From Takakia lepidozioides (taxonomy: Eukaryota > Plantae > Bryophyta): a stretch of 64,000 nucleotides of DNA. Made by a program: the position numbers and the translations under genes. The stretch lies in contig CM060733.1 in assembly GCA_030704615.1 (NCBI GenBank), positions 13,640,001-13,704,000 on the forward strand, given 5' to 3'. Within the stretch, counting starts at the first letter, position 1. The number at the start of each line of letters is the position of its first letter. Shown here piece by piece: positions 1-64,000 of the stretch. Below the pieces are notes generated by a model, which saw only the letters and a program-made list of their open reading frames with translations, had not been told where the DNA came from and did no database searches.

Positions 1-230
1 TGGTCGCAACTTTTTCATTTTTTTTAAATAGGTGCGACCACCAGCAGAGGATGGTCGCACATTTTTAATTATTTTTTAAATGGGTGCGACCATGGTCGCA
101 CATTTTTAATTATTTTTTAAATGGATGCGACCACCAGCCGGTGGTGGTCGCAGACTTTTTCTTTTTTGTTATTAGGTGCAACCGCTCGTGGCGAGGCGTG
201 AATGGGCAGCAGAGGCGGTCGCACGTCAGG
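1..230. repeat. Cluster of TGGTCGCA/TGCGACCA motifs in both orientations; probable transposon subterminal array upstream of the kinase gene
   Basis: About 7 copies (e.g. 1, 32, 52, 84-101 as the palindrome GTGCGACCATGGTCGCAC, 126, 145, 217) in AT-rich spacers. Followed by TATATAA at ~244-250. Confidence 0.6.
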
Positions 231-539
231 CCTCTCTAGGCAGTATATAAGGGCCTACCCCTCATTCCCAACCCACTTTTTTCTCTCTCTGTGAGTGCGG
301 TTCTGGGGCTTCTTGGAGTTTGAACTCCGGTGGCCAGGACTGAGCGTGGGGGGGGGGGAAAGTGGATTTGTATGGGGGAGGAGTTTTTGCCTTTTTTTCC
401 TGGGACTGTGGGAGAATTTGCTTTGGGTACTATACCAATAGAAGATGAGGAAATTGGTCTGCTAGTATATAAGGTTATCAATAGTTTGGGTTTAGTTTTC
501 CGTTACGAAGCCGCGTCTATTCCGCATAGTACTTTCATC

Positions 540-2049
540 ATGTCCGGAAACGTTGCTTCGAACGCAGTGTCAAGGGGTTCCTCGGGAAGTGGGCGTAAAG
601 GTAGGAAGCGTAAACATGCACATGAACGGGATAGTCAGGTCAACAAAAAAGACTATCCAAGCGTAGAGGCCGCGAAGGTGGTGAAACAAGTAGTGCTGGA
701 TTATTTGAAGGACAATGACATAATGCGTTTGAATCTTTTGTATGTCCGACATGGGAATGAGGGGTTCCTTAGATTCCAGCACAATATAGAGATGAGAATG
801 AGGGAGGCTTTGGCCGGGGATGAATGGGAGGAGGACATGGCGAAGTTCCAGTTTACGAAATTGATGGAGGATCGGGCCCATGATGCCAAATGGAATCTGA
901 GGCAAACCATGGACAAGTTTGTTACGAGAACACCTGTAGCTGAAGGTCGCATGCCAACTTCGGAGGAGGAGTTGTTTGTGCTTGTGGATTGGTGGTCTGA
1001 CATGGCAAAGGCCCACTCCAAACGACGTACAAAATCACTCCCATGGAAGGCAGGGTCCTCGTCCGCGGATGCGGCATTGAACGTGAGATACATATCCACA
1101 AACGCACAGGTACAACAACTCGACGCGCCCAAACAGGGAGGGTATGGTACAATTCGGAGGGTTAGAATTGTTGATGATCAATTCATTCCTCCATCTTGGG
1201 AGCTAGCAGGGAAAACGCCCAGGGAAACAAATGTTGAGCTTGCCAAAGTCCAACATAACAATGAGGCGTTGGCTGTAAAGTTCCATCATTTCGGCATCAT
1301 AAAGTATTTTGCGTTGCATCCACGTCGAAATGAAGGTTACACACATTGGTGGAATGGGGGGACCATACGATCATGGTTGAGTATTGACAGGAAATGGGGG
1401 AATGATCGGGATAACATGGAGTTAATGGAACGACGGGGGACGGAGCAGGAAATGCAGGAGGTCAACCGACTGGTTCGATTCCGACAGAATCACACCCAAT
1501 TGGCATGGGCGCTTTTGCACATCATTCTCAACGTCCATAATCACCACCTCTTGCACAACGACATGTCCCCCGACAACATCTTGTTGCATTTTCCACAAAG
1601 GTCTGAAGATGTGTACATCGGGGTATGCGATTGGGGGATGGCCTCCACGACGGATGACCCAAAAACCACGGTTGTACATTTTCGAGAGCAGAGACAAGAT
1701 GATAAAGACTCTCGCACATAGATGGTGAATTGCACCTGAAATTGCAATTGTTCATAATGTAGCCAACAACCAGTCAGATGGCACACCTCGTAGGCCCCCT
1801 CTAACCGTGCCATCAGAGACCTTTGCAATTGGAAAGATAGCCCAGGCAATAAATGGGGGTAACACGTTCGATGCAAGTCTGTTCAACGATATGTCTACTG
1901 GAACCTGTTTTGCTTCCGCTCTGGAAAACTTGTGTGTAGACACAGTAGAGTTGCGGTACAAACTAGAAAATGTTGTGAAACGTTTCATGACGGGGCTATT
2001 CAATTGGCCTGAGCCCAAAAATTGCTGGAGGATAGATAGAAACTTGTAG
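540..2049 (+). pseudogene. Intronless atypical protein kinase, disrupted by a frameshift and a nonsense codon
   Basis: Motifs: G-loop KQGGYGTI, LAGK (Lys), NNEALA (alphaC Glu), HNDMSPDNIL (catalytic loop), CDWGMA (DFG equivalent). After a 1-nt shift at the A-run ~1661-1665 the frame reads ...HRW*IAPE (TGA 1726-1728, likely from TGG) and joins ORF 1807-2049 (SETFAIG = subdomain IX). Basic NLS-like GRKGRKRK lies near the ATG at 540. Confidence 0.85.
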
Positions 2050-2924
2050 ACCTCTGACTATACATCATGTTTGAATAAATGTTGTTTTCAATTGTGTTTG
2101 TCTTGTACCATAATGTTTTAATGGTTTGTTACTTGGCCATGGCACCTGGGTCCATCATATGGGATAATCAAGCACCACACCCACGAATCTTGAAGAGTGA
2201 CAGTGTACACCGGGTCAATGGGTGAACCAATCGTTCCCCTACCAAATGATTTTAGATTGATTTGAAATTTTGGGAGTGTGTTGTACATGCCCTCTTTAAG
2301 TTACCGGACAAGTATGAGGTCAATCTAAAATGGTTCTAAGGGTGAACTAATAGTTCTCCTATTAAATGATTCATGATTGAAAATTGGTTGAAAGGTTTAA
2401 CGAGTCGTTCAAGGGGCAAATGATTATTTCTTCGCTTACAACTTTGTATACGTGATTTGTACGTACTTAAGCACATATGGACCAAAGTTGAATTCAATAA
2501 AGTTGTTTGAATGGGTTATTCAAATTCATAAGGAAAAACAACATTTCGCCTGCATATGAATTGTTTTTAATTCCATTCTGAAGCCATATGCTTGATAACA
2601 ACATGAAGAGTTGCATGCAAAATATCACCATGAACAGACATCATCTGCATCCAAAACATATTTTATTCCCTCATTTGCACTCCAAGGTGAAGTTATCTTC
2701 AACTTCATGCACTCTTCATAGAGAGTTCTGCAATAGTGAGCATAGAGCAAAGGATGAACGTTTTTTTCCAAACATTTTTCTTTGGTACATTTTTTGGCAA
2801 GGATGTGGTGGTGTGAGGGTTCAACTCACAGAACAAAATCAAGCCAAAAACAAAATCATTGCGCCCCACACTCATTGCGCCCCACAATCCTATGCAACGA
2901 CGCAATGGCGTGAGCGCGCGAGCG

Positions 2925-3050
2925 TACGCTCACGCCAGCTGACGTGGCGTGAGCCTGCACACACGCTGACGTGGCGTGATCGTCATGTCAGCATGCTGAT
3001 GTGGCGGTAAATGATGACGTGGCACTGTCCGTCATCTGCCACGTCAGCAT
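2925..3050. repeat. Cluster of GCTGACGTGGC/GCCACGTCAGC motifs; probable transposon-terminal sequence
   Basis: 5-6 TGACGTGG-type copies, the last inverted (TGCCACGTCAGC ~3037-3048), lying between the kinase and transposase B 3' ends. Confidence 0.4.
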
Positions 3051-3501
3051 TAACATGCGCCGCCTATAACCGTGGATGGTCCTATGACCGTGGAATTAAT
3101 GCAGGGAATCTTGCCTAAATAGAATCAAGACGAGCGTTGAGGCCTACAATTGCAGCATCCAACATTGTGCAATTACAAATGCTTGTTTCACTTTTACAAT
3201 TACGAGGACGAAAAAATATCCTCACAAAGTGTGTGCCATAAAGGCTGCCATGGGAAGACCTTCCTCCCTCCTCAAATAACAATGAGAGTTAGGATCATCT
3301 TCAAAAGATGATTGTAGTGCATAGCGACAGCAAGACATGTAGACATCGAACGGTGCAATGACAAATGTGCACTACCTAAAAGTTGTCACTCAGAGCTCAC
3401 TCCGTATAGTTGGAGGCCATATCATTGCACCACCGACGAATTGATGTGAATTACACATTTCAAATTCATGGTCGTCCACATACCACATTGCATAGTTGAT
3501 G

Positions 3502-5260
3502 CTACCCATGTGTTGTATCCCGCTGCAAAAGAGTATCGACCTCGTTGAAACTCATAGTGGCCTGGTGAATGAAGTTGTCACGTTTGGGATCGCAAACCAT
3601 CCTCTTCAAAAATATGAAACAGAAATGTTTGCAGGGTATGAATTTACCTCTCTTGCCCAAACTGGTTGATAGTATATTCACAAAATCAGGACATGTGCAA
3701 TTGGGGAAATTGGAAACCGTCGTAGGTCCTGTCATGAACAGCAGATGTGGAAGTGATGATTGTGATACCCGACCATATCCTGGATCGGGTACTTCCGTGG
3801 TGCTTCCAACACGAGCTTGGAGCATTCTTACGGACTCCACTTTGCCAAAGTGTTCAGCGGTTGGAGGGAAACGCCGAACGAGCTTTCCATCTCGTTTGGT
3901 TGGCCACAAGTCAGGATTTGCCGGGGGGGACCCGGGAGGACACAGAAGTAGTAGCACATGCATGGAGTTGGGGTTGGCTCGCAAGGGAAAAACCTGCCTC
4001 CTCCAGCATTTCAATCTCCTGAAAGCTGAGATGTGTTCCCACCTTCACGGGCCAAACGGTTGGAGGAGATGGCTTCATCACTACGGAAGGACGCACAGTT
4101 CCATGCACACATCTGGCACAATCATCTGCGCAGAACCAGAACTTGTGGTTCTTGGCTTCTGGTTGACCGTATGGACGCATCAAGCCCGTGAAAGTCGGAG
4201 CAGGAGTTCGGGCACCACCTCTGGATATAGATGAAGTGCACTTCTCGAAATTAGTTGCCCTGATCGCTGTACATTTCACACGAGACCCTACACTTGTGCG
4301 TTCTATGTACCAAACGTGGTCGGGGCATGCGGACTCAAGCACATCAAGGGGGTTGTTTCTCTCCTGCACCATTTCAGTGGCACTGTTTGATGCTGGAGCT
4401 TGCCGTCGTGTTGGAGGTTCCTCCACAATGGAGGTTCCGGACATGGAGCTGTCATGCAAGGGAACACGAGGCTTCGAGAAGTTATCACGGTCTGCCCTGT
4501 GGGAATCTGAATCCGAACCAGGTGGAGTGTTCAATTTCCTCTTACAGGAGCCGAATCCCTCCTCCCCTTCAAGATGTGGAACTCTAGAAACAAGTGGCGT
4601 TCCCTGGGCATACATGCTCACCGCCCGTGCTATCTTGATTGGATCCCCAGATCTGTTTGCAGCACGCAACATCAACTCCCATTTGTCCGGACCCTTGCCA
4701 CCAACTCCACCTCGTAAGAAATCACGGTATCGGGTTTGTTGTTACAAGGCACGTTTCAAATCATCTGTTGTTGCCACATACAAATCCTGATCTCGTTTCC
4801 CAGACTGCTGCAACCATGCGTTGTGCACAGTTTCTGCCAAATTGCAAGATGACATGTCCGTCATTTCCTCAATGGACATGTTCTGCAAAGTGCAGAACCA
4901 CACTTCAAAACAGTGAACAGAAAACAACATAAAGAAAGCGAGGACACAATAAAATGGAAAAGCAAATGTATGAAAAAGCAATAAATATAAGCCTCGTACC
5001 AATGGCATGGCTGCTCCCCACTGTCTATACCGGAAGTGTCAAAACGCCAGCCAATCTTCTAATGCTCTCATACTCTCAAGTGATGCAGCTCCAGAAGAGA
5101 ACCACCAGGCACGAATTGTCTGGAACAAAGTGTCCGCCTCCTTCATTGTTCTAGAATCTTTGTACTTTTTGCACAATTTACGGTGCTGAGTCTGCATCTC
5201 TGATTTGATGTCCGACTTTGTATGTTTTTCCAGAGATTTCTTCCTTCGTTCCACAGGGAA
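3502..5260 (-). pseudogene. MULE-like transposase copy B, 5'-truncated and decayed
   Basis: Collinear with transposase A: IRAWWFSSGA, WLAF*HFRY (TGG>TGA), a GT-AG intron at the same position as in A, SCNLAETVHNAW (catalytic Glu), a Cys-rich insert, and a C-terminal SWIM finger CTCPDF...PCKHF. Several stops and frameshifts. Confidence 0.8.
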
Positions 5261-5990
5261 TTTGATTCATTTCAAATTCTTTAATGGTCCAACCACCATG
5301 ATCCCACCAGATGCCTGTCACATCTGGTTGTTCATGTCCCAGGTCCCCAGTATGGTCGCCAAATGTCGCGCGGCTTTTACTCACCCATCCCTTCGCTATC
5401 CGAGGCGGAAACTCCAAGATAGAAGAGTTGGAAATCTCTAAGTACTCAGCCCGCGCAGAACAATCAGTCATGACCTACAGCTAGTGTATCATGGGGGTGT
5501 TTCCTATTTGTTTCCCTTTCCGCATTTATCTTAGCTACCTTACCATTGATAATTAAGTATCAGTTTGCTTCATCAATCTATCGGTTTCCTTCACTCATCC
5601 ATTCAATCCACAGCTTCACTCAGATCTCTCTACACAGTGTGATTGTATCGTATAAGTATCAGATTATGATTTATCAGGTATCAGGCCGAAGCCATTGTGT
5701 CTCTAATCTGCTCTACAATATCACTACAGCTTTGCATATACAAGCATCTACTAATCCTCTTTCCTCCTTCACCGTGTTCTCCATCTTTTGCTTCCGATCT
5801 CCGCTCCAGCCTGACTAAGAAGTCCTCCTCCGAATAATGATCCTCATCTCCCCGTTTCTCCCTTTATCTTCCTCTCCGCGGTTCTAACCGTTTCCCTCGC
5901 TAACCGTCGTCTGTGAACTAACATGTTCCCTTCGCAGGTGTTGTTCCCCACAGTCGCTCCCTGTCCTACTCTTCGTTCCCTATGATGTGA

Positions 5991-6395
5991 CCGCTGTGTC
6001 AGCTGTGACTGGCTGTGTGAAACTGTGACGGGCTGTGACTGGCTGTGCGAAACTGTGACGGGCTGTGACTGGCTGTGCGACTGTGTTTGGCTGTGTCGGG
6101 CTGTGACTGGCTGTGTGGCTGTGTGGCTGTATCGGCTGTGTCTGCTGTGACGACTGTGACGGGCTGTGTTGGCTGTGTGGGCTGTGACGACTGTGACGGG
6201 CTTGTGTTGGCTGTGTGGCGCTGTGACGACTGTGACGGGCTGTGTTGGCTGTGTGGGCTGTGACGACTGTGACGGGCTGTGTTGGCTGTGTCGGCTGTGA
6301 CGACTGTGACGACTGTGACGGGCTGTGTTGGCTGTGTGGGCTGTGACGACTGTGACGGGCTGTGTTGGCTGTGTCGGCTGTGTGACGACTGTGTA
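5991..6395. repeat. Degenerate minisatellite of GGCTGTGT/CTGTGAC(GA) units
   Basis: Directly visible tandem array; it generates the low-complexity ORFs 5980-6609 and 6075-6263. Confidence 0.9.
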
Positions 6396-6556
6396 ACCCC
6401 CCTCTACAGTGCGCTGCTGTCACCCTAAGGCTCCTGTTGGTCTCAGTCTGTGCAAAAATTAAGGGTACCCTACAGATCCCGTATAAGTGTCTAAGTCCCC
6501 TACAGTCCTCTAACATGCTCCAAGGACCTTTCAGGACCACACGAATGCTCCAGATG

Positions 6557-6952
6557 TGAATGTCGTCAACGCCATTCAAAACATTCCATTCAATGATACT
6601 GTAATACACCCTAATCCAGGTGAATGCAAACTATCGTTTTGGAATGACACAGACATAGAAGTGAATGTCGTCAACGACATTCACTAATCAAGCCTAATTA
6701 TTCCTCAAATGAAGCAAAATCACATGATGGAAATCATAAACTCGAGTAAGGAACCCTCAAGGAAAACTCAATGCACATTCATAACGAACATATCACTGAG
6801 GACCTCACAATAACACTGTATGTGAATGGCGTCAACGCCATTCACAAAAATACCAACAAGGAACCAATTACTTAGCTCCCAATCCATGAAAATTCAAATT
6901 GTCGCTGTTGAATAATACAGACACAGAAGTGAATGTCGTCAACGACATTCAC
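6557..6952. repeat. Four spaced copies of the 24-nt hairpin GTGAATGTCGT-CA-ACGACATTCAC
   Basis: Copies at ~6557, 6661, 6822, 6929; 11-bp stem, perfect in two copies; located upstream of transposase B. Confidence 0.85.
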
Positions 6953-7334
6953 TTTGGATTTCTCATAACAGAGCTTATCAAGCCTCCAGATTCCTCGCAA
7001 GAGGCAAAAACAATGCAGAACAACTGAATGTCTGCATTGACATTCAGCAATATGAAATGAGGAACCCCCACGAGGTTTGCTATTTCATGAGCATGAGCGG
7101 CATGAGCGGCATGAGCGGCATGAGCAGTAGTAACACAATCGGTTTTCATGAGCAGAAGTACAAATTTCGAAAATAAAAAACAATAAAAAACAATAAAAAA
7201 AACAATAATTTAATGCAATGTGTCAGAAAAAACAAATATATTATTCGGCCCCTTGAAGGGAAAATTGCACTTTTGACAGTTGTGCTCATGATATTTTGTC
7301 TTCCGCTCATGCCAATTCCTAGCGACATGTGCAA

Positions 7335-7695
7335 ATATGGCGCCGAATTTCGCGGTAATAGGGTCCATAACCTGAAAAAACGGCGACGTATTTCGCGGCA
7401 ATAGGTCTCTCTGGCGAAAAATGGTGCCGAATTCCGCGGCTATAGGTCCCCTCATGACAGGTAATTCGGCGCCATTTTTCCAGTGCATGTTCGGACTTAG
7501 CCAGTTTTCGGCCCAAAAAGAGAAATTCGGCGCCATTTTTCCAGACACGGTACCAGTGCATGTTGGGACTTAGCCAGTTTTCGGCCCCAAAAAGAGAAAT
7601 TCGGCGCCATTTTCCCAAACACAGGTACCAGTGCATGTTGGGACTTAGCGAGTTTTCGGCCCCAAAAAGAGAAATTCGGCGCCATTTTTCCAGAA
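7335..7695. repeat. Subterminal array of element A: AATTCGGCGCC motifs including three ~74-bp tandem units
   Basis: CCAGTGCATGTT(G/C)GGACTTAG...AGAAATTCGGCGCCATTTT repeated at ~7480, 7553, 7628. Confidence 0.85.
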
Positions 7696-7848
7696 ATGGC
7701 CCCAGAACTGCTTCTGTTGGATCTCAGTTTGAATGGAATATTGCCTCATTCCAGGAGTTTTGGGGTGCATTTCATTACACTGCAAAAAAAAGTCTGATAC
7801 AGCAAAATGCATTTGAAAATATCCATATGGAGGATTCCGTTTGCCCCA

Positions 7849-10800
7849 TCAATGATTTCTGGAATCCCTAAGAAGGAGTTTGTGCAGCTCGTTCACGCTC
7901 AACGCCGGTGCATGAATAAAGTCATCAATAGTCACGTTCATCCTCAACCTCTCAGGTAAATGTAATACAGATGCTTGCACGGATAATACTTCGAACCCTT
8001 CTTTGCTTCCATCAACGAGAAGTCCGTACAGTTGCAAGTCGGCTCCACTCCAATCGTAATTGTGTATACATCGTCGCGTACAGCCGAGCCGGCCGTTGCC
8101 ATCCGATACACACGCCCAAGGCCGGGTGGGGGTACGTCCACGGAGCTCTGAATAGTGCAAGCCATCCCAAGAGCATTGGCAATCCGAGTCTCATTCAACT
8201 TGTTGGGAGGGTGTCGTCTCTTCACTCTTCCGAATCGCATTGTGGGATGTGCAGAATTGTCCAATCCGTCTCTACTGGACCGAGCAGTATGCAATGGCTG
8301 GGTCTGAGGAACCGGAAATGCGTGGGCCGGGATGTCTGTGCGTTGCACCATTCGAAAATCCTGCCAGATAGAGCATCCGCCTCATTCTGAGAGAGGCTGC
8401 AACCCGGTGCAACAGGCCAGACGCCCGGAGGCTCCGGCATTCCCTGAATCCCGTACTTGGGCTTGCCAAATACACAGGTCATTATGTCGTGCCTACAGAA
8501 CCAAAATGTCTGCGTTGTGGCGTGAGCAAATGTGGGAGTCAAAAATCTGCCGCTGAAACAAGGTGCAGGTACAGCACCGTGTGGGTTCCTCCGAATCATC
8601 TCTCACCACAGCGTGCTCTCGTATCCACCCGGATGGCGCAACACTTCCCTCGAAATGCCGGCAATGTCCTCGCAATTCTCCACTGTGACTCCGACACTCT
8701 TGTCTCCACAATGGGAATGTTGTATTGCTTTACTACAGATGGCTCGTTATGTTGCCGGGGCACGCGCCCTGTGCTCAAAGGAGATGGCGATCTTGAACGT
8801 GCAGGACTTCCGGTGCTCGACGAGACCTCCTCGGACAACATCACCGGACCACGAGGGAGCGTGCGAAATTCTTGTCAGCTCGCCATGAATCCTCTTCTCC
8901 GCCAGGTGCCTCGTCAAGTCTTCGTCTCACTGGACGGGTAAACATCTCCTTCCAAATGTTGGCCTCTTCGCAGCAATGGCGTGTCCCGAAGGCCCTCTCG
9001 CAAGGCCGCCGCCCACTTCCGAGGATTCTTCGATCTGGGGCAGTCCGCATCAGCATTTCCTGCCTGTCCGGCCCCAAGCCCCACTGTTTCCCTTTCAAGA
9101 ACTCGTTGTACCTGCATTGCTGCATAATTGACCTCACAATGTCCTCCGTTGTGGCAGTGAGGATGTCCACCAGATGCGCCGCAGAGGAGGCACGCCAGGA
9201 AGAGTGCACTGATTCGGCCATGTTTGTCGTGGGCATGTCGTGTCGGAGTCGAGACACATTTCCTGCACAAGCACATGTTGAGGTTACAAGCAAGTTACAA
9301 ATATGGCCAAGAATAATATCCAACGGGACGCGAATTCGTGCAACTCACCTCCCGCATATAGTCGCCGAACTGGAGGAAACGATAATGCCACCATGCTAGC
9401 CAACTGACCATTGCTCCTTCGTCTGATTTCCTTACAGCACCTGACGATGTCCACCAAGCCCGTATGCATGCAAACTGTGTCTCTGCATCATCCAAGGTGG
9501 GAGCGCGCTTCCACGCAAGGCACATGGAACGGTGCTCCTCTCTGAAATCTGGCGCCACGAGCCTGGTTGTGTACTGCGAAAGGCTCTGCAGAAAGTGGAA
9601 CCCACAAGATCTCTCCTTGCCTTCCATGGGAACATTGGGGTCTTGCCCGTACACCCTTCGGATGGCAGCCCAATTTGCTTGTGCGTTGTCCGCCATGAAA
9701 CCACGGAAATTGGGAGGGGGCAATCCCGCCTTGGCCATCTGTTCGTTTATTCCCTGCCAAAGAAGCATCTCCGATTGTGTGTCCTCTCCTTTCATCTCAC
9801 AAATAGCAATTGTCATTAGCATCCTGCAGTGGGTGTCGTAGACATGTGCACCCATTGTCACCCACTGGTGATTTGTAATTCGCTTGATATGGTCGAACAT
9901 GACCCAACTGTTTGACAAGTTCCCACTCGTCATCCTGTCGACCAGTTCGACGCCACTGCCAGGTCCACACGTGGACATTTTGAATACGAAACAACGATCT
10001 GCCTCAGTCCCTTGTCCTGGAAACCTACTTCCATGAATGTAGTCATATCCACATCGTCGCTTCACCTCCAGAATGGAGTGCATATCCGAGCCACGCCCAA
10101 TTTTCTGTTTGCAAGAGACAATGTGGTTTCGGACATTCGGTGAACATACGTGGGACACCGACTCGAGCAATGCCTCCATTTCCTTCTCGTCGAGAGGAAC
10201 TCTATCCGAGCCGTCTTCCGACATAATTCTGGCCAATGCCATCTTATGGGCGGCTTGGAGCTGTATCTGTTTGGGTTTGGCACCCGGTCTCAACTTAACC
10301 TCCTCCTGAACGAGCTGCTCTGCTTCGTGGGCAGCCTCCCGCGAGTTCCCCCTCGCCAATTTGTGACAATGGGAACCAACGTGTATGCAAGCTCGGGTGA
10401 GGTCAGGGAAACGGTGCAACACATAGAACTGCTTGGCATTACAAACAGACATGCAGTGTGGTGGTTCTTTGCAATGCGCACACTTAAATGTGGAGTTCGG
10501 AACCTTCTCCTGAGCTCGAAATGGTTGGTGAGCTGTGCCTGTCCAATCGGTCTCGTTCCTGTGACCTCTGGATTTAAAGTGGAAGCAAGTTGGGGAGAAA
10601 CACCGCAACGCGCCCGCACAAACAACGTAGCGCACCCGCACACCATCAAGCATCTTCATGCTGGTGGTTTTGGTAACGCACCAAGGATGACCGTCATGTT
10701 TTCTATCCATATCTGTCAACATTCCGGACGCCCTCGAGTAGTCCGCCCGAGGAGGGAACTCAAAGAAGACATTACCGTCGACGTCGGCGGGAAGGCATGT

Positions 10801-11376
10801 AACCGATTTAATTGCGAACTTGCTGTAGTCCAGCCCGGCCAGCTCCGACCGGTGTCCCTCCAGGTGAAGCCCTCGCAGAATTTCTAGAATAGATCGAACT
10901 GCGGTGCTCGTGCTGGGAATATGACTCCCTCCTCCACTGACGTCCATTGAGGACTTGCCTGATCTCCAGGACGACCTCGGAACTTCCATGACCTCGTCTG
11001 AGTCGGACAGGTTGTGAACAACCCGGTTCTCGGTCGTCTTCATGGATGGGTTCGGCTCTGGATTTACTTCGTTGCGGACTTCTCTCTTTGAGGTACCCAC
11101 TCTCTGATTCGCGGATTGTTTCGTGGAAGGCGCCAGGATAGACGGTGCATTTGGCGGGCAATGAAGTCCCCAACAGCCCTGTATATGACGCTGTCCGGAT
11201 GGTGGAACTCGCCATTCCCTGCCATCGCCGAAATCATCGTGGAGCACAACAATACTCTCGACAACAAGGCCGTTTGAGTCCTTCCTTTCCTCCTCCAAAA
11301 AAAAACCGACCCCGGTTTCAGGTGGTATCGAACGCACAGATATTTCTCCATCACCCGGCAGGTGTCCCCTCTGCAC
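7849..11376 (-). pseudogene. MULE-like DDE transposase A: WRKY/GCM-like Zn domain, DDE core, Cys-rich domain and SWIM finger; 3' half broken by 1-nt frameshifts
   Basis: The 693-aa ORF has CAHC...C...RACIHVGSHCH, WVMFDH (D1), FMADNA (D2) and the MULE CxxH signature CGFH. After an intron (~9265-9346) comes TTNMAESVH (E). ORFs 8841-9323, 8596-8844, 8222-8599, 7944-8351 and 7849-8160 continue by frameshifts to SWIM CNCTDF...PCKHL. The true start may be the ATG at ~11438. Confidence 0.85.
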
Positions 11377-11739
11377 GGAAATGAAGCTCTATGCTCGTGA
11401 GGAGGGCAGTACACTGTAGCGCTCGGGTTTTCCGCCATGGGAGATGTGCACACAAGACTGCCAGGATGGCGTGCGGGGAAGCTCCCTGGTAGAAGGGGGT
11501 GCAGCGATGGGAATGAATGCGATCCGATTTGTCCGAGCGACGAAGCCTGATCCAAATCCAGGGGCCAACTATCTCAAAAATCCACAGTCAGAGTGTTAAT
11601 GAACCTTGTCTCCGGAATGCGGCCCCTCGTCTTTGCGCAATAACTGCCAACGGTATGCAGTCAGAAAGTGGGGGCCGTCCGGATGATGACGGCTGAAGGG
11701 GATAAGCCGGCACCAGTGCCGTCACATTACTACCCCCGA

Positions 11740-12699
11740 ATGGAAATTCGGCACCCAACATCCAACAGAGGAAGCCCCGATGAAGTCGCCTCGGGCGCAG
11801 AGGCCGGAGTGTGTGCGACAGATAACATCTTCTGGATGGAGATTCGGCGCCGAATTTCCATCGGTCCCCCAAAGGGAGTCGTGTCGGGGGGTCAGGCCGA
11901 AAACTGGACGGCATAAAAACATCCCCAGATGGAAAAACGGCGCCGAATTTCCATCCGGGGCGATTCGGATGCAGTCGGGGAGGGGGGAGTGCCTGCAGTT
12001 GGCTGTCACATTTCAACAACCCCCCCGACGGAAATTCGGCAACGAATATCGAACAGGGGACGCCCGGATGAAGTCGCCTGGGGCACAGAGGCCGGCAGTG
12101 TGGCGACAGAGAACATCCCCTGGACGGCCATTCGGCGCCGAATTTCCATCCGGGCCCCCCAAAGGAAGTGTTGTCGGCGTGTCAGAGCGAAAACTGGCCG
12201 ACATAAAAACCTCCACAGATGAGAAAACGGCGCCGAATTTCAATTCGGGGCCGTCCAATGAATTCGGGGAGGGGGGAGAGGTCGGAAAACCTGGCAGTCA
12301 TATTTCAATCAACCCCCGGACGGAAATTCGGCACCGAATATCAACAGAGCGGCGGAGAGGCGGCACCTCTCCGACATAGACATCCCCCCCGGATGGAGAT
12401 TCGCAGCCGAATTTCCATCCAGCAGGTAAGTGGAATCTCGGCGGATGGAGATTCGGCGCCGAATTTCCATCCAGCAGGTAAGTCGGATCGGTGCATATGG
12501 ATGATTCGGCGCCGAATTTCCACCCTGCAGGTAATTCGAATCTGGATGAATGGAAATTCGTCAGCCGAATTTCCATCCAGCATGTAAGTCGGATCGTGCC
12601 TATGGATATTCCGGCGCCGAATTTCCATCCTGCAGGTAATTCGAATCGTGATGAATGGAAATTCGGCGCCGAATTTCCATCCAGCAGGTAAGTCGGTCG
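11740..12699. repeat. Palindromic subterminal array of element A
   Basis: More than 12 copies of (G)ATTCGGCGCCGAATTT(CCATC); perfect 26-bp palindrome ATGGAAATTCGGCGCCGAATTTCCAT at 12655-12680; higher-order ~290-bp duplication (11740 vs 12030). Confidence 0.9.
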
Positions 12700-13199
12700 N
12701 NNNNNNNNNNNNNNNNNNNNNNNNNNNNNNNNNNNNNNNNNNNNNNNNNNNNNNNNNNNNNNNNNNNNNNNNNNNNNNNNNNNNNNNNNNNNNNNNNNNN
12801 NNNNNNNNNNNNNNNNNNNNNNNNNNNNNNNNNNNNNNNNNNNNNNNNNNNNNNNNNNNNNNNNNNNNNNNNNNNNNNNNNNNNNNNNNNNNNNNNNNNN
12901 NNNNNNNNNNNNNNNNNNNNNNNNNNNNNNNNNNNNNNNNNNNNNNNNNNNNNNNNNNNNNNNNNNNNNNNNNNNNNNNNNNNNNNNNNNNNNNNNNNNN
13001 NNNNNNNNNNNNNNNNNNNNNNNNNNNNNNNNNNNNNNNNNNNNNNNNNNNNNNNNNNNNNNNNNNNNNNNNNNNNNNNNNNNNNNNNNNNNNNNNNNNN
13101 NNNNNNNNNNNNNNNNNNNNNNNNNNNNNNNNNNNNNNNNNNNNNNNNNNNNNNNNNNNNNNNNNNNNNNNNNNNNNNNNNNNNNNNNNNNNNNNNNNN
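12700..13199. other. Assembly gap (500 N)
   Basis: Run of n; the round size suggests a scaffolding placeholder. Confidence 1.
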
Positions 13200-13849
13200 T
13201 TGAATCTCTAGCTAGTTGGATCTCCCACACTTAGTACAACCCGTATTTTTTTGGTGGCAGACGATACTCAATTAGTTTTTATGTATGTTCATAGCGTGGT
13301 GTAGTTCGACTTACGAATGTGTGAGCATCATTGATTCCATGGATTGCCTTGTAGATTGATAAGCCGCGTATTTCTTAGTTTTTCAATAGTGTTGGATAGC
13401 TTCTTCATAACTTACTCTACTCTGTAAACACAGCTATGAGCAAGTAGTGAAATCAGTATTTCCAATAGGTTATGGCCAGTCCAAATGTTGATTTTTTTAA
13501 ACCACATTTCCAACGCTTCCAATTGGTGGCTGTACTAGGTTCAGTTTATTTGCAGTTACTTTACGCAAAAGAGCTTGGGACATTAGGGTTATAAATGTTC
13601 AAATTATGCTAACCACAACGTCAGAGTGTCAATTGTCACCATTACATATGCATAGATCTCTGGAGAAAGCTAAACTTGTACACGGGAGCATACATGTTGT
13701 ATTTCAGAGCAGACCCACATACACAATATTTACATTGAAAAGGTCATCATGTACGGCTGCAAATTATTGATTAGATGTCACTTGTAGCTGCCTCAGGATC
13801 CGACTTATTAGGGATTCAGGAAAGTTGAGTGTACATACGTGTCAGTCTG

Positions 13850-16800
13850 CTACGTTGAGTCCATAGTGGTCGGCTTGGAGGATCTGAAGCTTTTGGGCAC
13901 GGTGTAGACACGCAAATGGATAGATGCTGCAAACGCATCCACACTTTCCTTGCTGTAGGAGCTGGGTAGGAAATTGGTTTTGCATTCCCAGCCATGGTAA
14001 TGCAGTGCTGCCAGATCGTGAGCATGTGCTGCCATTATTTCATCATCTGCAGCACGAGGCATCAGGCGTTGTTAACATAATGGATTTTGAAAGACGCTAA
14101 ATTATATGATCGATCATGGTTGGGTTGTATGACAATATGGACTACATGAAAAAGTAGTTAGCGGTCTCAAAACGCATGTCACCTGGGTACATTTTACATT
14201 GTGTCCACCTTCCAAACGAGGTAGTAGTCTTTGGGTGAAGTGACATCACCAATAGAGTTTAGGGCCTAGGCTTACTATAACTGTAGGACTGTCTCTGAAG
14301 CTAAGCGTGATAGAAACCAATTGATGGATTGGGGGTACGGTCACACATCCAGCTCTTCCTATGTTACTAGACTTCTTGCAACAACATTAGAAATTAAGTT
14401 ACAAGTTCATTTGTTAAACTCACCATATACTCCCAAATACACGTCCACTTTTGCTTTAGCTTCCGACATGTATGCCACTCTTGCTTCCCATTTACATCGG
14501 TTCCTGGTAATTCAGATAGCACAACCAATGGAGTTAGTTTAGTCATTCATAGCCCCAGGATTAAACCATCAATCCCATGGATTGATGAGAAGACTGGACA
14601 TAGATGAGACATAGATCCGTATCTAAGCTGGGCTTGAGGCCAAAAATCATTTGATGTAATTGCCCTCAACATTGCCACACTTTAGAGGAGGAGGTGAGAT
14701 ATTTTCTCATGAGTACTGATTCAATGATTCCCAGTTGAACACATATTAAGTGAACATTAGGAAACACTGCCATTTTTCAGCTTAAGCGAGGAGCAATGCA
14801 CAGTCAGAATGTGCGTACTTGTACACGCCTGTGAATCGTGAAGACCCACGGGAGAATCCTTGAGAGTTCCTGTTGATGAGCACATAATTATATCTATGAG
14901 TTCTACAGCATGTGTCGGAATTCCAAATTGCCTTTTCAACGTTCCATTAGATTGCATATTCCATGCAATAAATTATCCACAAATGTCTTCTGAAGTTTTT
15001 GCAGCCGTTAAAGTTATGATTAATTCCTTAACAAGTGAGCCCATGGATTGGATCAGTCAGATAGCACCATTATTGCGCCCACTGTGTCCTTACTCAGGGA
15101 ATTGTTTCTCATGGTCAGAGAAGTGATCACCTCTTCAAATACCAGATGTAATCCTCGGTGTTGACATTTTTCATTTGTACCAAGTCCTCCTCGTAGTTAC
15201 AGATCTGCGACGCAGTCTAAAGTCATCTTACAAGCAATGATGAGTTGCCAATGAGATCCATACATAGTACGTCGTGCACCGATGATCCAGGTTTAACCAA
15301 TTATGGAGAAATATCAGGAGCGATTTCAGGCAATAGGAGTGCTAGAAAATCAAATCGTTGTTCACGGTGTATGGTGACTAATTACATGCATGCTAGGTCC
15401 ACACTATCTAAACAGGGGTTTCAGCCTCACAGGGAAGTTGAGTTTGTACGGTCTCTTTCTCTTCAGATGAAGCTTAAGCTTCAATGCTGCGCGATCGTGT
15501 ACCCTGGCAGCTTCCACTTCCGAAAAGTAATGACCTGAGATGCAGACGAGAATGAAGGGAAGGTGACATCAAGACAATAATTATTGCATACACTGTCATG
15601 AGGTGCTGAAAAGCATCTGCACGAATTACAAAAACTACATTATGCTCGTCAGAACAAAGATCTATTCTGAGCTGTTCAAGTACACTAGCGAGGCTGCATG
15701 AGCAAGAAGATGACGATCATGCAGTATATTCACTAATGCAAGATGTTAGAACTTGGTCTCACCACAATATTCTGCTTGAAGCGAAAGATTGAGTTGGAGT
15801 TCGTTTCAGCACCAAATCACAAAAATTCGGTCCATATCGCGCCCAGTTGACAGCACAAGCAGATCAAGCAAATGAGCATGTCAAATTATTATCTTTAGAA
15901 CAACCGTACATATTTATGCGAATCTGGGTTGCCCACGGATGAAACCAGGTTGAATAGGTCTAGGTTAATTACTTCCACACCGTGCTTTCATTAATCACAC
16001 GTCTAACAATGTTTTCATACAAGATCGCTCGAGTTGGAAATCCACTATGGACCTCCGCTATGGACAGAAGTAGAATTCAAGTAAGAAATGATTGAATTTC
16101 ACCCCGTGGTCTACAATGCTACTGAAAGCTGTACTCATGAATTCAACTGGGATTGGTTAAATTATGAGTGTAATGTCGTAAAATCTGGAAATTCTTTGCT
16201 AGACTGGAGATTGTGAGCTGTAAATTACCTTGTTTACCCTTCTTCGCCCTGTTTTCAACTTGGGCATCGCCGTTCCAAATATGTGCCTCATACAATCCTG
16301 ATTTGACGTGCCTGCGGATAGGTGCAGACCGGTGTTCTCAGTATCTTGTGAAGGGAGCCCGGAGCATGCAAGACAGAGTTCAATAGCCGAAGATGAGTCA
16401 ATGCTGGTCTAATGAGGAATAACTTACGGAGTCACCCCCTTGTATTTTGATTTCTTTCTTTGAGCTGATAGAGCTGCAGGCTGAGTCGCTCCCTCGTATT
16501 TTGACGTCTTTTTTACCTTCGATTTGTGAACAGGCTGAGTCACCCCCTTGTGTTTTGATGTCTTTCGTTTTTTGGATCTAGGAGCTGCTTGAGAAGACTG
16601 AGGTGAAGCGCAATGCAGGTGTTCCAACTTTGAAGCGAGGGTTGAATTGGCCATCATTGCATCGTTCGAGGGATCCATGATCATCCCTTCCAGCCAGGCT
16701 GCATCAAGGTGTTGTACCGGCTCGTCACTTCCGGCCTCTCCGGCCTCTCTGGTCAGGTTTCCTGCAACAGCGGACGAGTCGACTCGCCGGAATGGTCCAG

Positions 16801-17116
16801 CAGAGTCCTTAATCTTCGACTCATGAAGAGTGAGGAGTTGGCCGCTGGCATCTGTCTGTTCGAAAGCAATTCCAGTCTTGTGGCACCCAGGTCCAGCTAC
16901 AAGCAAAGGTAAGCTGGAAGGAAGCTCATGAGCACACATTTCGTCCTCCATTTGCAGATCTCTTTCCTTGAGGCTTGAGACCCAATCCATGTTGTCGTCC
17001 AGAGGAAACATATCCCCAAGTGTCGACGCCATATACTTCCACTGACTCGCTTCAGGTACCATCCAGTCTTTCAGCGCTTGTTCAATCTCATCAGACAGCT
17101 GGTAAGAACTAGCCAT
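13850..17116 (-). CDS. Double-AP2-domain transcription factor of the ANT/AIL/WRINKLED lineage, divergent; ~428 aa from ATG 17116, further 5' exons possible up to 17704
   Basis: Manually spliced GT-AG exons 17116-16428, 16311-16229 (83 nt), 15771-15763 (9), 15534-15431 (104), 15204-15131 (74), 14869-14819 (51), 14503-14424 (80) and 14046-13850 give one open 1287-nt frame. R1: SKYKGVTPHVKSGLYEAHIWNG...KKGKQEYCGHYFSEVEAARVHDRAALK...LNFP. Linker: ICNYEEDLVQMKN...LKRNSQGFSRGSS. R2: RFTGVYK...WEARV...VYLGVYDDEIMAAHAHDLAALHYHG...TNF. Confidence 0.9.
15763..15771 (-). other. 9-nt microexon of the AP2 gene, encoding E-Y-C at the canonical V-Y-L position
   Basis: gcag|AATATTGTG|gtgag on the minus strand; supplies the three residues otherwise missing between KGKQ and G; identical in the duplicate at 58529-58537. 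Confidence 0.85.
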
Positions 17117-18707
17117 TTCCTGGTAACAGTCCTGACGATTCTATGGACGTTGCAGATATTAACTAGAATTAATGAATTTCTTCAAACTTATGTACACAGG
17201 TGTTTGAGCAAAGCTCTGACTTCAACTTAGCTAGATTGCGTTCATGAGTGAACGTACTGCAGTCCGAGCAGGCTGAAAGTTTCTAGTAAAAGAAGAGGGA
17301 GGAGACCAGCGACTGATTGCAATGAACTTCAACAAAACTGATCGAATCTACATAGACAAAGTAAGAGCCAGCCCACACGATATGAACTAGCCGAGCATAA
17401 CAGAGATCAGTTTGGTATCCAGAAGCGACTGTGTGAGGATGGGAATATAAGCGAGCAGCGACCCCCTCTTGCAATCGCCGTCGCCGTCTCCATTGCCATC
17501 GCCCTCCCCACGAGGCACTGTCGGGGAGTTTCGCCGCGGCACACGGGATTGTCTGCTCACCGTTCGATTGTCGAAATAGCGTCCAGATTGTCTCAGGGAA
17601 ACTCTTGATTTTCCTTGACCGTCCGATATTTTTAATCGACGATGGATATCGCTAGGTCTGGGGAGGGAAGTTCGGGAAGCAGTGGGTGGCGTCTGTTTCG
17701 CCATCCGACGCGCTTGGGCGCAGTTTAGAGAATGTATCGACTTGCTGAGCGGAGACTTGAGAGACTGAGTTGCGGGTTACTTGTGCATCAGCTGAAATGT
17801 GCATGTCGTTCAGCCCGGCTAGTGAGTGTCACTGATAGTTTGCTGTCTTAACAATATCGAGCAAGGACATGCAGATCACCACGGCGTTGTGAGAATGAGG
17901 GACAGTATTTTGCTGCAATTCATACTGAGTTGCTTAGGGAGTGAGAAGATACACAGCATGTTGAACGGTCCAGTACTGATGGGTAGGCGAACAATATCCG
18001 AAGGTCGCTATTAGGTGATAAGCATTCGTATTATCGAGAACATAGGCCACAATATGATCTGTAGTTGCTGAAAGATAAATGAAGAAGTACATCTTCCGAA
18101 CAGAAAAATCTTGTGCTGAAATCAACTTGAGGTGATACAGGATGTCGCGGACGCTTGGATACATGCAATCACAGCACGCTTCCAGACTAAAAGGGGTGTT
18201 TTGGTGTCTAAGTTTTATCTTCCGCTACAGCTTAGGCTGGGTTCCATGGAAATGGTGAGAATGAACCTTGACAGGGCAACGTGGTGAGGCCTTCGTTTGG
18301 CTAGGCGGATTCTCAAACTATATGAAGGACCAAGCTGGTGACATTCTAGTCTGCTTCATGCACTAACATGCTCTCATAGCCTCAGATCCATTTCTTTTTT
18401 CCTGCCTAGAGATTGTATGATGGAGATTCATGCTTGAGAGTGATTCATGTTGGAGTTAGAAGTACGATTGTCTTGTGGATTAGAGAGTCCGGGAGATGGG
18501 AGATGGGGACTAGTCAATGCTCAACATGGGGTGGAGGAGTCGGCAATGGACAATGGGAGTGGTATAGAGGTCAAAATTAGTGTCAGTGCACTATTGTATA
18601 TTGTCATCGTGGGGCTGTATTCTCTACAGAAACACTAGAACATAATCTGTGCTGCTTGTGATCTCTTCTACTCGTTGCTTGCTGGGCAGACCAAGTTGAA
18701 TCAGGAA

Positions 18708-18855
18708 GGTTTTACATGTGGAAATGAAGGTATGTGAGGTTCCCTTCTTTTGAACAAGGGGAGATTTCTAGGAGATTTAAGGTTTTACATGTGGAAATGA
18801 AGATATGTGAGGTTCCCTTCTTTTGAACAAGGGGAGATTTCTAGGAGATTTAAGG
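18708..18855. repeat. Tandem duplication of a ~72-bp unit
   Basis: AGGTTTTACATGTGGAAATGAAG...TCTAGGAGATTTA present twice. Confidence 0.9.
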
Positions 18856-19249
18856 CTTTCCCTGAAAACAAATCGGCCCTTGTGGGAAAGTTGGATTTCT
18901 TATACAGACGCTAGGGAAATCTCCATGATAGATCACCACTATAATCAGGGAATGTTGTAATTCTGTGGGGAAGTTTACAAGGAAATCGGTAGGTTGTGCA
19001 GGGAACCTTGGATTTTAGGGCAAAATCCATAATTCCTGCATCCGTCGACGCTTGAGTACAGTCTACGAATTCCGTTTGCTTGCTCTGGCTTCCGCTTTGG
19101 CCAACTGCTTCTTTCTTGTCCACAAATGCGGCGAACCTCACAGACAATTGACAATCCTGTAGGCCACCGTTCCTTAGAACGCTGTGTGGCGTTACAAACC
19201 GTTTCAATGGTTATCGAAAAACTTGGAGATTTTCTGAATTGAGAGTGTA

Positions 19250-20350
19250 CCGTATAGGGGACGCGCTGCAAGCCATTGATCTGGGAGCATGGAATCAGAG
19301 CACCCCTAATCTGGTAGGATGGTCATCCTCACACATTTTTCCTTGCTCAGATATGTATCTCAATGGGCGAAGGGTACTTTCCCTGAATGTACCAAGGGTA
19401 AATATTAGCGACTCAGATTCCTGTGATGTTGGCCTGTAAGATCACTCCCCGTCCCATTGCTTTCTCCAGAAAAGGAATTTCAGCTTTGGAGTTTGATACT
19501 TTAGTCAGTTGATCATGATGTGAAATTGGCTTTGCCCACTAACCTTGTTAACCATCTGACAGCTACTGATCAGACATTTTGAGCTATTTCATGAAGAAGA
19601 ATTCATCTTCTCCAATGTTACACTACCCATAGTACCAGAAATCTCACATGCAATTCCAAGTCTTTCATGATCAAAATTCCAAGTTCTCGTGAATTAGCTC
19701 TCAATAGCAATATATATATAAGCCTGACTTCATCATCAGGTACTGAACATGTCAAGCTTCTTCAAGTTTAAACATCTTTATGCCAACAACCCGTCTATTT
19801 AGTGCCAATGGGTAATAACCATGTAACCAGCCAACCTAGAAATGATCTCTAAATAGCTAAGATTCAATTTCCCAGTACTGCTAATGGGTTACAGCACCTG
19901 ATAGACAATTCTCATGAGGACTGCAGAATACAGTGTAGCGATACGTTTGCCTGCAGAAGTAATCCAGGTAATCCAGGGCATTCTGGTCCCCTTCCTAAGG
20001 AGCTTGGCCAATTGACAAACTTGCATGTTTTGTAAGCTGCCCATAAAGGATCATAAATTTGTGTAATGCTTGTTGAACATACTTATGTGAAGACATTATG
20101 CCCTACAATGCAGTGTACACTTTTACCAGACTACTGATCTCCGTGGACAATCCACGTTTCTTCTGTAGACATTTTAGGTAGGTTGTTAGGTTTGGATCAT
20201 GACGTAAACCGTTCATACTTGCTGCAACTGAAGTATCCACATTTGATTAAGTTTCTACTATATTTTTGTGAATATGCATCTTATTACAAGTTGGTTACTC
20301 AAGGAGGCTTGGCGATGATAATTTCAGTGGGAGCATTCCGGAGGAGCTTA
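19250..20350 (+). pseudogene. Relic exons of an LRR receptor-like gene
   Basis: LRRNT-like DALQAI..AW...NLVGWSS...PC...RVLSL; single-LRR exon ag|...SGPLPKELGQLTNLHVL|gtaag (~19957-20031); NFSGSIPEEL at ~20318. Confidence 0.55.
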
Positions 20351-22689
20351 CACACGTCTCAAGTCTTGGGGAGCTACAGTTGAGATGTCATTTAACATAA
20401 CTACAGCCAACTCTGAATTACAGATATACTTAGTACCGCCAGCCACATGATAGTGAATACAAATATATTGTTACGAATCTTAGAGAACTGTTAGAAGTTG
20501 AACAAGAATGCACATGTAAGGAAATGTCAGCAAAACAGACGATATTTGCTTCTCTTATTAGACCACACAGGAAGGAAGGAAGGTACAGATCTGGCTTTAG
20601 TCAATTCCTATGTGAAAGTTAATCCATGAATTTGTTGTCGAGGGGAAATGTTGGCAAAGGAAGTCCAGTTGTTAGTCCTGGAACTCGTCCGAATCATATT
20701 AGAAAATGCTCCTGAAGATATGGAACGTCATAAACATCCATATTATAGAAAAACTCCCTGTGACACGTTCTTCTACACAGATGAACCGTACATCCATAGA
20801 TATTGGTCCACTCGACACAAGCAATCATCTCCATCCGATCAATCGAGATGCGCATCGTCCATGATGAGATGAGATGCATTCATTTTTATCAACATGGGAC
20901 TTGAAAAAAAGAAGTTATACTGTCCAGAGTGATCAGTGGATACATCGTATATACATGACGTGCCTGCTAAAGTTAAATAAGCAGCAAGCAGTTTCATACC
21001 ATGCTTCGATTGGTCACTGCACTACATCCAAAAATTTGTCACATGCAGATCAAATGGTTTTGCCGCGCTTAGGAGGAAAGAAGGAATTTTAATACTTCTG
21101 CCATTCAAAGATTTTTCCAGCATCTTCTCGAGTGTTGAAAGGAGGACACGCTTCAAATCAAAAACATATTTAGCCCATGCTTTCTCCAGTTCAATATCAT
21201 CTCCTGCGGGGTAACTTTGTTCTGAGACATTACTTGGTTCTATAACAGGAGGTTCAGAGCTGACCCAAAGGAAGAAAACACTTCCGGTATCACCTTCATA
21301 TACATATCTCCTGCAACACCTCAAAACAACTCTCGAATTATGTTTAGGCTTCATGTATTATTAGCAAGGAAAGGAGAGGAAAGGAAAGGACACTATATAA
21401 TCGAGCGCCCAGCCAGCATACAAATCTGCGCAGGGTTACCGCACGGATGTCTTGACAGAGAGGAACCATCAGAGTAACTATGACAATAAAGCCCATCATG
21501 TCGGCAGGTCCTTGTAATCCAATTGTCCTCCCTCTGTGCTGATGTTCTCATCATGCGGTTCTCTTTTTCCTGTCCCTGTCCATATGGTCCATGTGTCTGA
21601 TGTTGCTGGGAGTTTATTCTGGCGGCTCTAAATTGAACATGCACTCAGAAGTAGTGATTGAGGTAGATACTTCTAGTTTTCAACGGGGCATTGGTACAGC
21701 TATCCAGGGGATCAGGTTTCGTCCCTCAAATGAAGCCTTCAAGAATCCATTGTCACATCTTCAAGGATATGGTCACTTGAACGCATTCTTGCGAACAGGA
21801 ACTTGACCCGTGCACATTACCCCTAGAACATTTGTTCCCTTCCAAAGCTAGCTGCCACAACACAGTTTCATCTGAATGCCATTCACTTAGCCAACGACCA
21901 AGTTTGACTGAACAATCGCAACACACCCACGACAGGAGTACTCACCAACCTACAGCGCATTGGACTGAAATCTCTCAACCAGACGCTTCAAAACAGCACA
22001 AGACCCTCACTTCAGGACTCGTCTGCACACTCACACAACACTCTCTCAATCCCCACACCTCCACGCACTCCACGACGAGCCACCTACCTTCCTCATACCT
22101 GATGACAAAGCTAACCTGGCAGACCAGCACACAAGGCGCCGCACTCCAGACAGAGAAGAGATGACAGAAAGGAATTAGGGTAACCGGGCTTCTTATAGGG
22201 CACCTAATAAGCACCATTCCCAGTGCTACTTTAGGAGGCAAGGGAGGTATCCCTTGATCCCAATTTCAAGGTCCTAACCCCCAAACCCTCAACCATATTA
22301 TTGGGGGGTGGAGGAGGGCCAGCAGGGATGGAATTCTAGGATTTTGTGTTGTTTTTGTTTTTCTTTTCTACAGGGGACATTGGCCCTGAGCTTAACTTCA
22401 TTGGCTCCTCTTTGTAGAAGAGAGACTGTGCAACATGTTGAAGAGAAAATGCGGTCAAAAGGACCTTACACACAGCGTCAAGGCTTGGATTGCTCGGGTT
22501 GGTGTGTTTCTAGTCATGTTCCTTCCACCTCATGTATTTGTGAACGGGGTGTACCAGCATGTACTTACCTCTGACCCAGCCACATGAGAAGCAGAAGCTG
22601 GACTGGGCTGGTGATTTAAGTTCTAATTTCTTTTAAGTGGTCTTCGGTTTCTTAATTTTCAGTCTTAGTTTTTGGCTGGAATCAGGCTC

Positions 22690-24555
22690 TAGCTTTATAG
22701 CTTCAGAGGCACCGACCATCTCATCCATTGTTCTCTCCTCAACTTTGGAGGATTTCCACCCATCCTTCTCTTTTTGACGCTGACCTTTCTCTTCTCGACG
22801 CTTGCGCTTCCTCTCCTGGTAATCAGGATCACTGTGCTTGTCATGTTTTTTCCTCTTCTATTCCTTACGTTCTTTCCTAACCTGCTCCCCATCCCTAGGC
22901 TCCTGCATATCCTCCTCCTTACTGGAGAGCCGTCTGCATGGACTTCCTTGTGCTAACTAAGGGGACTTCCATCCACAACCTCCAGCTTTACCCCCTCTTT
23001 GACTGATGCTGGAGAGTTGGGAACAATAGGTTCTGCAGCTACAGCCACAGCTCCAGTTGAGATTTCCATGGATTGGCCCACATCCTCACCTGCACACAGT
23101 TGGTTGGTAATTAGCAAATAATCATCCAAAAATGTAGGGGGGATATAAATCATCTAGTCATCATGTTAGGGTTTTGCTATGAATTCCTCTTTGAGTGGGT
23201 TGCATAGTGAGCTAGGAACCATCTAAACATATCTTATACCCCAGACATTGTAACAGAAAATGGATAGTCTTCAAGCCACCCGCACATTGGGCACTGACAA
23301 TCTCCCTTTCCTCTCTGCATCTGTTCATTGTTCAAAGGTAGACTGCTCGTCCTGAGTTTAAATTTCAGTCTAGTGCCAAGGGTAGGTAGGCCCTTCAGAT
23401 CCTAAGGTCCTCACCCATGTCAGAGAGAGGGAAAATGTACTCATAAGATGCAGTTTAGCCTTGTAGCCATAGACCCTGAGCACAGTTTGTAGCATGGCTT
23501 GTCATTGAGAGAGAGAGAGAGAGATAGGGAAGAGAAGGTGGTAAAACAGGCCAAATTGATGCATTGAAGACAATTTGACATGGGAAAAACCTAAACCCTC
23601 TTGGGCTGATGAAGAGGAAGGCTTGAGCCGCAGTCTAACCTTGCCCACTCTTTGTTCATCCATATCTCGTTCCCACCTGAAACTTCCACTCTCAGCACGC
23701 TCTGAATTGTCTTGCGATACATTTGCACGCACAGGGACCAGTCGAAGGCGCAAAGGCTCAATATGGGGTGGGGCAGGGGCATCTGCCATCCGCTGAATGC
23801 GAACTTTTAACGGCCCTGGTTTTGGTTTAACACTAGAAATAGCATTTTTTTCTTGAGTTGGGTGGCTTGCTGTGGTATTCATGACTAAGCGGTACAAGGA
23901 CGCTGACCTGTAATACAGAAGTAAATATCAATTCTTGTAGCTTTATTAGTAAATTGTCAACTGGAAGAGACCACAGACTTCCCACCACCTAAGTACCTTC
24001 AAGGACATGGCACACAAAAACCTTGGATGTAACAAGACTTTGTCATTGGAATACTTCAACATATAGTCGCACCTGCCAGCTAGGACTTGCAGTAGTGCAA
24101 ATGTGTGGTGGCGAAGCAGCACATTATGGAAGGCCTGGCTGCTCTCTAGTAGGTCCATAAGGCTTCCAATAACAGAGCTGCCTTTCGCTTTAATAATGCC
24201 AAGCTGTACCGCATGATCCGTCACCCTGCTTTGAACTGCATTCAAGGTAAAAGCTGTGTTTAAGAGTGTGTATGTACGTCACTCTAAGACTTTTAAGAGC
24301 GGCAACAATATTCAAAGCAGAGGCATGGCAGTGGCAGGCCAAGTTGGCAAAGTCTGCACAGTTCAAACATACACTGTGACTTACCCTCAAAAGAAGGATC
24401 TGTGTTAATGTAGCGTATTGCAAGGCCCAGGGCTGCTTCTAAGCCTTTTGATTGGGCTTCCAAGTCCACCAGAGCTTCCAATGCTGCCAACCGCACTTGC
24501 CACAGTGTTGTTTGGGCCTCTTTCAATGGCTGCAATAGCTGCCCAATCCGTTCCT
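22690..24555 (-). pseudogene. TAF2: 3' fragment of TFIID subunit TAF2, decayed
   Basis: WQVRLAALEALVDLE...GLEAALGLAIRYINTDPS and LLESSQAFHNVLLRHHTFALLQVLAGR match the plant TAF2 C-terminal region as I recall it. Lys/Arg-rich tail KRKKHDKHSDPDYQRKRKRREEK with an in-frame stop ~22858. No recognisable 5' exons. Confidence 0.65.
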
Positions 24556-25367
24556 GGTCTCAAGCACGGTTGAAGAGGAGGGCAAGGCCTCTAGGATCGC
24601 CACCATAATAAATTAGTTCGTTGACAATTCCATCACACCCACCGGCTTTGTAGCACTTTAGAAGTTCTAGTGCTTCAGGGATCTCAGAAGAACAAATGGT
24701 TGTATCTCTTTATAATATACTCCAGAACAATTGTACCTTGCATTCTTTATAAAACCCCTCACCATTAGAGTTAGATTCACGTCCAAGAAGGCTGTAGTAT
24801 CATTGATATTACGGCAGTCCTTGTAAAGCGGCCAGCTATCAATGTGAAAGAGATCTGAAATACTTTATAACGTCCGCAGAAAGCTCAAAGAGCTCATGGG
24901 AGAAGGTTAGACAGAGAAATGAAATGACATGGTAGAAAGTAAGCAGCTTCGTACTGACAGAAGAGATCTGTAAGCTCAATGAAAAGCCCAAAGAGCTTAT
25001 GTGATAGTAGCACATAACAACTGTATATAACATGAGAGGCAAATCATTCCATAAAGACTGAGAGACATAGGTAAGCTCAGAAGTACTACTAAGAAAGTGT
25101 GAGAGGGACTACATGAGGATTACTCAGCCACGCTGAGTTTGTCAGGGTTGTATATTCAGGTCTAAACTTTGTACAGGTTGCCCAGGGTTTCTACTTTTGC
25201 TTGCTAATTAAATAATTTTCTAACGACACAGAAAAATGCCCAGTGCTCATGCACGCGAATTGTGCACAAGGCCCAAGAATGCTAAAAGTTGAGGCAGCTT
25301 AGGGAATTCCAAAAAGGCCTTGATGTGAAATGCATCGCAATTCACTTGATCACCCCCCTAAAAGTGC

Positions 25368-25530
25368 GCAATTCAATTGAATTGCAAAAAGCAGCTTGAA
25401 AAGAACCCTAACTTGCAATTCAATTGAATTGTCGGTACACAATTCAATTGAACTGCGAATTCACAATTCAATTGAATTGTAGTCTACAATTCAAGTGAAT
25501 TGCGAAATGACAATTCAATTGAATTGCAAA
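25368..25530. repeat. Subterminal array of the 16-bp palindrome CAATTCAATTGAATTG
   Basis: About 6 copies here; further clusters at 37465-37577 and 38370-38556. Confidence 0.9.
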
Positions 25531-26377
25531 CTATAAATTTTTACGATATAACATATATCATGTATATGTATATGTATATGCATTGTATACACATATACAT
25601 ATGAGAGTATAAGCTGAATATACTGCCCGTCTATTCCTGCAGCCCATCCATCCTTTGCTTGTGGTAAGGCCTAAGTCACGAGATGAGTCGCGTAGCCTAA
25701 CGGAGAGAGATGAGAGAGAGAGAGCGAGAGCGAGGGAAAGGGAGAGAGAAATGAAGTGATGAAGGGTTTTTAGGGCAGAGGTGCCCTAAAAGTGAAAGGA
25801 TCAAATCAGTTGGAGGACGAGAAGTAGCGAGAGAAGAATGCAACAACAAAAGATTTGTGGAGCGGTGGTGGAGCGGTGGTGGCGCTATGTATTATGGAAG
25901 CCTTCTTGGATCACCAAATGACAAGATCTGCCCATGAGTAAGCACATTCCCATACTGGCATGAGTCCCCCCAATCATTGATAAAGATATCATTTTAGCTA
26001 AAGTTGTACTTCTTGTGTACGTGCAGGTGACTCATGAGCTTTGAGGAGAGAACTTTAGGGGTAGTAGAGTGGGTTACCAAACGCTCCTCAACACACACAC
26101 TGAAAGAAAGAGCTTGATCACATGGTTTGTCTTCAACCCGCCCACACTGTGTACTGTGGTTTGCTAATACATTTTAGGATAGAGTAGTTGTTGTTTCAAA
26201 GTACATTTGGTTCATCTACTTGATAGCCTATGTGAACTTTAGTGACGTAAGTCCTATGGGGAGTGTGTGAGTGGATGCAGTGACTACAGAATTAACAGCA
26301 AACAATTACAACAAGGGCAAGGTCGAAGGGCACTGGCATTGGGGCTATTAAGCAGAGATAAGACAGATCATGTGAGC

Positions 26378-28081
26378 ATGGAAAACAACCATTTGGATGG
26401 TGACAAAGTAGTGGATGATTTAATACTTTATGTGGAAGCAATGTTGAATGAGGGTGCCACAATGAAATCAATCGCCACTGCCCTTTCTTTTGATGATGTA
26501 CGACCATTGAGAAGATTGCTATCAGAAGTCCAAGGGTCTCCTTTCAAAGTTCATCATCAATTGAGTGTCCAACGCTTGTGTGAAAAGATTCAAGAGTTAC
26601 TTCCTATTGAAGAGAATGGGGAATGAGAACAGTGCAATCTGCCTTAAGGAGGTCAAATTTGCGGATTCCTCGAAGGAAGGTGGGGGAAGCTTTGAAAATC
26701 ATCTCACCCTACCATTATGAGCGTAGGAGTAGGGCACAGGCAATTCGGAGGACTCAGTATAATGTAACAATGCCTATGGCTCTATGGCACATTGACTGTA
26801 AGTATTTTATCTCATGCATCTTAATGTTCTTTGAAGATGCACATGCAAGACGTTTTCTTGCATTACATATCGCACAAAATTGTAGGCAAACTAAAACATG
26901 TATGCAATTCGTAGTGCAGCTTATGACAAATTGGTTATGTTTGGTCTTCGAGTACATGCTGGCATTGATGGGGCCTCTCATTTTGTTTTATGGGCGAACG
27001 TTGCAAGAAACAAGAAAGAAAAAACCATTTTCAAAGGATATCACGATGCAGTTTCCAAGTTTGGAGCACCTTTACGAATTCGATCTAATTTTGCAGTAGA
27101 GCACTCTCTTATAAAACAACACATTGAAGCCACACGTTCTGAAACACCCAATCCGTACTTGACTGGGTCTTCCACACACAATCAGGTTAGTGCTCTATAC
27201 AATTCTATCTTGCATATCAACTTTACGTTTCTGTCATATTTTTTGGTTCATCTTTATTAATCATTGAGTGTGTAATGTTGTGCATATCTCTAATATTTTG
27301 TGTGTTGTAATCACCACGTTAGAGGATTGAACACTTTTGGCGGCATCTATGGGAGAAGGTAATGTTCTACTACAAAAATTGCTTCCAAGCAATGGTCAAT
27401 GATAGATTATTGGATATGGACGATCCGTGGCAACGAGAATCTTTTATTGACGTATATATGCCCATAGTACAAGAAGCTGTTGATGAATACGTGAAGATTT
27501 GGAATGGACATCGAGTTCGCACGATTAATGAAAACGGTCGATATCGTCGATCGCATGTTCCTGCTCGTTTCTTTCGCGAGTATGAACGTTTGCATGGGTA
27601 AGCTCATGGCTTTCTCTTGTTTGTACTTTCATTGTTAAGCTACAATTTACATTGGAATGTTATTCTAATGTGGTGATGTGTTTGATCATGTAGATGGACC
27701 AGCCACCTTATTGATGACCCACGATTTAGGGAAGACCCCCAACACATTGGTAACCAAGACTTGGGGCCTCGTGGGAATTCAAGGTGGCGATGTGCAGGTG
27801 GTTTGCATGACCTTCCCACCAAAGGAGCTGAACTCATTCCTGACATGGTTCGTGTCCGTGCACAAGCTTATGAAATTGGAAAGGTTGGGAAGGATTCGAT
27901 CTCTTGTTTTCGTCTCCACTACTACATGTCTCGGTATTGTGGTTTGGCAACGCATGAACATAGATATTTTGATCAATTGGACCTCATTGGTAATACCGTG
28001 TTAAGTAGGGAAGCTCTCCAACTTTTAATTACACAAGCTCTTGAGGTAGTTTCCCTGTTTGGTATACCTACAGAGGTATAG
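26378..28081 (+). pseudogene. Integrase-core DDE transposase (IS3EU-like), 4 exons, one frameshift, second catalytic Asp changed to Asn
   Basis: HTH-like N-terminus; 1-nt shift ~26618; introns 26798-26919, 27186-27322, 27598-27693. The spliced product has ALWHID-SYDKL, HAGIDGASH, GAPLRIRSN (family consensus R.D), GSSTHNQ-RIEHFWR and WNGHRVR. Confidence 0.85.
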
Positions 28082-28605
28082 CGTTTGATTTACAAATAAA
28101 TTTGATGTCAAAAACAGTGTATATTTATGTAGAGATATTGTCATGAGGTAGTAGCCCTGATTAGTATACCGACAGAGGTATAACACTTGATTGACAAAGA
28201 AACTTAGTTATATATACTAGTAGAGGTATCGTCATTAGGTTGTAGCCCTGTCTACAGAGGTATAGTATTTCATTTTACAAGAAAAGTTGGCCAAATTAAT
28301 CTATATTTATGCGGAGGTATCGTCATGAGACAATAGCCCTGTTTAGTATATCACCAGAGGTATAGCGCCTGACTTACAAAGAAACTTGGTCAAATCAGCC
28401 TATATGCAGGTTGAGGTATCGTTATGAGGTAGTTGCCCTGTTTAGTATACCTACAGAGGTATAACGCATGATAGCCAAAGAAACTCAAGATAAATCAGGC
28501 TGTATTCATGTAGAGGTATCGTTAAGAGGTAATAGTCGTGTTTGGTTTACCTACAGAGATATAGTGTTTGGAAGACAAAGAAACCTAAGATAATTCAGTC
28601 TATAT
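28043..28605 (+). repeat. Tandem array of ~100-bp units (about 6 copies), each with several GAGGTA motifs
   Basis: Unit anchor GAGGTAGT(A/T)GCCCTG at ~28043, 28145, 28236, 28327, 28426, 28526. Confidence 0.9.
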
Positions 28606-30040
28606 GCCCCTGGTCGCAGCTGAAAAATGACTTCCCGCACAGCAAAAGCTCAGACATATTTGCATAAGACCATAGGAGTGCCCAAATTAGTGAACACATA
28701 TTACCTTACCCACTTTCTTATTGCCAATTGTGTGATGCTGTGGATGTTTCTAAACCTTAATATGGCATTGGATAAACCCTAAAACATGTGTGAGATTTCA
28801 CTAGCTTTCAAGGACAACAACAGGGCATGACCAATTGATCAAAGAAGACAATCTTGAACTGTGATACTTCTCATGTTTTGCTATTTACAATGTAATAATG
28901 TCTTGAAGCTTTACAGAAATCATACGGCAGGTGGGCCTCTCTCCCACCCTCTCCCCCAAGACTAAAACATATTAGAGCACTTCGTACAGCGCATAAGAAA
29001 GTAAAACTAGCTAGTAAACATTTTATAGTACTCTACTCCACTTACCATATTAAATATGCAGTATAGCAGCATTCCATTAATGGGTGCAAGAAGATAGGGG
29101 ACCGCCACTTAAGAGGCCATGGTGTTTTTCTGGTATCACATTATTCACACTAGGGTAGACTGCAGTTGGCCCAAGTGGAGTGTCACCTAAGTCCAAGTGC
29201 AATCCATTATGTATCCAAGTGCCTCACCTATGTCGAGGCCAATGTGTGAAGAATTGAACTCAATATACTAAAATGAAGTTGGATTTTTGGTGGAAAATTG
29301 TCAACCAGATCTTGTCAGTGTTTGATAACAAAGACATCCGAAACAAGGAGCCAACAGGAGCCTGACCTCTACTCCTGGCTAGGGAGCAATTCAAAATTCA
29401 GGTGCACTTTGATCTTGGTACTTCAATTCTTTCCATGACGTCAATTATCTGCCTTCAGAGAAGAGAGCCAGAGATTAGGTGTTCTGTTGACTGCGTTGCA
29501 GTTGTATGCTGTACAACTTGCATGGGCTCTGGGACAGGGATGTAGTGTTTTGGGTGAAAGGCCTCATCCAATTCATGCCATACCAATCAATACCCAAATA
29601 CCATTACAGTCACTTCGTGACCTTTCAAGTGGCCACCGTGGGATTAGGTCTTGTCGGTTAAGGCTAGCTTTCAACAGCATTCATGCGAGGTAGTCAAGGG
29701 CTCTATCTGAAGCAGCACCACAAGAAACATACAAACATGTCCAAGTTTAGGAACTTCGAGAAGCTCCACCATCCACACCAGAATTAGGCCAGCACACTCA
29801 TTTCCTTCCACTATCATCAGAGTCAGTAAAGCTCCCCCCTTCACTCATGACTTCACCTGCTCCAATCAATTGCAATTATGGGCTGACTTCCCACCTATGC
29901 TGGGTAGACCCCACTACCATTTCCTGTGGAAATGCCCTCAACAGTACATCATGGTCAATATGCTCAGGAAATGGGGATGATCTGAGTAGCTACACAGATC
30001 AACAAATGAAGAACTCAAACTTTTCCAAGAAAACATCGTT

Positions 30041-32359
30041 TCACCAGTAATCCCCACAAGAACAAACCCCATCTTCAAAGTGGTGAAAGCGGTTAGCATC
30101 CCGTACAACAATAGCTCGGCCAACAATCTTTGAGATGAACTTGGTGGAGCTGTGGCAGTCACCACAAACCCGAAGATTCTTGATGAGACGGAGAGGTGTC
30201 CTCGGGGCCGTGCTGATCAGCCCATAACCAATGGCCAGCTTCTCACTGTGGTGGCAAAGAGAATATTCCTTTTGCTCCTCCCCCACATCATGCAATGCGA
30301 AGCGTGTGTCAGGCACATACCCCGCTTTCTTCATCTGCCCAGACAATCTTCTCAGCTCAGCATGGATTTCCTCAATTTTTGGATGCAATTTCTCATCTAC
30401 CACAAAGCTGTGCACCCTGTTGCCGACCTCAATGCAGCAGCGACCTGGCTCCTTCCTAACGGCTCTCACCTCCATTATTTTTCTCACCTTTGCAGCATCA
30501 TCCCACCTGCCAGCTGCGGCATAGATGTTTGATAGCAACACATAAGTCGCGGCATCCTGTTCATCCCACTTGAGAATTGATGTTGCCGCACGTTCAGCCA
30601 TCTCCACATTGCAATGGATTCGGCAGGCACCAAGCAAGGCCCTCCAAACCACAACATTTGGTTTCATTGGCATTTTATTGATGCAGTCCTCTGCCTCATC
30701 CAATCGCCCTGCACGGCCAAGAAGGTCCACCATGGAGCCAAAGTGCTCCACTGCTGGAGTGATGGCATGATCTTGGCTCATGGAGTAAAAGTAGTATTTG
30801 CCTTCATCCACTAGGCCAGCATGGCTACATGCAGAGAGAACACTTAGAAAAGTGACACCATCCAGCTTGAGGCCTTTCAATTGCATTTCTTCCAATAGTT
30901 GCAGGGCCTCCATATCATAACCATGCTGGGCATATCCTGCAATCATCACGTTCCAGGACGCCACATCTCGTTCAGCCATATTGTTGAACACTCGCTTTGC
31001 ATCCACAATGCTGCCGCATTTGGCATACATGTCCACCAGGGTTTTGTTCAGAATGACATCTGGTACAATTCCTGCTTTGATGATGTCACCATGGACCTCT
31101 TTGCCCCTTTCCAGGGCTGCCAGGCTCGCGCACGCATTGCAAACACAATCGAACGTGACCCGGTTGGGCTTCACCCCGTCCCGCATCATTTGCTCATACA
31201 TCTCCAAAGCCTCCATCCCCCACCCATGCTGGGCATATCCTGCGATCATCGCGCTCCAGGACACCACATTTCGTTCAGTCATATTCTCGAACACTCCCTT
31301 TGCATCCTCAATGCTCCCGCATTTGGCATACATGTCCACAAGGGCGGTACTCAGAATGACATCTGGTACAATTCCTGCTTTGATGATGTCGCCATGGACC
31401 TCTTTGCCCCTTTCCAAGGCTGCCAGGCTGGCGCACGCATTGCAAACGCAAATGAATGTGACCCGGTTGGGCTTCACCCCTTCCCACATCATTTTCTCAT
31501 AGGTCTCCAAAGCCTCCATCCCACACCCATGCTGTGCATATCCTGCAATCATAGCACTCCAGGACACCACATCGTGTACGGCCATATGGTCAAATACTCC
31601 TTTTGCATCCTCAATCCTCCCACATTTGGCATACATGTTCATAAGGGCAGTGTTCAGAACGACATTTGGTACAATTCCAGCTTTGATGATGTCACCGTGG
31701 ACCTCTTTGCCCTTTTCCAGGGCTGCCAGGCTTGCACATGCATTGCAAATGCAAACGAACGTCACCCAGTCAGGCTTCACCCCTTCCCGCATCATTTGCT
31801 CATATGTCTCCAAAGCATTTCTACCACACCCATGCTTGGTAAATCCTGCCACCATTGTATTCCACGAGATCAATGATCGTTGAGGCATCCTATTGAACAC
31901 TTGGTGAGCATCCACAATGCTCCCACACTTCACGTACATGTTGACAAGGGTGTTGTGTAAGAAAATGTTTGGCTTGAATCCACTTTGGATAATGTGAGTG
32001 TGCACCTGCTTTCCAGCTTCCAGGCCTTTCATCTTGATGCACTTATGCAAGAGACAGATGTAAGTATCAGAATCTGCTGAAATGTTTCCATGATTTAAAG
32101 TTTGTAGAGCCTCTTTCAGTCGCCCTGCCTCACATAGCATCCTCACATGCCCAGAAGTGCCAGAAGAGGCATTGTGGACTCCCTCTCTTGGTCCTCTTTC
32201 GGAAGCCGTAGTCATGGTCGATGTGCCTGATTTTATCAGCCGCGCCGCCACCGCTGCTATCCATGGTGGTTTGTTGTAGCTATTGATCCACAGGGAATCA
32301 TTGGTGCTTGAAATATTGTGCTTGAAATCCGGCCCTCTTGAATGAATCTGGACCCACAC
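30041..32359 (-). CDS. PLS-class pentatricopeptide repeat protein with E/DYW deaminase domain (organellar C-to-U RNA editing factor)
   Basis: 772-aa open frame with P-L-S repeats (LVDMYAKCGSIEDA, VVSWSAMIAGYAQHG), PG box KEPGRCCIEV, HSEKLA, CGDCH and terminal CSCGDYW. The 5' start is uncertain. Confidence 0.95.
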   Translation of the reverse strand: MWVQIHSRGPDFKHNISSTNDSLWINSYNKPPWIAAVAARLIKSGTSTMTTASERGPREGVHNASSGTSGHVRMLCEAGRLKEALQTLNHGNISADSDTYICLLHKCIKMKGLEAGKQVHTHIIQSGFKPNIFLHNTLVNMYVKCGSIVDAHQVFNRMPQRSLISWNTMVAGFTKHGCGRNALETYEQMMREGVKPDWVTFVCICNACASLAALEKGKEVHGDIIKAGIVPNVVLNTALMNMYAKCGRIEDAKGVFDHMAVHDVVSWSAMIAGYAQHGCGMEALETYEKMMWEGVKPNRVTFICVCNACASLAALERGKEVHGDIIKAGIVPDVILSTALVDMYAKCGSIEDAKGVFENMTERNVVSWSAMIAGYAQHGWGMEALEMYEQMMRDGVKPNRVTFDCVCNACASLAALERGKEVHGDIIKAGIVPDVILNKTLVDMYAKCGSIVDAKRVFNNMAERDVASWNVMIAGYAQHGYDMEALQLLEEMQLKGLKLDGVTFLSVLSACSHAGLVDEGKYYFYSMSQDHAITPAVEHFGSMVDLLGRAGRLDEAEDCINKMPMKPNVVVWRALLGACRIHCNVEMAERAATSILKWDEQDAATYVLLSNIYAAAGRWDDAAKVRKIMEVRAVRKEPGRCCIEVGNRVHSFVVDEKLHPKIEEIHAELRRLSGQMKKAGYVPDTRFALHDVGEEQKEYSLCHHSEKLAIGYGLISTAPRTPLRLIKNLRVCGDCHSSTKFISKIVGRAIVVRDANRFHHFEDGVCSCGDYW

Positions 32360-33881
32360 TCTATCCCTGTTCCTTCAGCTATCCCTGCCTCTGCACAAAT
32401 CATGTATAGATCCTCGCCTTGCTGCTAGCAGTTCACAATGGCAGTCTAGATTTGTTCTAGCAAACACCCCAACCCTACTTATCGCAGACTAGTTCCTATG
32501 CTGAATTGCTCCCAAGACTTCATTAGCCATGCACCTTTTTGCCTCAATTGTCCCACCATTGACTTGGGTCTGAAGATATTCCTTCCAAAGCTTCTCCTTG
32601 TCTCTGTTATGTGTTGTTGGATACTTTCCTTCTGCCACATTGGCAGTAACATATCAAATCATTCCAACCCACAAAAAATCCACGCAAACCAGCTTACTTG
32701 CAGAATTCAACATGGCAACTAGGGACGACTCTGATAAGAGGACCGAAACAGGCTGAAATGTGCTGAAGAAGGTGCCCTCACCACATTCTCCTTGACCTTG
32801 TGTCACGAAAGCAGCTAGCTTTTCTTTCACCCACGGAGGATTCAACCGACCATCAACCCAAAAGGACCACTTGCGTGTGCTGCTTGTGTCTATAGTCAGG
32901 TGATCTCGGATTGGTCTGTGAGAACCACCACGGAGCAAATTGATTTAAACACGGCCTCCTAAGACCTATCTGACCCTCCCAAGTACCTTGTAAACACCAA
33001 GAAAAATTCCAAACATGAAGAGCCCAAGTTCTCAGAACAGAAAAAATTCTTCACATCGTACATTAAGAAAGCCACACCTTGCGGCTGCGGTTGTCCCACC
33101 ATTGTGAAGGATCTTTAAAAACCTCATGCAAGTGCTGCTCCATGCTCCATGGTTGACCTTTGTGACCAGCATCAACATTTTCAGTAAGTTCCTTTATGGA
33201 GGAGTGCTAGTGAGCTTTCCAGATGCTGAACAAGCTTATGTCCATAGTCTGGAAATTTTGTGGTGAGAGCTGAGCAGCCACAGTCTTAACCCTACCAAGT
33301 AACTCCAGGGAATAGACCTTGCGCATCCTACTTTCATACCCTGCTCAGGAAGAACAACATCCGCTACGGACAGTAAAAGCAGTTTTGCATAGCAGAGCGA
33401 GATTCTGACTTCACTCAACAACTAGGGGTACAATCCAATCCACGCAATCACACCAGAGTTCAGTCAAACTCCCGCTGACCCCTTCACATCCTACATGAAG
33501 AAAGCTCACCTTGTCAACGCTACTGTCCCACCATTGTGAAGGGTCTTCAAAGAATTCTTGCCAGCGCTGTTCCATGCTCCAGCGTTGACCTACGCCCAGA
33601 TATACCAATTATCGGCATTGTCTAACCATCCCGTGTGCTTTCTTGCTTCTTTGTCCATAGTACATTCGCTTTTAATGTTTCGCGCTATTACCTAATTTGA
33701 ACGACATCCCTGACGGCGCCATAGCCACCATTGCCAAGGGGGATGCCGCTTTCAGCTCCACAGGCCAGCCCTTTAATCCGCTGCATGACGCGACCCCTCT
33801 CGCATCACCGAAGCGAGAGGCCAGGGCATTGGGTATGGAGTGGGCATGCGCGTGCAGGAGAACTCGGCAAGACACTGCCAT
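32260..33881 (-). other. 5' exons with a transit-peptide-like start and OSB-type PDF motifs upstream of, and partly in frame with, the PPR ORF; partly frameshifted
   Basis: QRWQEFFEDPSQWWDSSVDK|gt (~33510-33570); EVFKDPSQWWDNRSRK|gt (~33078-33130); ag|TNPRSPDYRHK...SFWVDGRLNPPWVKEKL (~32810-32918); in frame with the PPR: RGPDFKH...DSLWINSYNKPPWI. Ala/Ser/Arg-rich ORF 33672-33881. Confidence 0.7.
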
Positions 33882-34832
33882 TCCAGCCAGTCACTGAGAA
33901 GAGGCAGAAAGATATGTTTTAGTCCGTGTTTTCCATCCCAGATGCAAGAAACGATTGCAAAAGCAGGCTCCTCTACATGGAAACGACCATCCAGCTTCAA
34001 CGATCACGCATTTGCTGCCGCATTTTTTATTTGGACCCCTCATCTCTCTCCTCTCATCCCAAAAGTCACCAGAAGGAGAACCTCGTAGCCGTGCCCCTGT
34101 ACTTCCCAGCACGGGTCAAAATTCAGCTCTGACATCTCCTCTCCAAGTGATCTCCGCTTGCCTTCTCAGCTTTTATCATGACAGAGTCTCTAGGGTAAGC
34201 ATCGACCCTTGTGCATTCCGTGTAGGGGAACCGAGGCCGTTCCATGGCCTTTGGGAACGTGGCGCGGTTCAGTTTTACATGCAACATCCATAAGCTTAAG
34301 CGTATTTGAATCCTGGGACCCGCATGTCTGATTTCTCAGTTTCTTCCTGAACTGACGGATGTGAATCTGACATGGGGAGGGAGGTAGATCCAGTGGGGTG
34401 CGGAGTATTGCCTACATGGGGGTGGACGTACATTTTCCTTGAGAAGGCTTAGTGGGTATGGAGTATACCGACTGGGGAAAGGGAGGGGCTGCATCGATCG
34501 CAGCTCAATCTGTCACAGGAGAAAAGAGCTGACCTGATGTTGGAAGAAATCTTACGTACATCGTCGGTGGAACATTTTGTGCACCGTATGTGTTCTTTCC
34601 CCTTGTACCTTGTTATTTTCTAGCTTTGTGTACTGGTTGCATAGACATTGAACTTCAGAGGGCCGCAGCTGTTGGGTTTGCTATGAAATGCCTTGGAGTG
34701 GCAAGCACGAACAATGAGGAGGCATGTTTCATGGGATTCGGTCTTGTGCATTTCGCTGTGTCTCAGATTCTTGGAGGCAAGCACAAACTCACATAGAGCG
34801 AGACGGACAGAGGGGGACATTAAGGAGGAAAG

Positions 34833-36712
34833 ATGAAGGGCAAGAAGGACGGGATAATGTTGCGGGGAGGGCATCCAGCATGGCGCGATTACAGAATTGT
34901 TGTGGCCGTGATAGTGGGCGTCACTTGTGGCATAATCTGGGCTTACTGCCGGCCTCACGGCGGTTTCATGTCTAAAACAGCTTATGCTCACAATACTGTT
35001 GAAGGCAAGGCAGGATACGTTGTATCAAATGCTTGGGCAGCACCGGTAGAGTTCGACTCCCTTGGAGTTGGCAAAGGTTGAAGAATGTTGGTAGAGAAAG
35101 GTCGGAGAATAAATTGCTCATTTGAGTTGAGAGAGATCCAGTGTATAACAATTAATGAGGAAGTCCGGAAATTGTTATGTTTATTCATGCCAGGAGTGGG
35201 TTCTCTGTGTGTGGTGATGGACATGACATTCCGTTTCTGTCTCGGCAGCGATCCTAACGATCGTTTCAAAGAGATGCTTGCCTATGATTAGGGTCGTGGT
35301 GACACTGTATTGTATTCTCTGAAGGTGGTGGACGCTACTGTGCAAGTGCTGGAAGCCAAAGTAGCTTCTCTAGAGGCAGAGGTGAAAAGGCTGCAAAAGG
35401 AAAGGAATGCCGCCCAGAGTCAGGTGGAGGCTCTGGCTCCCGCGACTAAGGCAGGCCTTCAGGGCACTGTGAAGAGCGTGCGCACCAATCCAGCAGTGCT
35501 ACCTGACATCTCCGTCAATCCAGCACTAGCAAAGCTGCTGGAGAAGGTTGCTGTGAACAAGGAGCTCATTGTGGGGATTTCCAACAATAATGTGCGGAAC
35601 ATGCTGAAGGTACTTCACCCCTTTAATGTCATTCATCCTGAGAGCCGTGTCTACCATTTCTGATTGTTGCCATGGCTATTCTGTCAAAAATGCCCGGCAG
35701 TGAAAACCCGGTGATGGTGACAACCAGTTTTTGAGGACCATAGTTAACCAATTTCAGCTGCGAAGGTCATGTTTGTTGATCTATGCAAGGTACTGCCAGA
35801 TGGACACAAATGGCACAGTCATAGTATTATAAGGGCCAATTGTTACACAAGGTACGCAGTGCATAGAGTGAGACCAACCTAACTGTCGATCCTCTTGCAC
35901 ATATAGTTTGCGACACATGCTGAAATGAAGGATTCCATATGCAGGTGTGGTTTGAGAGCATTCAACGGGTGGGCGTTACCAACTACTTGGTGATTGCATT
36001 GGACGATGATATTGCAGAGTTTTGTCGGGACCACAAGGTGCCCTATTACAGGCGTGATGCAGCCATCTCCAAGGCGCAGGCAAACACTGGCGACAATCAT
36101 GCTATTTCTGGCCTTAAGTTCCATCTGCTTCGCGAGTTCCTGGTGTTGGGATACAGTGTCTTCCTCTCTGATGTAGATGTTGTTTACTTGCAAAATCCCT
36201 TTCCTCACCTAGAACGAGATTGCGATGTGGAGGGTATGACAGATGGTCATGACAATCAAACTGCATATGGCTATGATGATGTGATGGATGATCCATCAAT
36301 GGGATGGTCGCGCTATGCGCACACAATGCGCATTTGGGTGTTTAACTCAGGTCTCTTCTACATTCGGCCAACTGTTCCCTCCATTGAACTGCTGGATCGC
36401 ATAACTGACAGGCTTTCAAGGGAGACAGCATGGGATCAAGCAGTTTTTAACGAAGAGCTTTTCTATCCATCACACCCAGGGTATACAGGCCTCCATGCAT
36501 CCCGCCGTGTACTCGACTACCTGCTCTTTCTGAACAGCAAAGTCTTGTTCAAGATACTTCGCAAAGAGCCATATTCAGTGGATCATAAACCAGTAACTAT
36601 CCATGTCAACTATCATCCCGACAAGTTTGAGCGCATGGTTGCTATTGTAGAATATTATGTGAAAGGGAATACTGAGGCACTAAAGCGTTTTCCTGATGGA
36701 TCTGAATGGTAG
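34833..36712 (+). CDS. RRA: GT77 beta-arabinosyltransferase, REDUCED RESIDUAL ARABINOSE (RRA1/2/3-like)
   Basis: Type II membrane anchor ([18 protein letters not shown]), coiled-coil exon 35325-35609, catalytic exon 35945-36712 with DxD motif [53 protein letters not shown] and FPDGSE. The exon 1 donor is not pinned down. Confidence 0.93.
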
Positions 36713-37440
36713 AGTCTTCTTCTCGCTGCAACTTCAGAAAGTCTTGTTGGTCATGTAGTCGAGCATCAATTGGCTGTTTCTGAGCAAGCCCCTGCAATCA
36801 GCAGGAGCAGGAGCCTTAAACTTATCCCTCTAGATTTCCAAATGACTTAGAGCTGCCTGGCATTCAGTTGCCATTGAGGAGAATGCCATCAAAGCTATTT
36901 CTGGAAGGAGAAAATGCCAGGTTTACTGATACTAGTTCTACGAAATTTTGTTTTGGTATAGGATTTTCCTCTTTTGCTCCTGTTCCTGGCTGGATGGTAA
37001 ACAATCTTATGGCTTCCAAGTGCACTGTAGCATACTTATTTAGGTTGTCTCATATGTCGACAGCATACTTCATGAATCAGTGCATTGCATGCTAAACCTG
37101 AGAAAGTGCACACTTCACCTGAGCATGGAGACACTGACAGAAAACATGTTTGGGCACTATTTTGGGTTATTATCACCACTTTGTATGGAACCCTAGAGTC
37201 ATAAATTATGAACTGGTTGAATGTTCTGAACCCCGTTGCAGATCTTCTCTTCCCTCTATGGAGACTACACACATAACTGGCCTTTCTGCACAGTTTTCAG
37301 CTCTGGCAGTGAAACTTCTCCCTCTCTTATTAATCTAGGTCAATGGGGTGATATCATCCGATGACCTTTTATGTCATCCGTTCCTCTATTCAGCCATTGT
37401 CTATAGGGCAGCCACCACCGTGACCTTGAACTGCTAAAAC

Positions 37441-38617
37441 TAGCTTGAAAACAACCCTAATTTGCAATTCAATTGAATTGTCGGCACACGATTCAATTGA
37501 ATAGTTGACTGCAATTCAATTGAATTGTGAATTTGCAAATCAATTGAATTGCGAATTGGCAATTCAATTGAATTGTAATCTATAATTTTTAACTTCATTT
37601 CTGTATATATTATATATATATGTACATATTTAAATTATACATATATGCATACAAAAGTATAAGCTAAAAATACATGTTGCCCGTCTATTCTTGCTGTCCG
37701 TCTGTCAATCCTTTGCCCGTGGTAAGGCTTGAGCTCGAGATAAGCCTAAGGGAGAGCGAGAGAGGGAGAGAGAGAGAGGAAGTCACAAAAGCGCTTGTAA
37801 AAGCGGGATTGTCTCTCTTTGTGGATGTTGGTGCCAATATATGGCTATGTACATATACCAAACATGATACAAATGTAAGAGTATCAACGTGTAAGAGTTT
37901 GATATATTAAACTTATATGGAACACACATCCCAACTTCAACATGATACCTTTGTAAGGGTATGGAAACAAAATCATTTTTGATAATTCTCAAGATGAACA
38001 TATTTTTTGTTTTCTTTGCCCTGGGCTAGATACTAGTGTTAGGGGACTACATGATGATGTAGGGGAAGCCTTTTCATCAATTGTCAGGTTTGATTTTGTC
38101 TGTTTCTTTCGGAGCCAGCCATGTTTCTTTTGCCAGTGAATCACAGGAAGCTGCTGATCTCTCTCTGTCTCTGGCTCTCCCTTTCTCGCTGAGGGTGAGG
38201 GTGGCTTCACAACTCCACAATTTCCTCAAGGGCACAAGAAAGAGGGCCAGCAAGAATAGACGGGCAACATGTATTTTTAGCTTATACTCTTATATGTGTA
38301 TAAGTATAATTTGAATGTATACATATACATATATATTATATACATAAATAAGTTAAAAATGATATATTACAATTCAATTGAATTGCAAATTAGGGTTGTT
38401 TAGGGAATTTCAAATAGGCCTTGATGTGAAATGCATCGCAATTCACTTGATCACCCCCCTAAAAGTGCGCAATTCAATTGAATCGCCCTTGCAATTCAAT
38501 TGAATTGCAAAAACCAGCTTGAAAAGAACCCTAATTTGCAATTCAATTGAATTGCAAACTATAAATTTTTACGGATTTTTGTATATAACGTATATAATAT
38601 ATGTATATATGTATATT
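37441..38617. mobile_element. Foldback cluster of three left-end fragments of the IS3EU-like element
   Basis: 37441-37780 matches 25390-25750 (direct); 38160-38400 is an inverted copy (ACAACCCTAATTTGCAATTCAATTGAATTG vs its reverse complement at 38370-38399); 38401-38617 matches the terminus from 25300 onward. Confidence 0.85.
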
Positions 38618-38619
38618 CA

Positions 38620-39445
38620 TGGTTGTGGGATGAAGGCTTGGAGACCTATGAGCAAATGGTGCTGAAAGGGGCAAAGAAGTCTATGTGTTGACATCAGGAA
38701 AGGTAGGATTGTACCAAATAGTATTCTGGAAAATGCCCGAGTGGACATATATGCCAGATGTGGGAGTATCCAGGATGCAAAGGGAGTCTTTGACAATATG
38801 GCTAAACAAGATGTGGTGTCGTGGAGTGCACTGATTGCAGGATATGCCAAACATGGTTGTGGGAAGGTAAGTTGTGGTTTACAACTCATATTGTGATAGT
38901 GTAAGACATAAGAATATACGCTGTTGGAGGCACTATTGTTTTCTGTTGCTTGCCTTGTACTTGCTTATGGCCCCTCAGCTGAAGGTGTTAATACAAAGCT
39001 GATTCAGGCTACCAATGTCCCAAGTGTAGTCTTCATTAACAGAGCTAAGAGCTAAGATTGTGTCTCTGAGATGTGCAGGTGAGAGTACAAGAAGCCAGCA
39101 AAGACACTCGGATTCTTGAGCTTTGCTTGGACCATCTATGGGAGGCCGATGCCCTCCCTCTTGTTGAAACGCTGACTATGGTGGAAACCTCAAAGATTGA
39201 GGCAACGGATGTGGTCTTTGGAGACCTACGAGCAAATGATGCTGAAAGGGATAAAGCCCAACTAGGTAACATTTGTTTGCCTTCGCAATGCATAGCAGCC
39301 GTAGAAAGGGACAAAGAGGTCTATGCTAACATCTGGAAAGTTGGGATTGTACCAAGTATCATTCTTGAAAATGCCCTTGTGGACACGTATGCCAAATGTG
39401 GGGGTATCCAGGATGCAAAATGGAGTGTTTGACAATATGGCTTGA
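38620..39445 (+). pseudogene. Two decayed PLS-PPR fragments
   Basis: VDIYARCGSIQDAKGVFDNMAKQDVVSWSALIAGYAKHG (~38740-38860) and ILENALVDTYAKCGGIQDAK (~39360-39420), with frameshifts and stops. Confidence 0.8.
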
Positions 39446-40549
39446 ATCCATTGATTTCTAACTTTCAGGTCCCCCTTGCCGGTTGTGTGGTAAGGCCCTA
39501 GCAATTATACTGCCCTACTCAAACACCTTTGGCCATGAACTGTTGCATATTGAAGGCTGAGCATAGGGCAGCTAGTGGGAGCTTTGCCAATGTGCAAGGA
39601 CTCGAGTGGGAAACTTCGATAGGAAATATGACCCTGTCCACTGTGACTTAAACTGTTATGGATTGTGCTCCTGGGACTTCCATTGGGACCTGTGAGCCAA
39701 GCCTACAGGGCATGTGTACCTCAAGGATTTCATATTCTGACACTTGTAGAGACTGTGGCCTGCATCACTTCCTGGTAAGGCAAACACACTATAAATGTTA
39801 AATACTTTTGTAATCTGAGAAGTAGCTCTGTTGCTTTAGGACGAAGGGAACCGTTCCCGTTCTAGTGAAAAAAGACTTGCATGGGTAAGAGTAGGTGTGA
39901 AAGTTACTTGACGAGCTTTTGTGCAAATTGTAACAATAGTCGGGGTTTACTATGGGTACAGGGAAGCTACATGCACCACTCGTGACAAGGTACATATCTA
40001 AATCAATCTGAGACATGCTTATTTCAGATGTGGTGCTCAGCATGGTTAACAATGTTAGGAAATGAGTTTAGGGAGTTGGTTGGCTTCATTTTGTTTCTGG
40101 TGTCATTTCCATTGGAAGGGTGTGACTTGAACCTTGATAGCCAGCAACATGTTTTGCAGTGCTTGTATTCTTTGAAGATGTGAGCAAGAAGGCCCTAACT
40201 GGTAAACTAGTCTGTGAGCAAAACACATGAAGAACAATTGGAGGGAAGGGGTTAGTGTTTGTGTCATGGCTGGTCTGTAATGCTTGGAATTAAGTTTAGG
40301 TTGATGGTCAGTGTGAGTGTTGAGTGTTTATTGTCTCTGCAAGCGTAGGTTGCTGGCCAATCTGCTAAAAAAAGAGCCACATCTCAAGAGCTTGCAGGCA
40401 GCAGTAGACAACTTCAGGGTGTGTTCTCTGCCCTATAACAACATTGTCTTTTTGTGAAGATAGGAATAGGGGTCCAGTGCTACGAGCTCGGAGCATCGAG
40501 CTTTTCAAACAACATTGTTTTTTTTCAGGAGACAGGAAAGTATCTAAAC

Positions 40550-42205
40550 ATGGGAAGATCCAACAAAATAGGGAAGCGTATCAAAGTGAAGTCAAGACGT
40601 CATGAAGCCCCTTCATCTTTGGTTGTGTCTGTTGTAGCAAACAGTGACGTCGTACCAACTCCTGTTACCTCGACAGAGCTGGCGCTAACAGGAGGGAGGC
40701 AAGAAGTGCTAGGAGGGCAAGGAAGTAAGTTCATGCTTATTTACAACTCTTGGGACTCCTAGGGGATTCCTAGTTTCAAGTACATTTTCATTCTTTTATT
40801 GCTTGGATTGTATGCAACGTCTTTACTTCCACAGAGGTATTAAAATGTGTCTTTTCTGTACAGAGGTATCAGCATTATGTGCAGGATAGGTGTAGTGCTA
40901 ACACAGAAGTATAATAGATGCCTAGAGACAAATATCTTTACAAAGGTATCATCATGTAGGTGAATCTCCATTTCTAAAACCTTGGTATGCCTAATTTCAC
41001 ACATCCACTATCTATGTTATTTAGGTGGATCGTTTGCACAAGAGGGGGTGCACTACAAACGGGAGAATGGACATTGGTTTTGTTTGATCTGCGGCGAAGG
41101 ACCTTCCATGGGTTGGAAGGACAAACATAACTTCCAAAATCACCTTGTGGTAAAGTGTGGAGGTCCTCGCCTCCTTCCAGGTAAGCCTGGTCGCCCTACG
41201 GATGGGAAGAAGAGAAAACAGAATTACCATAGAACGAACATGAAGATCTATGGGGATGTAGATAAGAGAAAGAGGGTGTACGACAACAAGGCGCGTTACA
41301 GGTTCAAATTGAAAGCGGAGCGAATGTGGGAAATGGCACAAGGTGGTTCTATGGCCATGGAAAGCAAGAACAAGCGAGCACCATTGTTGGCAACATTGTT
41401 CGATGAAGATGTGTACGACCACTTCGGGATTCGCAAATGGGGAAGGGGCGATTTATCAGCTAAGACCTTGGATGATATTGTGGGTGCGAATGCGACTGGT
41501 AAGTGGGTGAGGAAAAAACTTGCTCAGTACAAACCGATTAGGGATTACAAGCAAGACTTGGCACGGATGAAAAGAATCTATAGGGATGGCAAGGATTACT
41601 GGAAGATGCCTCGTCGCAAGTTGCAAAAAGAGGTGGCAAACAGCTTGCTAACCTACCATGAGGAAGAAAGCTGCAAACTAAGGTATTATTCTGCCTTTGC
41701 ATACTTCTTGTTTGTATCGTACATGTGTTCACCAATCAGTGCGATTTCAAACTAATCCTTGTGACTAAATATTTTGTAGATCGGTGGCGTTGACATTGAC
41801 AAAGGCAGAGTTTGTCAAGACGTAATCAATGCAGAGATGGAGAAGTGGAGATTCGTGGATCCCCTTCGTGCCAAAGCGTGTGCTTTAGCGACCGAGCGCT
41901 ACAAGAAAAGTGAAAAGTGTGAGTGTTCACTTGTCAAATATTTCATGCTATGTTTCTATTCAACATGCAAATTGGACTCTAAGACGTGTACTTTGTTTCC
42001 ATGTTGTGTAGACAAGAAACTAGACAATGACGACAATGCAAACACGGAGGATGAAGAAGGGACAAACAATGATGGAGGAGATGAGGGAGAGGAGGAAGAA
42101 ACAGATGACGACGATGCAGATGAGGATGAAGCAACATTAAAAGACGAGGAGGAGGAGGAGGAGGAGGAGGAGGAGCATGATGATGATGAAGAGGAAGGAA
42201 TGTAG
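40550..42205 (+). CDS. Unknown basic protein with a C2HC-like zinc finger, GRP (AT-hook-like) motif and acidic tail; 4 exons, probable 1-nt lesion in exon 3
   Basis: Exons 40550-40724, 41025-41682, 41780-41918, 42012-42205 (GT-AG). Motifs WFCLICGE...FQNHLVVKC, GKPGRP and a D/E tract. The exon 3 phase needs one extra base near 41823. Confidence 0.55.
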
Positions 42206-44929
42206 AACAAATCGAATCAGGGCCTCTTTTTTGGCTACCTTCACCTTGTAAGTATGGAGAAAATTCTGAGACTTGTTTGTATGTTTCTTCTTACTCTCTT
42301 TTTGACATTCTAGTTGCCTAAGAAAAGTGCCCAAATAATGGTACAAAGATACGGACGACACTACTCCATTGTAGGGAGGCTACGTCGCTATTGTCCTACC
42401 TAGAGGAATGTGGTTTGCAGGCTGTGTAGGCGCCGGGTGGTTTTCCTAGCCTCAAGTATAGCTCCCAAGAACCTTTGCTAAATGGGTGCATACAACATAA
42501 AAGTTGTAGGCCGAGGCTATGTACATATATTGAGGCTGTGGATACAGTGACTGCTTTAGGATTAAGCATGTAAATGGGTACATTGGGAGTCCAATTCACT
42601 TACTCTTTGGCCATGTTGCTGATCTGGTGCTTGTGCATTTGCAGGATTGTAAGCAGAAGTATCCAGACGTGATTGTGCCAAACCCACTAGAAGCCATTCA
42701 ACAGCTGCGAAACAGGCAGTTGATGCTTCAGGATGTGGCCGATCTAGACCTTTGTGACTATGTGGTTGGTTTTTCTCCAGTACACAGTGCCTTAAACTAG
42801 CTCTTATATCTATTTGACTTGGAGTTTCGGTTTAGGGGCATCAATTTAATCAATTTTACTCACACTGAGAACCAAATTTTGAGTAACCAGTCATATTGCA
42901 GACTTAAGTTAATTTAAATCTCAATGATTGAGTGAGTGAGTCCACGGCAATGCCTGGATACATGAGAAGTTGACCTGCATTTTGTTGTTTTCCATTTCTT
43001 GCAGCTTTTGGAATTTGAATATGGTCCTGGACGACCATCCGATCTGCTTACTTCTTTTCATAGCCCCGTGTTTTCATTTTGCTCGTGTTGTTTGCAATCT
43101 GAGTATCCCGCAACAAAGAGGAAGATTTAAAAAACTTAGTTGATGAATTATGTTCTGCATGATTCCCACATCTGAGGAACAAGGGAATCACCAGTCATGA
43201 AGCAGGTTAGAGGTGTGACTTGGGTATGGGCTAATATGGACTTGGTAGTGATCTTCCTGTGCAGACCTCTGTCCATGTGCTTTTCAATCAATCTTTGGTT
43301 CCAGTACAAAAGAATGTAGAGGTATTGAGCACAAGGGGAAGCAATATAACTTGGCATAGGGGCTGATATGGACTTGACATTGATCTTCCATGTGCAGACC
43401 TCTCTCCATGTGCTGCTCATCCACCACTCTACCCACTGCCTGCAAGTCCAAAATACCCACAACTGTGAGTTAAAAATGACCATCTCAAAATCTACAATGC
43501 TTCCCAACCATCCCCTTAGTAAATAACAATGGAACACTTCACCTAAATGCAATAAAGGCATATTGTTAGCATCCATTCTTCAAGCAGATGTGGCTTAACT
43601 CTGCACTCACCATCTCTCTCCCCTCACTCTATTGGACGTTATCAAATCTTAATCCAGGAAAAATTCATACCTGCTGAATATTGGTTCCTGCGGTGTACTG
43701 AGCACCACCTGAAGAGCGTAGTTGCTTTAGCTTGGCATTTCAGACTGCCTGTGTTGGATCAGTACCACTCTCCTCATGTGTGGAGCACGTGATGTGCTTT
43801 GACCAAAATCACTTGGTGCATCCACAACCAACGCTACCTCATATGTCATTTACCATAGAAGAAAGTTGACGGCACTCCATGTACTTACAATAGTGTCGGA
43901 TGAATCTACACACCTTTTTGCTGCTCCTGGCAGGAAATTTGGCATGCAGATCATCGGACATCGTACTATGGTTTAAACGTCTCATTGGGAATTCCTGACT
44001 GGGTGGTACTTAGGACCTAGTTCTGAAGTCAAGTATGTATAGCTAGAGAGATCTGTGGTCCGAGGAGTTATTGAGGTGGGATTGAGGTATAACCAGAAAC
44101 TTGCAGATCATGTTTGATAATCCCCTCGAGCATGTACTTCGAACATTCTTTAGTTCTCAAGGCCCGTGCGAGGACGCAAGGAATGTGAGTTACTCTGCTG
44201 TTGGAGGGCTAAGTGAACAAATTATGGAGCCTCGAGAGTCCATCGAACTACCTATTATGAACCATGCTCACTCGTCCTTCGTGTTGGCATCAACTGACCC
44301 ACTTGAGGTAATTGATGATCCTCTCACAAATGTTATGTTTCGCAAACTACTGGAACTTTCTAGCAGAGTAGGGGATATCTTCTTGACATTGGTTGATGTC
44401 AGTGTTGGCAACGTTAGGTAAGCCTGACAGTGGATCAGTTTATATGCCTTCATGTGATTTGTTATCTACTGGACATGGTGTATTGCTCTATGGGATCCCC
44501 AGGAACAGGAACTTAGACACTACTAGTAGCTAGCAACAAATTATGTTGATGCCGAACTTCTCAAGGTATGATTATGACAGACAAGGGGTTCTTGTTAGAG
44601 ACACAAAAACTCCTAAATGATGTGAATATGCACCAACAAATTAATGGCTTTGGTGGTTGCTGCTTGGCTGTATAGCTCCAAGGATCTCTTGACGTCTACA
44701 TGGAATTTTGCCTCGAGCGGTGCTTGCAGAAGGAGTGGGGCTTCAATAATCAATTGATTGTCGTCCAAAAAACTTATGACCTGAAGGCAAACTGCTGGAA
44801 AGTGTCTCTACATCTGCGAAGTCCAACTAATGCAAATAATTCCATCAATAAGTGCCAACGAGCTTTGTCCACAACTATTGGTTCGCAACCCACTAGTATC
44901 ATGCCAATACACCCACTCCCCTCTTGCTA

Positions 44930-45560
44930 CACATGAGTCATAGATGGCAACCACCATCTCCAAGACATCAGGCCTGTCTCGTGCCAAAACCTGAGAGTTG
45001 TTGTACCCCACAACAATGATGGTGTACCCTTTGTCGCATGAGCGGTTCAAATCCATGCGAGCCACCTGCAAAAACTGATCATGTATGGAGTTGCAAATTT
45101 ACATTGCAAGATGCATAGCAATGAAACCAAAGAGGAAAGAAGAGGGAAAGAATTGAAATGTCCACTATCCCGAAAATAAATATGTCTGAAGACAATCACA
45201 TATCAACCCAAGATCTGAAAGATGAAGAGGTTGTCCGAGACAAATAAGTGAACGGATGTAGCTAGTGTACCTTGCTTTCCAAATGCTTTCATAAAGGCGG
45301 GAGGAATGTATAGTCCTCTGTTACAGGGTTGCAAACAACCATGATAGATTGTGGAGGAAAACAAAAATCCCAATCACACATATAGGGTGGATCATTCTCA
45401 TCTGCATGTGACCTTGGCTGTCGGCCCCCTTCCACGCACAAAAGCCCTCCCGCACCTGCGATTACGTTGTGCACATCCCTTGCCAGGAATGCCAAGGCTG
45501 GCATGTCGGATCCCTATATTGTCATCACAATCCATTATTGCTGGTTTGACTAAGTGACTG
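44930..45560 (-). pseudogene. F-box-associated (kelch-like) gene fragment
   Basis: IAGAGGLLCV...MVVCNPVTEDYTFLPPL and GYTIIVVG...VAIYDS are typical of plant F-box C-terminal regions; truncated. Confidence 0.55.
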
Positions 45561-46403
45561 GTCACTAGATCACCAGTCACACCTTCATAGGAGTGGGCAT
45601 GTGGCTTACAAGTGTTGGGCTGCCAATAACAAACCCACTACAACGTTGCACTACAATCATAATCTCATCACTATTGCAGAACTCAGCATTCATGCTCTCG
45701 ATTCCCACTCCAGCCTTTGAAATTCCTCAACTTCCATTCAGCATCCCATGAACCCCACATGCAGCCCAAGTGTTATTACAAGCACGTTATGTGCTTTGGT
45801 AAATACTGTTGGTGGAATGAGCCAAAGCCCTCAAACCTTGGCCAAATGTTTATGCAAACTTCCTTAAACTGCTTGTGAGCTAAATGGGTTTGATGTGCAT
45901 GCCAGGGCTAGCTCCATCTCATTTTTTTGGGGACCCTTTGGGAGACAGATGGCTTACTCAGAAGTGCTTCAGCTTCATGTGATTCACTAGCAAAAGAAAT
46001 ATGGCTAGCTCTGAAAGAAACAGACAATTTCAAACCTGACAATTGATGAATGGCTTCCCCTGCATCATCATATAGTCCCCTGGCACTAGTATCTGGCCCC
46101 CATGACACAACCCCAGAGAAAACAAATGACATGTTCATTTCGAGAATTATCAATAATAATCTTGTTTCGATACCCTTACAAAGGTATCATGTTGCAATTG
46201 GGTTGTGTGTTCGATAGAGAGTTTAATATATCAACTCTTAGACGTTGATACTCTTACAATGGTATCATGTTTGGTATATGTACATAGCCATATATTGGCA
46301 CTATAAGGGCTTGGCAGTATGAAATTGGTTAGTGTCTCAAGGTGCAGATGAAACATGCAAACAGATTGAGATTGTAAGCAACACCCACCAGTCAAACTCA
46401 TCC

Positions 46404-46897
46404 TCAGAAGAGATTGATACACAAAAATTTCTTAGGGTCGTTGGTGCGCAGGCTTTTGTCAAGGGCTTGATATCATCATCGGTCAACTCAAAGTCAAAGA
46501 CATCAAGGTTCTACTTCAATCTCTCCATCTTGTCTGACTTAGGAATGACAATTGTCTTGTGCTCAATGCCCCAGTGCATCGCAATTTGTGTCGGTGTCTT
46601 GTTGTACTTTCTTGGCAATCCATGTAGTGTGTTTATAGTGTGTGTGAGAGAGAGAGGGAAGCAAGAGATCACGCCTTACATAGAGTAGTGAATCACAACT
46701 GAAGTTAATAATTCATAAGGGAGCACTTAGGGAAGATGCAAACCTGAAGAACAGCGTCATCAAGACACGAAACGGTGCCCAATAAATTCCGTGTTGTCAA
46801 CCCCACCACCCAATGGCGTGTGGGCAGTGACAACTATCCCATGCTTCTGGTAGAAATTCACCAATGATTCACGCTGGAAGTAAGGATAGGTTTCGAT
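46404..46897 (-). pseudogene. 3' exons of an aldo-keto reductase (AKR2, M6PR/S6PDH-like), decayed
   Basis: IETYPYFQRESLVNFYQKHGIVVTAHTPLGG...TVSCLDDAVLQ|gt and KYNKTPTQIAMHWGIEHKTIVIPKSDKMERLK*NLDVFDFELT...LRTNDPKKF.CINLF*; contains a stop and frameshifts; not in the ORF track. Confidence 0.85.
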
Positions 46898-48524
46898 GCT
46901 AGCTTAATCTTTGAATATGCAAGGCAGTCCCGGGTCAAAAAGATGTCGTAATTTCTGCCAAACACATGCTGATTAGAAAGGAGAGAGCCCATCCTTGCTC
47001 TCCTGGCTTGCTGGTCTACAATTTCAATCAAATGTCAATACATAGAAGATAAAGGTATAGAAAACTGCAGAGATGAGGATAAAATAGTACAAGAAGGAAA
47101 CCAGACCGGGAGAAAAGAGAGGAAGTGCAAGGATTCCCCGAAGCTCAGTCCCAAACATTACATCCAAAACATAATCAAAACAAGACCTTGTCAATTCCTG
47201 AAGTTCGCATAACAATGGACTTACAATTGCATCTGTCTCGCCAACAATATGCCGCTCCGTCATATCTCCTCGATGCAAGACCAACAAGCACAAATCTGCA
47301 TTGTGGGTTGAAATCTCACCTAAGGTTAAGTTGGCAAAATAAAAAGGGTGGAAATAGATGGAAATACATAACATAATTTTGGATGGGTGTTAGGGACAAC
47401 TTAACACACCAAATTACCGTTATTATGGTTATTTTGAAGATGTTAGAAGGGGAATGGAGCCCATTATTGAAAGCCCATTAATATGCTAATAAGCCTGTTA
47501 AGAACCTAAAAAGATAACCACCATGAAGCCCATTATTGAAAGTGAACAAACGGAACACGCGCTAGAAGTTTAGGAGATCGCGTCATAATGACAGCAGCCA
47601 AAATTGAATCGAAATCACTTCATCGATGATACCATTGTTTCTCAATAACTCCAAGGAAGTCAGCAACTCACTCCTGGTGATGGAAGCATAAGGAAGGAGA
47701 CTTCTTTCGTGTTTTTCAGCGAGTGAAGCCAAGTGATAATTCTTGGTCCATATCTGTTAAATTACAAAGACAACGCACACACACCAACAAAGGCATTTCA
47801 GGGAAGGTGTCTCACTAGCATAACTCGCCCTGAACTCATCGATAGCCATACTACCCACCCTGGCTTTCACTTCACGCTGCAACTACAAAAGTAAGTCTCC
47901 CGGGGACCTCTGTGCTTCTCTGTGAATTTACCACTTCCCTCTGTTCCCCCCTTCAACTCATCATGATGTCAATTGCATCCCCTCTCTCTTCTCCCATACC
48001 ATAACCTCTCTCAATTTTCTATGTCAACGAGAGGGGAAAGAAGGAAAGAGAAAGCAGAAGTTTGTTGCGACCACAGGAGTGCGTCACAATGTAACCCCCA
48101 GTCTAAGAAACCCAAACATTGCTTGGCGATGGAGTGCCTCATGCAGGTAGAACGCTAGTCAATTTATTCCTTGTAACTGAAGTCCACTGCCAGGGAATTT
48201 CTCTACACTATCGTTTCTTATATATCATAGTTACAGTATCTTCATTTAGACTGCCGGCGCTCTCTGAAAAATGACAAGCATTTATGCTCACATGTATAGC
48301 GTATCTCTAAAGTGGCCATATTGTATACCTCAAATAAGCCAATCCGGGTGTTTTTTTCAGAAGTTTAGAGCTCAAGTAGGTTACTGAAGAATGAAGCCAA
48401 CACACAATGGAAGACTGCTAACCGTGTGACACTTGAGCATTGGTGACAAAACCCTGCCAATTCCTCACAACGTGTAGGGAATTCCAAAAATTCCCATTGT
48501 TTAATGGATCTCAACTCACAAATG

Positions 48525-48805
48525 CACCAACCTCTATAGGTATACCAAAGAGGATCACTACTACATAATGACGATACCTCTACTAGCATATATAGCTAAG
48601 TTTCTTTGTAAATCAAGCGTTATACCTCTATTGGTATACTAATCAGGGCTACTACCTCATGACAATACCTCCACATAAATATACACTGATTTAGCAAAAT
48701 TTATTTGTAAATCAAACGCTATACCTCTATAGGTATACCAAACAGGGAAACTACCTCATGACGATACCTCTACCTACATATAGACTAATTTTGACTTAGT
48801 TTCTT
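48525..48805 (-). repeat. About 3 units of the ~100-bp GAGGTA array, inverted relative to 28043-28605
   Basis: The reverse complement of 48565-48758 aligns collinearly with 28043-28240. Confidence 0.9.
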
Positions 48806-48809
48806 TGGA

Positions 48810-51800
48810 ATGCAACAGATCTCAATGGATCTCAATTCTTACTTTTTTGGCAGGTTCACAAATGCGTGCACAGATATAGAAATGTCCAAACAAGATGAAG
48901 ACTGGACGCACCACTTGCAGGATATTGACCCTGGTTGTGCATCACAAAACAATGAGGATTCTTTAGTACAAAACTTGCCACAAATCCCACGTCGAGTAAG
49001 TGCATTTGTAGGGCATATTCGACAGCAAGGTGAGCATTTTGCATATCCACCCAATGTACCAGCACCACCCCAAGGCCAAGGTCACAACGTCCAAGGTATG
49101 GCAAATGTACCAAGTCTTTGTGGACCTACTCAAATTGGCACTGTCAATGACTTGAATGTTTCTGTTCCTCGAAACATTTGCGAGTCGAGAACACAACGAA
49201 GAAGACAGCCTCAAGCATCTTCTAATGTGCCTCCCAAAGATATTCAACGGCGCATCCATATGCTTCCAAGGTCAACAGAGTGGTCAACCTATCGTGAGGC
49301 TTTAACGCCATTGATTTCCAACTGGGTTCCAGACAACCCAGTTGTTTTGGTCTCTCTCAAAGCAAACCTTCAGTGGGGTGGGCAAATCTATCCCGAGCCA
49401 TTCTGTCTTGGAACATTGGAGTTTCAGATTGCTGCCCACTTTGCACAACTTGAGCCTCATCGTCAAACACCTACACCACGTGTGACAGGGTGTTTTTTTC
49501 AAACGGACCAGGAGAGCAACAGGCAAATATTTTCTCGAGCCATTGATCCGAAAACGTGGGGCTCTATGGGGCCGATTGCCAGCAACAACATTTGTTGTTT
49601 ACATCTCTGATAGCAGCGAGGTTTCATATGTTCCTGATGTAAGCACAGTCCCAAGTGATGGAATTGTTGCTTATCAACAATTCCTAAGAAATCCACCTAA
49701 GAAGAGGGATAGAAGGTGTAGGGAGGTTGACAATGAAAGAAGGTCCAATGCCCATGGATGGCGATGTGGTAGTGCACAGATCAGACCTATGGAGATTGAA
49801 GATTCCCAATCTCTGTCCTCATCAAACGATGGTAAACCTTTTCATATGGCCCCATCACAAGTTCAAGATGTTCATGTCACCCAAGTGCCCCAAGATGTTC
49901 AAAGGGTCCAAAGGCCTTATGGTATGACAACATCTCACATTGAAGCTGATAGTACGTCACAAGTACCAAAGCGTGTCAGAGGTTCAAATGGGGTAAGGCC
50001 TTCTACGACCCTGCACACCACGGGATTAAACAGTGATGTGTCTTCGTTTGGATTGATGGAACAATCAAGTGGCAATATTCCGACTAGCAGCATTGGAGAT
50101 TCTGATTCAGATTTTATGAGTGAGCCGCCTCGAGGTGGATGTAGGAACGTGCAACGGGGGAATGTCCAAGGTCACTACAATCTGGCATTACCTGCACCGC
50201 CAATCACAACAACGCATGTTGGTATGTCATCCTCATCTAGTATGATTGTTAATGAGATGGACATAATTTCCTCAACACCCACTCATTGTACATGGGCAAC
50301 TGAAGATGAAGTTCTCAACAAGATGGCAGAGACATGGATCAAACATCAAGAGGCATACTTCAAGGCATTGGGGGAACGTGATGTTAAATCTGCATATGAA
50401 GCACTCGATGTCCACAAGGATGAACAGGGATCCCAAGCTTTTTGGTCAGCTTTTGACATGTTTAAAGTTGAGCTCCATACAGATTCTTTCAATGATGAAG
50501 TGTTGAGACGTATTGGTAACGAGCTCTTTAAAAGAAAAGAGCTTCGTAGGGGTTCCACTACATCTGAGGCTAATCTCAGTAGGGTTACTATGCACCCTTC
50601 CATGAGCATGTATAATCTTGGCGATATTTGAATTCAGTTTGAGCTCATGGCGCGACCTTTTTGGAAAGATTGGGATGCATGGGATCTAGCTATCTCTAAG
50701 TCCTCGAATGTTGGTCTATGTATCCCAACAGCAGAAGAGATTCTACAACACTACAACATCAATGGAGGTTCTCTAGGTGATGAAGATCACACCTTCAGTC
50801 AAAGAATCCATGAGACATTGAAGTTATGTGCTTTTACCAAATTTTCAAGGGCCCACCTTGAGCTTATGTGTTGCTCAGACAAAATTGAGACTCACCAAGA
50901 TGAGGCGACACTTTTGCAATCAAGAGAGAAGGTTGATGAAGCCATATTGAAATACCAACGGTATTATATGAGTCAAATTGTTTTCAAGCCGGACAAAAGA
51001 TGGTTGGGCTTTTCCAACATCACTATTACTAAGATTCCGGTGAGTTCATGCACTGTCATGATCGTATTTAATTTTGTAAGCTTGCTTTCACTTAGAATTA
51101 GACATTTCGAAGTTGTTGAAATTTCCGTGTTGTTTTTCAAGGTGACCCAAACGAAGGAGCTTCAAGCTTTCAACCTTCAATGGAATGAGATCAAATATGA
51201 AAGAGCTTGCTATAGACCAAAGGTTGAATTTATTCATTCCAGCGGCATTGCTGAAAGATTGACTATCGATGAAGATGGTTTGCGTGATGCATGGCTTACA
51301 AATACTTGGAAGCAATTTTGGTCTACCTCTTTCGTAAGCAGTAAATACAAACTTTTTTCATGTCTTAAGATTATTTGTAATCTTTTGCTTTGATGCACAT
51401 TTTGCATACTTAGGAATGTTTTTTGTGCTTTTTGTATTTTATGACAAACTTGAATTGTACTAGCAAAGACTGATGATTTTGTTGTTGGTTTTCAGAGCTA
51501 CAATACAATATTTGAATATCCTGATAATCTTCAAGGAAAGTTGTTGCATCCAAAATTGGATTCTGAGGTCATACGCACAGACATTCAATTGGATGCGGTG
51601 AGATTTGGATTGCAAAGTCATTTGTTTTATATTGACATGCATGAATTATTTTTGAAGATACTCCCAGGACAGTCATTTCTTGTGTTTGAATGTTAGGTAT
51701 CATTGTTGATTCTTACTATTTGTTTGTGTATATTGCAGGCCAAAATGCTAGGGCATTTGATCTTCATGCTCGCATCGAACAAATTGGAAGTCTCAAGACC

Positions 51801-52578
51801 TTTTTCATTCGCAACTTTGGTCATGTTTTGTGACCAAGTCCCCGAGTCCAAAAACATGTCCGTTGGTGTGGAGTCCAAAATGAAAAAGGATTTAGAACGT
51901 GATTTTCGATTGGGCTGGGCTGCAAAATGGTCAATCTTAAATTGCCTTAGAAAATCAAGAGATGAGGCAATGAAATTGATTCGAAGACTCCAAGAGGATG
52001 AAACACATGAAGACTTGGCTTGGACATTCTCGGATTTCAATCTGACAGAAGAAAATTGGGAATCTGAAGTTGAGCACAAGATTGGAGCCATTGTTTGGAG
52101 TCATCTTTTCAATGGACGCAATTTGATTGTGAAGGCAATGCAAGAGGGGTTTTACATGGCTGTGGAACAAGCACCATGTGCACCCACCATAAAGGATCGA
52201 ATGAAAGACAGTTTGAAAGGCATATCTCCTAATACAATGTGTGTTGTATTCAATGGTGCCTGTGCAATTGAAGCAAGTGATTTCTTGAGGAAGTGCATAT
52301 TTGATGTATCTATATTGCCCCTCCAACAAAAATGGTTTCGAGATTGTGTGGATCAAATGACCTATACTGAGAGGTCTCGATTGGCTATTTTTATCACTGG
52401 ATTGGAGTACTTTGGTGGCAAAGACATCAATATACAACTTCTCAATCGACACGACTATCCATGCATTCAAGCAAGCACTTGCTTTCAAGTTCTATATCTT
52501 CCCCCATACAAAGATGCCTCAATGATGATGACGAAGATTAACTATTCTACCATGGATAGTAGTTATGGTCGTGCATGA
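48810..52578 (+). pseudogene. Divergent HECT-domain E3 ubiquitin ligase; one frameshift and one nonsense codon
   Basis: C-lobe WFRDCVDQMTYTERSRLAIFITG...IQASTCFQVLYLPPY...KINYSTMDSSYGRA* (catalytic Cys 52480-52482); N-lobe KVEF...IDEDGLRDAW...IFEY. Introns 51040-51141, 51334-51495, 51568-51738; shift ~49495-49540; in-frame TGA 50629-50631. Confidence 0.8.
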
Positions 52579-53649
52579 CATATGGAGGTGAAGGGTGTGA
52601 GTCATGGCTCAAACAAAGGGGTTGATTTTGTGGTATCATAGATAATTGAAATGCTCTTGGAGTGGTACTATGAGTGTGACATCTGGTTGAATGTTAAGTG
52701 TTACAAGTTCGTTGAGTATATGTGAGAGTAAGAATCATGGTAAATGTGAGAATTCAAGTGCAAGTTCAAATGCAAGTGAAAGTTTGAGTGCGAAGTTGAG
52801 TTTGAGTGCGAGGTTAAAGGCAAGTTGGAATGTCAGTTCGAGTGCGAGTTCAAGTGCAAGTTTGGGTAGATTATAGAGGGTTTGAATCTGAAGATTCCAT
52901 GGAGTCCGGCCAGATCCAATCGTGTCTTAGAGAATTGACAAGTCGGGAACAAGCGTGTGTGCAACGGGTGCCTTGTGGCAAAAGGATGAGATTTTATGAA
53001 CGAAGCAAATCAATAAAGTATGAGAAGGGGTTAAAGGAAAAGAAGAGATGCAAAGGAAGATGATAGAGTGCAAGGCCATTGTAGCCCTTCTAGATCCGGC
53101 TCTAAGGCTTGGCAATCAATTTGGAGAGCTTGGCTGCACATTCGTGGCCATCTCACTCTTCGGTCCCTGCTTCTTTTGACAAAACCTGCTGTCAACCCCT
53201 CTTTGGTAACCTAAACATTGACTCTAGAAATGTTTAGCCAAGCTGTCCCCTAAATGGCTGGTCGGGAAGGTTGGGGCATCACTTTGTGTTTCCCACATCT
53301 AGGAGGTCAGTTTCTTTTTGCCAAGCATGTTGCTGTGTATGTGGGTAGGAGAAGAATGGTGTGCAGCTGGCCCCTCATCTCCTCTAAAGTTTTTTGCACC
53401 CCGGGCCCCTCCCTTGTGGCTAGCCCTTCATTCGGCAGCCTCCTAGCTCCCCCTGTCATGCAGCTCTCCTGCTCACATAGTATAATGGTTGTAGATTTTG
53501 GGTTTCATCCAGATAACTTGGGCTACCTTTCTTTCTTACTCGGGACAGGTTCATCTCCAAATGGTTATAAATCTTTTTGACATTCGTGTCATTAATCTCT
53601 CCGACAGTAGCTGTAACCCCCCCCCCTCCTAATTCCGGAGGAGAAATTT

Positions 53650-54075
53650 AGTGGCTTGCCCACTCCACCTTCCTTTGGTTCCTTCGTGCCCCTATTGCAA
53701 GGCTACAATTGGACCTCGGCGAATGGAGCTGGATGGATCCCAAACACAACCCATTTTTCGTCTATTATGTTACGCTGGGTTATTCATTACTGAGGCCCCC
53801 GCCCACATACCCAGTTGTGGAACAAGAAATGGTGCTTGGACCTGGCCCCTCTATGGAAGTAGGTCTGACACAAAGAATGAGCGGCAAAAGTCTGTGTGTT
53901 TCTATGGAAATTGGTTAACTACATTTTGCCTAATTTTGCCTAATTTTGCCTCCCCACACACTTCACATCGGGATCCCCGCCTCACTTGCTCTTGTTCTGT
54001 ACCAGAATCCATTGAGCATTGCCTCATTCTTTGCTCCCTTTCTAGGGCAGTGTGGAGCCTTGTCTTCGCTTTTTA
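53650..54075 (+). mobile_element. L1-type LINE 3' relic (zf-RVT region)
   Basis: CSCSVPESIEHCLILCSLSRAVW matches the zinc-finger pattern of L1 ORF2. Confidence 0.6.
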
Positions 54076-54078
54076 TGA

Positions 54079-54870
54079 TCATTGGCACCCCCATATCTTT
54101 ACTGGAGACATCTTGCACTGATAAAATTGGTGTTGTAAATGATAAATGTCCTCTGTGGACTTCTGCTCATGGATAAGAATCAAAAGTGACCAAATTTGAG
54201 CTGAGGTTCTGCAATTCAACAATTGGATGAGAAGCTTGTCATCGATAGTCTGCGTCAAAACACTTCTGGCTTGCATATCTTTGCGGTGCCAAGCAACTGC
54301 CTTGGCTGCTTCTGCTAACGGTTCAAGACCTGTGACAATATCCATGAAGTCTCGACCGGATAGGATTGATTCCATTTGATACTTCCATATCTGAAAGTTG
54401 TGGCCATTGAACTTTTTGACATTACAAAAATCTTTGTTATCCATGTCTGGTATTGCAAAACGAAAACAAAGAAAAATATGTGTCACTCTGACTAAACTGA
54501 CTACAAGAATGAAAAGAACATACTCTCAACAGACTCTTTGGAGTGGATGACTAGCATGAAGTTAAGGCCCATAACCTATTGATTTTCACTATTCAACCAA
54601 CACTATTATACTACACATTCATACCTGATCAGACATGCAATCACCATTCAATGATCTCAGATTCCACTCTCATCTCATTTTGTTCATACATATAAGTTAA
54701 TATCATACACAGAGAACCATCACACACTATATAATATCACAGTACTTTTGGCGGGCAATTGTCTAGTTCAAATCTCACTGTTCCCAAGAACTAGTTAGCA
54801 GTTCCCAATACTCAATAAGATAGCCCCACTAGTGTCTCCTGTCAGGAAGTGGGCCCTTAACTCAATAACA
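54079..54870 (-). mobile_element. 5' fragment of a Ty1/copia retrotransposon: LTR, PBS and gag start
   Basis: Candidate LTR TGTTATTGAG...AATCA (54870-54580); PBS GGTTATGGGCC (54576-54566); gag KKFNGHNFQIWKYQMESIL...W..KD..AR...CRTSAQIW. Confidence 0.85.
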
Positions 54871-57800
54871 GCCACTTAAAGTGCAATGTCAATTCTTTCT
54901 CACATATCTGCAAACTTCTCGAGCGAGATACCTAGTTTGGCAACTGCCAACTACCAACTGTGGACCATGCTGTGAGGCACAACAATCCAAGACTGCCACT
55001 GGTTGAAGAAAGTCTGTATAGAGAAAACTTCGCAAGAAAAGTCTCTTTGAATTCATTTCTTCCTCTCTTTCTATATTGAAAGTACCATTACTCTTTCTAT
55101 GTACATTACTCTTCTTGCTTCTCTCAGTCTTTACTTGGTGTGTGTTCTCTGCATCCCACACCAGCCAAACCCAGACCCAATTGCTATGGGTTGAACGAAT
55201 TCATGCAAAAAGCATTTCTCCAAATCGTTCATCTAAACATATATCATCAAACAGTCATGCTGTTGGGCTGTGCAAACACATCATCAAAGTATTTCACCCC
55301 ACTTATGAGAGTGCAGGGGCGTTCTGGCCACATGTCCATGGTCACATCATAGCTTCGATGATACTTGAACACCAGATTCTTACTGGCTTGTTCCTCATCT
55401 AAGGCCCCATATCTTGCATCACCTAATTGAGAGTTGAGGGGAATGCGAATAAGAAAAAAAGCTTGGCTACGCTTCTCGACCAGGTGGTCCTCATCAATAG
55501 AAGAGACATTTGTCCATAAGCCTGTGCTTCGTTAAGAAGGTCATAGGAGATAATTGGACGGAAACTCTGGAGGAAAACTCTGCTGCAAGGAGTAAAACTT
55601 TAAACTATATAAAGGAAGCTAGCAGCTCCACAATATTCATGATTTCCCTGCCGATTTTGACATTGTTTGAATCCCATGCTAATTGCTAAAATTGTCTTGA
55701 GCCTGCATTCAAAAACTATCCTTTGTGGGTATCCAAATGTTCCTCCAGCCTTTCTGCCGGTAACTGCTAGTTGGTCATGGATCTCTTCTAATGAAAGCAT
55801 ATGTGTTCTTCGGTTGACATTCATAAATGTTTTTTATTCAGTGGTTATAGCACTGGCCACACTTTGGGTGGGGGGTTTCCACTCTTTTTCTTGTAATTTG
55901 GAGATACTGGTATTTGTGTGCCCCTACCCAGTCAACAGACAGTTAGAGGGATGTATCATACATCAGTTTGGCATCCATATACTGTGCTAGATTACTCTTG
56001 ATAGCTATACATACACGGAGAGTTCACAAAATTCCTGCTCTTAAAGCAGTTTCAATGGAGGTCATTTAGACTACGATCCTTGGGTTGGTAATGAATTTCC
56101 ATCACCCTATCTGTTTCATAAGATAACCGAGTGAAATAACCTTCTAGATATACCCTTTCAATGCTCAATAACTGCCCAATACCGGTTGACACCTTTTCAG
56201 GGTCGTAACGCAGACGACGTCGTTGCACTAACCTCCCCAATGGATTCAAGTCCTCAAGGTATCGCCATAGATTACAAGCACCTGGTTCAAAGAAAATTGT
56301 ATCTGGCTGAGATGGTTGGGGGCATGTTAGCTCACCTTCTATATAGTCAGTCCAAATGTTGATTTTTCTTAAGCATTTCAATTCGTGGCTGTACTAGGTT
56401 CAGTTTATTTGCAGTTACTTTACAAAAAAGGGCTTGGGGTCCACATTAGGGTTAAAAATGTTCAAATGCTAACCAGTGACCACAACGTCAGAGTGTCATT
56501 TGCCACCATTATATACCGCATAGATCTCTGGAGAAAGCTAAACTTGTACATGGGAGCATACATGTTGTACTTCAGAGCAGACCCATATACACAATGTTTA
56601 CGTTGAGAAGGTCATCATGTGCAGCACATTATTGATTAGATGTCACTTGCAGCTGCCTGAGGATCCTACTTATTAGCGATTCCATGAAAGTTGAGTGTAC
56701 ATACATGTCACTGTGTCAGTCTGCTACGTTGAGTCCATAGTCGTCAGCTTGAAGACACGCAAATGCATAGATGCTGCAAACGCATCCACACTTTCCTTGC
56801 TGTAGGAGCTGGGTAGGAAATTGGTTTTGCACTCCCAGCCATGGTAATGCAGTGATGCCAGATTGTGAGCATGTGCTGCCATTATTTCATCATCTGCAGC
56901 ACAATGTATCAGGCGTTGTTAACATAATGGTTTTCAGACGCATAATCAATCAGCTAAATTAGAGAACATTTGATCAAGTGGGTTCTATGGACTACATGAA
57001 AAATTAGTTAGCGGTCTTAAAACGCATGTCAGGGTACGTTCTACATTGTGTCCACCTTCCAGTAGTCTTTGGGTGAAATGACAGCACCAATAGTTTAGGC
57101 TTACTACTGTAGGACTGTCGCGTTTCTCTGAAGCTAAGCTTGACAGAAACTAATTGATGGATTGGGGTTCCAGGAGTATAGATAAGTCACACATCTAGGT
57201 CTTCCTACGTTATTAGACTTCTTGCAACAACGTTAGAAACTAAGTTACAAGGTTACAAGTTCATTTGTTAAACTCACCATATACTCCCAAATACACGTCC
57301 ACTTTTGCTTTAGCTTCCGACATGTATGCCACTCTTGCTTCCCATTTACATCGGTTCCTGGTAACGCAGATAGCGCAACCCACAATCGAGTTAGTTTAGT
57401 CATTCATAGCCCCAGGAAACAATCAATCCCGTGATAAGACTGGACATAGATCCGCGTCTAAGCTGTGCTTGAGGCCAAAAATCATTTGATGTGACCTTAA
57501 CATTGCAAGAGGTGAGATTTTTCTCATGAGTACTGATTCGATGATTCCCAGTTGAACACATATTAATGAACATTGGGAAACACTGCCGTTTTTCAGCTTA
57601 AGCGAGGAGCAATGCACAGTTAGAATGTGCATACTTGGACACGCCTTTGAATCGTGAAGACCCACGGGAGAATCCTTGAGAGTTCCTGTGGATTAGCACA
57701 TAAATTTTATATCTATGAGTTCTACAGCATGTCAGCAGCATGTCTCGGAATTCCAAATTGCGTGTTCAAAGTTCCATTAGATTGCATATTCCATGCAATA

Positions 57801-58659
57801 AATTATCCACAAATCTACATGTCTTCTGAAGTTTTTGCAACCGTCAAAGCTGTTATGATTAATTTCTTAACAATGTCAGAGAAGTGATCACCTCTTCAAA
57901 TACCAGATGTAATCCTCGGTGCTGACATTTTTCATTTGTACCAAGTCCTCCTCGTAGTTACAGATCTGCGACGTATAGTTGAAAGTCATCTTACAAGCAA
58001 TGATGAGTGTTGTTTCCAATGAGATCCATACGTACGTGGTGCACATGCACCGACGATCCAGGTTTAACAAATTATGGAGAAATCCCAGGAGCGATTTCGT
58101 GCAATTGGAGTGTTAGAAAATCAAATAGTCGTTCACAGTGTAAGGTGACTAATTACATGCATGCTAGGTCCACACTATCTCAACAGGGTTTCAGGCCTCA
58201 CAGGGAAGTTGAGTTTGTACGGTCTCTTTCTCTTCAGATGAAGCTTAAGCTTCAATGCTGCGAGATCGTGTACCCTGGCAGCTTCAACTTCCGAAAGGTA
58301 ATGACCTGAGATGCAGACGAGAATGAAGGTAATGTGACATCAAGGCGATATTATTGCATGCACTGTCATGAGGTGCTGAAAAGCATCTGCACGAATTAGA
58401 AAAACTACAATATGCTCATTAGAAAAAGATCTATTCTGAGCTGTTCAAGTACACTAGCGAGGCTGCATGAGCAAGAAGATGAGGATCATGCAGTATCACT
58501 AATGCAAGGTGCTATAACTTGGTCTCACCACAATATTCTGCTTGAAGGAGTTCGTTTCAGCACCGAATCACCAAAAATCGGTCGATATTGCGCCCAATTG
58601 ACAGCACAATCAGATATCAAGCAAATGAGCATGTCAAATTATTATCTTTAGAACAACCC

Positions 58660-59430
58660 TTAGGACTATCATTTAAATGAGAGACTCATCCTCCCACGAC
58701 TACAACACATGTGCCTAGATTCAGCCCGGTGGTGGAGTTCTTCCAGGAGTTGCGGAGGAACTACCAAGGTGTACAGACTGAGAAGCTGCGAAGTTTGCAA
58801 GACTTCCAGCGCGAACCCAGTGAGAGCTTGTGAGAGACGTACACTCGTATGAGGCGCTTGATAAGTGTGACCCAAGGGGTTACTGAAGCTCAGGCAATCC
58901 AGTTTTGGTATGGAATTCTAGACAAAGAGCTCAGAAGAATGGTGCGAGATGCAACCCTGTTACAAGCAGCCCAACCCATATTAGCAGATGTGTTTCTGTT
59001 GGCTGAGCGGATTGAGCTCAACATGGTGGAGGAGCGAGTTGTTACCATTGGATTTGGCAAGGACATGCCTGCACGAGGCGCAACTGCCAGCCCACAGGCA
59101 CAAGGGACTGCCCAACAGCGTGGTCAGGGGGCAAGGTTTCCCAACCCAAGTTCCATGGAGCTTACAGGGGACCTCAGGTGCAGAGGCCTGTGGCATCTTT
59201 TGCAGGCCAACAACAACCAGGGGTGATATGTTGGACATGTGGAGGACCCCATGTCAAGAGAGATTGCCCAGAGAGTGGCAGAAGGCCGGCACAAGCACAG
59301 CCTGCACAGTTGCAGTGTGAGCATTGTGGCAAGTATGGGCATGGAGATGCCCAGTGTTGTGACTTGCATCCTGAGTTGCGCCCAGGCCAGTTCCAAGGGA
59401 ACACCCCTGTGAGAGCAAGAACAATGGGAC
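58660..59430 (+). mobile_element. LTR retrotransposon gag fragment
   Basis: FQREPSESL*E.Y.RMRRL capsid-like motif and two zinc knuckles, CWTCGGPHVKRDC and CEHCGKYGHGDAQC; frameshifted. Confidence 0.7.
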
Positions 59431-59509
59431 ACGACAGCTCTAAGCATCCTACACACCGTTGGGGGAAACCGAAGAGGCGGCGATCTGCACATTTTGAACC
59501 AAAGAGATA

Positions 59510-59650
59510 CTTCAGCAGATTCCGATACCTATGTCTGTCTCTTGCGTAAATGCATCAAAATGAAAGGCCTAGCAGCAGGAAAGCAGGTGCATGCCCACAT
59601 TATCCAAAGTGGATTCAAGCCCAACATGTTTCTACACAACACCCTTGTAA
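59510..59650 (+). pseudogene. Short PPR fragment close to the first motifs of the 30041-32359 gene
   Basis: ADSDTYVCLLRKCIKMKGLAAGKQVHAHIIQSGFKPNMFLHNTLV vs ADSDTYICLLHKCIKMKGLEAGKQVHTHIIQSGFKPNIFLHNTLV. Confidence 0.9.
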
Positions 59651-62600
59651 CTAGGTCCATGTAAGATTCGTAACTATAGCTGCATCAGTTTATATCTGAG
59701 TTAATTACTTCCAGCGAGTCGACTCATCCACTGTTGCAGGAAACCTAAGAAGAGAGGCCGGAAGTGACGAGCCGGTACAAGAGCTTGATGCAGCCTGGCT
59801 GGAAGGTATGATCATGGGTCCCTCGAATGATGCAATGATGGCCAATTCAACCCTCGCTTCAAAGTTCGAACACCTGCATTGCGCTTCACCTCAGTCTTCT
59901 CAAGCAGCCCCGAGATCCAAAAAACGGAAGACATCAAAACACAAGGGGGTGACTCAGCCTGTTCACAAATCGAAGAGAAAAAAGACCTCAAAATACGAGG
60001 GAGCGACTCAGCCTGCAGCTCCATCAGCTCAACAAAAGACATCAATATACAAGGGGGTGACTCAGTAAGTTATTCCTAATAAGACCAGCATTGACTCATC
60101 TTCGGCTATTGAACTCTGGCTTTCATGCTCCCTTCAAAGTTCATGTAAGAGACTGGGAAATTAAGCTACAAGGCCGTGGAGTAACTTTGATTACGGTCTG
60201 CACCTATCCGCCTCCTATGCGCAGGATCACATCAGGATTGTATGAGGCACGCGTTTGGAATGGCGATGCCCAAGTCGAAAACAGGACGAAGAAGGGTAAA
60301 CAAGGTAATTTACAGCTCACAATCTCCAGTCCAGAAACGCAATTTCCAGATTTTACGAAATTACACTCATAATTAACCAATCCCAGTTGAATTCATGAGT
60401 ACAGCTTGTGACAGTAGCATTATAGACCACAGGGTGAAATTCAATTGTTTCTTACTTGAATTCTACTTCTGTCCATAGTGTAATTTCAACTCGAGTGATC
60501 TTGTAAGAAAACATGGTTAGGCAGGTGAACCGTGAATGAAAGCAGTCTATGGACGTTGCAGATAGTAACAAGAATGAATTTCTTCAAACTTTTTGTCCAC
60601 AGGTGCTGGAGCAAAGTTCTGCCTTCAACTTACCTAGATTGCGTTCATGAGTGAACGTACTGCAGTCCGAGCAGGCTGAAAGTTTCTAGTAAAAAAAGTG
60701 GGAGGAGACCAGCGACTGATTGCAATGAACTTCAACAAAACTGATCGAATCTACAAAGACAAAGTAAGAGCCAGCCCACACGATATGAGCTAGCCGAGCA
60801 TGTCAGTGATCAGTTTGGTATCCAGAAGCGACTGAGTGAGGATGGGAATGAGAAGGAATGTTTAATATAAGCGAGCAGCGACCCCCTCTTGCAATCGCCG
60901 TCGCCGTCGCCATCGCGAGGCACTGTCGGGGGGTTTCGCCGCGGCACACGGGATTGTCTGCTCACCGTTCGATTGTCGAAATAACGTCCAGATTGTCTCA
61001 GGGAAAATTCCGATTTCCCTTGGCCGCCCGATAGTGTGAATCGACGGCGTACATCGCTAGGTCTGGGGAGTGAAGTTCGGGAAGCAGTGGGTATCGTCTC
61101 TTTGGCCATCCGACGCGCTTGGGCGCAGTTTAGAGAATGTATCGACTTGCTGAGCGGAGACTTGAGAGACTGAGTTGCGGGCTACTTGTGCATCAGCTGA
61201 AATGTGCATGGAGTTGCGCCCGGCTAGTGAGTGTCGCTCATAGTTTGCTGTCTTATCTCAATATCGAGCAAGGACATGCAGATCATCACGGCGTTGTGAA
61301 ATTGAGGGACGGTATTTTGCTGCAATGCATATTGAGTTGCAGAGGGAGTAAGGTGATCACAGCATGTTGAGCGGTCCAGTACTGATGGGTAGGCGTACAA
61401 TATCCGAAGGTCGCTATTAGGTGATAAGCATTCGTATGATCGAGAACATAGACCTGATACACAATCGTGTGATCTGTAGTTGCTGAAAGATAAGAAACTA
61501 AATTGTGAAGAAGTACATTTTCCGAACAGGAACATCTGCATGGTCCGAGATAGAGTGTGCCATAAGATAGGGAATGTGGCAGTTCCGAATAGAACGGGGC
61601 TTGTAGATAACAGCAAGTGTATGCCCTGCATGTGCATTGCTCAAACCAACTTGAGGTGATTCAGGATGTCGCAGACGCTTCTGTACATGCAATCACAGCT
61701 CGCTTCAAGACTAAAAGGGGTGTTTTGGTGTTATCTTCCGCTAAAGCTTAGGCTGGGTTCCAAGGGTCACATATTCTTGAACTCTGATAATGGTGAGAAT
61801 GAACCTTGACAGGGCAATGTGGTGAGGCCCTTCTTTTGGCTAGGCTGATTCATGGGCGCGTTGGTCTCAAACTACGTGAAGGAACATGCTAATTTGTGAA
61901 GTTGGTAGGATGCATCATGGCTGGACACATATTGATCCCTGAAGAGCCAGTATTGCCAACTGGTGACATTCTAGTCTGCTTCAGCCAGAGAGCCACTAAC
62001 ACACATACATCGCTTCGGAACGATTTCATTTTTCCTGCCTGGAGATTGTATGATCGAGATTTATGCTTGAGAGTGATTCATGCCGGAGGTAGAAGTAAGT
62101 ACTATTGTCTTGTGGATTAGAGAGTCCGGGAGATGGGAACGAGTCAATGCTCTAGCACGAGAGGTGTCGGTAATATCGTTCTTTCGAACAAGGGGAGATT
62201 TCTCGGAGATGTAAGGCTTTCCCTGCAAAAATATCGGCCCTTGCGGGAAAGTTGGATTTCTTGTACAGACGCTAGGGAAAGCTCCATAGATCGATCACCA
62301 CTATAATGAGGGAATGTTGTAATTCTGTACCAGGGAAGTTTACAAGGAAATCGGTAGGTTGTGTTGCAGGGAACCTTGGAGTTTAGGGGAAATTCCATAA
62401 TTCCTGCTTCCGATACGTTTGCTCGCTCTATCACTGCCGCTTTCGCCAACTGCCTCATTCTTGCCCACAAATTCGGCGAACTTCACATTCCTTAGAACAC
62501 TGTGTGGTACAAACCGATTCACTGGTTGTCGCGAAACTTGAATCAGCGAGCTTACGGTCTTTTGGGAAGATCCAAGGTGGGAGTACTGTCAACATGAGAT

Positions 62601-64000
62601 CACAACACCTCCATGTTACCGGGCTCCGGGGATAGGTTACAGAAAAAAACACACTAACCGTGAGGCCGCGCTATCTGCAGGTATAGCTCTAGAAAATGAG
62701 GAAGACATACATTATAGAAACCTAAAACCATCTAATAAATTCAGATGAGACAATCTGATCTGTGAGGTTCCGGCTCTAACACACGGAATCCATTGTTCAC
62801 GTGCCCCAGTTTTTGAGGAAATGCCTCCACACAGCTACAATTCTTTGGAGAAAAATCGAGGGAGAAAAAGAGGGAGAAAAATAGAGCCTGAAAGGGCAGA
62901 ATATGCATGTTCCTTTCATAAAGGATTCACTTTGAGATGAGGACCTCGATCTCAAGTGAATAGTCTTGAAATTTGTCCTATAATCCTGTGGATCTCAATT
63001 CTAAATCATAGCCACAGTTTAGAAAGATTGCCCTCAATTGACGGCAATATTTTGCAACAGGTCTGGTGGCCGGTACAAAGCTGTACAGGTAGTATGTCTG
63101 AGGCAGCTCCTGCAAGTTTCCTCAACTGAAGGAAGCCCAACCTGCCTCACATGATTGTGGCCAACTACTCGAATTACAGTTTAAATTCGGGGGAGGGGTG
63201 TCATCATAGCGGCACCATACACACGGAGATTCTAATATAACCTTTTCTCTTCACTCCTTCAAACCTGACCGTCTTTGAGTTGGACCACTACATAATATTA
63301 ACATCCACTAGAAGGAGATCAGATCGAGTTTAGCTTTCGAACCAATAAACTCTAAGGAATTCAATAGGATCCTTGCCTACCAGCAGCGATATATTATTGT
63401 GGAGAAACTAAAGGCGGCCACTGGTGAACTTTAGATCCAAACTACAACTATATACTAAGCATCCTCACCAATGGTATAGAGCCATTTCGGCATGAAAAAT
63501 CAAAGATCATAAGAGAGTAGATCTACTCCAAGCTGGTCACAAACTATATCTAAACCAGATCAGTACTGTGTATGAGTTGTATATGTACGTTGGAGCCTTC
63601 TCGACCCCTTTAATGACACTTTCTTCCCATCATGGCAAGTTCCTTGCTTCTTAACTACGTCCTCGAGATCCAGAAGTTTGCTGACATGCTTGAGTTCGAG
63701 TTGGTGCTGGTAGCTGTTCCGGAGTTTCAACGCGCTGGCCCTCATTTTCTCTTGAATCGCCATCGACAAACCCTCCTTAGGCTTTCCCTTCTCCATGAAG
63801 CCCATCACTTCCTCCACCTGCCTCCTCAATGGCTTCAGCTCATTAGACTTGGACCGCTTCTTGGAGAAATTATCGAAGGCCACCTCCTTCACCTTCATCT
63901 TTGCAGGCTCCTTCAAGATCTTGATATGGAGGGATCCACTTGCAGTCACCGTGGCGAAAATCGCCATATAGCCCCGCTTCACCATATTCACGAGCAAATG

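Follow-up and report, generated by a model that had tools for sequence, protein, structure and literature searches.

The window, that is, the whole stretch of 64,000 nucleotides analysed here (Takakia lepidozioides, contig CM060733.1, positions 13,640,001 to 13,704,000), contains between positions 25300 and 52578 the remains of an integrase gene and of a HECT-type E3 ubiquitin ligase gene, together with several fragments of transposon ends. Arm 1 (25300 to about 28607) comprises a left end, a dead transposase and a tandem array. In arm 2 (48475 to at least 52578), a terminal remnant of 16 nt is followed by the array of arm 1 in inverted orientation and by a broken HECT gene. The interval between both arms contains host genes, with an intact ORF of 771 residues for a DYW-PPR protein as well as a nucleotide-sugar transferase ORF.

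The integrase pseudogene (26267..28081, + strand), delimited by Pfam matches and by exon comparison with a homologue from a related element (locus L002), consists of an N-terminal ORF (26267-26623) with a frameshift near 26610 and of exons at about 26623-26797, 26920-27185, 27323-27597 and 27694-28081, separated by GT-AG introns. In the L002 homologue, which lacks introns, the sequences of successive exons directly adjoin one another (4104-4367 / 4368-4643 / 4644-4976). We note that the integrase and HECT exons were searched, aligned and folded one by one. Two exons match the Pfam family rva_4 (PF24764; 26922-27185, E = 2e-13; 27323-27598, E = 4e-13), and homologues with 52-65% identity are found in TIR-bounded elements, which agrees with the IS3EU-type assignment made in the sequence-only reading. 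Among the signature motifs listed there, WHID with the first Asp and the Glu of HNQRIE are present, whereas the supposed R.D.G.E motif actually reads RSNFAVE, with Asn as the second catalytic residue. The D, D(35)E triad is not intact in the window, the Asn being located 35 residues ahead of the HNQRIE Glu. L002 and L008 have the same Asn as the window copy at this second catalytic position, and L005, L013 and L001 have Asp; the Asn common to the first two and the window could reflect independent decay or a non-catalytic lineage. Judged by its frameshift and the Asn, the window integrase is a dead member of the IS3EU/GingerRoot group.

A tandem array of roughly 6 units of ~100 bp (28039..28607, + strand) starts where the integrase ORF naturally ends, and has no element terminus after it. 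The same array is found inverted before the HECT gene (48530..48805, - strand, about 2.8 units), with a unit-by-unit match over its first two units. The best block, 28042-28245 versus 48758-48558, spans 204 bp at 92% identity, and the segments 28039-28103 and 48697-48761 agree at 97%. As had been proposed, the array is private, with no copy elsewhere within the window, and the integrase ORF ends in it: the last exon (27694-28081) enters the array at 28039-28043 and takes its stop codon (TAG, 28079-28081) from it. The further claim that position 28043 marks a deletion junction is not supported, as the stop of the L002 homologue is no more than about 3 residues away. The integrase reaches its natural C-terminus ahead of the array, and no coding sequence is missing. 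A tandem array may start at any phase of its unit.

The HECT-type E3 ligase pseudogene (48810..52578, + strand) was identified by Pfam, profile, predicted fold and homologues. It consists of an N-terminal region of about 740 residues (48810-51039), whose frame changes within 49543-49610 and which is interrupted by an in-frame TGA (50629-50631), followed by three exons encoding the HECT domain (51142-51333, 51496-51597 and 51739-52578). The N-terminal region has no Pfam match. The last exon matches Pfam HECT (PF00632) on 51739-52575 with an E-value of 1.1e-10 (42 bits versus a cut-off of 23.9; profile positions 143-297 of 306), and a profile built from 19 homologues of this exon matches 71 solved HECT sequences (best E = 2e-12). 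The AlphaFold2 model covers the last HECT exon only (the first part of the N-lobe is encoded by exons 51142-51333 and 51496-51597) and reaches a pLDDT of 82.2; in a Foldseek search against the PDB with this model the top 50 matches are all HECT domains (probability 1.00, TM-score up to 0.55). The last exon is hence predicted to carry the HECT N-lobe/C-lobe fold. The catalytic Cys motif ASTCFQVLYLPPY is intact in the window copy; in an alignment with HERC5, the Cys of ASTCFQ falls on the catalytic Cys of the latter, and the column is conserved in 8 of 8 aligned copies.

Like the canonical HECT E3 ligases (NEDD4/WWP/ITCH, HUWE1, HERC and the plant UPLs), the last exon spans the N-lobe in part and the C-lobe in full, in agreement with the predicted fold, and places the catalytic Cys in a T-C-F context followed by L-P-x-Y. 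The similarity is, however, very low (best single-sequence match to a solved structure E = 0.007; 13-19% identity in structural alignments), no WW, C2, RLD or other known substrate-binding domain was detected in the window HECT, and the gene is, unlike canonical ligases, transposon-borne. At E <= 1e-3 the HECT exon has only 51 matches among 1.84 billion representative proteins, none of them a long canonical HECT ligase, and a homologous-protein search with the exon returned only 3 short relatives, none from the Takakia genome.

The left terminal region of arm 1, here denoted type A (25300..25790, + strand), is of the GingerRoot/IS3EU kind and consists of the terminal 20-mer TAGGGAATTCCAAAAAGGCC, subterminal repeats, an AT-rich microsatellite and a GA-rich stretch. 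The subterminal repeats (25369-25539) are 24 bp in length with the core CAATTCAATTGAATTG; comparable 21-bp subterminal repeats occur in the TIRs of relatives. Of the terminal 20 nt at 25300, 17 agree with the termini of L005, L013 and L004, and on this comparison 25300 is most plausibly a genuine element terminus. The 16-bp start TAGGGAATTCCAAAAA occurs without mismatch on the + strand at 25300 and 48475, as the sequence-only reading had noted, and a third copy with 2 mismatches is located at 38401; these 3 matches compare with 0.05 expected from shuffles. All three left ends start with TAGGG and agree at 17 of 20 nt with the TATGGAATGCCAAAAGGGCC termini of relatives, and a right end is absent for every copy in the window. 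The copy at 48475..48490 (+ strand) departs from type A at nucleotide 17 and has host-like DNA on its left. In L013 the terminal 16 nt likewise recur exactly and alone, inside a HECT intron.

Two further left-end fragments, located at 37.4-38.6 kb, would be GingerRoot debris too. One is a second type-A left terminus (38401..38610, + strand), which is 97.6% identical to 25299-25382 and cut off after about 210 bp. The other (37418..38398) is a small remnant of two inverted type-A subterminal fragments (37418-37790 direct, 38160-38398 inverted) around a core of 320 bp (37831-38153), both without the outermost ~80-100 bp. Positions 25377-25730 match 37426-37778 at 77%, and 37554-37706 versus 38391-38238 (87.7%) is the only internal TIR-like inverted pair in the window, with its outer ends missing.

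Smith-Waterman searches for a reverse-complement terminus downstream of arm 1 and of arm 2 gave scores no better than shuffles. Several other candidates were set aside. The hexamer GCAGCT flanks arm 1 (25294-25299 and 28616-28621), but its right copy is not beside a TA terminus or any TIR, and as a target duplication it is probably due to chance. The 12-mer CTGAAAAATGAC at 28620 and 48264 was treated as a chance match, because the similarity does not extend. A possible duplication around the array of arm 2 (15 nt, 48503-48517 resembling 48824-48838) was not relied on, since 2 of 500 shuffles equal its score and the sequence is locally repetitive. A metagenome scan with TAGGGAATTCCAAAAAKKCC yielded 17 loci, all of them chance matches that share nothing beyond 20-29 nt. 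Comparison with loci L001-L013 (tblastx) revealed no further conserved coding sequence at 24.0-26.3, 28.1-30.05, 36.7-48.8 and 52.6-56.4 kb.

As integrase and HECT gene are never enclosed by a facing pair of termini in the window, their pairing rests on relatives, with 24-62% protein identity. Both genes are located between TA..TA inverted termini in Selaginella moellendorffii as well as in plant-like contigs of two assembly collections, in line with the earlier proposal of a transposon that pairs an integrase with a HECT ligase. The complete element L002 has TIRs of 1866 nt (859-2724 and 11723-13588, 99% identity) with TA..TA termini, a perfect 6-bp target duplication (TACCAT) on both sides, and an integrase (3232-4976) and a HECT gene (7889-10432) that are both on the + strand. 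In L001, from S. moellendorffii, a HECT-like gene is located alongside an rva_4 gene between TIRs of 54 nt (TATGGCG..CGCCATA); the flanks of L001 read GCTCA on both sides (5 matching bases). L005 and L013 likewise hold both genes between termini, with TIRs of about 450 nt and about 125 nt, respectively; no target duplication was seen at L013. L008 and one JGI contig carry both genes in the same order as L005 and L013, with the terminal sequence missing. In L003, L004, L006 and L007 a right terminus is found 2-3.8 kb past the HECT stop, and L003, L004 and L007 harbor the HECT gene without an integrase in the upstream sequence at hand (8.2, 7.8 and 1.5 kb, respectively).

Between lineages both genes are under purifying selection, with dN/dS of about 0.1: the comparison of L008 (or L006, which has an identical HECT copy) with L013 yields 0.12 for HECT and 0.08 for the integrase, while for most other pairs dS is saturated, with dN of 0.3-0.6. 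The identity matrices of integrase and HECT for five loci are correlated with r = 0.70, a value reached by 3 of 120 Mantel permutations. Judged from these comparisons, the HECT ligase is a companion gene conserved throughout this transposon clade's sampled lineages, and the pairing is old.

The superfamily itself is known. GingerRoot (Cerbin et al. 2019, PMC6839031) is the IS3EU superfamily of Repbase, both being one lineage according to PMC10045372, and has already been described in mosses and clubmosses (PMC6839031, PMC10045372), so that the premise of IS3EU occurring mainly in animals and fungi is outdated. Its hallmarks are TA..TA termini, a 6-bp target duplication and an occurrence in bryophytes and lycophytes (PMC6839031, PMC10045372). 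The elements considered here share with GingerRoot (PMC6839031) an rve-type DDE transposase without HHCC zinc finger (here matched by Pfam rva_4), many truncated or one-ended copies, and the distribution in bryophytes and lycophytes; the relatives also share the 5'-TA..TA-3' termini (L001, L002, L005 and L013), the 6-bp target duplication (perfect in L002) and TIRs of tens of bp to >100 bp with subterminal repeats. They differ in that the elements here and their relatives have a conserved HECT gene and in that the TIR of L002 measures 1.87 kb versus 100-150 bp reported; the window copies are, moreover, single-ended and their genes dead. A second gene in GingerRoot/IS3EU is unmentioned in the searchable papers ("ubiquitin" and "HECT" each occur 0 times in PMC6839031), and no paper describing a HECT partner was found. 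Fungal IS3EU elements are described with TET/JBP dioxygenase and alpha-kinase genes, and the authors propose that the accessory enzyme aids escape from host silencing (PMC12730594). These elements belong to the same superfamily, have 6-bp target duplications and likewise combine their transposase with a gene for an accessory enzyme; their termini read TAYGG..CCRTA (PMC12730594), similar to TATGG in L001, L004, L005 and L013 and TAGGG in the window. The fungal accessory enzyme, however, acts on DNA methylation and is passed among many transposon superfamilies, whereas the accessory described here is a protein-ubiquitin ligase that tracks the transposase on present evidence (the correlation of 0.70 across five loci). 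The instance in the window is fragmentary.

We consider it probable (roughly 0.8) that the region 25300-52578 is debris of GingerRoot/IS3EU cut-and-paste DNA transposons whose parent clade pairs an rve-type DDE transposase with a highly divergent HECT E3 ligase on one strand, both genes sitting together between TAGGGAATTCC-type termini in the intact two-gene element as we envisage it. All transposon pieces in the window are single-ended and dead, and none is mobile. A simple same-strand parent does not account for the inversion of the array between the arms; an extra inversion or an inverted duplication of the array is needed. Within the window, the orientations of the array are most economically explained by the ancestral layout of the sequence-only reading, TIR - integrase> <HECT - array - TIR with unlike ends, of which the copy at 25300 lost HECT through an internal deletion with one endpoint in the array, and of which 48475 is the other arm. 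Arm 2, when reversed, reads <HECT - array(+) - 55 bp - terminus and arm 1 reads integrase> - array(+), and the array of arm 2 extends 47 bp past the point where that of arm 1 meets the integrase. We nevertheless regard this layout as quite unlikely. In ten of ten related loci that hold both genes these are on the same strand, in the order int>HECT> (L001, L002, L005, L008, L013, L031 and one JGI contig, the latter from called genes only) or HECT>int> (L032-L034), and the integrase ORF is complete at the alleged junction, as the position of the L002 stop indicates. The layout would place the array beside a ..GGAATTCCCTA end flanked by 6-bp duplications, but the array of arm 1 is not followed by a reverse-complement terminus. 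Against unlike ends, the TIRs of relatives are long and symmetric, and the inverted pair at 37554-37706 and 38391-38238 suggests type-A, i.e. integrase-side, subterminal sequence at both ends. Nor is the claim of a reconstructable element supported: no right end was found for either arm, so that each is one-ended.

That both window genes are on the + strand, in the order of most relatives, would also fit one same-strand copy (terminus 25300, integrase>, spacer, HECT>) whose spacer of 1.5-3 kb was swollen to 20.7 kb by later insertions and rearrangements and whose right end was lost; tandem arrays are present in the spacer of L008, and the region is rich in additional GingerRoot end fragments. 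Yet both arms share the first two array units, in opposite orientation, and therefore overlap in content and are not continuations of one another. The interval contains the DYW-PPR ORF, which is intact, and the transferase ORF, and the left edge of arm 2 carries an exact terminal 16-mer, which leaves a single expanded copy unlikely. We assign a far lower probability to the possibility that the HECT gene is of host origin, or domesticated, and only happens to be located close to transposon debris, with the 16-mer and the array as unrelated local repeats. The loci with HECT and no integrase in the upstream sequence at hand (L003, L004 and L007) would fit such an origin, as would the missing terminus after the window HECT gene, but the gene is broken by a frame change and an in-frame stop, its homologues sit inside TIR-bounded elements with target duplications, the GingerRoot right terminus persists downstream of HECT in L003, L004, L006 and L007, and the family is rare and remote from canonical HECT ligases.

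For debris of a two-gene GingerRoot/IS3EU element, a mode of action of the intact element can be drawn from the protein families. Binding of the transposase to the conserved terminal ~16-20 nt (TAYGG-type) and to the subterminal repeats would be followed by cleavage and by integration that leaves a 6-bp target duplication. A host E2 would hand ubiquitin to the conserved Cys of the HECT protein, whose N-terminal region of ~740 residues would select the substrate receiving the ubiquitin. Both this substrate and the benefit to the element are matters that we infer: our preferred guess is a host factor restraining the element, the alternative being the element's own transposase.

The window adds little to the case for the ligase, as both genes are represented in it only by dead fragments at a distance from each other, and a layout deduced from these fragments would mislead annotation. 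Proteases, demethylases and kinases are known as cargo of DNA transposons; we found no description of a DNA transposon with its own HECT ubiquitin ligase. We tentatively propose, at slightly less than even odds, that a plant GingerRoot/IS3EU clade reaching from clubmosses to moss-like genomes has the HECT ligase as a core gene of ancient origin, maintained by selection, and that the element uses it to ubiquitinate a transposition-restraining host factor or its own transposase, in a manner similar to that of viral E3 ligases. Should the ligase serve the element, this would be a new route by which a transposon manipulates protein turnover of its host.

The integrase gene of the left arm (25300 to about 28607) comprises exons at 26922-27185 and 27323-27598 that match rva_4 (PF24764) in Pfam. 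Exons were used singly as search queries, and domain, alignment and fold results are per exon. The exon borders drawn are GT-AG and are backed by homologues without these introns; in the related locus L002 the three integrase pieces join directly, at 4367/4368 and 4643/4644. The window integrase is dead. It carries a frameshift near 26610, and the second catalytic Asp is replaced by Asn (RSNFAVE), exactly 35 residues ahead of the Glu in HNQRIE. Asn is also found at this position in L002 and in the related locus L008; L005, L013 (two further related loci) and Selaginella have Asp.

The second arm (48475 to at least 52578) contains a HECT domain (PF00632, 51739-52575, Pfam). The window HECT gene is likewise dead, with a frame change within 49543-49610 and an in-frame TGA at 50629. 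In the related locus L003, the stretch matching this broken region lies inside one called gene of 631 residues, and the HECT pieces abut at 10099/10100 and are separated by a one-codon gap at 10198/10202. The last exon is intact and retains the catalytic Cys (ASTCFQVLYLPPY). The domain is very divergent. Its best single-sequence match among solved structures is the HERC5 C-lobe (E 0.007, catalytic Cys aligned), and a profile of 19 homologues matched 71 solved HECT sequences (best E 2e-12). The AlphaFold2 model of the HECT exon (pLDDT 82) retrieved HECT domains for all of the top 50 Foldseek matches. Among 1.84 billion representative proteins there are only 51 matches at E<=1e-3; each is a short fragment or a small model, and canonical long HECT ligases are missing from the set. 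A Pfam search returned no match for the roughly 740 N-terminal residues, a region conserved in every relative at 23-36% identity.

As the sequence-only reading had stated, the 16-mer TAGGGAATTCCAAAAA is exact at both 25300 and 48475. With a two-mismatch copy at 38401, three copies are observed in the window, compared with 0.05 expected from shuffles. Judged from sequence, 25300 is a genuine element end, since TAGGGAATTCCAAAAAGGCC agrees at 17 of 20 positions with the TATGGAATGCCAAAAGGGCC termini of L005, L013 and a further relative, L004, and has 24-bp subterminal repeats behind it, just as 21-bp repeats come after the TIRs in related elements. The 48475 copy has only its first 16 nt in common with the terminus. 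A HECT intron of L013 (9552-9666) holds a 36-bp unit of two facing terminal 16-mers, TATGGAATGG..CTTTTGGCATTCCATA, which may represent a minimal derivative or else the footprint of an excision. This isolated recurrence covers exactly the terminal 16 nt, which suggests a functional terminal module of about that length. A right terminus was sought for both arms in the window and none was found. We note that GCAGCT stands directly left of the 25300 terminus (25294-25299) and again 8 bp past the array of the left arm (28616-28621); this pair was rejected as a target duplication and is probably due to chance, because its right side has neither a TA terminus nor a TIR.

Within the window, integrase and HECT are never enclosed by facing termini, and the pairing was therefore examined in other loci. 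L002 (ENA assembly ERZ25073694) represents a complete element with TIRs of 1866 nt (99%), termini TACAGTG.. and TACGGTG.., and a perfect 6-bp duplication, TACCAT; its integrase (3232-4976) and HECT (7889-10432) genes are on one strand. L005 and L013, from the same assembly, have both genes enclosed by TATGGAATGCCAAAAGGGCC-type termini, and the gene order of these three loci recurs in L008 and in one 54.9-kb JGI metagenome contig. In Selaginella moellendorffii (L001, GCA_000143415.2), 54-nt TIRs (TATGGCG..CGCCATA, with GCTCA on each flank) have between them an rva_4 gene together with a HECT-like one, the latter scoring 21.4 bits, just below the Pfam cut-off of 23.9. The association of an IS3EU-type transposon with a HECT ligase, proposed from the window, is supported. 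A more distant lineage of JGI metagenome contigs (L032:2865-8010, L033 and L034) has HECT followed by integrase on one strand; the HECT exon of this lineage is 24% identical to that of the window. In L003, L004, L006 and L007 the HECT stop is followed, 2-3.8 kb on, by a GingerRoot right terminus; in L003 and L004 the integrase is absent from the 8 kb upstream of HECT, and L007 offers only 1.5 kb of upstream sequence.

Comparing L008 (or L006, an identical HECT copy) with L013 gives dN/dS values of 0.12 (HECT) and 0.08 (integrase), indicating that both genes are under purifying selection between lineages; most other pairs have saturated dS and dN of 0.3-0.6. The identity matrices of the two genes are correlated (r = 0.70, reached in 3 of 120 Mantel permutations), a weak signal of co-inheritance because it comes from only five loci. 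Introns shared in position by the window, L005, L008 and L013 in both genes are missing from L002 (4104-4976) and L003 (9908-11029), so the transposon's integrase and HECT genes have undergone intron gain or loss. In L005 (2631-2676 and 13078-13103) the tail of one element meets the head of the next, a spacer of exactly 6 bp (GGTATG) separating the right terminus ..CCATA at 2650 from the left terminus TATGG.. at 2657, a junction resembling the end junctions of the IS3 family; the upstream element has the integrase and no HECT. Among the loci from ERZ25073694 and the JGI contigs, one carries a TIR-LRR gene, which points to a plant source.

A tandem array of approximately 100-bp units follows the integrase (28039-28607) and recurs inverted ahead of HECT (48530-48805), as had been noticed from the sequence. 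The two arrays correspond unit by unit (28042-28245 vs 48758-48558, 92% identical) and share a 65-nt stretch at 97%; units inside a single array are only about 77-83% alike. The sequence-only reading derived both arms from an ancestral element TIR - integrase> <HECT - array - TIR, the left arm being a deletion derivative and the second the other arm. Such a parent explains the array orientations economically. However, the convergent reconstruction is not supported: all ten related loci with both genes have them on one strand. The last integrase exon does enter the array (28039-28043) and takes its stop from it, as claimed, but the proposed deletion junction is not supported: the natural C-terminus is reached ahead of the array, given that the L002 homologue terminates at most about 3 residues away, no coding sequence is lost, and the 'mid-unit' position rests on an arbitrary unit phase.

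Two subterminal fragments of the type seen in the left terminal region (25300..25790) are, moreover, inverted relative to each other around a short core (37554-37706 / 38391-38238, 87.7%), so that the CAATTC repeats are probably part of both element ends, in line with the symmetric TIRs that relatives have. The two arms both lack a right terminus, and the 20.7 kb between them hold an intact ORF of the DYW-PPR kind alongside one for a nucleotide-sugar transferase, which also speak against the convergent layout. A same-strand parent, which is the reading preferred here, would in turn require an extra inversion or an inverted array duplication in the spacer. Because a plain same-strand reading leaves the inverted array unexplained, the convergent layout retains a small share of the probability and is quite improbable; a single same-strand copy with a spacer expanded by rearrangement is unlikely, if conceivable.

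The whole region is flanked by a large direct duplication (13517-19044 and 56376-62412, 83-92% identity) with an inverted sub-block (16058-16792 vs 60478-59709); a Pfam search of its ORFs returned no match, and it may represent two copies of another large element. The DYW-type PPR ORF between the arms (30041-32359, minus strand, 771 residues) contains 303-bp tandem repeats (30906-31849, 86% matches), a period that fits three PPR motifs, and a Transpos_assoc match (PF13963, residues 93-130, E 2e-11). An inverted PPR-like fragment, with 75-80% similarity to this ORF, occurs at 38664-39446. The 330-bp segment between the two inverted GingerRoot end fragments (37831-38153) has an inverted copy at 45970-46301 (86.5%), which precedes the HECT arm by 2.2 kb and has no terminal sequences alongside. 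Outside the transposon debris, tandem arrays at 7480-7730 and 12393-12696 have units of 75 and 52/105 bp that are based on the palindrome-like motif AATTCGGCGCCGAATTT.

Described from Selaginella lepidophylla, GingerRoot has been detected in 18 mosses and 3 lycophytes; its termini are TA..TA, its duplications 6 bp and its TIRs 100-150 bp long (PMC6839031). IS3EU and GingerRoot form one lineage (PMC10045372), so the view of the family as one known chiefly from animals and fungi is out of date. Neither GingerRoot paper (PMC6839031, PMC10045372) mentions a second gene or a ligase; a literature search pairing IS3EU with HECT found no paper, and broader searching yielded nothing relevant. The nearest precedent are fungal IS3EU elements, which carry TET/JBP dioxygenase and alpha-kinase genes and have termini TAYGG..CCRTA (PMC12730594). 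What the window holds is dead debris from an already known superfamily, with an accessory gene, HECT, that is apparently undescribed.
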